Source: Octopus sinensis (Eukaryota). Taken from it: 64,000 nt of DNA. The position numbers and the translations under genes were made by a program. The stretch covers positions 62,001 to 126,000 of the forward strand of contig NW_021832125.1 of the NCBI RefSeq assembly GCF_006345805.1. Direction: 5' to 3'. Positions within the stretch are counted from its first letter, which is position 1, and every line of letters begins with the position of its first letter. Of this stretch, positions 1 through 64,000 are shown in pieces. Below the pieces are notes generated by a model. That model made no database searches, had not been told where the DNA came from, and worked only from the letters and a program-made list of their open reading frames with translations.

Positions 1-404
1 ACAAAAATTTTGTATGTGTCAGAAAATATCCGCAATTAACCGACAATGCTATGAAAATGGCTTGTATATTTGGAAGCACATTTTTATGTGAACAGTTATT
101 CTCTAAAATGAATAATGTAAAAAATTGTCTGAGAACGAGGATTACCGATTCACATCTTAACGATATATTACGTTTAGCAACTAGTCAGATTAATGAGTAA
201 AATAAATTCACTTCTTTATAATCATTTTTAACTGATAAATTTTTATTTCGTAAGAAAGTTGCAAAAAAAACTTGATACAGAAAGATCGCAATGTGCAAGT
301 GTTGCCTTATTTTTGTGACCGATAAGGATTTTTTCTCGTTTGCCCCGGATCGCATACAAAAATAAAATTTTGGCCCGCGAAGACAAAAATCCTGCCGACC
401 CCTG
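1..404 (+). mobile_element. 3' end of a hAT (SPIN/Charlie-like) transposon
   Basis: Frame 3-200 reads RKYPQLTDNAMKMACIFGSTFLCEQLFSKMN...RITDSHL*, the hAT dimerisation domain. Terminal ...GCCGACCCCTG ends at 404, followed by TTTTAGAC (NNNTANNN-type target). Confidence 0.85.
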
Positions 405-981
405 TTTTAGACAAATGTGTTTATTGTCAAGTATTGGCTATTTATTTATTAGCTAGTCCAAAAAATTGATGGCAACCAAGCCACCTATCACTCCAATCAT
501 TGCCAGAGGTCCTAGAGACCGTTATATCGCAGATCTTATAGATCTCAGAAGATATTCAGAAATAAATCGATCAAACTCGTGGGTAAACTTAAATAATTAT
601 TTATATGAAGGTTCTAGTGGTCATTGATTCGTTTACTAAGTATGCTGTTGTAGAATTAGCAAAGAATTAAAGTGCATTGGAAATTTCATCTCTACTTGAG
701 AATATTTTTTACGTTATTGGAGAACCCGTCATTCTCCAAACTGATAACGGAAGGGAGTTTCGCAATTCTGAAATGGATAAGCTGTGTGAATTTTCTAAAA
801 TAAAGCATATCTGTGGAAGACCTAGAGCACCTTGGGTACAAGGACAAGCTGAAAGGTTTATTTTAAAGCTATAATAAAAAGGTTCAACCAATCAATTAAA
901 CGGTGGATATCCTCAACAAGTGCTTCATCTGGAAGTTTTGGAGTTTACTTCAACATTATAAAGAGGATCGTATATGATTAC
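405..981 (+). mobile_element. Ginger-like integrase pseudogene, copy A, 5' part, with three micro-introns
   Basis: Splicing 431-456, 583-610 and 856-881 gives CVYCQ|SKKLMATKPPITPII...DLIDL...W|VLVVIDSF...QTDNGREF...QGQAER|FNQSIKRW (H2C2 plus rve core). In-frame TAA at ~668. Interrupted at 981 by a hAT. Confidence 0.85.
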
Positions 982-1791
982 TAGGGCGATTTTTTTTTAA
1001 CCTGAAAAATAAAAATTTTAACCTAAAAACTTTAACTTTATTAACCTAAAAACTAAAAAAATTAACTCAATAATTTAACTTTGTAAATAAACAATAAAAA
1101 CACTAAAACTGTTTGTTGCACATACAAATTACATAATTTTCTAAATTTTCTTGTAGAAAATTTCGGTTGGATCTTAGAAAACTCTTTATTAGAGAGAAAG
1201 TTCTTTCAACCGAGCACGAGGTCGGCTGACAATTCAGAAGTAATGCATACTCGGCAGGAGATATTTGTGAATTAGTCATTCTAATTATGTTCGAAATATC
1301 GTTTGTTTTAAGCCTTTTAATTATGTATTCTTTCCAACGATTCTAAACAATAATATGCCTGTTCAATTGTGAAGCGCGTACTTTCAAATTTCGTAATAAT
1401 ATCTGCAATAGCGACATTTACTCGAAAACCTGGAATGTTTGAATAGCTTCGGATAAGGTCACATAGACTGCTCACTAATACATTGTTTCGAAGACTTTCT
1501 TTGGCTGTTCGAACTAGATATCCATCATCCGCGAATGACTCGAAAATATTTTGTACTCCGATCAGATTTTCTGAATAGTAAGTAGCGGCCTTAAGGCAAC
1601 TCCCCCATCTTGTCAAATGCACACGAGGTGGAATGGCGATGTTTCTGTCTTTAAATATTCGTTATGATTTGATTGACACAGCATCTAGCCTTCGATGGTG
1701 AGGGTACTCGCACAGAACCTCCGTAAAACAATTCTCTAAGCCATGGCATAGATAGTTTGTTTAGCGGAATATCGGATTTAATGAATGCTCT

Positions 1792-3834
1792 ACGATATGC
1801 GAAGATCTGTTTATCGGATACGATACGTCTCGGACAATCTGGTCGGACCTTGAGGTATCAATGAAAAAGCATTTGACACCGTATCCAATACAAAACATCT
1901 CTTCGAATATACAAATTGAAAAACTTGATAAAATTCTCAGAGAAGCTATACTGGACTTTCTCCGAAAATCTTCAATCAGGAAATACATCATGTCAAATAC
2001 TAACAGAAAAACCCGGATTGACGAATCTTTGGGAAAACTTATAAAATGGAAGGGAAACCTTGAAAAGAAGCTAAGACGATGCAGTGACCCCATAGATCGT
2101 ATTCGTCTTCGGGATAAGATTCGTACCGTGAAAATAGAGATAAATGATGTCGCAAAAAAACATTCAGACCTTGCTTGGAAGAGTCAATGCTCGAAACTGA
2201 ATAAGAAAAACCCTCATTTTTGGAAGGTTTTCAACAGACTGAGTAATATGGAGAACAAAGGAGAAGAGATCCGACTAAAAACAACTGAAGGAATAGATAT
2301 CCCGCTCGATGAAGTTCCCTCACATCTGCGAAGTCAACTGGCAAAAGTTCAAGAGGTGGATCCGATCGACATGGTTCCGAAAGAAGTTATATGTGAGGCT
2401 CAGAGAAGTCTAAGAGCTAATTTGAGTCATACGGGACCACTGTGCAGAGACATAACGTTGGAAGAAACGTATGCCGCAATTATGAGCTGCAAGAATAATG
2501 CACCCGGCCATGACTACATTCCAATTTCTGTATTCAAACATGCTCCAAATATTCTCCTACGATACTTGACCGCACTATACAATGCAAGCTGGAGACTTGG
2601 ATACGTACCGGACTCTTGGAAAAAGTCAATCGTACGTATGATTCCAAAGCCTGGAAAAATAAAGGACCATGCAGAGAACTATAGGCCGATAAGCCTAATA
2701 TGCTCCGTCTCTAAAATTATGGAACGGATTGTCTTCACAAGACTTTCGAACTTCGTAGAGGAATCAGGTGCACTTGCAGTAGAGCAGTGGGGATTCCGAC
2801 GAAAAAGATCCTGTGGTGATTGTTTCGGAGAACTCGAGAAAGTCATCTCGCTTAGTCTTGCTAATAATACAGCGACTATTGCTATCTGCCTCGATGTCTC
2901 AAAAGCTTTTGACAGCGTATGGCACCTGGGCCTCTTGGAAAGTGTCGCCAAGAGCAAACCCGGGTCTAAAACGGTCAATTGGCTGAAGAGCTATTTATCA
3001 ATGAGAAGGTCATACATACGATGCGGAAACCGTTTGTCGGAATCTGTCGATCTCAAAAGAGGGGTACCTCAAGGCTCGGTCTTGAGCCCCCTGCTTTTTA
3101 ATATTTACGTTGCTGATATTCCAAAACCGAAAGATCCTACCAGTCGTCTCATGATCTACGCGGACGACATATTAATAACGGATGCTTCGTGGAGAAAAGA
3201 CATCTCGTGGAGGAAGTTAAAAGGATACGTGACAAGAGTGGAAGAATGGTGCATATCAAAAGGACTGACGCTTGCAAAAGAAAAGTGCACCGCCACTTGG
3301 ATTGCAAAACAGGGAGCAAAACGAAAACCGCCGAGAAACCTCTATGGGTTTACAGTAACGGAGAACCTGAAATACCTTGGGGTTGAAGTTGGATCCAAGG
3401 GTTCTTACTTCAGATACATCGACTCGAGGAGAAGGAAATGCGCTCAAATTCTCAGGAGCATAATTCACTTCCACCTTTCCCCGGAAACGTTTTTATATGT
3501 TTATAAAACGTGCGTCGAACCATTGCTTACCTACGGGTTCGAGGGATGGTATCCTACTGCTGAAAGGGATGGCATTATCGCTAAGCTCGAAAAGACGAGG
3601 CGATATGCCATCAAATTGGCAAATGGACTCCAGTTGGACCAACCCATCCCTCAAGTGATGGAAGACGCGACGGAAACGGTTGGAAGTGTTCTTGAGAGAG
3701 CCTTTTCTTCTCGAATTAAATATTAAAAAAAAAAAAAGAGGGAAACAACGAAGAAGAGGCATACGTTGTCTCATTAACTTTCTCCCTCTTTTTTCGGCTT
3801 TTCCGTTAATAAAAATTCATTCATTCATTCATTC
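1792..3834 (+). mobile_element. 5'-truncated LINE (clade uncertain, CR1/Jockey-group-like)
   Basis: 11-bp TSD ATGAATGCTCT at 1781-1791 and 3835-3845. AATAAA plus (ATTC)5 tail. Removing it rejoins the hAT frame DDWALQVTRAFIKSDIPL. Confidence 0.92.
1861..3726 (+). CDS. Non-LTR reverse transcriptase (621 aa, uninterrupted)
   Basis: YRPISL, QWGFR, LDVSKAFDSV, GVPQGSVLSPLLFNIY, YADD and KYLG motifs. Confidence 0.95.
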   Translation: MKKHLTPYPIQNISSNIQIEKLDKILREAILDFLRKSSIRKYIMSNTNRKTRIDESLGKLIKWKGNLEKKLRRCSDPIDRIRLRDKIRTVKIEINDVAKKHSDLAWKSQCSKLNKKNPHFWKVFNRLSNMENKGEEIRLKTTEGIDIPLDEVPSHLRSQLAKVQEVDPIDMVPKEVICEAQRSLRANLSHTGPLCRDITLEETYAAIMSCKNNAPGHDYIPISVFKHAPNILLRYLTALYNASWRLGYVPDSWKKSIVRMIPKPGKIKDHAENYRPISLICSVSKIMERIVFTRLSNFVEESGALAVEQWGFRRKRSCGDCFGELEKVISLSLANNTATIAICLDVSKAFDSVWHLGLLESVAKSKPGSKTVNWLKSYLSMRRSYIRCGNRLSESVDLKRGVPQGSVLSPLLFNIYVADIPKPKDPTSRLMIYADDILITDASWRKDISWRKLKGYVTRVEEWCISKGLTLAKEKCTATWIAKQGAKRKPPRNLYGFTVTENLKYLGVEVGSKGSYFRYIDSRRRKCAQILRSIIHFHLSPETFLYVYKTCVEPLLTYGFEGWYPTAERDGIIAKLEKTRRYAIKLANGLQLDQPIPQVMEDATETVGSVLERAFSSRIKY

Positions 3835-4360
3835 ATGAATGCTCTGGTTACTTGTAGAGCCCAATCATCATTTTTTACATATTGGTCAATATTTGTTTGG
3901 TGTGATATGGTCAGATAATCTACAAAAAATAATTTTTATTTCGAATAAACTCAATGAATTTTGATGTTTCTGTGAGGATCGATGAGAATTTACAAAATGC
4001 CTTTTTTCGCATTTAATATTACACAAACAGAGACGACAATATAATACACCATCCTCAAGAATCATAAATTCTTGAGGATAATCCTTAACAATGGCTTTAG
4101 CTTTGATTTGATACGATTTTGCTATCTTAGGCATGTCAACCAAAAATTTTTGCTACAAAATGTATTATTAATCGTTAATTTAAAAATTTAATAAATTATA
4201 TTAAAAATTATAAGGTTAAAATAATTTTAACCTCAAAATTTTAAATTTTAACTTTTTAACCTAATAATATTGTTTAATATGTGTCACGCGCCATAAATGA
4301 AACGCGTGCCTAAAGTGAAACGCCGTGACCTTGAATTTAACCTTCAATTAAGCTCTTGAC

Positions 4361-5109
4361 CAGGGGTTCTCAACCTTTTTAGCTCCAAGCCAGTAACTCG
4401 TTTGCAATCCGAAGTGCAGCCACTGCTGATGCGTAATGAGTTTGTTAACTCTTTTAATTTCTATTTCCTTTATAAAGAAATAAAAGCTAAAAAATCTACA
4501 AAAGGCGTTGTAACTAAAAAGAAAGTATTATTTGTTTATTAAGTTTTTGAAATCGGAATAAGTAAAGTCGAAGAAGTTCGTAAAAGCTGACTCAAGTGAT
4601 TATCCGTGAGCTTGTTACGATATTTATTTTTTATTCGAATCATTTTACTAAATATTGATTCGCATAAATATGTAGATTTAACATTGATATATTCATATAT
4701 GCATTGTGTGTTATATTTTTGAATTTGTCTTGAGGAATTAATTCGTAAAAATTAACAATAGACGCATTTTTGAACAATGCCGCCAGTTCTATATCATGTT
4801 GTAAACTAATGAGTTCTAGTTGAATTTTGCAGGCGCATCCTTAATTTCCACGCTTAATGGAGTTGCAAATATTTTCATTAAAGGAAGGAATTCTTTAAAA
4901 TTCTAAAAATTAAATTTATATAAATGTATCCCGAAACGTGCTTCAAATTGATTAATTAAATCACCAATTATGGATATGTTTAACCTTAAGAATGAATAAT
5001 TAAATTTAGACATTATTAAAAAATTAAAAAAGTTAGTTACTCTAGAGGGGCCGCAAAAAAAATCCTGGGGGCCACATGCGGCCCCGGGGGCCGCATTTGA
5101 GAACCGCTG
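4361..5109 (-). mobile_element. Non-autonomous hAT (internal deletion derivative)
   Basis: TIRs CAGGGGTTCTCAA / TTGAGAACCGCTG. 8-bp TSD CTCTTGAC at 4353-4360 and 5110-5117. STYLCESIFSKM remnant on the minus strand. Confidence 0.9.
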
Positions 5110-5171
5110 CTCTTGACAATTATCAAGTCAATATTAAAGATGATTGCGCACTTTGAGATAATATTATCGAA

Positions 5172-6408
5172 ATGAGATTTGCCAACATTGTAAAGGATGA
5201 TCAGGAGTATAAGAATATTCTTGATTTTTTAATAAATAATACAATACCAGAAGATTTTTCAAGACTAAAAAGATTTCGTTTTCTCAAAAAATGTAGAAAT
5301 TTCGTAAATTCTGGAAATACTATTAAATCTAATGATAGGTGTGCTATATTATAAACAATCTGATGGAAACAAAATATTGGTAATTGCCTCAAATGATTTC
5401 GAATCCATGAAACTGCATTGTGAAAGGATTCATTCAATTTATCACTATGGATTTAATAAAATGGAAGAGTATTGCAAAAATAATTTTTGCATAATCAATC
5501 GAAACATAATTAGGGATGTAATATCATCATGCCACAAATGTCAGCGAAGTCAGCCCTTAAAGACAAAATATCCACTAGTCAACATAGTAGCCAAAGAACC
5601 TCGAGAACGGTTCATTCAATAGCTTATTTTTAGCTATCAAGTTGATTTAGTCGATCTTTCGTTTTATGCAGATATAAATGATTCCTATAAATATCTTATG
5701 AATGTCATAGATATTTATTCAAAATTTTACTTTGCTAAAAAAATAGAAAATAAAGAAACAGTTACAGTTTCGGAATCATTGAAAACTATATTTCTTTCCT
5801 ATGGTCCACCAAAAATTCTGCAGTCTGACAACGGAACAGAATTTGTTAATTCAGAAATAACGTCATTATGTGAAGAATTTAAAATAATTCATAAAAGGGG
5901 ACGTCCAAGACATCCAGAATCACAGGGACAAGTGGAGCGTTGCAATCAAACCATTTGCAGATGGATTCACAAAGAACTCACAGACAAACAGAAAAAATGG
6001 GTGGATGTGTTAGAAAAAATTGTATATCAGTACAATATTTCAATTCATTCTTCTATAAATATGTCACCATTTATGGCTTTTTTCCGAACAAGAGGATATA
6101 ACATTTCTTATTATAATGATGATGAATTAATTGAAGAACATGAAAATCAAACTATCATAAATGACAAATATCTTGAAAGAATGGAACGAAATTTTTCAAA
6201 AACATTGAAAGAAATTGCAATTGGAAATAATGTTTTGCTGAAAAAAGATTTTGATACAAATCAAAGGACGAAGAAGCGAAAATTAGAATCTTTTTATCAT
6301 CAACAAATCTTTACTGTTGAAGATTTAATTTCAAATAATAGAGTTAAAATAAAAGATCAAGATGGAAATGAAAAAATAGTATTTAAATCACAAGTTAAAA
6401 AAATTTAG
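5172..6408 (+). CDS. Ginger-like DDE integrase with H2C2 zinc finger, spliced
   Basis: H..H...CHKC zinc finger. The 24-nt intron 5610-5633 joins ER|YQVDLVDL. Core LQSDNGTEF...SQGQVERCNQ. The first junction near 5314-5338 lacks a GT donor. Confidence 0.8.
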
Positions 6409-6748
6409 ACAGGTAAATTTTCAGGTTAAAATATTTTTAATTTTTTGGTAATTTTAAAATGGCTAACCATTATTTAAATAAATTGTTAATCTTTCAAACG
6501 ATAATAATAAAAAATTGATTTCTCGGTTTTATTCCTGTTTTCATCAAAGGATTGTTAATTTTATTTTCGAGGTTTTTTGTGGTTTTCTCAAGGTTCACAG
6601 CGTTTCACTTTAGGCAAGCGTTTCATCCATTGCGCGCGACAATATGCATTTATTTATAATAAAATATAGTTAAAAAATCATTTAAATTATTATTTATTTA
6701 CTATTATTAAATTTTAACTTTTTTAACTTAGTTCGCCCTAATGATTAC

Positions 6749-7198
6749 AATCGAACAAAACATGACACGACCAAGAATATTCCTTTTCGAAGTTTTATGG
6801 GAATTAAAAAAAGACCAGACGAAAATGAAATAAATGCATTAATGGCATTCGATGGAACTGACCCAGAAGAAGAAATAAATTACGAAAAAAATGAATGCTT
6901 GGAAGATGACCAGCAGAATATGAAGATTCTGGAAAATCTTCAAAAAGCAGGCGAGAAAATGAAGAAAAAAAGAAAATGGCGATATGATGAGGAAAATATA
7001 AACGTGGGAGATAAAGTGATTATTAGACATGATTATGATGGAAATGTTTCAAACAGAAAGTATCCTTTGTATGATGAAATACAAACAAATATGTATACAG
7101 TGATTAATCAAGAATTTCATAATTATGATCTAGAAGATATGGAAAAAAATGTAATCAAAAATGTTAATATCTCGAGACTTTCTAAAATTTTAAAATAA
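6749..7198 (+). mobile_element. Ginger-like integrase copy A, 3' part
   Basis: After removing the hAT, IVYDY joins in frame to NRTKHDTTKNIPF... and ORF 6797-7198. Confidence 0.85.
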
Positions 7199-7699
7199 AT
7201 AGTTGAAACTTTTAATGTTTTGCATTGTGTCGTATACGGGGTTTTTTAATTAAGTTTTAATAAAACTGTTATTTAGAGTTCCTCTTAACACTAGAAATTG
7301 TAATCAGAAAGTATTAAAGATCGTATTAATCATAAAATCCGAGTCAAATACACTGCGGCCGCAGGCCGCATAGGGAACAGTATCAAATGACTTCCAACAA
7401 TTAGAGTTTGGTTAAGATTGTCTTTCGAAATTGACTTTTTACGTTAGAATATTCATATCTCAAATTTTAAAAGTTTACTATTACTATTTTAAAATGAAAA
7501 ATTGATTATTTTATTATGGAATACCCTCTAAATATAATAAACAATATAATAATTAATCAATAATTTTCAAAAATGAGGTTAGGTCTGTTATGTTGTCAAT
7601 CTTGGTTTTCCAGAAGTCATTAAAACCATCAAAAATAGGTTTAAAATTGGACTTAGAAAAAAGTAAGATACTTTTCATATGGACGTAATTGATATTAAT

Positions 7700-7752
7700 G
7701 ACATTTTGATGCGGTCCATTAATATGCCGGGTCCATTAATGAGCCGGTGACA
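7700..7752. repeat. Ginger-type terminal repeat (right end), possibly the end of copy A
   Basis: Ends ...GAGCCGGTGACA (reverse complement TGTCACCGG) with internal GGTCCATTAAT repeats. Partner end not seen. Confidence 0.5.
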
Positions 7753-7789
7753 ATAAATAATTGGCCATCCCATTGCCCGCTTCTTTATT

Positions 7790-8041
7790 TGGAAAATATT
7801 AAAATAATGTTTTTTTCCAAAATACAGTACATGGCATATTCAGCCAATAGATCTGGGCATTATAAAAACGTTCAAAGTACATTTTACAAGACACAAATTA
7901 CTTTATTTAACAAAAGTTTAATTATTTTTAAATAAATTAAATAGAAAATTAAATAAAAATTATATTCTGAAATCTGCCATTTCTCAAAATGGCCACAATT
8001 TAGCCAGGAACAAAAAATGGCAAATTTGAGAGAGTTTACTG
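7790..8041 (+). mobile_element. Tigger/pogo remnant with right TIR
   Basis: FFPKYSTWHIQPIDLGIIKTFK resembles the DDE_1 motif. Ends GAGAGTTTACTG then TA, the same TIR family as 62895. Confidence 0.65.
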
Positions 8042-8359
8042 TACTAGAAAGAATTAAATTTAATTCAAGAAATCCATATGAATGAAGATTAATTAATTGA
8101 TAAATTGAATACAAATTTACTTGCAAAATAAACTTTATAAAAAATATTTTACCAGTAGTCAATTTAATTAATCTTCAAACAAATAAAAAACAAAAATATT
8201 ATAAAAATACAGAATTAATTGCAAGAAAAAATAAAATAGGAATTAACAACCAGAAGCACAACAAAAAAAATAGCGTGCATAACACGTGATATCTAATTTA
8301 TCCTAATTAAGTCAATAAATTTAAAATATTTAAAAAAATAAATACTATTTAGTATTTTC

Positions 8360-8660
8360 CGTTGTATAGATACTTTCTCAACGTCAAGGACCCATTCTTC
8401 CGTTGCGAACCCTTGTTCGGCTGCAAACCACGCCGAAAGGATGAAATTACAGAAGTATTCTTCCCTCGCAGACCGCTATCGTTTTACGCCAATCGCCCTG
8501 GAGCCGCGGGAAAGGAGACCGACTTGTTCCTCAACGAGGTCGGGCAGTCAATTGGGAGGAGGCTTAAGGATTCGAGAGAGGACCTCTGGTTCCGCCAGCG
8601 CATCGGTCTGGCCATCGTTCGCGGCAAGGACGCATAGCGCATCGGTCTGCCGCTGGCACG
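8360..8660 (+). mobile_element. CRE-like retroelement 3' fragment (RLE domain)
   Basis: CIDTF...PCSAANHAERMKLQKY...RFTPIALE...QRIGLAIVRG, frameshifted. Confidence 0.8.
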
Positions 8661-8804
8661 TAACTTTCGCCTTTCATATTTTCTTCTGCTAAAAAAATTA
8701 GTGCGTCTGCTTTCAGTCGATTCTTCTCCTTTTCAAGCCTAAGCCAATATCTTCAAAAGCCACATTTATCGACTTTTTAGGGCAAATAATTTATTAATTA
8801 AATA

Positions 8805-9969
8805 CAGTCAACCCTCTCTATAGTGAACCCTCTCTATAGTGAACAGGCCATATTAATGCAATCTACAATAACAAATATTAGTAATTCTCATTAATATATT
8901 TATTATAAAATGAATACCACGTTTAAAAATGTATAATATCATTTATTTAAATATTTTTGTGTTCACTATTAAAGAATAGTGAACGTCAAATTTTTGTGAA
9001 CATAAAAATATTAAATTTAATATTTTTACATATACATTTAAAATTCTTTAAAATGAATAAACTACACGTTCTACAGATGTTAGCATGGTGGAAAATCGAA
9101 AACGCCTGTCATTTTTTCAAAAGAAGGAAATAATCGAATTTTATCATAAAATAGACATTACACACAGCGCGATTTATCCCTTTATTTCAATGTTTCTCTG
9201 GGCTGCATAAACAAAATTTTGAAAAATTCTGAAGGAATACTTAATGTTCAAGATTACCAAAAAAAGAAGAAAATTTACTTGTCCAAGTCTCAACCATTCG
9301 ACAGAGATCTATTTGAATGGTTCGTTCAAAGACAGGTATAGACAACTCCTATGTGCACACTTGATTGAATTTTATACTAATGATGACAATGTAGATCACG
9401 AAAAAGTTGCGGAAAAGTTGAAGAAATTCACTCTATTGAATTGCTTGATATTCATAAATCAAGCTTGGTTAGAAGTGTCGGAATTAACAATTACAAATTG
9501 TTTCAAGAAAGCATTTGAAAATGCGTTAATACTGAACCTGACAGAAATAGAAGAAATAGATGATGAAAATTTTTTTATTCATGAAAATGATCAAATTGAC
9601 AACGAAAACTTTATACAAAACTTTGCGAGAAAACTAAAACAGCAAGACCAAGTTGAAGAGGAAGATGAAAAAATTTATGTTCCGACACTATATGAAGATA
9701 GTGAATATGCGAAGGCGCTTGAATTATGGTTTCTTGAGAATGATTATGAACAAAGAGGAAAAGTATACGAAATACAAAAAATTTTAAGAAATTATCAAAC
9801 TAATCATTCTCAAAAAATCACCGATTACATGATTAAAATCTCTAAATAATCTTTGTAATTATACTTTAATATTGTTTGTTGTTATTTTGATTCCTTTTGT
9901 TCACTATAGACAATAGTGAACATGATGTTTTGACGTGGACATTTTGTTCATTATAGAGAGGGTTGACTG
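8805..9969 (+). mobile_element. Tigger/pogo element, internally deleted
   Basis: TIR CAGTCAACCCTCTCTATAGTGAAC at both ends. TA TSD at 8803-8804 and 9970-9971. ORF 9244-9849 has LNCLIFINQAWLEVSELTITNCFKKA (DDE_1 C-terminus). Confidence 0.9.
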
Positions 9970-9999
9970 TATTCTTAATTTTTGTTTAAATTAAGAATC

Positions 10000-10975
10000 A
10001 CGTGAGAATGGTTTTGTTGTATCTATTACAATCCTTTGTTGAAAAATTAATTAATTATATTGAAACTGGCTTGATAGAAGATGAAACACAAAGGAAAGAA
10101 CGTTTTAAAATACGTTCTCTCTCAAAAAAATTTTATTTATGAGCAATCTGTGCTTTTCATTGTGAAAAATGGTAAAAAACTAAGATTCTTCACTATCGAA
10201 CAAAATGAATTTAAGATGAAAACAATTGAGGTAAATATAAAATCAAATTTTGTAGGCTGAACACAATTTAAACCATTTTGGTCGTGATAGGCTTTATTCC
10301 AAACTCTGTGAAGAAATTTATCCGATTACGAGAAAAGAGGTCCTTACTGTTGTAAGCCGGTGTGAAGTTTGCCAGGTTTAATATTTATGAGCAATATAGG
10401 CGATGCGTTTGATGGCCACTAAACCAACTATTACTCCTATTATAGCTTATGAACCACGAGATCGTTATCTCATAGATCTAATTGAACGAAGATATGCTGA
10501 TATTAATGATAGGTATTCATGGGTATTCGTGATTTAATATTGTAGTTGTTAGTATTAATAGACTCATTTTCAAAATTTGGAGTCGTTGAACCTGCAAAGA
10601 CAAAAAATGCTATTGAAATTTCAAAATTAATAAAATCAATTTTTTGCACCATTGGACATCCAATTCTTTTGCATAGTGACAATGGAAAGGAATTTAGAAA
10701 CTCCTTGTTAGAGAATGTATGCAAGGAGTTTGGAACTAAACAAGTTTTCGGCAGGCCAAGAGCACCTTGGATTCAGGGCCAAGTAGAAAGGTCGCTTAAG
10801 AAAAATTTAATTATATAGATTCAATCAATCTATAAAAAGATGGATATCGGCTACAAGTGCTACGAATGGAACATTTGGGAGATATTTGGATATTATTAAG
10901 AAAATTGTGTATGACTATAACACAACAAAACATGATACTACGAAACACAAACCATTTGACGTGTTTATGAGAATT
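10000..10975 (+). mobile_element. Ginger-like integrase pseudogene, copy C (family of copy A)
   Basis: Introns 10231-10255, 10376-10399, 10523-10545 and 10791-10818; the last three are at the same positions as in copy A. LHSDNGKEF...QGQVER|FNQSIKRW. 3' end lost at the Helitron. Confidence 0.85.
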
Positions 10976-13900
10976 ACTAAAAACCAAACAATTCATAATA
11001 AAATTAAATCACTTGAAATGTTTACTGCAGACGATGATACGAGAGCAAGATTTCAACATGATTCATCGTACAGGACATTTATTTAATCAGTTTATTGTAG
11101 ATATGTATGCAAAGATAGAAGCAGAGACTTCTCTACATTCGTTTAAATCAGCGAAAACTAAGAGCTGAGGAGTATATACATCTAAGAGATGCAATAATTA
11201 ATGATGGTAATGTAACTGATGTAGGTCTAATGGTTATTTTGCCGTCGTCATTCACGGGAGGACCAAGATATATGCATGAACGCACACAAGATGCGATGAC
11301 GTACGTAAGAAATTACGGAACACCGGATTTGTTTATCACTTTTACATGTAATCAAAAATGGCCAGAAATTAGTGATAACATATTTATAGGGCAAAAGGCA
11401 GAGTATAGACAAGACATCATTGCGAGAGTTTTTAAACGGAAAGTCGATAAGATGATGGATCTTCTCACAAAGGGACAGATATTTGGAAAGACAAGATGCC
11501 ACATGTATACAGTAGAGTGGCAAAAAAGAGGTTTGCCACATATACACATATTGTTATGGTTAATCACTAAAATTAGGGCTACAGAGATAGACGATTGCAT
11601 ACGGGCAGAATTGCCAAATCCAAGTGAAGATAGAGAATTATAGGAGATCATCAAAAGAAATATGATACATGGTCCATGTGGCATGTATAACAGATCATCA
11701 CCGTGTATGCGGTGATATGTGTATGCGAAATGGTAAGTGTTCTAAAGGGTACCCTAAAAACTTAATATATAATACGCAAACAAGTGAAAATGGATTTCCG
11801 CTTTACCGAAGAAGGGGCACAGCTGAAGGAGGATTTACTGCAACTCTCCACGAAGGAAAAGAAAATAACAGTTGACGACAGGTGGGTGGTACCTTATAAT
11901 CCACTGTTATGTAAGATTTTTGATGCTCATATTAATGTTGAATTTTGTAATTCTATTAGATCAATTAAATATATATGTAAATACATTAATAAAGGGTCGG
12001 ATCAAGCAATTTTTACAATTAAGCAGCGTGACGAGCCAAGCTTTTTTCACCATGGACGATTCATCTGTAATGAAAGAGCATGGAGAATTTTCGGATATCC
12101 GATTCATGAAAGATATCCATTAGTAATGCATTTAGCGGTGCACTTGGAAAATGGACAAAGGATATATTTTACAGAAGAAACTGCCCGTAATCAAGTTATG
12201 AATCCAAAAAATTCAACGCTTATGGCCTACTTTGAATTATGTCGGACTGATGAATTTGTGAAGACAATTTATTATGTTGATGTTCCTAGATATTATACGT
12301 GAGAAGTGGCCGGAAAGAAATTTAAAAGAAGGATAAGAGGAGAGCCAGTAAACGGGCATAACGGTATTGTAAGTACGGATGCATTGGGTAGAGTATATAC
12401 CGTGCATCCAAATAATTTTGAATGTTATTGTGTTAGGTTACTTTTGCACAACATTCGAGGGCCAGAATCATTCACTGATCTGCAGACTGTCAATGGTGTA
12501 CTCTGCGAAACATACAGAGAAGCCTGTTTTAAATTAGGTATTTTAGAGGATGACAACCACTGGAATCAGACTTTAACAGAAGCCGCAATTGCAGATTCCC
12601 CATCGCGACTAAGGTATTTATATACTTTGATGCTAGCCCATTGTGGGTTAGCAAATCCTAAGCAACTGTGGGAGGGGCATCGAGAAAGCATGTGCGAAGA
12701 TATATTAAGAGAGAAGAATAGATCGACTTTTGATGAAGAGATTTTCAACATTGGATTAATCATGATAGACAGATTGCTAATATCTGTCGTAGGTAAGAGT
12801 GTAAGTGATTTTGGTTTAACAATCAGTGATCTTCATAATATAAATTCTTTAGATGAGCATTATAATTTAGAAGAACTTCAAAAAATTGTGGAAGAAAGAG
12901 AACAAAGCTTATTACCTGGGCAGTTGGAAATATACAGAGAAATTAACCGAGTCATCCAAAAAGAAAATGGTTCTATCATCTTTATTGATGCACCAGGTGG
13001 TACAGGTAAGACCTATCTTCTAAATTTATTGTTAGCAAAGGTGAGAAGCGACAATCAAATAGCATTAGCAGTTGCATCGTCTGGAATTGCTGCAACTCTT
13101 TTAGATGGAGGTCGAACAGCACATTCAACATTCCCTTGACCCTGTCTTACAATACTGAACCGGTTTGTAATGTGAAAAAAAATTCAGTTGCGGGTTATAG
13201 AATTATGAATTCTAGGTTAATTGTTTGGGATGAATGCACAATGGCTCATAAGGGCGCATTCGAAGCAGTCGACAGAACATATAGAGATATCAAGAATTGT
13301 GAGTAACTGTTGTTTGGGGGAGCAATAGTTGTATTGGCAGGTGATTTTAGACAAACTCTGCCAATTATTCAAAGAGGGACGCCTGCGGATGAATTGAATG
13401 CCTGCCTCAAATCGTCATACCTGTGGACACACGTCAAAAAAGTAAGCTTAGATGTAAATGTACGTGCACATTTACAAGGCGTCAATAGCATATTTCCAAA
13501 TATCCTTTTAGATATTGGAAATGGGGCAATTACTTCAGATATACAGGATCAGAAAATCAGTCTACCGGAAGAATTATGTATATATGTGAATACAGCAGAA
13601 GAATTATTCAGTTCAGTATATTCTGAACTATCAGAACACTACAGGAATTTCGACTGGCTTCGTGAACGAGCTATATTAGCTCCGCTAAATGATGAGGTAC
13701 TTAATATAAATTTAGATTTATTAATCAAAATCCCTGGAGAAGAAAGAATATATAAATCGGTGGACGTTATTATGGACCATGAAAGAGCCTGCGAATATCC
13801 GGTTGAATTTTTAAACTCCTTAGATCCCTCTGGAATGCCGAATCATCTTTTAAAGTTAAAGATAGGCGTTCCAGTGGTTTTATTACGAAATCTTGCGCCA

Positions 13901-14378
13901 CCTAAATTATGCAACGGAACGAGGTTAGTTATCAAAAATTTGATGGCTAACGTAATAGAGGCGACGATATTAACAGGTAAGTATAGAGGTGGGGATGTTT
14001 ATATTCCACGAATTCCGATAATTTCTGATGAATTACCATTTAGATTTAAAAGGCTGCAATTTCCTTTGAGGATGAGTTTTGCAATGACAATAAACAAGGC
14101 CCAGGGACAGTCATTAAAGGTAGTTGGGTTATTTTTAGAGAGTGAGTGCTTTTCACATGGACAGCTGTATGTGGGATGCTCGAGGGTAGGCAGAAGAGAA
14201 AATTTATTCATATATGCCAAGGAAGGACGGACGACAAACATCGTTTATCAACAGGCGATAGAATACGGTTACATTAAACCATGTAGTTTTATACATCTAC
14301 ATAAACTTATAGTTGTTTGATGAAACAAACCCTCCGCAGGAGCTAGGTCGCGGTGAGCGAAGCGAGCTGCCGAGCTAG
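10975..14378 (+). mobile_element. Helitron RepHel pseudogene, 5'-truncated
   Basis: Rep motifs PDLFITFTCN, EWQKRGLPHIHIL and KYICKYINKG. PIF1-like helicase [25 protein letters not shown]-rich subterminal hairpin and CTAG end (14375-14378) followed by T. Several frameshifts and stops. Confidence 0.95.
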
Positions 14379-16090
14379 TTATAAATAAGAAATAAGTAAA
14401 AAAGGAGATTAATAGAAAAAAATCGAAAAATATCACAAACAGTATAAATAAGTAAAAAAGGAGATTAATAGAAAAAATCGAAAAATATCACAAAAATTAT
14501 AAATAAGAAATAAGTAAAAAAGGAGATTAAAGGAACAAAATCGAAAAATATCACAAAAATTATAAATAAGAAATAAGAAGAAAGAAGATTAATAGAAAAA
14601 ATCGAAAAATATCACAAAAATTATAAATAAGAAATAAGTAAAAAAGGAGATTAATAGAAAAAAATCGAAAAATATCACAAAAATTATAAATAAGAAATAA
14701 GTAAAAAAGGAGATTAAAGGAATAAAATCGAAAAATATCACAAACAGTATAAATAAGTAAAAAAGGAGATTAAAGGAATAAAATCGAAAAATATCACAAA
14801 AATTATAAATAAGAAATAAGAAAAAAGAAGATTAATAGAAAAAATCGAAAAATATCACAAAAATTATAAATAAGAAATAAGTAAAAAAGAAGATTAATAG
14901 AAAAAATCGAAAAATATCACAAAAATTATAAATAAGAAATAAGTAAAAAAGGAGATTAAAGGAATAAAATCGAAAAATATCACAAAAATTATAAATAAGA
15001 AATAAGTAAAAAAGGAGATTAAAGGAACAAAATCGAAAAATATCACAAACAGTATAAATAAGTAAAAAAGGAGATTAAAGGAACAAAATCGAAAAATATC
15101 ACAAACAGTATAAATAAGTAAAAAAGGAGATTAATAGAAAAAATCGAAAAATATCACAAACAGTATAAATAAGTAAAAAAGGAGATTAATAGAAAAAATC
15201 GAAAAATATCACAAACAGTATAAATAAGTAAAAAAGGAGATTAATAGAAAAAATCGAAAAATATCACAAACAGTATAAATAAGTAAAAAAGGAGATTAAA
15301 GGAATAAAATCGAAAAATATCACAAAAATTATAAATAAGAAATAAGAAGAAAGAAGATTAATAGAAAAAATCGAAAAATATCACAAAAATTATAAATAAG
15401 AAATAAGTAAAAAAGGAGATTAATAGAAAAAATCGAAAAATATCACAAACAGTATAAATAAGTAAAAAAGGAGATTAATAGAAAAAAATCGAAAAATATC
15501 ACAAAAATTATAAATAAGAAATAAGAAGAAAGAAGATTAATAGAAAAAAATCGAAAAATATCACAAACAGTATAAATAAGTAAAAAAGAAGATTAATAGA
15601 AAAAAATCGAAAAATATCACAAACAGTATAAATAAGTAAAAAAGGAGATTAATAGAAAAAAATCGAAAAATATCACAAAAATTATAAATAAGAAATAAGA
15701 AAAAAGAAGATTAATAGAAAAAATCGAAAAATATCACAAACAGTATAAATAAGTAAAAAAGGAGATTAAAGGAACAAAATCGAAAAATATCACAAACAGT
15801 ATAAATAAGTAAAAAAGAAGATTAAAGGAACAAAATCGAAAAATATCACAAAAATTATAAATAAGAAATAAGAAAAAAGAAGATTAATAGAAAAAATCGA
15901 AAAATATCACAAACAGTATAAATAAGTAAAAAAGGAGATTAAAGGAACAAAATCGAAAAATATCACAAAAATTATAAATAAGAAATAAGTAAAAAAGGAG
16001 ATTAAAGGAATAAAATCGAAAAATATCACAAACAGTATAAATAAGTAAAAAAGGAGATTAAAGGAATAAAATCGAAAAATATCACAAAAA
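14379..16090. repeat. AT-rich minisatellite, 29 units of ~54-64 bp
   Basis: 29 copies of TCGAAAAATATCAC counted by eye. Units mix alternative sub-blocks (AAACAG/AAAAAT, GGAG/GAAG, TAATAG/TAAAGG). Confidence 0.95.
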
Positions 16091-16350
16091 TGATGAACTT
16101 TCAAATAATTAAATCATTAAAAGAAAATACATCCTGAATTATTCCTTCTGAATCCAATTAAAATAAAAAAAAATTAAAGTGTAGCAAATAATTAAGAGAG
16201 CACCACAAAGTAAATCAACAGCGTGCGCACACGTGGCATAATTTATTATGCATTAAGAAATTAAGATAATTGACAATAATTAATGAAAAAAACTTTATTT
16301 TTATTACAAAACAGTATTGAATGTCAGTAATTCTTACTTTTACAGAGAGC
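16091..16350 (+). repeat. Conserved flank of the minisatellite element with CGTG..CACG hairpin
   Basis: Homologous, in inverted orientation, to 46505-46780. Motif GCGTGCGCACACGTGG at ~16220. Confidence 0.8.
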
Positions 16351-17060
16351 AAGTTATGTAACTTATTTCTTCGCAGGGATATTTTTCTTAATATGCTCGA
16401 TTGCTTTTCTTCCCTGCAAACATGACAACATCGGTGAAGAAAGGCGGCTGCATTGGGACTATTGTTGTTAAGAACTATTTGGTTGTTTGTTTGCAAAAGT
16501 CGGATCCAATAAGAAAATTCCACCTATTAGTGACAAACTCCAGCTCATTCAGTTGGGTGTTGGCGTGTCTGGCGGGTGCGAAGCCTCGGTCCATGCATCC
16601 AGGAGTTTTATTGAATTGTCCAGTTTTCCTAAACAGCCCTGACCCTGACTATTATTAAAATTAAATGTAAAGAATGCGTTCAATTCTCCCAACAGAAAGC
16701 ATTTACTTGAATTTTGTAAATACATAATTTTTTTATTGCTGCCATTTGTTTTTCTTTCATATGAGCACCTGAGCGATTCTTTTATTTCTTCTTTTTTGGT
16801 GTAGAGCAAGTCGATCTTTTGGGTCCATTATTATTTGCTCTTTACGTAGATTTTGTTACACGTAAAGATACGTCGCCTCTTAAAATTTGGTATTTGGATG
16901 ATTGTATCGGTGGTCTGTAAAATTATTTATGGACATTATGTTGACTCGCTGGAGCATCTTTTGGACCAGCACGGGCCAGCTTGCTTTCGGGCCAGTCGCC
17001 AACCATATTCTGGCTCTTGCCTTAACCTCCTTCCCACGATGTGTAACACCTGCTGATGTG
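16350..17060 (+). mobile_element. Degenerate CRE-like RT fragment
   Basis: QLGVGVSGGCEASVHA, LKLNVKNAFNS, ASRQPYSGSCLNLLP. Internal deletions. Confidence 0.8.
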
Positions 17061-17629
17061 ATTTAATTAAAAACGGAGTTCTATATTGTAGTATGATTAC
17101 TGGCTGGGTTCGCTAAAAATGTGGATGAAACAACTTTTATACGTCATTAGCTAACGTATCAGATCTAATTATTGCTAGGAAAATACAGCGCCCAACCTTT
17201 ATCGACAGAGACAACTGCTTTGTTGCTACCGCGGGAAATGACAAACGAAATTCTTTGTCAGGACTTGAGTTCTCTCAGTTAAAGAATTTATTGTCTAATG
17301 TTTAAAATAACTAACTTATTTTCCTCTCTCTGTATTCATGATTTATTACACAAATTGTGGGGAAATATCGAATATTGGTTGACGGTTATCTGCTTCGATT
17401 GAAAAGTAAGGTCATAATTTTCTCGTCGCTTGTGCTACACCTTGGACAATATTTTAAAAATCCGCTTCTTTGGAGGATCGAAAATGTCTGTTTTCTGATT
17501 ATTGAATCATGACGTCCTTTCCCAACCCCTCTCGCGAAGTTGTTGTGATGTGTAGGAACAGACATAGAACTTTGACGTAAGTGATTATGCTGTCTTGGTC
17601 GACTGGTTTCCCTTCCACTCTAGAGACAT

Positions 17630-17745
17630 ATCGCCCATATCCTTCCTTTCAGGAAAAGCAAGTCTTTGGTTTGGGTCGCCACCTGCGTCGACTCTTTTTC
17701 GGTAACGTCGCTACCAAGGCTTGCAGCAGCCTGGGCTCCGCAATT
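17630..17745 (+). mobile_element. CRE-like RLE fragment
   Basis: GKSLVWVATCVDSFS...PGSA, closely similar to 18540-18620. Confidence 0.65.
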
Positions 17746-18184
17746 TATATTCCAAATATTTGTTGCATCAGAGCATAGTTAAAGAAGGATGCCTTATAAT
17801 ATCAAATCTTTATTAAAAGACAGATAATTACAAGTTAACTAAATTAATCCGCGATCCGTCCGATTGCGAAGTCGAAGGAACACCTCGGAAAGAGTGTTTT
17901 CCAACTGGTCCCTCTGCCAATGGGAATTAGGGGGTGCATCAACAATGTCAAAGACACCACTTGGTCATCAAAAGTCTGATGGATTCCACAGTAAGGTCCA
18001 CTTTTCCCTTGCAAAGTCGGACTTTCCACATATTCCCCCATGTGGCGAACATCCTGGATTCTCGCTGGCTACCCTTACTAAGTCCTAGTTAGAATAAATC
18101 AGGAAGAGATGACGATTAAATTAGAAAGGCAGTTTAATTTACTAATTTTTTTTTAAACAAGAAAGAAATTAAAGATAGCTAAGT

Positions 18185-18620
18185 GACTTACACAAATTTT
18201 TTTTTGTGTAATCGAGCATTAATAGGAAAAAAGTAAGCAATTGGGTGGCTAAAGAAATTGTCGAGGGCCTGAGGGTCAGCTCAACGATGCCGCGCTGCGT
18301 ATTGAGTGGCAGTTTCCGCGGAGCACAGCAACCGAGATTCGCTGGAACAGCCAGCTCGTCTCCCTCCGGTCGTTTGTTTTTGTGGAGATTTTTCTACCAA
18401 TGGCGGTGAGGAGTTGAGTCGCAGCCTTTCCGACGATTCCAGAGGTTTCGAAGGCGAGGGGGGCAAACTCAAAAGCGTCCGAAATACACCGGTATTTCGT
18501 CATCTTTGTCTCTTCAGCCAGCGCACTGGCGGAACCCGGGTTTGCGACAGTCCTGGGAAGCATTGTCGCCGAAAAAGAGTCGACACACGTGGCATCCCAA
18601 ACCAGGGACTTGCCTTCCTT
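18185..18620 (-). mobile_element. 5'-truncated CRE-like element with TSD
   Basis: KEGKSLVWDATCVDSF...FAPLAFETSG...QRISVAVLRGN. 12-bp TSD AGATAGCTAAGT at 18173-18184 and 18621-18632. Confidence 0.88.
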
Positions 18621-18924
18621 AGATAGCTAAGTTAATTAAAGGCCTCACGAGACACCCGGCCAGCCTCGCGAAGAATTATTGTCGTGTCTTATATCGTCCG
18701 GGCAGTTTATATCGTCCGGGCAGTTTATATCGTCCGGGGTGATGATCTACATTAATCATCTTTAATCATTTGTTAAACTTATGATTTTTATTAATTTAAC
18801 CGAAAATCTTACGGAATTAATTAAAAAAATATTTATTTATTTTAATTTATTATTATTGTTTTATCATTAAACATTTCCGTTTTCTTGTCTGATGGTTAGG
18901 ATACTAAAAATTGAGTCGGAAAAT

Positions 18925-18945
18925 CTAGGGTTAGGGTTAGGGTTA
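18925..18945 (+). repeat. Short telomere-like tract CTAGGG(TTAGGG)2TTA
   Basis: Read directly from the sequence; lies inside the Ginger-type element. Confidence 0.8.
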
Positions 18946-19498
18946 TGCGCTAAAATTAACGATTTAGAAACCGGGGAAGAAATTAAAATTAGCAAATCAA
19001 GAATAAAAAAATTATAAAAATAACTTTAATTTTGAATTAATCTGTTTTTTTAATTCTCTTCTTTCCATATTTCTTCAAGCAATTTAACGGCAGTATGTTG
19101 TCCCCCTCCTCTATATTTGTTTCTTCATAATAAAATAATTCATAGGTTTATATTTTTAAATCAGAACTGAATGATCGAAGTTTATTCATAAGAACCGTCT
19201 TTAAATAATATATAAAGACTTTAAAAAATTTATTAAATTTATTGTTAATAGAAATTTAATTTTTAAAATTTTTAGAAATACAATTCTGCAGCATTTAGAG
19301 TAAAGTTAAAAATACAATTTTTTTAGAAAATTCAAAACAATATAATATTTCCGGATTTTTGCCCGCGATCATGTATAGTTTTGGTAAGATACCTTCCATT
19401 ACTATGTTCTGAACTCTGTGTTCTTTTTTTATTTGTATTCATCTTTGTCGTTCGTGTCAAAGATGTTTAACAAATGATTAAAGATGATTAATGTAGAT

Positions 19499-21651
19499 CA
19501 GGGGTCACCAAACTTTTTGCACTCGCGGGCCGGATTGACCCCAACACAATGAACGCGGGCCGGAGCACGTGCATAGGATTATAATTTTACTAGAAATTCA
19601 TAAGTGTGTTTTTTACAATAAAAACTAATTTAAACAAAAATAAAGTAAACAAAAATTTTAATGAGAGCTATGGAACTGTGATCTTTTTTTGATAAGTTCA
19701 TCAATATTTGGTTTTAAATTGCTGCATCCTATCATGAGAATTGATTTTAAGTGTCCGTCAGTCAATCTTGCACGATGGGCAGACTTAACATATTTCATCC
19801 TCGAAAACGTTTGCTCACATTGGTAAGTTGTGCCAAATATAGAAATCATCTTTATCGCAAAATTCTTTAGTCTCGGAAACTCATCATCCTTGAGATATTC
19901 GTAGAACTCAGCGAGTTTGGTCCGTCTGTGACAATCTTTGAGCTGTTCATTTGATTGTAAGTCAATAACTTCTAATTGTAATTCATGTTGAACATTTTCA
20001 ACATTACAAGAAAATGGATTTTCGAACAAAATTATATCGCTTTCAATTTTGTCAAGTTCAGAAAACTTATGTAAAAAATGATGTTTTAATTCTTTGATAA
20101 TTCCAATTTGGAAAGTAATGTCGATCTCATTACAGTTTGCCTCACAAAAACTTTTAAAACAAGAAAAGTGTGAAAACTGACGTACTCCAAGTTGTGACTC
20201 GAATAACATCAATTTTTGTCGAAATGCTTTAATTATCCTGTAGAAATCACAAATTAAGTTTTCCTTTCCTTGTAATTTCAGATTTAGCTCATTCATGTGA
20301 GTTGTAACATCAACCAAAAATGATAATTTTGATAGCCAAGCAAGATCTGATAATTCGGGATAATAGTTATTTTTACTGGTTAGAAAAATATCAATCTCAC
20401 TTCGGAGTTTATAAAATCTATTTAATACATTACCACAGCTAAGCCATCTAACTGCAGTGTAATATGGTAAGTCAAAATATTCAGATCCAAAATCGTCAAG
20501 TAAAACTTTAAACTGACGGTGATTAAGTGAGCTCCCTCGAACAAAGTTTATTATGCGAATAACTGGATTCAACACACATGAAATATTAAGAGCCTTCGCA
20601 CATAGTGCGTGCTGATGAAGGATGCAATGAATGAACAAAGTGTTTGAAATATGTAATTCCTCCAATTTATTAGTTATTTGCCCAACTAGACCCTTTTTAG
20701 AACCAGCCATATTCTTTGCCCCGTCAATCGTAACACAACTCAGTTTCTCCCATTCAAGGTTATAGTCACTTATAGTTTGTTCCAATTCATCAAAAATATC
20801 TTTTCCAGTGGTTGTTCCATGAATAGAACAAACAGATGCCAGTTCTTCAGTTATGGAAATATTCTCATCAACTCCACGAATAAAAATAAGAAGTTGCGAT
20901 GTTCCCGAAATGTCAACTGACTCATCCAATGCAAGAGAATACCACAACATATTACTTGTCTTTTCACAAATTTGTAAATATATATTTTTTCCAAGCTCTT
21001 CAGTTCTCCGTGATACAGAACTCGCCGACAAACTTATTCCATCAAATAAGGAAGAATTTAGTGGGCACAAACAATTAACTGCTTCAATAATGCAATTTTT
21101 GATATACATCCCATCACTAAAGGGTTTCCCGTGTTGTGAAATAATTTTCGTTATCTCGTATCCAGCTCTTGTTACATTTTCATTATTTTCAAAATTTTTT
21201 TTTATAAGGCCTTGTTGAATTTGTAAAGTGCGTTTCAGTGATTCAACTTTATCCTCACGTAGCTTTCCAGTGTACTTGGAATATATCGGAGCATGATTCG
21301 TTTCATAATGACGTCGAATGTTATACTCCTTCATAACAGAGAGATGTTCGTGGCATATTAAACAATAAGCTTTCTGCTTTAATTCATCTTTCGCAAAAAA
21401 ATACTTCAATTCCCATAATTTATTGAATACACGGCATTCGCGGTCAACCTTTCTTTTCATATTAGACATAGCAACAAAGAAAAATTTAACGTTAATGCTG
21501 ATAAGCTTTTTTTCGAATTAAATCTTGCAAAATAGTTTTATTTAAGTTAATTATTAAGGTATTAATTGAATATCTCGAAATAGTGCGCGGGCCGGATAAA
21601 ATGTTGTCGCGGGCCGGATCCGGCCCGCGGGCCGTAGTTTGGTGACGTCTG
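19499..21651 (-). mobile_element. Complete SPIN/GTF2IRD2-like hAT transposon
   Basis: TIRs CAGGGGTCACCAAACT / AGTTTGGTGACGTCTG. 8-bp TSD ATGTAGAT at 19491-19498 and 21652-21659. Confidence 0.95.
19658..21469 (-). CDS. hAT transposase, intact and intronless (603 aa)
   Basis: BED-like CLIC...H...H, LALDESVD, TIDGA, CILH, RW, TTYQCEQTFS. Confidence 0.95.
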   Translation of the reverse strand: MSNMKRKVDRECRVFNKLWELKYFFAKDELKQKAYCLICHEHLSVMKEYNIRRHYETNHAPIYSKYTGKLREDKVESLKRTLQIQQGLIKKNFENNENVTRAGYEITKIISQHGKPFSDGMYIKNCIIEAVNCLCPLNSSLFDGISLSASSVSRRTEELGKNIYLQICEKTSNMLWYSLALDESVDISGTSQLLIFIRGVDENISITEELASVCSIHGTTTGKDIFDELEQTISDYNLEWEKLSCVTIDGAKNMAGSKKGLVGQITNKLEELHISNTLFIHCILHQHALCAKALNISCVLNPVIRIINFVRGSSLNHRQFKVLLDDFGSEYFDLPYYTAVRWLSCGNVLNRFYKLRSEIDIFLTSKNNYYPELSDLAWLSKLSFLVDVTTHMNELNLKLQGKENLICDFYRIIKAFRQKLMLFESQLGVRQFSHFSCFKSFCEANCNEIDITFQIGIIKELKHHFLHKFSELDKIESDIILFENPFSCNVENVQHELQLEVIDLQSNEQLKDCHRRTKLAEFYEYLKDDEFPRLKNFAIKMISIFGTTYQCEQTFSRMKYVKSAHRARLTDGHLKSILMIGCSNLKPNIDELIKKRSQFHSSH

Positions 21652-21819
21652 ATGTAGATCATCACCCCGGACGATATAAACGGGCCGGACGCTATAAGTC
21701 ACCACAATTATTAATTGACTAATTATATAATTAAGAGGAAGAATTATTAATTGACTGTTAGGGAATTGATTTAGCGGATATTGGGGATTCCACTCCCAGT
21801 TGTCAGCCACGATATATTA

Positions 21820-23309
21820 TGTCGCGAACTACGCTGGCGACCAGAGCGACCTTCATTGTTGACAAGATTGACAGGGCGACCTACATAGTTTGACACTAAT
21901 TACTGGCTAAAGATAATTGCTAAAAAATCAAAAAAACTTAACATTTTTTATCTCTATTCATAGTAACTATTTCGTAATTCGATCTAAATGTTTGTTAGGA
22001 AAGACAACTAACCATTAATCTGTATTTAGACATTATATTTTTTACTTTTCCCTTTTCTTCATATGGGGATTCAAATCTATGTAGCTTCAATGACGGATTC
22101 GTCCCACAATCTTTTATTATTCGTTTCTAAAAATAAATACATCATAAATTTACCATTAACTTCATTTTCGACAAACGATGACTCGTTATTTTCATCTAAA
22201 TTATAAATAAGATTATAACCTGGTATTTCATGAATCACAGTGTTTATTCCAGAAATATTCCTAAACTTTTGAAGGGGGTCTCATTGATCGCCGAGTGGTG
22301 TGTCGTATTATAGGAAAAAGTTACTTTGTCTAAAAATTGTTTCCAATTTTTACGTATTTTTTTATGTAGAGAAATTGTACAATAAGACCGGTTTCAGTAG
22401 CATGTTGTATAATTTGATTTTTAGAAATTTTTAGTTCCTTCTTTATCCATCAGTTTTGCCTTACCACGTGTCAATGTTTGGTTAAAGCGCTCAATTACAT
22501 CCTAATTTATTTCAAATTTATAAACTTGTGACTGGGGATGGTTTGGTTTTCAATTAATATGTTTGATTTTATTTTCTCCGCATATCTGATCCATCAGTTG
22601 ATTTTTGAATTCTAATCCGTTGTCTGTTTGTAAAATTTGACAATATCCAATTCTTCTAACATCAATAAGATCCGCCTGGAATCTTTTATTTTGACTTCTT
22701 GCCGTTACATGGTAATTAGAATCGGATACCTAAGTATGTTTAATAAAAAATACTTTTAACGGCCCAGCAAATTTACAAATTTCGCAGTCTTTTATAATTT
22801 GTTCGATAATAGGGCGTTTCACAGTAAAATAAAATTCACAGCACTTCTTATGAAGCTTTAGTATTCCCCAGTGGCATTCTTGGTGAATAGCGAATGCCAG
22901 TGTCTTCATCTCTATTTAATTGTCCAAAAAGATAACCAATTTGTGTTTTTGGTTATTATCGTCCTTTAGATAGAGACTATGAATTAGGAATATCAAATAT
23001 ACCGATCATCAATTATCATAAATTGATTCGCTTTTTTAATAAGTTTGTATTTTTCGGATTTAGTTGTAGTTTGTACGGGTATTTGGAGTAGTGCATTTAA
23101 AATATTTTTATATTCACTTTCATTTTTCACGTAACCTAAGGATTGAGACTATATTAATACAACACCTTTTGGAAGATACCATTTTTGTTAATTAAAATGA
23201 ATAAATTATTTTCGTTTTAATTGAATGTCAAACTATGTAGGTCACGCTGTCAACAATGAAGGTCACACTGGTCGCCAGCGTGGTATGGTCGCCAGCTATG
23301 GGCGCGACA
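21820..23309 (-). mobile_element. Ginger-like element, copy D (degenerate, both ends present)
   Basis: About 80-bp TIRs (TGTCGCG...CGCTGGCGACC). 5-bp TSD TATTA/TGTTA with one mismatch. H2C2 motif, FQADLID, QTDNG, ERFNQ. 24-nt introns 22730-22753 and 22502-22525. Confidence 0.85.
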
Positions 23310-23813
23310 TGTTATTTATTCCTACAAAAAACGGCACGACTAACTCCGAGTTTCCTTGTGGCCATTTATGTGAGGGTTACTGTATTCATGTTTGCAACTT
23401 ATTTGCGACTGCACTGTCGAGTCCAACATGATATATGCTCCAGTTTTCATACGTTCACCAAGGATGCCAATCTGTCAAAAGTATGGACTAATTTGTCACT
23501 TTTAGACATACAATTGTGCTCTTCATGAACTTTACGATTATTATTTATTTATTATTTATTAAAGACCAAACACGGGCAAAGCCAGTTAAATATAGTTAAT
23601 CCCGTGATCGCCGATACAAACGAGGGAGATCCTTCTGAAAGGTTCGATCCTGCCCGCATGATTGGCCTGAGACGACGATGTCCCAGGGTCTGAGAGCTCT
23701 AACTTTACGATGACTTGCTTTAGAGATTATTTAGAAACTATATTTTGAAAATTAATTATTTCTTTTTTTGTTTAATTGAGAATAATATTTTATTTAATAT
23801 TTAATAAATAAAG

Positions 23814-26800
23814 AGTGCTTCAATCAATGATTCAATCAATGCTTCTTGTTGATGGTTCTGAATATTGGGAATCAACTGATTTAAATTTCCCCAAAAACAA
23901 AAATTTAGAAAACGTAATATAAATCAATCAAAAATAGATATCATTTTCCCCTCAAAGTGCATATCAGAAATGCCTTTGGAGCCATATTTTCAGTGGGAGA
24001 GACATCCTACTTATTTCGACAGACACAAAAAACCAGGCTTTAATAAATCACCTGATCCCTGTCATTAATCGGGTTCACTACGGCCTACCTCCGAGTGAGA
24101 TACCTGGACATGGCGTAATTATTATTATCACATTTTAGCCAATTTTCCTAATCCTGACCCACCAATGGTCCAAAGTGGAGGACATCCACAGAACATTCGA
24201 GAATATTCTGGAAAGGTCTTCGACAAAACTTACAATTTGTACTCTAACTGGAGGAATGAGTGACATGGACAGTCAAGTCCATTTTTAATTAATTATGCCA
24301 GCTCGAAGTCCTCCGGGGATGCGATATTCTGATTTGCACAGTCCCCTCCTTATTCCGCCGACTGAAAGACAAATCAACCAATTTGGCCCGCCTTGCTTAC
24401 TTGGTTGTGGAGGAGGCCGACCTCCTGTTGTCCACGTGGACTGACGACATGGCCATGCTCATTTATTTGATCGGAGACTCTTTAGTTCAAAAAATAGTGG
24501 TCTCCTCTCGCTGGAACTTCCATATATCCCAATTCAAAGACTTTTGTCTTCCATCTGCCCGGGTTATCGTCGATTCCGCGGTGGAGTACTCCGTGATGAA
24601 GTCCTTGAGTCATGTACTGTCAGTCACCCCACAGTAGACTGTCCAAGTCACCCAGGACGACAGAGTTTCCCAATTGAGTTGCCTCTCCCGTACTCTCCGG
24701 TCACTCTGCCACCACAGAACTCCTCTTGTCCTCGTATTTGTGGATAACATCTTCGATGATCTGAAATTTGTGGCGAATGTAGAGTTGGGGGTAATTTTTC
24801 AAGGCATTGAGGCAGTTGGAGATTAATGTGCATGTATTATCTCCCCGGAGTGACCTCCCCTCTCACAACCCAGCCTTCCCGACCATACTGAGTGTCTTTG
24901 TCTGTAATATATAGTCAGTAATGGACGATGCCACTGCATATGGGTTAGTCGGGCAAGTTAGTGCGACCGATATTGTGCATTACGGTTATACTGACTGTTC
25001 CAACTACGAGACTCGGTTTGGATTTATCAGTGCTCGGCTGGGAGTGTCGGAGGTAGTTTGGGCAATTATGGGTAGACTGTCTCGTCTCATGTTGTAATAC
25101 ACAACTCTCACTCTGGTTTGTATGCCCTTTGCAATTTCTTTGTGGACTTGATGAGTCGTGCCCAGCTACCGATTCCTGACGCCCTCAGTAGTTTGGCTTT
25201 CCAAAAGAAAGGAAGAACTGCTTGTAGGACATTTCTACAGTTTGGATTTTGCCGGTTGAATCGACTTAAGTATTTCCTAGTTTGGGATTTCAATGTCCGG
25301 ACAGTCATGGGGGTTCCCATTTTTTTGATTATTTCGATGACCCTGAGTGCGATGGTCTCCCGTCGTCGGGGGATATTCGAATGTTTGTACTTTTCGTGGT
25401 GGATGCATCCCATTTCCGCTGTCGGATCATTTCCCACTCCGATTCCGGATCGTGCACAAAAACGTATGAGAAACAATCCAAGCAACTCAACATTGACATT
25501 CTTAAATACTTTTCTAACCAGCAACACCAGATCAGGCCAGAACACTTTCAAGTGGGTGATCGAGTGGCTGTTTTGAGGAGAGAGACATTCAAACGGCACA
25601 CTCTTTTCAATATTCCCTAGTGCTGTGATAGACGAGTGTCGAGACAATGACTTGGTCGTGACACTGCTTGACGAAGGGTCTTCTCACATAACTCAGAGAG
25701 AGAAAGTTTTTGTCCTACCGTCTGTCCTGTCCTCAATTCGCCCACAGGTAGTGTCTGAGTGAGTGGAGTCAGGCCGTGGATGTGTATTTGAGTGGGATTG
25801 TTCCGTGCGATATGAATTCAGAGTGGAATACCCAAGTGAACAGTCACGTGGAACAATTAGTCCAAGGAGAACAAGTCGTGGCCCACATTGAGTTGAGGTG
25901 ACCACTTGTTGTAGACAGTAGAGCGGGGAATACGTTTTGGGTGAACAGTCTCATCAAATGTTGTAAACTACGTATTTTGGACGTGTCTGTCATGGACTTT
26001 GATTTGTTAAATCACTTGATTGTACAGAAGATGGGACAACCCAATAAAGATGTATGCTTGATTATTCATTATAGCACATACACACACTCACTGAACGACT
26101 CTACGGACACTCCATGTTCAGGTTATCCCCCGTTTCCATTGATTAGATCGGAAATTGGGAGGGAGTCGTTTGAAGGAACCATTTCAGTGGAGATTAGTCA
26201 CGTTGAGAGCCCGTCATTGTTTTATGTGCGTAAATGCGACTCGTTGGGGTTGTTCAGACAAATGAATGAGGATTTGTACCGTCGGTACTCCAAGTTGAAG
26301 CGCTGTTTCCACCCGAAGGAGGGGGATTACGTGATCACAATATTTCCGGAAAACGACGCAAGAGAAGATTATTGGTAACTCTGTGGTCTGATGGCAGTTT
26401 CCGACGTGGAATAGTGAAGGATGTGATCGGGGAATCTCGATGTGAGGTCACGTGGGTAGACACGGGGGAGACTCCCACTGTCGCAGTGTCGGACCTGTAC
26501 ATGATGCCTTCGGAATACAGCCGATTCAATGCCTTTGCTCACTATTGCTGTCTCCTCCAAGGGGGACAGTGGTCTGCTCGGGCGAAGGAGGCATTCCAAC
26601 AGTTGGTGGGGAGACCTGGGGACTATTCCGTGGAGTGTGGTGATGAAGGAGTGATGAGACTGCTCTACCACTGTCCATTCCCCATTGATATTTTGGCGGA
26701 GATGAAGTTGATGGGATATTCTCCAGATGGAGTAGATGTGGATGTAGTGTTTGGGTATATTCTGTTTAGAGGACTGAAGAGAAGTGTCTTGAGATGAAGG

Positions 26801-28432
26801 ATGCGTTAAGACTAGTCAGTCCTGGAGGATTGGCGATATGGATTGCGGAGTCACTCCGCTTCATGGTTGAGTACTCGGGGACTGACGACGAACTGTGGAC
26901 TCTATTGTTGAATTGTTTGAGAAGTCAAATCATCGACGACTCCTTTCTTTTTGAGTCCCGTCTGGTCTACATTCTCGAACTGGGATTGAAGGTTTTGTTG
27001 TTTGATTATTGTAGGCATACGACAACATCTCTAATTATCCCGACGGACTGCTGGAGGTCTGGGGTTATTTGGTAGACTATGAGAGGTTTGGTGTTGTGGG
27101 GTGATTGTTAGTTTTTGTGTGCAGGCTGTCTATTTGGAGGCCCACTGTGTATTTATTCAGCACTTGATGTATGTGGCCAACGAAGAAAGTCTGTTTTGCG
27201 TACGACTTAGTTGACGATTGTAGTGGACTAACCGTGTTTTGGGGATATTGACTGGACTCCTGAAGTATGTTTCCACTCCTCTGCAGGCTAATGACGAGAA
27301 CACTGTGTCCTCATCACTCACAAGTCTTCTGACGAGAGATGTAGTGACTGATCCTCATGTTGTTCTCCCTATTCTTAAATGCTTCACTGTCACCCTCAGA
27401 TATAAACAGTTGGATTGTTTTTACATTTCAGAGCTGCATTTCTTTTTGAATCCCAAGTGATGGCCATGTGTGGTATTTGTCATTTATTGGGGGAGAGTGA
27501 AGACATTCACGTAGTCCTCTCTTGTTTTGCATTGCAGGTATTGGAAGAGGTGCTCAATCTTCTTCAAGTCCTCATTCCTAATATGTCTAACCCGTCCTGC
27601 CTCACCAATTTTAAAATTGTGAAATATTTAGAAAGGTTGTTTTTTCTTCTAATTATAGGCTATCTTCACTCCCTGTCCCGTTGTCCTCGACGAGTGAATC
27701 ACTGCTGGCATTATTCCGCAAACAAGAGCCTGAGTCGGTCATATATGCAGTAGAGGCGGCGTCTTTCGAGCCTGTCCCAGAGTGTTTCCTCGAAATGTGT
27801 AGTCATATTTTTACTTTTAAGTCTCCCCGTTGAGTTTGCTACCTCACCGAAAGAGTTTTGGAAGAAGGTCCATATGGAGGGAAATGGAAAATGGTAGGAT
27901 ATTTATTAATTCCCAGGCTACAACCAATGGTCACGTGGGCGGAGACGGACTTTAAATTGTTTTTGGCAGTCCGTTTATTCAATGTTAAGGACGAGGGAGT
28001 GGTGGTAGTTGAGGACAGCAAATTACTGTTTCGGTACTGAGAAAAGTCGTAATTTGTAGAGGAAAGTCTGACGGGGAGTTGTATGCGTTCTTTCTGCCAT
28101 TGAAGGGTTTGGTGGTGTCCTCTTCTCGATACAGAGTCTGTGTGAATGAAGTGCAGATTGTGTTGAGGAAGAAAGTGCCAGGGCGCTGGAAGTGTGTGTC
28201 CACTCGTAGTCGAGTATGTGTTCTTGTAATGTCCAGTTGAACTGGTTGGCTGTGGATTCCGAGAGGTTTGTGGATTCGGAATCAGAAGATGACGATCCAG
28301 ACTTGCAAGAAAACTATTTCTTCAGCAAACGTTGGCCTTGTCTCCTTACTTGTAGCCAATATCAACCAGGATAGTAGTGTGGACGAATTTAGTCAGCCCG
28401 ATGATGTTTACAGTGTTGCATCCTCGTTATGA
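23814..28432 (+). CDS. TDRD12: TDRD12-like protein (degenerate helicase, Tudor domains, CS domain), multi-exon; start approximate
   Basis: Manual splicing gives QSAYQKCLWSHIFSGRDILLIS; GCDILICTVPSL; LAYLVVEEAD; CRTFLQFGFCR..CPDSH; LPSSGDIRMFVLFVVDASHFRCRI; LLDEG; AGNTFWVN; a second Tudor (VESPSLFYVR...WVDTGE); and a CS domain (PMVTWAETD...LRKK...W...LNWLAVD). The order matches vertebrate TDRD12 as I recall it. Stop TGA at 28430-28432. Confidence 0.85.
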
Positions 28433-28527
28433 TTAGTCTCCGTTTCTTTATCATGATTTTTATGTTTTAAGAACAATTATTTATTAATAAGGAAATGATG
28501 ACGGGAGACTTAAACAATAATATACTG

Positions 28528-28890
28528 TCAGGAAACCGAAATAACATTTTTAACCCTATCGACCATATTTGTTGATTGTGGAAAAGCGAGTGATTCGATG
28601 TTAAAAGCATGGGAAGTTGGGACGTCTGCGCCACTTACTCTCATTATTGGAGCATCCAGAGAGTAAAACACAGAACCTTATATAAAGAAATATAATCCCA
28701 ACTCTATGCAATTGCCGATGATATTTATGAACCGACACCACGAGTGTGCCACCAATTTTCGACAGTGATGAGATGGTTAGTCTTCATCATCAACTCTTTG
28801 ACAGTGTCCATGTCCAGTGGCCTCAATGAGCGCAGATTAATGACCTCGAATATTGAAATAGCAGTCAAACCTCGCACTCCACCTCTAAAT
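28528..28890 (-). pseudogene. PDHB: Pyruvate dehydrogenase E1 beta subunit 3' remnant
   Basis: VECE|[30 protein letters not shown]...GVGS*ISSAIA*S|SVFYSLDAPIMRVSGADVP. Two 26-nt introns. Stops at 28725-28727 and 28704-28706. Confidence 0.85.
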
Positions 28891-29409
28891 TAATACGAAA
28901 ATCGGGTAGCGTGGGATTCTTGTTGCTGTTCGTCAACTAGAGATTGAGCCAGTGTTCAATTATGAAACAGGTCGTCATAATTGGTCTCTGCGGCTTTTTG
29001 GACTGTTTGATGTATATAATCTTTCAAGATGTTTCAAATTGTAGTCTGTGATAAATAATGAGATTTTGAATTGGATATGATATTCTTGGTCAGATTCATA
29101 GTCATATGGGATATTTACTGACCTTTAAATTCCTGTCAATGTACATTCCATTCTTAAAGAATGTATTATGTCAGTAGATTGGCTAGACCAATTCAGTCAT
29201 TTATTCCAGTATTCTTTATTCATGACGTGCTTTGTCAAATTCAACATTCCATATATTCCATTTATGTTATCAATAGAAGGAGAGTACTGCATTTATACTG
29301 CACTATTGATTGGTTAAATTATTAAATTAGTGATTACCTCTCTACTTGGCTTTGTATCCACGGTGCGCGTAGTCTTCCTATCAAATTCATCACATAACTC
29401 GTTCATATA

Positions 29410-29700
29410 GGTAATATTATGAAGCTGCAACTGTAGATAGATAATATAACAAATTCTAATTTTACTATGTTTGATAGTTGAATGATAACATTTGCCATCT
29501 AAAATTAAATGAAATAGAAAATTTAATTTTGTCAATTCTTTTTCCGTAACAGTTCATGATTTACTTTCAAATATTCAAGAAGAATTTCTTGAATTAATAA
29601 ATTCTTACGAGTCAAAAATCTTATTTGAATCTGCACTATTAATCGAATTTTGGTGTAAAATGATATCAAAATATCACAACATTGGATTTTATATTCCGAC
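29410..29700 (+). mobile_element. Degraded fragment of the Buster-like hAT family seen at 58011-60173
   Basis: Near-colinear nucleotide match to 59520-59900 with an internal deletion. Confidence 0.85.
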
Positions 29701-29734
29701 TGTTGACATTGCATTATCACAACATTGGATTTTA

Positions 29735-30126
29735 TATCCGGAGCGTTTTTTATTGTGCGACCAACGTTCGGTTAATCTATGGGCCCTTTGTTGGAACTCC
29801 TTGACTCACCTCCTGTCAGACCACAATAACCGGTTCCCCATGATCCGCAGGCGTAGGAAATGAACGGTTCAAAGTATTGAAAGTAAATATTCGCCAATAC
29901 CGGGTGGGAACCGTTTTTCCATAAACCGGATAGGCTTCTGAGTACGTTCATTTTTTTCTCGCATTTACGAAGAAGGTCTTAAATGAGGATCTGTCGACGG
30001 TTGTTCTGCGACTGAAGTCGGAGGGATGACCTGGAAAACCTTAAAGATATAGCACGCAACAGAAAATCCTGGTCGAGACTAACGGAGAGAATTTTACGGA
30101 ACACAGAACAAGGGAAACTTAAATAA
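29735..30126 (+). mobile_element. Internally deleted RTE-like element (5' start joined to 3' end)
   Basis: 29735-29930 matches 53540-53720 (minus), which reads RFKVLTVNIR like an APE start. 29970-30126 reads ..DDLENLKDIARNRKSWSRLTERI, like the end of the RTE at 62741. Confidence 0.65.
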
Positions 30127-30713
30127 CTTTATGTTTTCTCGAAGTGCTCTTAATAATTATTTATTTATTTAAAAGTTTTAAATTATTTTTTTATAGTTAA
30201 CCTCATTAAAATAATATTTTTATGGTGCTGTCATCTTTGTTATTATTGTTTGTAGTTATCTCTTAGTTCTTGTTTAACTATTATGCATTACTTATTTTCA
30301 TTTCACATTATTGATATTTATTCGATTTTTCAATTTTTGTGTTTTTCTGATTTTGAATATCGGAGTTTTTCTAGAAACCCCGCTATTTAAATTCATTATT
30401 CTGGTCTTACCACGAAAGTTGTATTTATTGATCGAAAATGTTATTTTATTTTTACTTTTTAATACTTGTTTTATCGATTAATGCAAGGTTGTAAAACTCT
30501 TTTCTTTTGTATTCCGCAGGCCAGACTATTACTTTTTCGATTTTCTTGATTTAGCAGAATATTTATTTCACATAGATTTTATATGCATATCGAATTCTTT
30601 TATTATTTAAAAGCATTTAACAACACATTTATTAATTTTCATTATTAAAATATGATCCAGAAATATGGAATCTTTTTTTCTTCATAATAGCGTCAATATC
30701 TTGAGTAGATATA

Positions 30714-31335
30714 CAGTGGTCGTCAAAAAAATTGCTCACCAATGTTTATGTCTTTATATAGCATTATTCTGATTTATTTTTCTTATTTATTTACAAACTT
30801 AAACAAAAACAAAAAATTGCAAGACAAAAAACATTAGCACAAATTTGGAAATCTCATTATCAGTAATTAATATGTCCTCCCCTTGCTAAATATAAAGAAT
30901 AACTCCTTTATCTCATTGAATTTACTAAGTTTTGTAAAAAACTTTTGGGAATTGACTGCCAAATTTTCATAATATTTGTCTTTAGATCCTCTTTACTTTT
31001 CGGGGGATTTTTAGCTAATTCTCTTTTCATAAAGCACCATACATGCTCTATTGGGTTACGATCCGGTGATTGCGATGGCCAATCAAGAATATTTTTTGGT
31101 TTCGAAATATGCCTTAACCATACGAGATGTATGGCATGGAGCATTATCCTGTTGAAAAATAAACGAGGATAAGCCCATTTTTGTAGCTGATTGGTCCAGA
31201 TTATTAGACAGTAAATTTATATAATATCCAGAGTTCATAGTTTCTTCGATAAAAACCAAATTGCCTACACCACTATACGATATACAGCCCCAAATCATAA
31301 CTCTCCCTACTCCGAACTTAACAGTCGGTAGCAAA
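30714..31335 (-). mobile_element. Tc1 transposon 3' half
   Basis: TA then CAGTGGTCGTCAAAAAAATT TIR. VMIWGCI, FQQDNAPCH and WPSQSPDRNPIEHVW motifs. Confidence 0.9.
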
Positions 31336-31389
31336 TGTGCATTTTTTAAGAGAGGGGGTGTAGCTTTCTCTTGTCAATAACTTTTCCGC

Positions 31390-31620
31390 ATCTGCACTGA
31401 TTTATTGGCAAATCTCGATCCCAAGGCGTAGACACAAACCAATGCGGGCGGATTCGTTGTCCAGGAACATTCCAGCAGAGGAAATCGGCAAAGCGTCAAA
31501 CCAATCGGCCGAGTGAGGTTGACAGGCACAATTCATGCTTGCCAACTGAAACTGGTCAGCACGTAGGCGGATATCTTCAAGTACACGTGAACAATGTATT
31601 TCATCCCAGTCCTTTTGAAC
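31390..31620 (-). mobile_element. CRE-like fragment
   Basis: QPHSADWFDALPISSAGMFLDNESARIGLCLRLG. Confidence 0.8.
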
Positions 31621-32130
31621 TGAGGGGACGTTCGGGATTTTAAGCCCACGAAAAGTTATTTCAATCTCAATGAGCGTCATCGTATTCCCCCGCTTTTTAA
31701 GATATTCTGGTTTTTGTTTTTCACACCAGTGTAATTTCTGATTTTTGTATTCATTTTTATTTGTCCACGATTGGACTGAGTCGTTCTTGAGTTTCTTTAT
31801 GAAGTTCAGTTTCATCTTGCTAATTCTAAATTTCTTGCACAATTGTAAATTCAAGCATTTAGCAACCTCATTGTGTCTTTTGAGACAAGAATGATTGTGC
31901 ATTTTGTCACATTTTGTAGCAAAGAGGTCAACAGTCTTCTAGTCTGCCTCTACGATCGTGGCCATGTTTTCTATGACACAAAACCTGTAGAATCGAAACT
32001 ATTTCAGCAAACCAGATATATTCCTTTAATACAACAAATTAATATGGAAGTTGATGCCATTTCAAGTACTAATTTTCCTGAAATAAGACTGTCTCGACAT
32101 TTTTCAAAAATAGAGCAGGAGAAAGGGGAA
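31620..32130 (-). mobile_element. R4/Dong-like RLE retroelement fragment
   Basis: TVDLFATKC...KRHNEVAKCL.L.LCKKF...TLIEIEIT. Confidence 0.7.
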
Positions 32131-32149
32131 GCCTTGGGGAACGCCATTT

Positions 32150-32870
32150 GGAAGCAATCATGAGATTGATTTGATTCCATTCAGGCATACACGGCCTCTC
32201 TTTCCGCTGAGAAAATTCGAAAGCCAAAGTTTTATGTTTGAGTCGATGGATAGGCCAAATATCTTTCTGGAGACTGAATCAAAGGCCTTCTGAAGATCGA
32301 GTGAGCATACAATTGATTTGAGATGAGGTCTAATTGCAAAACCTTCCATTATAAACTGGGTGAATGTGGTAAGATGTGTCGAGGTAGAGAAATTACTCCT
32401 GAAGCCATGTTGGATGTATGTAAGGGGGAGAATAGGGGTGATCAAATTGAGAATCAGTTTTTCAAGAATCTTTGCAATTGAACACAAAAGTGAGATGGGT
32501 CTATAGGAGGAGGGGATGTTCTTCAGACGGCCCGGCTTGAGAATTGGGCGTATAAGAGAATTTTCTCATATATTTGCTATTTGATTCTGGTTAACTGAAT
32601 AGTTGAAAATATTTGTCACTGCATCAATTCCGATAGGACCAAGGTGCTTTAGCAAGGTTGTTGGAATCAATTTTGGTCCACAGGATAGGGATGATTTTGT
32701 ACTGGTAATCACCGCTCCAACTTCAGCAGAGGATATATAGGTGGGTGTGTTCGATTTCTTTGGTTTATTGCTTACAAAATATGAGTTTATCTTTAGATGA
32801 TTCTTGTGGCTGATTCGGCGTAGAATTTCAGGAGTTAACTCAATTACCACTGTTTCAAACATTTTTCTGT
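32150..32870 (-). mobile_element. LINE RT fragment
   Basis: SCGPKLIPT.LLKHLG, IQHGFRSNFST, LDLQKAFDSV. Confidence 0.8.
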
Positions 32871-34442
32871 CTAATTATCAAAAAACTAATTTAGACATTT
32901 CATAAATGTTGAAAAAAAGATATCCCAAATTCAAAATCGAATCAACATTAATTCACAGAATTCCCAAATAAATCCGTTCTAAAAGTCACGAGGTTCCCCT
33001 AGGATTATTTACAAATTATAAAAAACTAATCTTTATAAAAAAAATTGATGAATTGATATTGTGATAGCTAAAAGTAACTAGTATTGAATTAACATAGTTA
33101 AGTAATGCCTATAGTCTTCTCTGAACAATCTAGTATAAAAGGCAAGTCATGGAATGAAAGTTTTGGTGGAAATAGTCGTTCTTGTCTACAGTGGCCCCTT
33201 CCTTCCATGTTGGAATACCCTTGCTAGTTAGAAAAAACCACCCACAAAGGAGATGGTCCCCTGATGGCGCATCATGTGAGACCGCGCCTACGTGGTCCAG
33301 TCCTGAGGAGTGGCACTGACGTAGTACAACGCGTAATAACGAGCGAGGAGCCCCAAACAGACCTTCCCGAAGGCTTGTCTGAACATGAGGGCATATCTTC
33401 CTCCCTACACTCACACCCCTCATCAAATACAATGTGCTGTTCTAATTTGGCTGCAACAATATCCAAAGGTCTTCGGTATATTCTCCAGAATATGTTGTGC
33501 TGCACTTATTTAGGTTTCGGTTCGTCCGGCGATAGGATCTGATTTCTCACTGGGCTATTAATGACCCCCTACCTAAGAAGAAACCATTATGGGTTTTATA
33601 TAGATGCTTAGAATCATTCCCCTGGCGGAAAAAGTTATTATTGAAAGATTAAGTTAGTTGTTTCTACGCAGCGTAATGTTGGACAAAATTGAACAATGGC
33701 ATCTACGAACTCATCAAATGAGTTGTCCAAATGGCTCACTTTCCAAATGGCTCACTCATAAAAATTCTACAAAATAACTCAGAGTATTTAATGGTACCTC
33801 TAGATTTTTTATTGCGCCATTTTGCGCTTCTCCACATTATAAATTGTTCTATTTAATTTTTATGTGAACCTCTCAACAATTTGCGTATGTGCACCCTCCT
33901 CGGATCTACAAAATTTCGTGTGTGTTTAACTTAGAGTTTCTGCTAGTCTCTCTTATACGAACTCTTGTTTAACTACCTAAAAAATTGTCCCCGTTTCGAG
34001 CTATCGACGTGCCCTTCCTGAGAGCCGTTCAGGACTCTTGGCCACTTAGAACAAAACTTATTGCTATAGTCTGAAATCATTTAGTTAACAAGGTCTTTTC
34101 TTTTTTTTCCTTATAACCCGATGATTCTCACTGAGCTATAGGAAATGTGAACAGAGATATAAAAACATGCGAACAATCTGATTTAGAAATAAAAACAGCT
34201 CATTTGCCAGAATTAACTAATGATTGACGAATTAATTAAAATATTGTAGCAGACTAAAACATTGATTACCTCTTTACTTGTATTATAATAGTAAAACACA
34301 AATGGCCATATGGATAGTATACCATAAACATATCAAACATATCACAGCACAAAGCATATAAATGCGATCAGTTAATTTGAAAGCGGCCTTCAGTGGTTGC
34401 GGGGCATAAAAAGGAAAAGCCTCTTTTTTAACACAAAAAAAA

Positions 34443-36857
34443 TTTTTTTTTCAAATATTAAATTTATTTCAAATCAAAAGAGAAATAGTCATTGGCAGAT
34501 AGCCAGAGTATTGCCTCTGACTATGGCTATAGATATTCTTTCGATTAAATACCGGTGCTCACACGGGTCGCCGGTAACCCTTTCGATTAATGAGGCAATA
34601 CGCTGGAGTAGGGTCCGAGTAGAAGGCCCCTGTATTCCTGACGTCTCAACAGCCAGGGGGACAAACACTCTCCCATTCCCAATTCCAGCGTATTTCTCAG
34701 CTTTTCTTTTCTCAGCCCGTTCAGACGGGGCTCCAGGATTCTCGATGCATAATTTGATATTCTGATTAGAAAAGGAGTTCACACACATGACGTTCCAAAA
34801 CAGACACTTTCCCCTCTGGAATGGAAATGTGGTCATCCCATCGGGTCTTCTGCCGTCCTCTACGAAAATCCCTGCAGGTTCCAATTGTGTGTGGAATCCC
34901 GCAGATCGAAGAGATCGACAGATGATCTGGTTCAGTTCGGAATGCTGTGAGGAACGTCCAATTCCGTTTCGACATGAGAGGGAGTGATATCCAAACTCGT
35001 CAGTCCACATGCCGCACCGGCATTGGTGTTTTTCATAGACGCGTAGACCAAGGCGCAGACAAACTCCAATTCTTACGGCTTCATCATTAAGAAGGCAGCC
35101 AGTTGTATTACAAGTGTAACAGTTTAGCCACGCGCCGCTTAGGGGCTGGCTGCCCGCTTGTAAACAAGCCAACCTTCTCTGGTCCATGGTTTCCTTTAGG
35201 CATGAAAACGTATTGGCGTGGACTTTCGACGTCCACTCCGATTGGCAGGTCACATCAGATGGCAATGGCAATCCCAGCTTTTCCCATACGGAGACGCAAT
35301 CATCCACAGCAAAAGATTTCCTCTGTTTGTTTATTTGAGAAAGAACAGTGTCGATCATATCTCTGGACGAGAGTACTGAGGAAAAATATGCGCCGTGCGC
35401 TGAATCTGCCGGGGTGATCAAGCCGATCCCTCCCAGGGAAATTGGAAGAGTCGCCTGTCTCCACGACTGCGTATCGAAGCTGACGTTGAGGATGTCCTCA
35501 GTGCAAGCTCTCATATGCTCGGAATAGTCTTCGAGAAGATCTGTTTCCTGATAGCATTGGGCCGTCCTCAAAAAGTATGTTAACTTCGGAATAGATAGAC
35601 AGTTCCTCATTAAAAAGAGCCCAATGTGGCTATCCACACAACGTAATTTTTCATAGAGAAGGGAAAATTCCGAAATTTTAGCCTTCATAACAGCTTTGAT
35701 ACCACTTTCAAAAATAGGAGATCCAAGAAAAATCAAGTCTTCTTTGAGGGGGAAGGTGCATCCAGGTAGCAGTTTGTCGAATTCGGTCATCCACTTACGA
35801 AAGGAAAGTTCGTCCGTGTTGACATTCACAATTTCGCATTTGCCGCAGTTGAATTCAAGCCCAAGCGTTCCAAAATTAAAAACAAGAGACTTCAGCGTTT
35901 CCAAGATGCCTTCGGGGGTTCCTCCAATTACTCCATCATCCAAATACCACATGTTAAGATCATTTTTACACGATCTCGTTGTTTGGTGAATTGCGAGAGA
36001 GAATAAAAGAGGACCTAGAGGGTCACCTTGTTGAACTCCATTGGCAGAATCAAGTATTGTTGCTCCGAATACAAGCGCGGAAGGCTTGGAGTATGCCAGA
36101 TTTACAATCGGTAGGATGTGCGGAATTTCTTTGGCACAAGCTTCAAGAATACAGTCTCTTCTAACAGAATTGAATGCATTCTTTAAATCGATCTTGGCCA
36201 GAATTCGTTGGGAATCCGCGGAAGAAAAAACAAACTCACGCAGAGCGTGGACCCCGGCCTCAGCGCCTCCTCGGACACCAACTCCGAGCTGTGTTGGTAC
36301 GAAGTACGACAGAAGTTCCCCAGAGCCTGCCTTGCTTGCTATCTTGGAAGCAATCCTTCGGAAAATGTTTCCGACAGCAATGGGGCGAACTCCGCCATCC
36401 GCCTTCTTTAGGGCCGTCAAACATGAGGAGAAGATCAGTTCACGGGCAAAAGAGCATAAGTCGCCGGACAGAATCTTGTTAGAGAGTTCGACGATCTTTA
36501 CGAGCAAGGTAGTATTGTTTTCCCCTGAGAGCCGACACATCAAATCACGAACATGCCCAGGCCTTAGGCCATCCACACCGCCAGAGCTGCTGCGGCGGAA
36601 GGATTTCAGGCTATCGGAGACGTCCGCGGCCGAGGCTACTAGTGGCATGACATTAGGGAGGTGGAATTCACAAAAGTCTTCAGGGGCGCTGGGATGTTTC
36701 ACCTTCAAAGCAGAAACAGTAGCAGTGCTGTATGGAAGGGTGCCCAGGTCGGAGGATATGGTTCGTACAGCGGCCTTTACGTCTCCTTCCATGAGTTTTG
36801 TCCGTACCAGCCGCCGTATCCTTTCGGCCTCAGATGCCTTTGAAGGCCTTCTTTCAA
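34443..36857 (-). mobile_element. Large 5'-truncated CRE-like retrotransposon
   Basis: Open RT-RLE frame. A-rich 3' end near 34443-34451. No TSD found. Confidence 0.88.
34489..36792 (-). CDS. CRE-clade RT plus restriction-like endonuclease (767 aa, uninterrupted)
   Basis: RPIAVGNIFRR, QLGVGVRGGAEA, DLKNAFNS, GVQQGDPLGP, YLDD; CRCG..D..GYH.LSC; RRPDG; FVPLAVETSG; RISIAIVRGN. Confidence 0.92.
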   Translation of the reverse strand: MEGDVKAAVRTISSDLGTLPYSTATVSALKVKHPSAPEDFCEFHLPNVMPLVASAADVSDSLKSFRRSSSGGVDGLRPGHVRDLMCRLSGENNTTLLVKIVELSNKILSGDLCSFARELIFSSCLTALKKADGGVRPIAVGNIFRRIASKIASKAGSGELLSYFVPTQLGVGVRGGAEAGVHALREFVFSSADSQRILAKIDLKNAFNSVRRDCILEACAKEIPHILPIVNLAYSKPSALVFGATILDSANGVQQGDPLGPLLFSLAIHQTTRSCKNDLNMWYLDDGVIGGTPEGILETLKSLVFNFGTLGLEFNCGKCEIVNVNTDELSFRKWMTEFDKLLPGCTFPLKEDLIFLGSPIFESGIKAVMKAKISEFSLLYEKLRCVDSHIGLFLMRNCLSIPKLTYFLRTAQCYQETDLLEDYSEHMRACTEDILNVSFDTQSWRQATLPISLGGIGLITPADSAHGAYFSSVLSSRDMIDTVLSQINKQRKSFAVDDCVSVWEKLGLPLPSDVTCQSEWTSKVHANTFSCLKETMDQRRLACLQAGSQPLSGAWLNCYTCNTTGCLLNDEAVRIGVCLRLGLRVYEKHQCRCGMWTDEFGYHSLSCRNGIGRSSQHSELNQIICRSLRSAGFHTQLEPAGIFVEDGRRPDGMTTFPFQRGKCLFWNVMCVNSFSNQNIKLCIENPGAPSERAEKRKAEKYAGIGNGRVFVPLAVETSGIQGPSTRTLLQRIASLIERVTGDPCEHRYLIERISIAIVRGNTLAICQ

Positions 36858-37025
36858 AATTTAATTTTCAAAACTTCAAATCAATTATAATCGATCTTAA
36901 TTTAATATCATATTCTTGTTTTTTAATAAATGGTTGTATAATTGGAAAAAAAAATATAATCAAAAACAAATGGATTCACTTCTAGATCATAATTATGTAA
37001 TTTTTGATTAATCACTTATAATAAC

Positions 37026-37240
37026 TAGGGCGATTTTATAACCTAAAAAATAAAAAGTTTAACCTAAAAAATAAGTTTACTAACCTAAAAAATTAACCAA
37101 AAAATTTAACTTAATAACTAAACAATATAAACACTAAAACTTTTTGTTACACATACAAATTACATATTTTTCTAGATTTTCCGCTAGAAAATTTTGGTTA
37201 GATCTTAGAAAACTCTTTATCTCAGAGAAACATCTTTCAG
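37026..37240. mobile_element. Solo end of the TAGGGCG hAT family
   Basis: Colinear with 982-1200. Confidence 0.8.
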
Positions 37241-37683
37241 AGAACAAGTGTCTCTTGTGCTGGCAGTCTAACCCTGAAACTCGAGAGTGACAAACACTTG
37301 TAGGAGTCCGTCAGCCCTTTTCTGATTGTTCTGTCAAAAATCCAAATATAGTTTAATACTCCGCCAGGGGTGACAGTCTGAGGGGATTTGTGAGTCATCT
37401 CGTGTTAATGTTTAGCTGTCTCTCTTTAATTCTCCATAATTTTAATCTAAAATCGGTCTTATTGGGCCGAGTCATTTTGAAATTGTTGAAATACTGAGAC
37501 CGAATTGAGGATGCCTGAATAGTTGGTGAACGGCTTATATATTTGAATCTAGTCAGTACTGCTTGCTAAAGTAGTCTTCGAACTGAAAACAATAGTCAAA
37601 TGGTATTGTAGTCTAATCACAGTAAATCGTTTCTATTATATATGTACAGTATCTGGTATTAGAAAGAAAAGTCTGATTAACAA

Positions 37684-40600
37684 TTAATTAGAGTAGAACT
37701 TGGTGTTGATAAGATGGATAAGCAGATTGACATTGCAGGTGGCCCTATTGAGGACAATGGTGCCAATGCCTCCCCTCTGCAACTCGAGTAGATTCTGGAA
37801 CGTGAACTGAGAGACCTCCATGGGGACGCCGAGGAAGTGTGGAGTGACTAGAAAAGTGCCTGGTTGGTCTCCCTCGTGGATGGATATCTGCATTTTCTTG
37901 TAACTACAAATAAGGAAAGGACTGACTCCTTTTCGGGGAGTCCATTGATGGATAGGAGAATGCCCTTGTCCAACAGTTTAGTGCCACTGTACGTCACCCG
38001 CGCCTGCTTGCTGGACTTTTTGAAGAAGGAACTAAAGTGGAGAGATGACTGTTTCTTGTGTTTGACGTGATGTGAGGCGAGAATGGTGTGGATGTATTGG
38101 GTGTAGTGTTCCAACTGCTCCACCTTGAACTGTTGCTTGGCTTGTAGGTCGAGGAGAGTGCGGTTGAGGCGGGCAATATCCCTTCGTCGCTGAATGGTCA
38201 GTTTCTGTTTGTTGCGAATATCCTGGAGTGAGGAGGACAGTGAGTACTGATATTATGTCGTCGAGGTAGGCCTGGTAGCCCGTCTGAATGAAGCCCTCGT
38301 CGACCAACAGGGCAGTGCCCTTCCTGACAGCACTCTTCAACTCCTCCAAGGTGGGGGCAGTGCCCTCGCCCTCCTTGGAACACAAGTATTGATGGAGTGT
38401 CTCCTACGAATGGGTGAGTGCGTCAACCTGAGTGGGGGTGGCCGGGACTTCCAAGACCTGTTCCAACGAACTGCCCAGTTGAGCGCGGATGACCTGACAC
38501 AACATAATTTTACAGCTGTGGATTAGAAAGAGAATGACTGAATGAATTGTGCTTGGTGGCCAGTCCTCTCGTCGTTGTTCTCAGGGTTGCGTAGTGTCAC
38601 TACGAACTCGGTGGATATGAACTTGTCGTAGTCTACTCATAGTCCACACACCCTAACTCTCTCCTGTCAGTCGACCGGGGGTCACTGGCCCAATTCGCTT
38701 CAACAAGTCCCTGACTAGTCCACCGTCCTCAAATTGGTGTTCCTCCATCAACTGCCAATCACACAACACAGCACGTTGTAAAACTCCACCAAATGTCGGG
38801 CGGAGATGGTGATTTGAGGAGGGCACAGAGAACGGGCGTCCATGAACTCGTCCAACTCGAAATATGTCTCGGGGTCCTCCACTTGGCAGATCTCCTCCAA
38901 AAAGTGTCTCAACTAAGACAAACAGCAAACCTGAACTTGGGTCGCCACTCGTCAAAGAAGGAGTCGAGGGGAGGACAGGGACAACCGTAGGTGACCTCGT
39001 CTGCCCCTCCCCCAGTGGCGAGGATGTGGATGAGTCGGCCAAGCACTCCCAAGTTGGCCCGCTGGTCGTGGGTGATGATGGAGTCGATCGAACTGGTGAA
39101 TGCGCCGAATGACTCGGGGACAATGATTGCCAGGTTGAGGTATCGAAAGTAGACAAGATTGGCGACTTGTGCCCAAATGGTGTCCTCATTTTGTAGACGA
39201 CCGAGGAGTCGACTGGCGAGATAGCGGACGGGATATCTGGGGTGAGTGGGCGGATTACGGAATAATGTGGACGTGAGCGAAGAGGGCGGTCAAGATTGGT
39301 TTGACTGCGTGGATGAGTCTTTCGAAGGACGCATTGAAGGAGGTGAGGACATGTTGGTGAGCGAGTGCTTGGTGTGTGTCCACGTCGTAGGGGAGTCCTC
39401 TAGAGGAGTGAAGGGGAATCCCAACGTGGAAACACCCTCCTGTGCCTCCCGATGAAAGACCCAGTGCTTGTAGATGAGAGTGGGGTCAGTTTGTATTGGG
39501 AGGGCGTTGTTGTGGAGGAATGGAGTGAGGAGTGACTCGACAAAGTGCTTGAATCGATCGTCGGAATATCGAATGGCTCTGGGAGTGAGGACAAGTGAGT
39601 GACCGAACAGTCTGCATTGCCCAGTCAATGACGTGATTGTCCTCTGCGATCAGGGAAGCGAGGACTTTGGTGAGCAAGTACTCCTCGCGTGGGTGGGTGG
39701 CGTAGTTGAAGGTGTTGAGGAGGATGTTCTTGAGTCGAGTGAGAAATGACTGGTCGAACTCACTGAGTGTGAGGAGTGTGCGGATGTAGGAGGGGCGTGT
39801 CTGCCATTAAGGACTGTCCTCACCTGCACAACGTACAACACATTGCCCATCACTTCCAACAACTCGGTCATGTCCTTGCACAATGTAGTGCTCACTTTCT
39901 TGGACACCACGTTTATTTTGTTGCGAATGAGCATCCCCACTTCCGTGTCCAACGAGTCTATTTTGCTTTGCAGGTCCTCGTTGTCGTTCATCACTCGCAC
40001 AATCTCCACCTTCAGTCGTTGCAGTTCTACCCTCACTCCACTCACTCACCTGCCTCCTCCGCGTAGTCCGCCTCCCGCATGTCCAACCAGTGCATACACT
40101 CCTGCACCACCGAGAAGGACGGACACTCCTCCCTCACTGCCCTGTACTTCTCCTTCGCGCGAGCCCCCCGCAACACTGCCTGCACTCTCCTCACGTGCTT
40201 AATCTACGCATCACCCCTCCCTCTTACATTCGCCACAAAGTACCCCATTCTCTCCACATGGGGCAGTCGACTAAGCACTCCTCGAATGGTCGACTGCAAC
40301 TACAGCCTCAGTCATACACACTCACCTGCAACACCCATTCACCCCCCACTCTCAGCGACCTACAATACTCACGGAAACCAGCAGCCACCACCAGTCCACG
40401 AACACACCTCTTACCATCCATATCACCATGTCTACCTGTAGTAACACCACTGCCTTCCTTATCGACGCATAATATGCTTTGTGGCCCACATACACACTCC
40501 TCATTAACACGTGCCGGATTACTCTCTGAATACTCACCACCTGCCGTTCATTCGCCTTGTAGAACATGGCACGCTCCTGCGAGGAGTTGACCTGCCCAAT

Positions 40601-42149
40601 CACTGCTCTTATTTCCTCCACTCCAAGCAATCCCCCCTCCGTCGACTGCCTCTCCGTACTCCACACCCCCCTTCTGTCCACACTCACGTACACCCCTCTC
40701 TCTCCCGGCACAAACAACCACTCTTGTTCACCACTCCCTAAGACACCCTGGAGGGCAGAGTAGTAGGGATAGCCCTCCACGAATGACTTGAAGTGTGTTC
40801 GTAGATGACAGTCAAGTAGGTGGGGAGGCCCACACTCCCTCAGAATTGTATTAATGGCGAGTACTGCCTCCCCCACTACACAATGACCAACTCATCACAC
40901 ATTGGAGGAGAGTGCGGAGTCGGGCATTCCCCTCCTCGACTGCGGAAGCGACGTCAGGGAGAGTGGGAATGAAGTCACGACTGGTCTGAGAGTGAGGTGT
41001 GAGGATGACCAGACAGTCGATGTAGAAGACAGCATTGTGGTGGTCGTGGGGAATGCGGGCGTGGGTGAGTGCGCGGATGAGTGCGGGGATATCGTTGTCA
41101 CGGACAGAGTGGGTGATTGTGTCGAGGAGAGTGCCAACTGTGGATGAGTGGTGGAATGTGACCATTCACCAAGTCGAGTGTCATCTGAATCTCAGTTTGA
41201 TTGAGGTATAGTTCGTATATGTCATCAGGGTGGGCAGTAGTGCGTCTCTGCTTGTCCTCCCTCCTCCTCTGCATGTCCGAGTAGTACCCCTCGATGTGGT
41301 CGACCACCACCCATTCCAGTCGTGCAGTCGGGTTGGAGAGGAGTGCCAGCAGTTCCCCATCTGGGACTCCCCGGTCGATTGCCTCGTTGATGGCGATGAT
41401 GGCGGCGTGCACTACTGGTGAGGGCGAGGACTACTTTCCGCGTCCTCGTCGGAGAGCTGGGATGAGGTGAAAGAGGACAACCTGGTCGGCCAACATGCCC
41501 GATATTTTGGAAAAGTTGGGCAATTCGAGTCCATATTTGTCGAGCTGTCGTTGAATGGCCGTCAATTCGTCGTCTAGGAATACAAGAGGAGTGCAACTGG
41601 AGAAGACAGCCACCCCGAACACACTCTTAATCCTGTCGGCCATCCCTCTCCGGGCCAGATAGTAACTACGAATGTGGGAGGAGACCACCTGAGGGCGTGG
41701 ATGCAGAACACACACTTGGGCATGTTCTTCATGTCGTAAATGTCCGTCGTCTCGGGGTAGAACACCTTCATTATACTCATCCCCTTACCGAGGGCAGTCC
41801 CACCTTCCTCAGAAACCGCAAAAAGTGGTTTATGTTATCAGTGTGACGATAGTGCAGTCCACGGGACACCTACAATCAGTCCTCACACTACTTTGTATGT
41901 TCTCTCACTGTCGAATATTTTATTCTTTGGCACAAGCACTGGGTCAAAGTGGTGACTTAGTTGCGCCAGGATCACTCCGTCCCGCAGCATCTCCTCCAAT
42001 TCACACACTTCCGGAGTCTCCTGCTCACTCACGTATTCGAACATCCAACTGTCCTCATCACACTCACTCTACTTTCGAGCTTCCTCCAGGTGACACAGAT
42101 ATTCGTACGCCTTCTCCTCCTCTCGTTTCCTGTCCACATCACACTCCAT
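37684..42149 (-). CDS. IQGAP1: Ras GTPase-activating-like protein IQGAP, multi-exon with 22-24 nt introns
   Basis: ATG at 42149. AYEYLCHLEEA, CH domain (FYPETTDIYDMKNMPKCVFCIHAL), IR repeats, degenerate WW, IQ motifs, GRD-leading region (IGMLIRNKI), C-terminus NVNLLIHLINTKFY*. First introns 42049-42072, 41870-41891, 41766-41788, 41666-41688, 41574-41597. Confidence 0.95.
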
Positions 42150-42600
42150 CTTTGCTACGCTCTATTTATTTTATTCCATTCTAATTAACATTATTATTAT
42201 ATTTATTTTATCCACATTTACTCTGTTTCCTAATCGTTCTTTCCCATCTCGGCTAAGTAGTTATTGGGTACTTTGTTGGGTTTTTCTTATTTTTGAAGTC
42301 AAGGGATTCTCAGTAAACTCCTTCACAACTAAAGGAACCCTTATAGTATATTCGCCATTTTCAATATCCCCATTTCAGCGTCGTTTACAAAACCGGGAAC
42401 ACGATTGCATTGACGACTCTCCATTTTTAAGCAAATATTTCCGCATTTCCATATTCTGTTTATTTTAAAGCAACCACTCCTTAATAACATTGCCTCAATA
42501 GTAATTTCTTTATAATCCGGGGTTTACTATAATCTGTTTAAAACTATATATATTTGATGCTAATCCGCACTGCTTTCTAAAAGTAGTCTGTAAACTTGCT

Positions 42601-44600
42601 GTTTATTTATTTAGCTCCATTCCCCCTGAAGTTGGAGGAATGCGGCACGAAGAAAACCGACAGATTTCTTAGGGTCACACCATAAGTTAAGAAGAGAGTT
42701 AATTTTATAAGATCTTTTCATGGCGGTGAGATTTTTGCAATCCAGAACGACGTGCGTCACTGTGTGTTGTCCGTCATGGCAGATTGGACAGGACGAATGG
42801 ACGTCCTTATCCAGATTGTTTTGATAATCGAGAAGTAAAGGGTGATGGCCACAGCGAAATCTTGCGAGTTCGACACGATCTTTGCGGCTGAGATCCTTCT
42901 TAGCTGAGTTTATTTTTGGGCGGTGATTGTTGAGAATATTGTTTGCGGTTAGTGCGTTCAAGGAGGATTTAGTAATTAATTCTTTTGAATCCGATGATTT
43001 TTTCTTGGGGAATGAGTTTAGGATGCGGCAGTAGTGGAGTGCTGGTGTGTTTTTGATGTTCCTGTCAGGGGTTGGTTTTGTCGTGAGATTGTGATTTGAG
43101 TGGTTTTTGATCATACTCGCGGAGACGAAGAATCGCGTTCGAAAGATGTCGAAATGGTCTGCAATTTTGATCATGTTGGTTTCCTGATGCATATGGTCGG
43201 TCAGAGTAGACTTTAAACTACCCGTGATGATTTTGATGCTTGGTTTAACTTCTGAAGGAGTGTTTTTGACAGCAAAGGCGCCCATGATGAACTTGCGTAG
43301 TCCAATGTTAGAAAAATTTATTGTTGTATAGGAGTATTAAGCATTCCTTGTTTTGTCCAAAGTCTGTTCCGGTGAGTGAGCGGAGAGCATTCATTTTGCA
43401 TTTGTGAGTCAGGTTTTTAGTGTTTTGGCGAAATGATAAGGAGGTATCGTACGTTGTTGACTGTTTTGATGTGGGGAATTTGAATGTCGTTAATTTTGAT
43501 TTGTGGAGTGAAATTTCTGCTCTCGTGTATTACTTGTTAGAAGAGTGACTGGTGATTTGGTTGGTGATAGGGATAGCCAGTTTAGAGTGATCCAGTTATA
43601 CAGGGTATCAATGAATTGTTGAACTTGGCGATATGCTGCCGTTGGATTTGTGTTTGATGACGTGATCGTAATCCATCTGCGTATAGGAACAGAGATACAT
43701 TTTCAGGTGTAGGAATGTCACTTAAGTAAGTGTTGAAAAGTGTGGGGGATAGGACTGAACCCGAGGTACTCTATTGAGGAAAATGCATGTATTTGAGCGT
43801 TTTTTGTTGAGTTGGACATAACCTTGTCTCCTCTAAGGTAATTGGATATCCATCGTTTTGAGTTATTATCGATATTGGTGTTGATGATTTTGTTTATTAG
43901 TGGGAGTTGCGGAATGGAGTCAAAAGCTTTGCTTAGATCCAGAAAAATTAATATTGTCCGAAGGGGAGGGTTTTTTGGTTGAATCCGTTTGATATCGCTG
44001 TTAAAATTCGAAAAAGTTGTGAATTAATCCATAACCGTTTTATTATATTAATCGAACAAGTCATTTGATTATTTATGTTGTCGTTGTGGAAGAATGAGGT
44101 ATGTTTTGCGTTAGGGTCTCCTATTAGAATTCCTTTGTCATGGTTTGCAAAGAAGTCTTCTAAAAGTTTAGAATAATTTTTCATTTTTTGGAGTACATAG
44201 CTCTTACAGACATCCATCCAAGAGAAATTAGGAGTTCAAAAGTTATTAGTTCACACAAATTTTCTTCCACAATTTTTAAGTCTCTCGCCATCAGATTGTA
44301 GTTATAGTATATGGATGTCCCAGTACCAGGCCCAGTGTCAGGTCGCCACGGTATTCCGATTGATCGAAATTCATCGATTCTGTGATGTAGATTTTTTTAA
44401 GTCTCGTTAAATTCGCAATCAATAGATCCATGTTTACAGAGCTAACCAGGTGAGCTAGTTCCGTAGCTCGTTTACGAATTGACCGATTGATAAGTGTAAA
44501 AACGCTCATCTCTTTGAGTTTTGGTGGCTGTCCTCCGGTATCGAAGATTAGTGGACTCTTCGTATCCAAGCCTCTCTGTATCGTTCGTGCTGGGGCGGTG
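42601..44600 (-). mobile_element. Degenerate APE-RT LINE (I/Jockey-like)
   Basis: C-terminus LARFRCGHH...CPIC...TVTHVVLDC, frameshifted RT (LSPTLFNTYLSDIP), APE-like start RSIRKRATEL, (TAAA)n tail at ~42601. Confidence 0.8.
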
Positions 44601-45039
44601 CCTTTGAGTTTTTCATGTATGATAAATTCTGTTAAGCATTAACTGAGCCAAAACAAGTTTATGATTGCTGCTGGTTTCAAGTCCACTATATGACCTTGAA
44701 TTTTTCAGTAGGGCCTTTTGATGGTTCCTGTAAAGAATATAGTTTATCTGACTATAAATCGGAATAGTATTTTTAATTTTATATTTTTTAAAACCAGTTC
44801 AAGTGTTTTTATGCCTTGCCGAATGCTTGAAGTAAGGACTGGATAAGAATAAATTGAAATTGTATCTGAGGGATTTTAAGAATTTTATTATTCCCATATT
44901 CGAGGGCTGAGTCAAAATGTTCGTATTTTTTGAAGAAAAAGTATATGAACATTGGAATATTCAACATTTCTGTGACAGCTTGCATTATCCACTATTAAAA
45001 CAATTTTACTGTTTTCATTTATCATATCTTGATTTATTT

Positions 45040-45530
45040 TCTATTACCATTCTGCAAAAATATTACTAGTTATCCACGAATTTTCGGAGACCGAATATAG
45101 TTCTCCGTGATCCTCGAGGTTAAAATTTTGTAAACATCGATGAGATTTGAACTTTCCATTTTGTAGAGGTTTTGACTTTTCACCAAGTGCATTACAACAA
45201 AAAAGAAGGAAAACATCATATTTATTCAAAGGAGAGCGTACTGTTGAACTCTGACTGACAGAAAATGAGTAACTCTAGTTTAAAAAAGGCAAATACACAA
45301 AAAGGTAACTGCAAATTAAAAAGAACAAGAAATTTTTTTTTATTTTGAAACAAAAATAAATGCAATAATTAATATATAACTGACGTAAACCTCGAAGATG
45401 AAATCAATTGTTTTATTTCAGTGATTTGCACAAAATTGGAAAAATATGAACCTGAAAATATTTATAATGACAACGAAATAAGAATATTCTGCAAAAACAT
45501 ACGTTTAAAAAGTTTTTTTCAAAAAATTCG
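45040..45530. mobile_element. Tigger/pogo transposase debris on both strands
   Basis: KSKPLQNGKFK...NSWITSNIFAEW on minus; YEPENIYND on plus. Confidence 0.6.
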
Positions 45531-45579
45531 CCTAGGCTGAACGGCTTATTTTATTTCTTATATTTTGAAAGTTCAGTCC

Positions 45580-45990
45580 AATCTGTTACCACCAATGAAT
45601 TTGTAGAAATTCGAGTCGATAAAAATCTACCGACTGATAATTCTAACCAGAATAACAAGCCAGACATATTTTTCATGACAAATCGAGCAACACAATTACT
45701 CTTATCGAAGTTGAGACCACCTCAAAAATTTGTCTTGAGCAGGTCGAAGTGGAAGTACGATTTGGTGGCGAATGGACTGGGAGCGATCCACCGGGCGGAA
45801 GTAAAAATCGTTTCTGTCGTCATGACCTGAGACGGAATAGTGTCAAAATTCTTCAAAAATCATCTGGCGGTGCTTGGCATGGAGGACAGAGTGAAGGCAT
45901 ACATCGAGACACTGGTGTTGCGGAAGACCTTAGAAAGCATGCAAGCCGAGACAAGGCATGGGTTATCGATGCCTGTTAAAGAGGTAGTTC
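45580..45990 (+). mobile_element. R4/Dong-like RLE fragment
   Basis: EIRVDK...NKPDIFF.DK...ITLIEV, related to 63258-63938. Confidence 0.7.
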
Positions 45991-46289
45991 CTGAATCTAG
46001 ATTCTGAGTTGACATGAATCTGCCCATCGGTGCCATTATACGTGGGCCTTAAGAGGGTGAGTTTGATGTAAAATTGCTACAAATTACAAAAACGGAAATT
46101 GAATAACTAATAATTACGTGTTCTTTTCAGAGTTTAACTTTATTGCTAATATATGTTACTTTGCACTTATTTTCCGAAGCGTGGTGACAACAAAATTTTT
46201 TTTAGAAATTCGAAATAGCAATGAAGATTGAAATCACTTGCACCGCAAAAAACAAAATAACTGCTAATTCGGTAGTTATGTCACCAGGG

Positions 46290-46500
46290 AGGATTGATAT
46301 ACAAAAAATAAATTGGCGATGTCGGACTCGCAACCGTTGGCGATCCCCACCCCGAGTTGGTAAGGAGCAAATTCTGAGCTGAGGCGGGGGCATACACTCT
46401 TCGCTGCCAATTTAGCAGTCAAGTGGCGGAAGTAGTTTCCAATTGCTATAGCCAAGATTAATTGATTTTAAATAACCTTTTTCAATAATCTGGTTATTAT
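46290..46500 (-). mobile_element. CRE-like RT fragment
   Basis: AIGNYFRHLTAKLAA...YQLGVGIANGCE. Confidence 0.75.
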
Positions 46501-46504
46501 CGGA

Positions 46505-46970
46505 TCCTTGCTCTCTCTAAAGGTGAGAATTACTGACATTCAAAACTGTTTTGTAATAAAAAATAAAGTTTTTTTCATTAATTATTATTAATTATCTTAA
46601 TTTTAAAATGGTAAACCTAGTACCTAATAAATTAAGCCACGTGTGAGCACGCTGTTGATTTACTTTGTGGTGTTCTTTAATTATTTGCCACACTTAATTT
46701 TTTTATCTTAATTGGATTCAGAAGGAATAATTAAAGGTGTATTTTCTTTTAATGATTTAATTATCTGAAAGTTCATCATTTTTGTGATATTTTTCGATTT
46801 TATTCCTTTAATCTCCTTTTTTTTTACTTATTAATACTTTTTGTAATATTTTTCGAGTTTATTCCTTTAATCTACTTTTTTTCTTATTTATAATTTTTGT
46901 GATATTTTTCGATTTAGTTCCTTTAATCTCTTTTTTCGTATTTTATAATTTTTGTGATATTTTTTGATTT
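46505..46970 (-). repeat. Second copy of the minisatellite-bearing element (~3.5 units plus flank)
   Basis: Reverse-complement match to 14379-16350. Cut at 46970 by a Tc1. Confidence 0.85.
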
Positions 46971-46971
46971 A

Positions 46972-47335
46972 CAGTGCTTGTCAAAAAAAAATTGGATTTG
47001 TAATAAATCGACTTTCATATTTTAATTCAAAGTAAATAATTTTTAATGAAACAAATTAAAATTTAATAACTTGATATTCCTTCACGTGCTTCACAAACTT
47101 CCAAACTTCTTTTTTTCATTGACATAACTAAATTTTCTATGTATTTTTTCGGTATTGGCTCCCATATCACAACTAATTTTGTCTCCAAATCTTTCAAGTT
47201 TTTCAACGACGTTTTGGATGTATTCAACAAGACTCGAATGTTTTTTTCAATTGAGTTCATAAGACCAACAGTGTGTAACGTGTGTTTATTTTTGTAAATT
47301 TGAACCGAATAATTTTCCCTTTTCCAATGCATTTA
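46972..47335 (-). mobile_element. Tc1 3' fragment
   Basis: TA then CAGTGCTTGTCAAAAAAAA TIR. IWEPIPKKYIENLVMSMKKR. Confidence 0.75.
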
Positions 47336-47338
47336 ATA

Positions 47339-48210
47339 TGTCGTGATCCACGCTGGCGACCATCAGTTGACATGTGATGTATTTTTGACATTAATTGCTA
47401 CCATCAGTTTGACAGATGATGTATTTTAATTGATGTATTTTTGTATCAATTATAAAAAAACTAATGACATGTTAACACTTAAAAAAATTAACATTTTTTA
47501 ACTCTGTTCATAGTAACGATCCTAGTTTCATTTTGGAATTCGATCTAGTAGTCTGTTATTCTAATGGTAACTTACTGGTAGTCTGTTATTTGACATCACT
47601 TCTTTCACTGTTCCCTTTTCTTCATATGGGGATTCAAATCTGCTTAGTTTTAATGATGGATTTGTTCCATAATCTTTTAATATTCGAACCTATAATAGTA
47701 CTAATTAATTATACGTTATTCCCTTCTTCAAAATCATACTTCGATCTGTGCACTCCCATCTTTTTATTTATTTTTTTAAAATACGGTGAATTCATATCTG
47801 GGGACGTAAAATTAAAAATAGTGTTATTCGTTTCTAACGATGCCTCAATATTTTCATCTAAGTTATAAATGAAATAAAAACTTGGTATTTCACTAATCAC
47901 GGTGTTAATTCCAGAAATAACCCTAAACTTTTTGAACGGCGTCTCATTTATTGTTGTGTGATGTGACGTATTATAGGAAAATGTAACTTTTTCTAAAAAT
48001 TGTTTCCAATTTTTAGTTCCCTCCATTTCCATCATTTTGGCCAGAGCACGAGTTAAAGTTTGGTTAAACCTCTCAATTACAAACTTTTGAATTGATGACC
48101 GCAGAATCCCTGCTTTTCTCAAGCAGTAGTTTGCCTTATGTTTCAAATCAGCATAAAATTGAAGAAGCATTCTCTCCGCTTTATTACTGACTGACTCCAG
48201 GCCTCTCAAA
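47339..48210 (-). mobile_element. Ginger-like fragment related to copy D
   Basis: TGTCGTGATCCACGCTGGCGACC end. IERFNQTL...SYNTSHHTTINETPF. Confidence 0.8.
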
Positions 48211-48882
48211 AATTCTTTTCTTTGAAGATAAAGTCTTTCTTTGTTTGCGGGTTTTAATTGGATACGACTGTCTATAAAAATTCGACGAATATTCTTATCG
48301 ATCTACTCCAACTGGAAGGAAAATTTTTATTTTAAATAATTAGTTAGAGAGGCTGTTAGTGAGGTAACATAAGGAGACCTTCGGCATTCCTGCCTTTTCG
48401 GTCCAGCACACACGCTCGCCTCTCTAATGTAATAGTTAGCTCAATATCAATCCAATGTAATAGTTATAGACTATAACTATTACCGTGTTTCGTGAGAAGG
48501 GAATATTTTTTCCTATAATTTTTGGATTTTCTTTGAATAAGAATGATGCACATTTTATCCACGCTTCTTTTATATATTTTCTATCAGAAAAAGGTTTCCA
48601 ATGCTTCGCAATAATATGAGAAATAACGTAATTAGTAGCACAGGTTGAATCAGATTGACTGTTAACGAGTGTTCTGAGTGATTCTGATTGTTGAGAGTTC
48701 TTTTTAACTGAGATGCAATTGTTTCTCTTTGTTAATCATTAGTTTTCTCAGATAATGATTTGTGAATAGTTTGAAAATGGCGTTTTATAGAAGATGTTCG
48801 GCAAGAGATTTAACGGACCATAACACATATAAAGCTTCGTCTCCTAAAAATAAAATACACTTAAACCTCTCTATATTGCCAC

Positions 48883-49313
48883 CGAACTGAGTAGGATGTC
48901 TCTTCCACTGAAAATATGCATCCAGAGGCATTTCTGATATGCACTTTGAAAGGAAAATGATATCTATTTTTGATTAATTAATTAATTTATATTACGTTTT
49001 TTAAAATTTTGTTTTTTGGGCAAATTTGAATTAGTTGATTTAAAATATTCACCACCATCAACAAGAAGCATTGGTTGAAGCACTCTTTATTTATTTATTA
49101 TTATAGCATATTCCGTAAGGACATAGACAGAAAAGAGTTATATTCCTACACGTGCCACACACGACACGACCTTCTGTACCAACGATTTCCAGCTTTCGCG
49201 GTTTTTGGCCAGTGTCCGAAGTTCGTCATGGTTTTCTTTAAAAGCCTCTCTATTTATAAAATAAAATATTATTCTTATTCTCATTTAAACAAAAAAAGAA
49301 ATAATTCTTAAAA
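48883..49313 (-). pseudogene. Inverted partial duplicate of TDRD12 5' exons containing an RTE 3' stub
   Basis: Matches 23740-24022, including the intron and QSAYQKCLW.HIFSGRDILL, with one frameshift. About 150 bp of RTE tail inserted at ~49096-49250. Tigger TIR directly adjacent at 48858-48882. Confidence 0.85.
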
Positions 49314-49317
49314 TATA

Positions 49318-49830
49318 CTCTTAAACCTCTCTATATTGCCACGAAAAAAACCAAATATTTCATACCAATAAGCGGGGTGGCACTATAACGCGACTTGCTA
49401 AAAGTAATTAAACGAAAAATATTTATTAAAAAACTCCATAATCGTTGACTGTCTATAACTATTTTTTAGACAATCATGATATTCCTTTTTACTATGTATA
49501 TTGTATGCTTTTTTCCGACATCTCTTGAGTAAACTCGCATTATTCAACCAAATATGCTAATTGTTACTTGTTTAAGTTGGTTAACAATATTTTTTAGTTG
49601 TAGTTTTCTGTAATGTGCCTTAAAACGATGTATTATTCCGGAATCCAATGGTTGTAAGTGACTTGTTGTTGTTGGAGGCAAAAAGTGGACTTCAATATTC
49701 GATAACGTGAGAATAATGTGGCATTGACAGTTGCCCATAATTAGAAGTATTTTTCTCCCACAGCATTTCATTTGATTATCCAACCTCTTTATCCAATCTT
49801 GAAATATCATTGATGTCATCTGTGCTTTAG
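49318..49830 (-). mobile_element. Tigger/pogo 3' fragment
   Basis: TA then CTCTTAAACCTCTCTATATTGCCAC TIR. FLPPTTTSHLQPLDSGII. Confidence 0.8.
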
Positions 49831-50299
49831 TATTAAATCTTTAATCCGAATATAAATAATTTATGTCACCGTCCAGACCGGCCGGGACGCCAGATCGGTC
49901 ATGTCAATTATCTAAATACAAAAATATTTTTCGTAAAAAACATTTCATTGCAAAAAAATATTGACAATTAAAAAATAAAAACTTATCAATAAAAAAGTTC
50001 TGAAAAGTCGAAAAGGTTAGAATTAATCAATGGTTTTAGTTGAACTAAATCGAGACACCCTCGAAAAAATTAGGGAGTATTTGGAATCAGGCCACTTGAA
50101 TGATTCTATGAGTTCAGAAAAAAGGCACGAATACGAAGATATACCAAAAATTCAGTTTCAAGGAAAACAACATCTACATTAATAAACATTCACTCAAAGT
50201 TGCGTTTCTTTGGTATCGAAGACGCTGAACTTAAGTTAAAATTCATTGAAGTAGAAATATAGTTATTAGTTATATAGATTAATAATTAGACGACTCTCA

Positions 50300-51790
50300 A
50301 ATTTTTGTTTTCCGAGTTCCCCACGACTCCACTTTGATCGTCCCCGCCATGATCCTCAATCTCCTCATGGGGCGTGCAGTCTCTGGGTCTCTTAAGGGAC
50401 TTGCTGATCTTCATAGATAAATTTTATTTCAGCCAGTCCCCATTTAGTGAATTTGCAGAGTCCAGGATTTCACTAAAGCCACGTTTGTACTCGACAAACA
50501 TGCTCTTCAGAGTGGCCTTCAGCGTTACAGTCTGGATATAAGAACGAACACGTTCTTCAATCCTAAGGAGCTCCATGTACTTGCGGTAGAACGTTGAGAC
50601 GATTCTATCTCAGGTAATAACGTTTGGCTCAATCTTCACCTTAGCTTTGTGAATCAGTTCTAATTCACTAGCTAAAATGTCGTATTTGTGCAATTTTTCT
50701 ACTTCCACACTCTTTAGGTTATCTATTGAAGTCACATCCACTTCAATAAAACATTTATGAGATATATTCCCTTTCTTAAGCCATGTTGAAGACGATTGAA
50801 TATCAAAATTGTTATCATCAAGGGATTCAAATAGCTTCGAGTGGAGTGTTTTCTTCTTAATATTTGACAGTAAGGACTCAATCTGGAATCTATTCAGTGA
50901 TTTGGTTATCTCTCCTTGGGTGTTCGTTCTATGTTAACAATTCCCAGATTCTGCTTTCCTAATTTGAAGGAAACCTTCCAATTTGGAATTATTGACATTA
51001 TAAACTTTGTTATCCATTCAGGAAGCCCGGAATTTTTCAGAATATCTGCAAGGAATTCGTGATTGATTGAGTCAAACGGTTTTTTTACGTCTACCCATGA
51101 AGAGAATAATTTGTAATCATGTGATCTGTTCACACAACAGTTAATAAGTGCTTGCTCCTTTGCACCTTGACAATGCCTTTTAGTGCTAAGTTGACACTCA
51201 GAGATTAGACTGTATATTTCCGCATACTCAGCAATTTTCTCATTTACACACTTTGTGACAAGTTTATAAAGGCACAGCATACAGGTAATTGGTCTGAAAT
51301 CACTGGCTTCAGTGGAATTATTCTTTTTCGGAATAAGATAAGTTATTCCGGTATAAAACCAACTCTGGGGTTGGCTGCTTCCAATAATGATATTTCTGAT
51401 CTCCTCAAATAGAAATTTATGTAGAGAGTCCAATTTTTTGATAAGCCAGGAGCTTTCCAGTTGAGGAGAAATTCGACGATCTTTAAAATGAAGGTGTCAT
51501 TAACATCAGGTGCGAGATATTCGGCACCAGTGACTCTTCTATTCACACCCAATGACTCTTCTATTCACACTCACTTATATCTCTTTTTTTCCATACATTA
51601 GTCCAAAACTTCAAGCAACGGTCCGTGTCAAGACACTCATTATGTTGGAGGGTAGAATTGAGTCTTATATAAAAGGATTTTCTATACAACTCAAAATTTC
51701 TGTTATCCTTTCTGAGCTGTCTTCTTAAATCAGAAATATTCACATTCTTATTGAGAATTTTAATTTTATCATTTATTGCTGTCGAATTTC
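50300..51790 (-). mobile_element. R4/Dong-like RT-RLE element, degenerate
   Basis: FRPITCM..LYKL, QGAKEQAL, WVDVKKPFDS, FIEVDVTS...EVEKLHKYDILA. Confidence 0.8.
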
Positions 51791-52339
51791 TTTCAAATTA
51801 ACTTCTTTTCATTTTAAATTAGACTCAGCACAATCTTAATCACTTTGGACGTGATAGATTGTACAGTTTATTGACACTTACAATTTATGGTGCCAGACGT
51901 ACTGATATGGCTTCTGTGGTATCTAGATATGTTTATTGTCAGATAAATTACCAGTTTTATTAATTCTAGGCAAAACGATTGCTTGCAACTAAACACGAGC
52001 GCATCAAATGGAAATTTTGGATGCTATGACTCATGCCTCAAAAAATAGCAAGAGACTACAATAAATCCGTCCACGAAACTACAAAACAAAGGCATTGACT
52101 TGGGGAAACGAAATAAAAAGCTAACAAATTCTGAAGTTGTGAAAAAAGGAAAATAGCCCATGATGGGGATGCAAACCCGGGTTATAGAAAATACCGATTA
52201 TACGACGAGATATCTGCACAAAAATATATTGTGAAAAATAGGGATTGAGAACTCGCAACGATAATTAATGAAGACGATGAAAAAGATCAAAGGATATAGC
52301 CACAGCGACATTCATGGGCCTGACGAATTTTGAGCCGAT

Positions 52340-53310
52340 ACGTAAGGAGATAGCGATTCTTAAGCACTCTGAGTCCAGAAGGTTCCCAATTGAAGAGAAG
52401 AGGAAGGCATCAATCCAAGCATCGCTGCCTGTGTGACAGCCTGCACGAAGGCAGGTGAGCCTGTGTTAGTTAAGTTTCTGAGTAAGTTCTTCGTACAAAC
52501 GACATACAATCTCGTCCAACTGGCGCTGGTTGTGCTCGGACTCAGGCCGCCTTGAGTCAAACCGGACCTTTCATAAGAGACCTGCTGCAACAAAATTTGC
52601 AGACACTTTCCGTTCGGGAAGGTTTCGGAGAATGATGTCTGAGAGAGTGCGGAAGGCAGAATGAGAGGACAGATAAGCCGGAAGAGCCAACTCGGAACAA
52701 AATATCAGACCAAGGCCGCCTCAGCGCACAGGTAAGGTCGCCTGAGACCAGCCAGAATCGTCGAAAGCAAGATTGCATAGGGAGCTCATACCGAGCTTTG
52801 AGATGTAATCGAAATCAGATAGGAGGTCGCTTCTGTCGAAACAGGGTGCATATCTTAGCGTATAAAGCACTTTGCACCTCGCCACAGTTAACTGAACGAC
52901 ATCGTAAAGTGTTTCCACGAAGACGCCGGGGTGCCGTCCGTCCCGAACCTGTCGGTTTGGACAGAGCTGTCTACATTCCACCTTTGAGCAGGGAAAATCC
53001 CTTATATGAGATTCTACCTGCTGTGACACATTCTCCACGGGAACCTAGCCATGTCGGCCGTCGACCCAGGCTTTGCTTCCAATCGCGCCGAAGATCTCAA
53101 AATCCTAAAGTACGATCACCTCTCCAATTTTGCTTTCACGCCCATCGCCGTTGAGACCTCTGGGGTCTTTAGCCACAAGTCGCTTTGTTTCCTACGCGGT
53201 TTGGGGTGAAGAATCGCCAAAAGGAGAGACAACCCGAGAGAGTCCTTTTGACTTCTTCAACGCCTCTCCATTGTTGTAATCCGTGGCAACTGCTTCGCAA
53301 TCCGTGAGGT
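52340..53310 (+). mobile_element. Degenerate CRE-like 3' half
   Basis: QASLPV, LNDIV...GVPS..EPVGL, FTPIAVETSG, QRLSIVVIRGN. Confidence 0.8.
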
Positions 53311-53399
53311 CGGGAGGGCGCCCTAAACCGCGTAGTCTTCAACAATCTTTCTCCCTTTTCTAACTTTTCAAATTGTTGATTGAAAATGAAAAAAATCAA

Positions 53400-53930
53400 A
53401 TCACAACTTCAAAATTTCGGCGGAAAAAATATTAAAATCAAAAAAGTAATGAACAGAAAAAGCTCGACATGCACCTTTGCTTCTTTTTGCACGCAGACAA
53501 CCTCCTTCGTAATTGTGAAAAAAAATTGAACGTGCTTAGGAGCCTATTCAGAAAAACGGTTTCCACCCGGTACTGCGAATATTTACCGTCAATACTTTGA
53601 AGCGTCCATTTCCTACCCCTGCGGATCATGGAGTCCGCGGTTATCGTGGTCCAACACGAGGCGAATCGAGAAGGTCCAACAAAGAGCCCACAGATTAACC
53701 GATCGTTGTTCACACGATAACAAACGCTCCGGCCTGGCTCCTCTAGAACACCTGATCGAGCTGAACCTCAGTCTGTTTGCAAATACTCGACAAATGAGGC
53801 CAGCTCCCGGTGCGATCTTGTGTGGGCTCGTGGAAAAATCACCGAACGAGGATGAGGTCTCTGGTTGATTGCATCGGGATCACGTGACGGTTGTTCGGTT
53901 TTTTCCGTGGTCTTGGTGATTTAATAAATA
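53400..53930 (-). mobile_element. 5' region of an RTE-like LINE (UTR plus APE start)
   Basis: Homologous to 29735-29930; reads GRFKVLTVNIRS. Confidence 0.55.
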
Positions 53931-54109
53931 AAGTGAAGATGCGATAAATGTAATTAAATTTCCAGTTTCTGAATATACATTCATAATTACATATTGCATC
54001 TTGTATAAGTTGTCGCTTTATTAACGGAAATGAAGCTCTTTATAATAACTATAGTTAATTAGAATAACTTTTTTAAAATTCAATTCGTGATAAAAAATAA
54101 CTAGACTAT

Positions 54110-54960
54110 CGCAGACTCGAGAGTCAGTCCGACGACGACGCGCTACAAATCGAGAGGCAGTTCCCGCAAAGAATTGCGACCGATACGCTCTAAATGTGTT
54201 CAATCTTCTCATTCTCTGATACAGATTCTACTGAATGTGTTTTGAGCTTATTATTAATCTTGAGTCCGAATTCTTGACAAAAATGAAATTGTATATATCT
54301 CACTACTTCAGCGTGCCTCCTGACATATTCCCCATGTAACTTCTTCTCATATCTAGTAGCACCGTGGTCGGCGGTCTTCTTTTATCTCATGCAACGGGAA
54401 CACATTAAGTTGTGTTCTCAGAGAATAAATTTCTATCCTGCGCGTGGCAGAATAAGCTTTCAGATCGTGGAAGCTATTGGCTTTGAGTGACTACAATGGC
54501 TTTGTAGAATTATTAAAATTCACAAAATCCTCCGTAGCACTTTTGTATAGGATGGAATGGAAACATTTTTAAAAAATCTGGTCGAATTGTTCTGGACAGC
54601 GATCACCAGTTTTTGTTAAGTAAAACTGATTCTTCAAGTAGGCATTTGTGCTTCGAGTACCCTTCAATAGTGACCAGATGAGTTTTTTTCTACCATTTTG
54701 GCCTGCAGAAATGAGAAGCTTCTGTTGCAGACATCAATTCGATGTTTTAAGTCCATAACGAATCTAAAGAGCATACTTTCACTTAGAAGAGTAATTGAGC
54801 TCAATCCTCTTCCAAAATTACTACGATGGTGGCATAATCTCTACTCTTCGCCGGTCGCAGATGTATCTTGTATTCTATTAATTTTGGCAGAATTATACTA
54901 TTTTATTTTCAAATGCGATTACCATTCTCAAGGTATAATCGTACAACACTATTTCCTGCG
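54110..54960 (-). mobile_element. R4/Dong-like fragment ending in a CRE 3' stub
   Basis: TADHGAT...RRHAEVVRYI..FCQEFG...THSVESV; then RVSVAILCGNC at ~54120-54190. Confidence 0.7.
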
Positions 54961-55199
54961 ATAATTAAATTGTTTTGCTATCAAAAATAGATTTTAATTA
55001 ATTCACAAATCTTTGTTTATCTCTGGCAAATGAGGTGTTTGCCGGGGGTAGAATTACCTTCGGCGTTGTAGCACGACTAGAGGTCTTTCCCACCTGTGAA
55101 AAGGCCTCAGTGATTAAAATTCTAAACATTCAGGACTCGATACAGCCATCTAAGTGGTATTGAGTTCTGAAGAGGGAGCCCACCCAATTCCTGCTTGGG

Positions 55200-56560
55200 T
55201 ATGAGGACTTTTCCAGTTTTGAAAGAGAGCTGGCATGCATCAGCTTGTTAAGCTCGAACGCAAGGTAGGGCAGGTGAGAGTCCTCCTCCTTGGCGTCCTC
55301 CGGGACTTCAAGGATAAAGACCTTTTAGAGCACCAGCAGCGAGAGTACCCCAGTGCCTCTGCCATTGCATGCTTCAAGCAAGGTTACTGCCCTCTTGAAG
55401 TGGTGGAGGTCACGCTGGGATCTCCTGCGGAAGCCGAGGGCTTTGTACTTTTGGGTACTAGGGTCGGCTACGTCAGGCTCCGTGCTTCGCCCAAATGCCA
55501 CCCAATGCTTTCGTTGTCAGGGTTTCGGAAACATAAGCACGAAGTGTCCGGAGAAGGCAAAGTGCTTAATCTGCGGTGGGAGCATGGTCGCAAGGCATGC
55601 CCTTCGCCACCTATGAAGAGACAGTGTGTCAACTGTGGTAAGTAGGACACACTGCCAACTTCAAGGGTTGCCCTACGTTAAAGGAGGTAACCCGAAAGGT
55701 AGGTGGGGGTGTAATCTCGAAGGTAAGGAGCACGGCTAGCGTCGCAGAATCTCGCGGACAGGTCGTGCGGCATCAAGGAGTCTTTTCTAAAGTCACAACA
55801 GTCCTTCGTGGGGTCCCTCAGGGCTTTGTGCTGAGTCCCACGCTTTTTAAGGTCTTTATGGTTTGTGCGCCCATGCTAGTCAATGCTCGTACTGAAATGG
55901 TGATTTATGCAGACGACATAATCCTCTGAGATCACTCGATGAAACCTGAGTGTGCGTATCGTAGACTACAGGTTACTGTGGATGGACTTGTAAACTGGTG
56001 TGGGAGTAGGGGTCTAAAGATGTGTGCCGACAAGTGCAGTGTCCTCAAAGTCTGTAAAAGGACGAGGGGTTACACTAATTACGTCCCTAGGTTATTGCTG
56101 AACGGGTCAGCAATTGCTACAGTTAATCGGATGACCTATTTGGGCGTGCTCTTTAAGCCGTCCGGTAAGTTTGATAATCACATTGCACGTACGAAAATGC
56201 GTGCAATGCAGCGATTAGGCGCGTTGCGTACTTTCCGGCTGCGGAGAGGTGCTTGGCTACGCGTGTTTAACACCATGGTGTTACCCGTGTTGACCTATGG
56301 CGTTTATACCTGGCACTTCTGCGAGGACCGGGAGAAATACGTTGACGCGCTCAAGAAAGTCAGAAAACGAGCCATCCGGCTAGCCCATGGCTTAGGATGG
56401 CGAGAGGAGCTCTCGGACACCCAGGAATTGTCCCTCAAAGGCCTCTCAGAGGTCCTAGAGAAGATAATGTCTGGGTGGTAGGTAAGGCGGTACGTCTTAG
56501 TTTGCGGCTGGGAGGTGAGCGTGTGTGCGGGACTGAAAAGGCAGAAATGCCGAAGGTCTT
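55200..56560 (+). mobile_element. Internally deleted two-ORF LINE (zinc-knuckle ORF1 plus RT 3' part)
   Basis: QCFRCQGFG, CLICGG and CVNCG knuckles; GVPQGFVLSPTLF, YADD, TYLGV; C-terminus resembles 1861-3726. Confidence 0.8.
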
Positions 56561-56998
56561 TATCTATTCTTTACTGACAGCTTTTATTAAAATAAAAATT
56601 TTTGGTTTAAACTCTGCCAAGAATGGGATTTGTCTGTTAACAAAAAATGTCCTCAGTTGATATAACATGACAGTTCAACCATTATCTCTGTCGAACAGAA
56701 ACTTAACAAAAAAGAAATGTATTTCAGCACAGTTAAGGCTTTTGACATTGCATTTGAGATTCTTAAAGTAATGGAGAGATTATGAGGTAAAATATGGGAA
56801 AGTCCTTCAAAATATCTGCAGTGTTTAGTAATCACATTTTCTTTAGTGTCCTCAACGTGTTCATATTTTTCACTCTCACTGCTCTCTTGATTTAAATATT
56901 GGGATTAAACTGAAATTTTATACCCTCCAGAAAATTCTAAAAAGATCTTTTATCCCTTAAAAACTAATAATCATAGCAAATAAAGTATATCCGTAGAT

Positions 56999-57500
56999 CA
57001 GCGGTTCTTAATCTTTTTCAAATTTTTGATAAATTGTACCCCTTGGGGTTAAAAATAGATCCCGCGTACCCCCTATCAATTTTTAAAATTTCACATATCT
57101 TTTTTTGAGATAAATGATTTAATTATAAAATATAAATTATTTTCTAACTAAACAAAATCAATAAAATATTTTATGCCGAAAAAGTGTATCTAATATTCGA
57201 ATCCATGTTGCTAAGAGCGATTTGCACATCATCTCTAACTTTCAATCGATTACGAGATTTATTTTTAATAAATGATAAACAAGACATCGCAGTTTCGCAT
57301 AAGTATGTTTTTGGATAAGGAATTAAATATTGCATACTAGCCATAGTCAATAACGAATACTTGGAAATCATTTTACTCCAAAATTCCATAAGTGTGCAAG
57401 AATTGAAACATATCTGAATAATCACAAAACATTTTCCGCGTACTCCCTGGATCTTCTCGCGTATCCCCTAGGCACATGTACCCCCGGTTAAGAAACCCTG
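56999..57500 (-). mobile_element. hAT MITE-like deletion derivative (502 bp)
   Basis: TIRs CAGCGGTTCTTAA / TTAAGAAACCCTG. TSD CCGTAGAT at 56991-56998 and 57501-57508. TYLCETAMS remnant. Confidence 0.92.
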
Positions 57501-58010
57501 CCGTAGATAATATGTGACATGGGTAATCAGGCCCCTATGGGCAACTACTTAACAAATTAATAATAATAACTTTAAAAATTAATTAATAGATATTTAATAG
57601 TTATTTTTTTAAACGCGACATCAACACCGATTTTTTTTCACCATTTGAAAATTCGATTTAACCATGAATTTCGACCTATACTTCTACGCGTGAATTGAAC
57701 ACTTCCTGTACCTGCCAGTTTTTCATTGTTTGAACTGCAATTGTTTGTCTGACTGCAGTTCCTTACTTAATTTGCAGAATTATTGTGGCAATGACACTCA
57801 ATCAGTAGGGTAAAACTAATCCAGGGGTCAAAAAAACTGGCTCGCGATCCTTTGATAGCTCTTTAAGTATGCTCTATCAATTTTGTTATTTTTATGCCTA
57901 TTTTTTGTTTTTGTATATGCTTTTTTAATTTGTAAAATTATTTAAAAAATTACAATTTTAGTCGTAATTTGTTCTTATACTTTATAACTAATCAACTCTA
58001 TTATCTACAG

Positions 58011-60173
58011 CAGTGGTTCTCAAACTGGGGTACGCGTACCCCTAGGGGTACGCGAAATTCTGTAGGGGGTACGCGAAAATTTTTTGAAAATCTATTTAAT
58101 TTTCGTTTCAACATAAAAAAGTTATTAATTCTAATTATAATAAAAATCATAATTAAATTAAATAATTAATAATAAAATAAATCTCCACGCTACTAGTTTT
58201 TCTTATGAGTTTACCTGTTAACAAGATTCGAAAATACAACGATAGTTATCTCAACTATGGATTTTATTTTGTGATTAAAAACGGTGTGCCACATCCGCAG
58301 TGTATTATTTGCCAAAAGATTCTTTGCCCTGAATCCATGAAACCTTCATTACTTTCTCGGCATCAAGTTTCTAATCATTTCGAAACTATCGGAAAACCAA
58401 ATGACTTTTTTAAGAACAAAAAAGATAATATTCGGAAAATAGACGATTCTTTCAATTTTGACATTAATTTTTTACTATCAAAACTCTCTTACATGATTTC
58501 ATATCGGATCGCAAAAGCCAAAAAACCACATACAATTGCCGAGAATCTTATTATACCGTGCATTAAGGACATGTTTGAATGTTTCCCTGGCAATAAATTG
58601 GAGCATATTGTTCGAAAAATTCCATGTTCAAATGATACCGTCAATAGAAGAATACGAGATCTATCCGAAAACATAAAAGAACAAGTTATTTTCTGGTTAA
58701 TTATTATTAGGTCATTACTGAAATAAAAAGTGCTGCCTTTAAAAAATTTTCAATTCAATTGGATGAATCAACAGATGTAGCAAATTGCTTTCAGTTACTC
58801 GTTTATGTGCGATATATTTATATGGAAAATATTAAGGAAGAATTTTTGTTCAACTATTCCTTACCTTTAAACACAAAAGGTTCTGATATTTTCGATGCAG
58901 TTAATTGTTTTTTTGAAACAGAAGGTACATTTTTGATTTTTTACTTATGATAGGCCTATTGTGGCAAAATCTTAGTGCATGCACCACAGATGGAGCACCA
59001 GCTATGCTTGGATGTAACTCTGGTTTCCGAGGTAGAGTACAATCTGTCAATCCAAATGTAAAACATCTTCACTGTATGTTGCATCGTTATGTTCTTGCTG
59101 TGAAGACAATGCCTCTTGAACTTAAAAATGTTCTTGACGATGTTATTAAAATTGTCAATCATATCAAAAAAGTCCTTTAAATTCGCGAATTTTTTATTCA
59201 ATTTGTGAAGAATTTGGTTCAGATGAGAAGGTTTTACTATATCACACAGAAGTTCGATGGTTATCCAAAGGAAATGTTCTTTCCAGAGTGCACAGTTTGA
59301 AGAATGAAATTTATGAATATTTTCTTCGCGAAAATAAAAATTTATATTTATCAAAGTTATCAAATATGTATTGGGGTGTAATGCTATCTTATTTAACGGA
59401 CATTTTTTCGCGAATTAATGCTTTGAATTTATCGGTACAAACTAAGGGAGTTACCATTGTTGACTTTTTAGAAAAAACAAGGTTTTTTACGAAATAATGC
59501 AATATTGTAGGTCTTTTCGTATGAAGCTCCAACTGTGGATAGATAATACAACAAATTCTAATTTTACTATGTTTGATAAGTTGAATGAAAACATTTTCCA
59601 TCTAAAATTAAATGAAATAGAAAATTTAAAACATCAAATAACTTCCCATTTACTTGGATTGAAGAATGAAATTGAAAAATATATACCTGAAATTAATGAA
59701 GTAGATCTTAAGTTTTTTGTCAATCCTTTTTCCGTAAAAGTTAATGTTTTGCCTTCAAATATTCAAGAAGAAGTTATTGAATTAATAAATTCTTACGAGT
59801 CAAAAATCTTATTTGAATCTGCACCATTAATTGAATTTTGGTGTAAAATGACATCAAAATATCACAATATTGGATTTTATATAATCGATTTTTTGCTTTT
59901 GTTTCCGACTACATATCTCTGCGAACAAGGATTTTCATCGTTGTTTAATTTAAAATCAGTTCATCGTGCGAGGCTGAATGTTGTTCATGATATTCGGGTG
60001 TGTCTTTCGTCAAAGGATCCAGAAATCGATAGATTAGTGATTGATAAACAACACCATCCATCTCATTAATTAAATATTTTTTTTCCTTAATTTTTTAAAA
60101 ATCGATAAGGGGTACGCGAAAAATTATTTAGATGGCAAGGGGTACGCAAGGAAAAAAAGTTTGAGAACCACTG
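58011..60173 (+). mobile_element. Complete Buster/ZBED5-like hAT with three micro-introns
   Basis: TIRs CAGTGGTTCTCAA / TTGAGAACCACTG. TSD ATCTACAG at 58003-58010 and 60174-60181. Confidence 0.95.
58205..60069 (+). CDS. hAT transposase, spliced, one frameshift in an A-run
   Basis: Introns 58685-58710, 58925-58953 and 59482-59510 restore QLDESTD, TTDGAPAM, HCMLH, EVRW and TTYLCEQGFS. One-base shortfall at ~59165-59170. Confidence 0.85.
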
Positions 60174-60186
60174 ATCTACAGGATAT

Positions 60187-60451
60187 CAAAAATCGACAAA
60201 ATTCGGGCGAAAGCGGCAAACCTGCTGAATACTTTCTCTGAAAAAAAGATTATCCCGAAAGCCTGGAACAACGGAGAGGTTCGTCCTGAAAATCCCCGTC
60301 CGTACCGAAAATGCGTCGGGACAACGGCGGAACATCGGGAGAGGCTGCGAGAACTGCTAGGGGAGGCTGGGATCACCTGAATTCTTCTTTCTTTTGGCTA
60401 TGACGGTGGTTTTCTGGTTCAATAATAATAATAATAATAATTATAATAATA
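60187..60451 (+). mobile_element. Short 3' LINE fragment with (TAA)n tail
   Basis: 13-bp TSD ATCTACAGGATAT at 60174-60186 and 60452-60464. Open frame ends ...LLGEAGIT*. Confidence 0.75.
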
Positions 60452-60516
60452 ATCTACAGGATATTTCAAGGGGCCATATGAAAGCAAATAGATAAGCTAG
60501 GATCAGGCGTGAATAG

Positions 60517-62780
60517 CCGGGGAAAAATCGCTTCTCCGAGACTCAAGGTCTTATGGAGGTGCAGCTACTTACAGTGATCATAAAATTGTCTCTGCCAAGT
60601 TTGCTATGAAGACATCAATTGACCTACGACGAAGAGGGCCCAACGCTGATGTAAGGATAAGGCATAAAATCGAACAACTGTGCTCATCCACGCTGGTCAG
60701 AGACAACTACCAACTGTCAATCATGAAATCTCTTGGAAACATAAATGCCGAACTTTCTCCAGGAGGTGCCTGGGCGGAGACAATGAAAGGGATCCTCTTG
60801 GCAGCCGACGAGGCAATTGGCCTTCGGTCGCAAGTACTATGCAACAAAGGTATACACTCTGATCTCCCTGCCCTCATCAAAGAACAAAAGGAGCTAAGAC
60901 TACAACTGGAAAACACATCTGATCCGAAGAAGAAACAAATCTTACAGAACAGACGTTCATCTACCCAGAAAAAAATCAAAATGTTGAACAAGACAAACTT
61001 CACTAACAAACTCGACTTAATAGCTGCAGGAATTGAACAGCTAAAGGACTCTTCAAAAATGTTTACGGCAATCCACCTACTCAACAGGAAAAAACAAACT
61101 AACAAACTCAAAATCCATGACAGCAATGGAAGATTCATCACAAATCCCAAAGAGCAGGCTGAATATATAGCCTCGTATTTCGAGAGTATATTAACCGCTC
61201 ACGGAGAAATATCCGATTATACCAGCGGATACACCACTCATCTCAGCCTACCTATCACCACCGGTGAAGTATCAACTGCAATAGCCAAACTTAAAAATGG
61301 CCGCTCCTCTGGACCGGATGGAATAAATTCAGAACTGTTTAAATACGGACCGCCTGCACTAACAGACAAACTGGCGGAGCTACTCAATGGTATGTTTATG
61401 AAAAAGGAATTCCTCGGTCTTGATTCCGGATTATTAATACCGATCCAAAAGCCTAACAAGCAGGCTGGGCCTGTCGAAAATCTACGCCCTATAATCTTGC
61501 TAAACACCTTACGGAAACTTTTGGGATTAGTTACACTGAACCGAATAAGAGAACAAGTGGATAACTATCTATCCCCGAGTCATAGTGGATTTAGGACAGG
61601 AAGATCCACCGCCGATGCTGTTTGGGCCCACAAGTGGTACTGCGCTATCACCCAGAGATACAAAAGTGCAACAACAGTCCTGGGAATAGACCTGTCTAGG
61701 GCCTTTGACACGGTACGCCGTGGTCTACTCCTCAAAATACTGGAACAATTCCTGGACCCTGACTCTGTCAATATGATAAGAGTACTACTATCGAACACAA
61801 AGCTCAAGGTGCGGGTCGGCACGGCGTTTTCCCGCGAATTCACGTGCAACGTCGGTACCCCTCAGGGAGACGCCCTCTCGCCGCTGCTATTCGTGATCTA
61901 TCTGGAGACGGCACTACGAGACCTTCGAAAATTCTATGCTGGCAATATCGTCGAAATTGTATATGCAGATGACGTCGACTTCGTGTCAGACGACAAATCG
62001 GCCTTACTTCGACTCCTTGAAGTGGCACCTGCTGAGCTGAACAGATGGTTCCTTAAAATGAACGTTGGAAAAACCGACATCGTTGAAATCATGAGGATGG
62101 AGAGCAGCTCAAGTGAAGCCTGGCGCAAAACGAACAAACTCGGTTCTCTACTTGGGGACGGCCATGATATTGTCAGAAGAAAGGCTCTCGCTTGGGCCAC
62201 GATGAACAAGATAAAGAAAGAGTGGATCGGCAAACGACGACTCTGTACGTCACTTCGTCTGAGGATGTATGAAGCCTTTGTCAAACCAATCCTGACATAT
62301 AATTCGGCGACCTGGGGAATGTCTAGTACTGAACAACGTGGACTCGATTCCTTTCACCGCAGGCAACTTAGATCCCTACTGGGATTGAACTGGCCTATAA
62401 GAATCAACCAGGAATCGCTATACAATAGATGCAGAACTGGCCCTCTGAGTGTGGAAATCGTTAATATGCGGTGGAGGTTATTTGGCCATATTCTACGAAT
62501 GGACATGCTTGCCCCAGCTAACATAGCAATGGAGGGCTACTTCCTGAAAGAAGGATCGAGCTTCCGTGGACGTCCACGTGTTACGCTGCCGGAAACACTT
62601 GACGGAGACCTGAAATGTGTGAAGAAAAGGCTAAGGAGTGGTGAGGATCTGGACGAGCTGAGGAAACTCGCTCACGACAGAGGAGGTTGGAGGAGGCTGG
62701 TTCAAAGGATTGTTTTTAATGCTGCACGAGTAAAATTATAACTAATATGATTCTACGTATGTTGCAAATAATAATAATAA
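60517..62780 (+). mobile_element. Young 5'-truncated RTE element with (TAA)n tail and 64-74 bp TSD
   Basis: Identical repeats at 60443-60516 and 62771-62844. Starts within the APE end (YSDHKIV). Confidence 0.92.
60606..62741 (+). CDS. RTE-clade reverse transcriptase (711 aa, uninterrupted)
   Basis: LRPIILLN, SGFR.GRST, DLSRAFD, GTPQGDALSPLLF, YADD, GRPR, DRGGWRRLV. Confidence 0.95.
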   Translation: MKTSIDLRRRGPNADVRIRHKIEQLCSSTLVRDNYQLSIMKSLGNINAELSPGGAWAETMKGILLAADEAIGLRSQVLCNKGIHSDLPALIKEQKELRLQLENTSDPKKKQILQNRRSSTQKKIKMLNKTNFTNKLDLIAAGIEQLKDSSKMFTAIHLLNRKKQTNKLKIHDSNGRFITNPKEQAEYIASYFESILTAHGEISDYTSGYTTHLSLPITTGEVSTAIAKLKNGRSSGPDGINSELFKYGPPALTDKLAELLNGMFMKKEFLGLDSGLLIPIQKPNKQAGPVENLRPIILLNTLRKLLGLVTLNRIREQVDNYLSPSHSGFRTGRSTADAVWAHKWYCAITQRYKSATTVLGIDLSRAFDTVRRGLLLKILEQFLDPDSVNMIRVLLSNTKLKVRVGTAFSREFTCNVGTPQGDALSPLLFVIYLETALRDLRKFYAGNIVEIVYADDVDFVSDDKSALLRLLEVAPAELNRWFLKMNVGKTDIVEIMRMESSSSEAWRKTNKLGSLLGDGHDIVRRKALAWATMNKIKKEWIGKRRLCTSLRLRMYEAFVKPILTYNSATWGMSSTEQRGLDSFHRRQLRSLLGLNWPIRINQESLYNRCRTGPLSVEIVNMRWRLFGHILRMDMLAPANIAMEGYFLKEGSSFRGRPRVTLPETLDGDLKCVKKRLRSGEDLDELRKLAHDRGGWRRLVQRIVFNAARVKL

Positions 62781-62894
62781 TCTACAGGATATTTCAAGGG
62801 GCCATATGAAAGCAAATAGATAAGCTAGGATCAGGCGTGAATAGACAAAATTCAACTTGGTTGAGGCTTAAGGTTGCATTTTAAAAAAGAAATA

Positions 62895-63170
62895 CAGTAA
62901 ACTCTCTAGAATCTGCCAATTCTTAAATTTGCAACTTTTTATCGATTCTTTCTACTTTACAATGATATTTGCCAATTCTGAAAATTTCCACAATTTTTGA
63001 AAATTCTTTTTATTAATTAAAAAATTCTTTTTTATTGAAAAAAATACAAAGAATTTAAAGCAAGCATGGGTCGCACTGTTCCTGTTGGAAGCTACACTAG
63101 GCTTACATTTGCTCAAAAAGTGGAAATATTGCATTACAAAGAAAGTAATAAGGGCGATATCGTGTTTTAG
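62895..63170 (+). mobile_element. Tigger/pogo 5' fragment
   Basis: TA then CAGTAAACTCTCT TIR. RLTFAQKVEIL resembles the CENP-B-type HTH start. Confidence 0.7.
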
Positions 63171-63239
63171 CGTCTTAAAATCATAAGGGACCAATTCTGA
63201 TTAGAAATCGTAACACTTTATTAACAAAAAACACCCGAG

Positions 63240-64000
63240 ATAAAACAGTTAACTAAACTAATCCGACGACCCGTCCGCATCCGAAGTCTGGAGGCCAGCC
63301 TCTTCTGCTTCTGGTCGAAGGAATAGCTCTGTGAGAGCATTTTCCAGCCGGTCCTTCTTCTGCCCATGTGGCATTAAGGGGCTGGATCTGCGCGCATCAA
63401 CAGATGCACTCTCTAGAGTTCTTTTCAGGACAGTGGACTGCATATAGGCCTGAATGTACCTATCGACTCCCAACTGCCTGAGATAACCCTTGTGGTACTT
63501 AGATACAATTCCTTCCCATGTCATCACGCAAGGAATGACAAGGACCTTGCATCTGTGCATCAACCCAAGCTCGTTTGCAAGAAGGTCGTACTTACGCTTC
63601 TTTTCCACTTCCACCGTGGTCAAACGATCTAGACATGTGATGCCAACTTCTATGATAAGTATCTCGCCAGAGACCTTATCTTGTACCACAATGTCCGGCT
63701 TATTGTGCTGGACAAGTATCGAGGTGTGAATACTAGTATCCACTTTAATGCATACTCTGGCATTCTCGACCACAGACTGCACCTTATGAGTTCGCAACTT
63801 TCTGGAACGTCTAATCCCATACTTATTGCACAGCATTAAGTGTAAACTACGTACAACCTCGTTATGCCTCCACGTATAGTCGTGGTAAAACATACTACCG
63901 CATTTCGTGGCTATGTGGTCTACGGACAGGCACCTCAATTTACAATGAGGACAGACCTTAGATCGATTCCAGAAAAAGTTTCGATCTTGCAGATAGGTAA
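63240..64000 (-). mobile_element. R4/Dong-like element 3' part (RLE), continues beyond the window
   Basis: C..C...VDHIATKC...RHNEVV, HNKPDIVV, IIEVGIT, KYDLLA in ORF 63258-63938. Confidence 0.88.

Follow-up and report, generated by a model that had tools for sequence, protein, structure and literature searches.

The Ac and P elements are DNA transposons with introns, and their transposase mRNA needs splicing by the host. In the P element, splicing of the germline-specific third intron gates activity, and its regulated retention has been demonstrated; the introns of both elements have the sizes usual in their hosts. In Paramecium, tiny introns of 20-30 nt reportedly follow a '3n-with-stop' rule, attributed to Jaillon et al. 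in 2008. Among the Ginger1 and Ginger2 elements described by Bao, Kapitonov and Jurka in 2010, some Ginger1 genes have 1-4 canonical GT-AG introns (PMC2836005). Very short introns are also found in animals: the medians in myxobolid myxozoans are 22-27 nt, the introns of Dicyema japonicum have been described as similarly short (PMC6736024, PMC13644364), and the micro-introns of the latter have reduced 'GTa..AG' signals (PMC13644364, PMC6736024). No paper on the transposons of Dicyema was found in the literature searched, nor were introns of transposable elements (TEs) and dicyemid micro-introns described there together. Each part by itself is already known.

The window, that is, the whole stretch of 64,000 nt analysed in this study, contains 16 short segments that interrupt transposase genes (Table 1). 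All of them begin with GT and end with AG. We infer that the segments are spliced: they are most probably genuine U2-type GT-AG spliceosomal micro-introns in the transposase genes of cut-and-paste DNA transposons belonging to three Ginger-like and two hAT families. A previous sequence-only reading had listed 14 of the segments, all of which exist at the lengths that it gave; two further ones, D0 and Db, were located here. It had also spoken of five families from unrelated superfamilies. Since Ginger A and Ginger C are one family, the number of five holds, and the superfamilies are two, the Ginger-like integrases and hAT.

Table 1. Features of the window (a slash within a peptide marks the splice junction)
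Feature	Position	Strand	Length (nt)	Phase	Remarks
Ginger A 5' piece	405..981	+			End of zinc finger and DDE core; Pfam rve match on spliced product
Intron A1	431-456	+	26	0	..VYCQ/SKKLMATKP..; position of C2; absent from L001 copy
Intron A2	583-610	+	28	0	..NSW/VLVVIDSF..; position of C3 and of 27-nt intron of L001
Intron A3	856-881	+	26	2	..QGQAER/FNQSIKRW..; position of C4 and of 26-nt intron of L001
Ginger A 3' piece	6749..7195	+			C-terminal domain; resumes from 981 after excising hAT insertion
CGGBP-like hAT element	982..6740	-			Inserted into Ginger A; TIRs TAGGGCGA / TCGCCCTA
CGGBP-like hAT intron	3950-3920	-	31	1	
LINE in CGGBP-like hAT	1792..3834	+			Target duplication AGAGCATTCAT
Ginger B transposase gene	5172..6408	+			
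Intron B1	5610-5633	+	24	2	In-frame TAG; ..EPRER/YQVDLVDL..; gapless against seven intronless relatives
Ginger C transposase gene	10081..11086	+			Spliced ORF 301 aa, no stop; 3' end cut by Helitron
Intron C1	10231-10255	+	25	0	Within H2C2 zinc finger
Intron C2	10376-10399	+	24	0	Holds in-frame TAA
Intron C3	10523-10545	+	23	0	
Intron C4	10791-10818	+	28	2	
Helitron Rep/helicase pseudogene	11119..14320	+			Internal negative control
603-aa hAT transposase	19658..21469	-			Intact, intronless; paralogue of Buster-like hAT; Pfam Dimer_Tnp_hAT and zf-C2H2_12
Ginger D element	21828..23284	-			Pseudogene; ~76-nt terminal inverted repeats, 79% alike
Intron D0	23002-22977	-	26	2	Additional to earlier list
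Intron D1	22753-22730	-	24	0	..FAGPLK/VSDSNY..
Intron D2	22525-22502	-	24	0	..HPQSQ/DVIERFNQ..
Host gene, DEAD-like helicase motif and Tudor-like region	24100..28400	+			Candidate ~23-26-nt GT..AG segments
Host IQGAP-like gene	37600..42140	-			34-40% identity to other animals
IQGAP-like intron	42072-42049	-	24		By homology
IQGAP-like intron	41891/41888-41870	-	22 or 19		By homology
IQGAP-like intron	41788-41766	-	23		By homology
IQGAP-like intron	41688-41666	-	23		By homology
IQGAP-like intron	~41481-41431	-	48-51		By homology
IQGAP-like intron	41162-41138	-	25		By homology
Second D-family copy	47564..48092	-			5'-truncated
Intron Db	47714-47690	-	25	0	In second D-family copy; ..EEGNN/VRILKDYG..; additional to earlier list
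Buster-like hAT transposase gene	58205..60069	+			Spliced product ~593 aa
Intron h1	58685-58710	+	26	0	2-residue gap adjoins junction in paralogue alignment
Intron h2	58925-58953	+	29	1	
Intron h3	59482-59510	+	29	2	

The Ginger assignment rests on the DDE core, the H2C2 finger, the stand-alone gene and the terminal inverted repeats (TIRs) rather than on a phylogeny with reference Ginger families. The Pfam rve profile matched A, B and C above its curated cut-off; for Integrase_H2C2, C was above the cut-off and B just below it. No OTU-type C-terminal domain was detected in the Ginger elements of the window.

Removal of the segments had been claimed to restore conserved catalytic motifs. The spliced proteins are colinear with intronless relatives, and the Pfam rve and H2C2 matches run as single stretches. 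Against the intronless homologues, 15 of the 16 junctions are gapless, the exception being h1, which has a 2-residue gap beside it. The exon context is G/GT..TAG/G: G occupies exon position -1 in 10 of 16 cases and position +1 also in 10 of 16 (P = 9e-5 each, judged against 17.8% G in the flanks), and T is found at -3, giving a TAG end, in 14 of the 16 introns. The A+T content of the introns is 80%, versus 65% in the flanking exons.

These features should be weighed against the possibility that the segments arose by chance, as decay lesions of dead copies that happen to be bridgeable by GT..AG in AT-rich DNA. Most of the copies are pseudogenes. In a scan of the whole window on ORF continuity only, GT-AG showed no enrichment, with an observed/expected ratio of 1.35 and rank 69 of 256 dinucleotide pairs. 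A spliced-ORF search found alternative GT..AG bridges at several junctions, and under liberal windows AT-rich dinucleotide pairs bridged 12-13 of 15 junctions, nearly as well as GT-AG. Longest-spliced-ORF dynamic programming was rejected as stand-alone evidence; it was exact for Ginger C and gave wrong bridges in Ginger A, in hAT and in GC-rich host genes. Restoration of an ORF alone is not evidence in this AT-rich sequence, whereas homology and comparison are. Since the ORF-only criterion is powerless in this sequence, the homology-anchored calls are not weakened by it. With the length fixed and shifts of up to 6 nt allowed, GT-AG explained 15/15 junctions and any other pair at most 8/15, although this test is partly circular.

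Genuine decay in the window, moreover, takes another form. The lesions of the Helitron pseudogene are nonsense codons, frameshifts of 1 nt and one small duplication, and no GT..AG micro-insertions were found in it; its region and that of the DEAD/Tudor-like gene were inspected by eye in six-frame ORFs. The dead Tc1 and pogo copies have point-like lesions, either 1-nt indels or nonsense codons. Micro-introns are absent from the other DNA transposons of the window, namely Helitron, Tc1, pogo and the 603-aa hAT. Three RT ORFs of LINEs, 621-767 aa long, are all unbroken, as is expected of elements that copy through RNA. The lesions in question are insertions of 23-31 nt relative to intronless homologues, their exon-side G context is enriched, and two of the positions recur across three copies, the ends being conserved there and the interiors unrelated. 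It is therefore very improbable that the segments are products of chance.

The recurrence was observed in the family of Ginger A and C. The 5' piece of Ginger A is 5'-truncated and has one in-frame TAA at 668-670; its 3' piece matches the C-termini of the related proteins P0001-P0003. As had been noticed before, A and C have intron positions in common and not intron sequences: three positions coincide, and the intron interiors of A, C and a third copy on a public contig (L001) are no more similar than shuffles (P 0.39-0.91). At two positions, all three copies nevertheless retain GT, AG and a length of 23-28 nt; one position (A1/C2) is without an intron in L001. In each copy, exactly 245 nt of exon separate the second shared intron from the third, and the identity of this exon is ~0.7, 0.8 and 0.4 at the first, second and third codon positions, respectively, so that third positions are saturated. 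This pattern indicates that the exons have been under purifying selection, and that the intron interiors have been randomised. The long residence proposed for these elements is thus borne out in the A/C family, in which intron positions and splice dinucleotides have been kept in spite of the saturation.

In Ginger B, rve profile positions 2-102 are matched as one stretch across the B1 junction. There is a second frame break at 5317..5338 on the plus strand, which can be repaired without a gap only by means of an AT..AG segment of 22 nt; the canonical alternative, a 46-nt GT..AG segment at 5293-5338, would remove ~9 conserved residues. A candidate TIR pair lies at 4277-4334 and 6588-6645. The TIRs of Ginger D are at 23218-23284 and, inverted, at 21902-21828. 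In-frame TAA and TGA codons are present in this element, 1 nt has been deleted and ~82 nt inserted, and the region of the first catalytic D is lost. At the site equivalent to Db, this copy, located at 22 kb, has a GT..AG segment of 27 or 34 nt with ambiguous ends.

'Buster' and 'CGGBP-like' are clade labels of the sequence-only reading, the latter presumably referring to a resemblance to CGGBP1. The CGGBP-like hAT element is flanked by an 8-bp target duplication, ATGATTAC, at 974-981 and 6741-6748. It is internally deleted and contains a LINE, a hAT fragment and Ginger B. This LINE has an unbroken 621-aa RT ORF (1861-3726; Pfam RVT_1). When the intron and the LINE were removed and one copy of the target duplication was kept, the reading frame that begins with the ATG at 4134 stayed open over 131 codons. 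The 31-nt intron was also sought in a hAT-like fragment at 48.4-48.9 kb, where it is absent; its true site, on the minus strand, is 3920-3950. In-frame stops are present in the 48.9-kb fragment, and perhaps a GT..AG segment of 23 nt as well.

The Buster-like element is assigned to hAT on its 34% identity to the 603-aa hAT over 571 aligned residues and on tblastn (E = 5e-43). A run of A near 59166-59171 in its gene contains a frameshift of 1 nt, which is not an intron. In Pfam searches, neither the spliced Buster-like product nor the 131-aa CGGBP-like product gave a match, the C-terminal dimerisation domain (Dimer_Tnp_hAT) being matched in the 603-aa paralogue only. A second Buster-like copy at 29.4 kb was dropped as comparative support for h3, because its homology begins just past h3 and is uninformative on it. 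The hAT introns and B1 were each observed in one copy. No intact copy could be demonstrated among the micro-intron transposons of the window: A has the stop and the hAT insertion, B the frame break, C lacks its 3' end, D has suffered heavy damage and both hATs are broken.

The source of the window is most likely a dicyemid mesozoan, a parasite of the octopus kidney, on circumstantial evidence. A 1.29-Mb contig of the Octopus sinensis assembly has repeats in common with the window at 85-95% identity, which points to a dicyemid host. The same contig carries a clathrin gene with introns of 19-25 nt and a copy of Ginger in which the same two introns occur. In the octopus assembly, one of the NCBI gene models runs straight through a 27-nt intron. 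Exact-sequence look-ups of three ORFs of the window gave no matching record. Myxobolid myxozoans have such introns too (PMC13644364); as a source of the window, they have no link to the octopus. Within the window, the TE introns (median 26 nt, range 23-31 nt) were compared with those of the IQGAP-like host gene, most of which are 22-25 nt. These short host introns and the fast evolution of the IQGAP-like protein, 34-40% identical to other animals, agree with a dicyemid genome. In the DEAD/Tudor-like gene, ORF continuity is the sole basis for the candidate segments, e.g. 26375-26397 and 27409-27431.

DNA elimination and the formation of circular DNA have been reported in dicyemids. On this general background, the segments could be thought to be cut out of the DNA by developmental elimination instead of being spliced from RNA. 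Their ends, size and exon context, however, are those of host spliceosomal introns (PMC13644364), and nothing in the sequence hints at excision signals such as flanking direct repeats. The chance that this explanation is correct seems almost negligible.

The sequence-only reading interpreted the common size as convergence of the transposase genes on the host's intron size. The match to the host size class is real. Independent shrinking of ancestral introns, however, is not supported. According to that explanation, ordinary ancestral introns were shortened in each family to the host minimum, as a convergent adaptation to a specialised spliceosome. Some Ginger1 genes of Hydra have 1-4 GT-AG introns, three of which are conserved in derived host genes (PMC2836005), dicyemid host introns are thought to be shortened ancestral introns, and the introns of A, C and L001 are old. 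When the homologues were checked, those nearest to A/C (43-59% identity) and to B (36-45% identity) proved to be single uninterrupted ORFs without an insertion at any of the intron sites, several of them on DNA assemblies. The relatives without the introns are P0001-P0007, P0041-P0047, L002, L004 and L005; L002 is a full-length 2.3-kb TIR element with an uninterrupted ORF and termini GTCACCGTCC, L004 and L005 are intronless DNA metagenome contigs, and the Ginger relatives are 340-430-aa single-gene contigs. A literature look-up of the SRA/ENA accessions of the intronless relatives gave no result. Among database proteins, no spliced transcripts of the window families were found, the best matches being only 45-59% identical. 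The A/C, B and D families have no intron position in common, and the paralogous 603-aa hAT in the window is intronless. These facts make separate shrinkage in each family unlikely.

Because the closest relatives are intronless, the positions are family-specific and a paralogous hAT has no introns, we infer from this handful of relatives that the TE introns are lineage-specific additions which have been kept within the host size regime. A DNA transposon copies as DNA, and an acquired intron would stay in the element; the transposase mRNA would then need the host spliceosome before translation. The more economical reading is that introns were added within a micro-intron genome, occasionally lost and otherwise long kept, with selection holding the splice dinucleotides and the size class while the interiors drift. 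One spliceosomal and mutational regime would size all introns of the genome, those of TEs included. The agreement with the host size would then result from the same regime and not from a separate adaptation in each family. An origin by tandem duplication of the flanking exon was considered and dropped, since the introns are too old and saturated; C3 and its upstream exon agree by eye at 12/23 positions. A wider proposal is possible, though we regard it as doubtful: new introns of at most 30 nt arise, and are occasionally precisely deleted, in TE genes, and the transposases become locked to hosts that accept introns of <30 nt. That micro-introns might act as a host-range barrier to horizontal spread, for example into the cephalopod host, or as a silencing checkpoint, is plausible but speculative, however attractive the first of these ideas may be.

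If these readings are correct, the transposons offer evidence, independent of host genes, that an animal recognises stretches of 23-31 nt as introns, because selection has preserved the terminal GT and AG of 23-28-nt segments that are otherwise randomised. Since the closest relatives are intronless, the segments are also candidates for gained introns, in a lineage regarded as one that loses intron sequence only. Such gains could be dated by means of transposon copies and, if they are true, the families would be time-stamped reporters of the birth of minimal introns. Standard annotation misreads such genes, as in the octopus gene model mentioned above, and intron models allowing about 20-30 nt are therefore needed. 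The annotation of TEs and genes in micro-intron genomes and the screening of cephalopod assemblies for contamination are affected.

The Ginger elements of the window resemble Ginger1 and Ginger2 in having a stand-alone Gypsy-integrase-like DDE gene with an H2C2 finger and TIRs, and neither RT nor gag (PMC2836005). Their introns of 23-28 nt, however, are under the limit of ~30 nt usually assumed for animals. In length class, in the 'GTa' and 'AG' signals at the 5' and 3' ends and in A/T richness, the TE introns are like those of Dicyema japonicum and the myxobolids, which nevertheless belong to cellular genes, where they occupy ancestral metazoan positions and have become shorter (PMC6736024, PMC13644364). 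The TE introns, unlike those host introns, lie within genes of mobile elements, and nothing corresponds to them in the closest relatives. The Buster-like hAT differs from Ac and the P element in that a close paralogue without any introns is present in the same window. As in Paramecium, introns of 20-30 nt are found, and all four TE introns of 3n length hold an in-frame stop, so that retention would truncate the protein; the window, however, has the standard genetic code and animal genes, and four 3n cases are too few for a rule. Introners likewise tie mobile elements to intron gain (PMC12130899). At 23-31 nt, the segments of the window are much too small to be elements of this kind; they have no common sequence family, and the relation is reversed (PMC12130899): here the introns lie within the genes of the transposons.

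Every GT-AG segment of 23-31 nt that the sequence-only reading had described in the transposase genes of the window was present at its given length, began with GT and ended with AG, once the sequences had been read and the coordinates fixed (see the table). Two further segments were found beyond those it had listed, D0 (26 nt) in Ginger D and Db (25 nt) in another copy of the D family, which is truncated. The earlier observation was thus confirmed and slightly extended, giving 16 segments in all. The D family's final intron is unambiguous in the copy at 47.7 kb; in the copy at 22 kb, the matching GT..AG segment (22150-22180, minus strand) measures 27 or 34 nt, depending on the reading of nearby 1-nt lesions. 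A second CGGBP/hAT-like N-terminal fragment (48439-48973, minus strand), with in-frame stops and frameshifts, holds a possible 23-nt GT..AG segment (gtttaagtgtattttatttttag) following '..FGGNIE'.

Features of the window and of the related contig
Feature	Coordinates	Strand	Remarks
Ginger A	405-7195		interrupted by hAT, 982-6740
Ginger A segments (A1-A3)	431-456, 583-610, 856-881		GT..AG
CGGBP-like hAT	6740 to 982	minus	within Ginger A
LINE in CGGBP-like hAT	1792-3834
CGGBP-like hAT segment	3950-3920	minus	31 nt, GT..AG
Ginger B segment B1	5610-5633		GT..AG
Ginger C segments (C1-C4)	10231-10255, 10376-10399, 10523-10545, 10791-10818		GT..AG
Helitron Rep/helicase gene, dead	11119-14320		six-frame ORFs
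Tandem array, 56 bp x 29	14390-16090		86% matches; after dead Helitron (together 11119-16090)
hAT transposase, intact	19658-21469	minus	603 aa; ORF reading
Ginger D segment D0	23002-22977		26 nt
Ginger D segments (D1, D2)	22753-22730, 22525-22502		GT..AG
Predicted cellular gene, DEAD-like helicase motif (VVEEAD) and Tudor-like region	24100-28400 (approx.)	plus
Cellular IQGAP-like gene	about 37600-42140	minus
D-family segment Db	47714-47690	minus	25 nt
Buster-like hAT segments h1, h2, h3	58685-58710, 58925-58953, 59482-59510		GT..AG
Three LINE reverse-transcriptase ORFs			621, 767, 711 aa; long, uninterrupted; six-frame ORFs, Pfam
Tc1 and pogo fragments	in window		six-frame ORFs
L001	GCA_006345805.1 contig VCDQ01000492.1, record positions 143924-164436		on 1.29-Mb contig

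The window is eukaryotic DNA of 64 kb with about 37% G+C and strong local variation. Reading of six-frame ORFs, with Pfam for selected products, showed transposable elements heaped around two cellular genes, and several of the integrase-type (Ginger-like) and hAT genes were split into short frames. The cellular gene with the DEAD-like and Tudor-like regions, located amid the transposon pile, may by eye resemble TDRD12-type proteins of the piRNA pathway. Short G+C-rich palindromic motifs of the GGGCCGC...GCGGCCC type were seen near several element ends (5040-5100, 21600-21700 and 57990-58070).

Restoration of the reading frame by itself was not above chance. When the whole window was scanned on ORFs alone, GT-AG was unenriched (observed/expected 1.35, rank 69 of 256 dinucleotide pairs); under liberal tolerances, AT-rich dinucleotide pairs bridged nearly as many junctions as GT-AG, and a search for the longest spliced ORF found other GT..AG bridges available at several junctions. 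The case for introns rests on homology and comparison, not on ORF restoration. The spliced products were colinear with insertion-free relatives, gapless at 15 of the 16 junctions, the references being the intronless proteins P0001-P0007 for Ginger A, C and D, P0041-P0047 for Ginger B, and an intronless 603-aa paralogue for the Buster-like hAT, against which h2 and h3 were gapless and h1 adjoined a 2-residue gap. After splicing, Pfam matches to rve and Integrase_H2C2 crossed the junctions as single stretches. Features that had played no part in the original selection of the segments were also enriched: exon positions -1 and +1 each had G in 10 of 16 cases (P = 9e-5 for either position), the G content of the flanks being 17.8%; 14 of the 16 segments had T at -3; and A+T content was 80% in introns versus 65% in flanking exons. 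Genuine decay differs in look from the GT..AG segments. Lesions of the Helitron were nonsense codons, 1-nt frameshifts and one small duplication, those of the Tc1 and pogo fragments were nonsense codons and 1-nt shifts, and the Buster-like hAT has one 1-nt frameshift within an A-run, which is not an intron. B1 and the hAT introns are represented by one copy each, the second Buster-like copy ending just past h3. The segments are, in all probability, real introns.

The elements that carry them are damaged, and some are nested. The CGGBP-like hAT, with ends TAGGGCGA / TCGCCCTA and an 8-bp duplication ATGATTAC, interrupts Ginger A, which is also damaged by a TAA, and is itself interrupted by a LINE with the target duplication AGAGCATTCAT. 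Also inside this hAT are Ginger B and part of a further hAT (4542-4830, minus strand); removal of the 31-nt segment and the LINE from the CGGBP-like hAT leaves 131 open codons from ATG. In Ginger B the frame is broken a second time, at 5317-5338, where the sole gapless repair is a 22-nt AT..AG segment. This break may reflect an intron whose donor site has died, or a plain lesion; the segment lies about one codon from the position of D0. Ginger C is truncated by the dead Helitron, Ginger D is heavily damaged and both intron-bearing hATs are broken. None of the copies in the window is demonstrably functional.

The description of the introns as host-sized proved right, since intron lengths in the IQGAP-like gene, fixed by protein alignment, were 24, 22 (or 19), 23, 23, 25 and one of about 48-51 nt, that is, mostly 22-25 nt, compared with 23-31 nt (median 26) in the transposable elements. 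The identity of this gene to the IQGAPs of other animals was only 34-40%. It lies in an island of 52-54% G+C and its own introns are G+C-rich, those of the transposable elements being 80% A+T; intron composition follows local context.

Among named matches, the best for spliced Ginger C was P0008, a protein labelled 'Octopus sinensis' and encoded on a 1.29-Mb contig of GCA_006345805.1. The introns of a clathrin heavy-chain gene on this contig measure 19-25 nt, and repeats common to the contig and the window (4727-5077 and 53104-53363) are 85-95% identical. The annotated LOC115227152 on VCDQ01000492.1 runs through a 27-nt Ginger intron and stops within the next intron. Dicyemids live in octopus kidneys. 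Such introns have been reported in animals only for Dicyema japonicum and myxobolid myxozoans, and the D. japonicum genome has 36.7% G+C and 49% repeats (PMC6736024, PMC13644364). The 1.29-Mb contig looks like dicyemid parasite DNA within the octopus assembly, and we infer, on circumstantial grounds, that both it and the window are dicyemid DNA.

A further A/C-family copy, the third, lies on the public contig L001; its introns at the codon positions of A2/C3 and A3/C4 measure 27 and 26 nt. In A, C and L001 alike, these two introns are separated by an exon of exactly 245 nt. Identity among the three copies at the successive codon positions of this exon is about 0.7 / 0.8 / 0.4, a pattern that means a protein under purifying selection with saturated silent sites. 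Copies A and C had been said to share intron positions and not intron sequence, and this was borne out: the interiors in A, C and L001 were no closer than shuffled ones (P 0.39-0.91). Despite the diverged interiors, all three copies retain terminal GT and AG and lengths within 23-28 nt. Judged from the saturated silent sites and the kept GT/AG, the introns of the A/C family are old, in agreement with the proposed long residence. A and C both have the first of the shared introns (CQ|) but L001 lacks it, and L001 grouped with A in 71% of bootstraps; these facts point to precise loss or parallel gain.

It had been proposed that the transposase genes converged on the near-minimal intron size of the host, and ancestral introns could have shrunk family by family. 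Short contigs encode the nearest relatives of A/C (43-59% identity) and of B (36-45%), each as one ORF of 340-430 aa; at least two of these relatives come from DNA metagenome assemblies, and none showed an insertion at any of the intron sites when aligned. The intronless relative L002 spans an entire element of 2.3 kb, whose GTCACCGTCC termini are likewise G+C-rich and palindromic. No intron position is common to the A/C, B and D families, and the Buster-like hAT has three introns versus none in its paralogue in the same window. Since the relatives and the hAT paralogue are intronless, the positions are family-specific and L001 differs, convergent shrinkage is unsupported, and the comparison favours addition of introns in these lineages over ancestral introns shrunk by each family. 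A metagenome contig, L005 (ENA ERZ26693861 contig ctg80133_2x_l), has an intronless Ginger-like gene beside hAT (FAM200/ZBED5-like) ORFs broken into several neighbouring pieces.

Because DNA transposons are propagated as DNA, an acquired intron would travel with the element, and transposase would be produced only once the host spliceosome has excised it. The retrotransposons in the window lack such introns, as would be expected. The match in size is most likely a consequence of a genome-wide regime, not an adaptation family by family. Twelve of the 16 introns have lengths indivisible by three, and each of the other four, all of 24 nt, holds an in-frame stop; retention of any intron would give a truncated or frameshifted protein. 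Use of retention for regulation, or a block to activity in hosts unable to splice introns shorter than 30 nt, is speculative. Of the sequence-only interpretation, real, host-sized and old introns are supported, and convergent shrinkage is not, in view of the intronless relatives and unshared positions. The main value of these introns lies in the view they could offer of how introns are gained in an animal genome with micro-introns, and in a warning for annotation. The phenomenon is a variant of known ones, in a combination that the papers searched do not describe.
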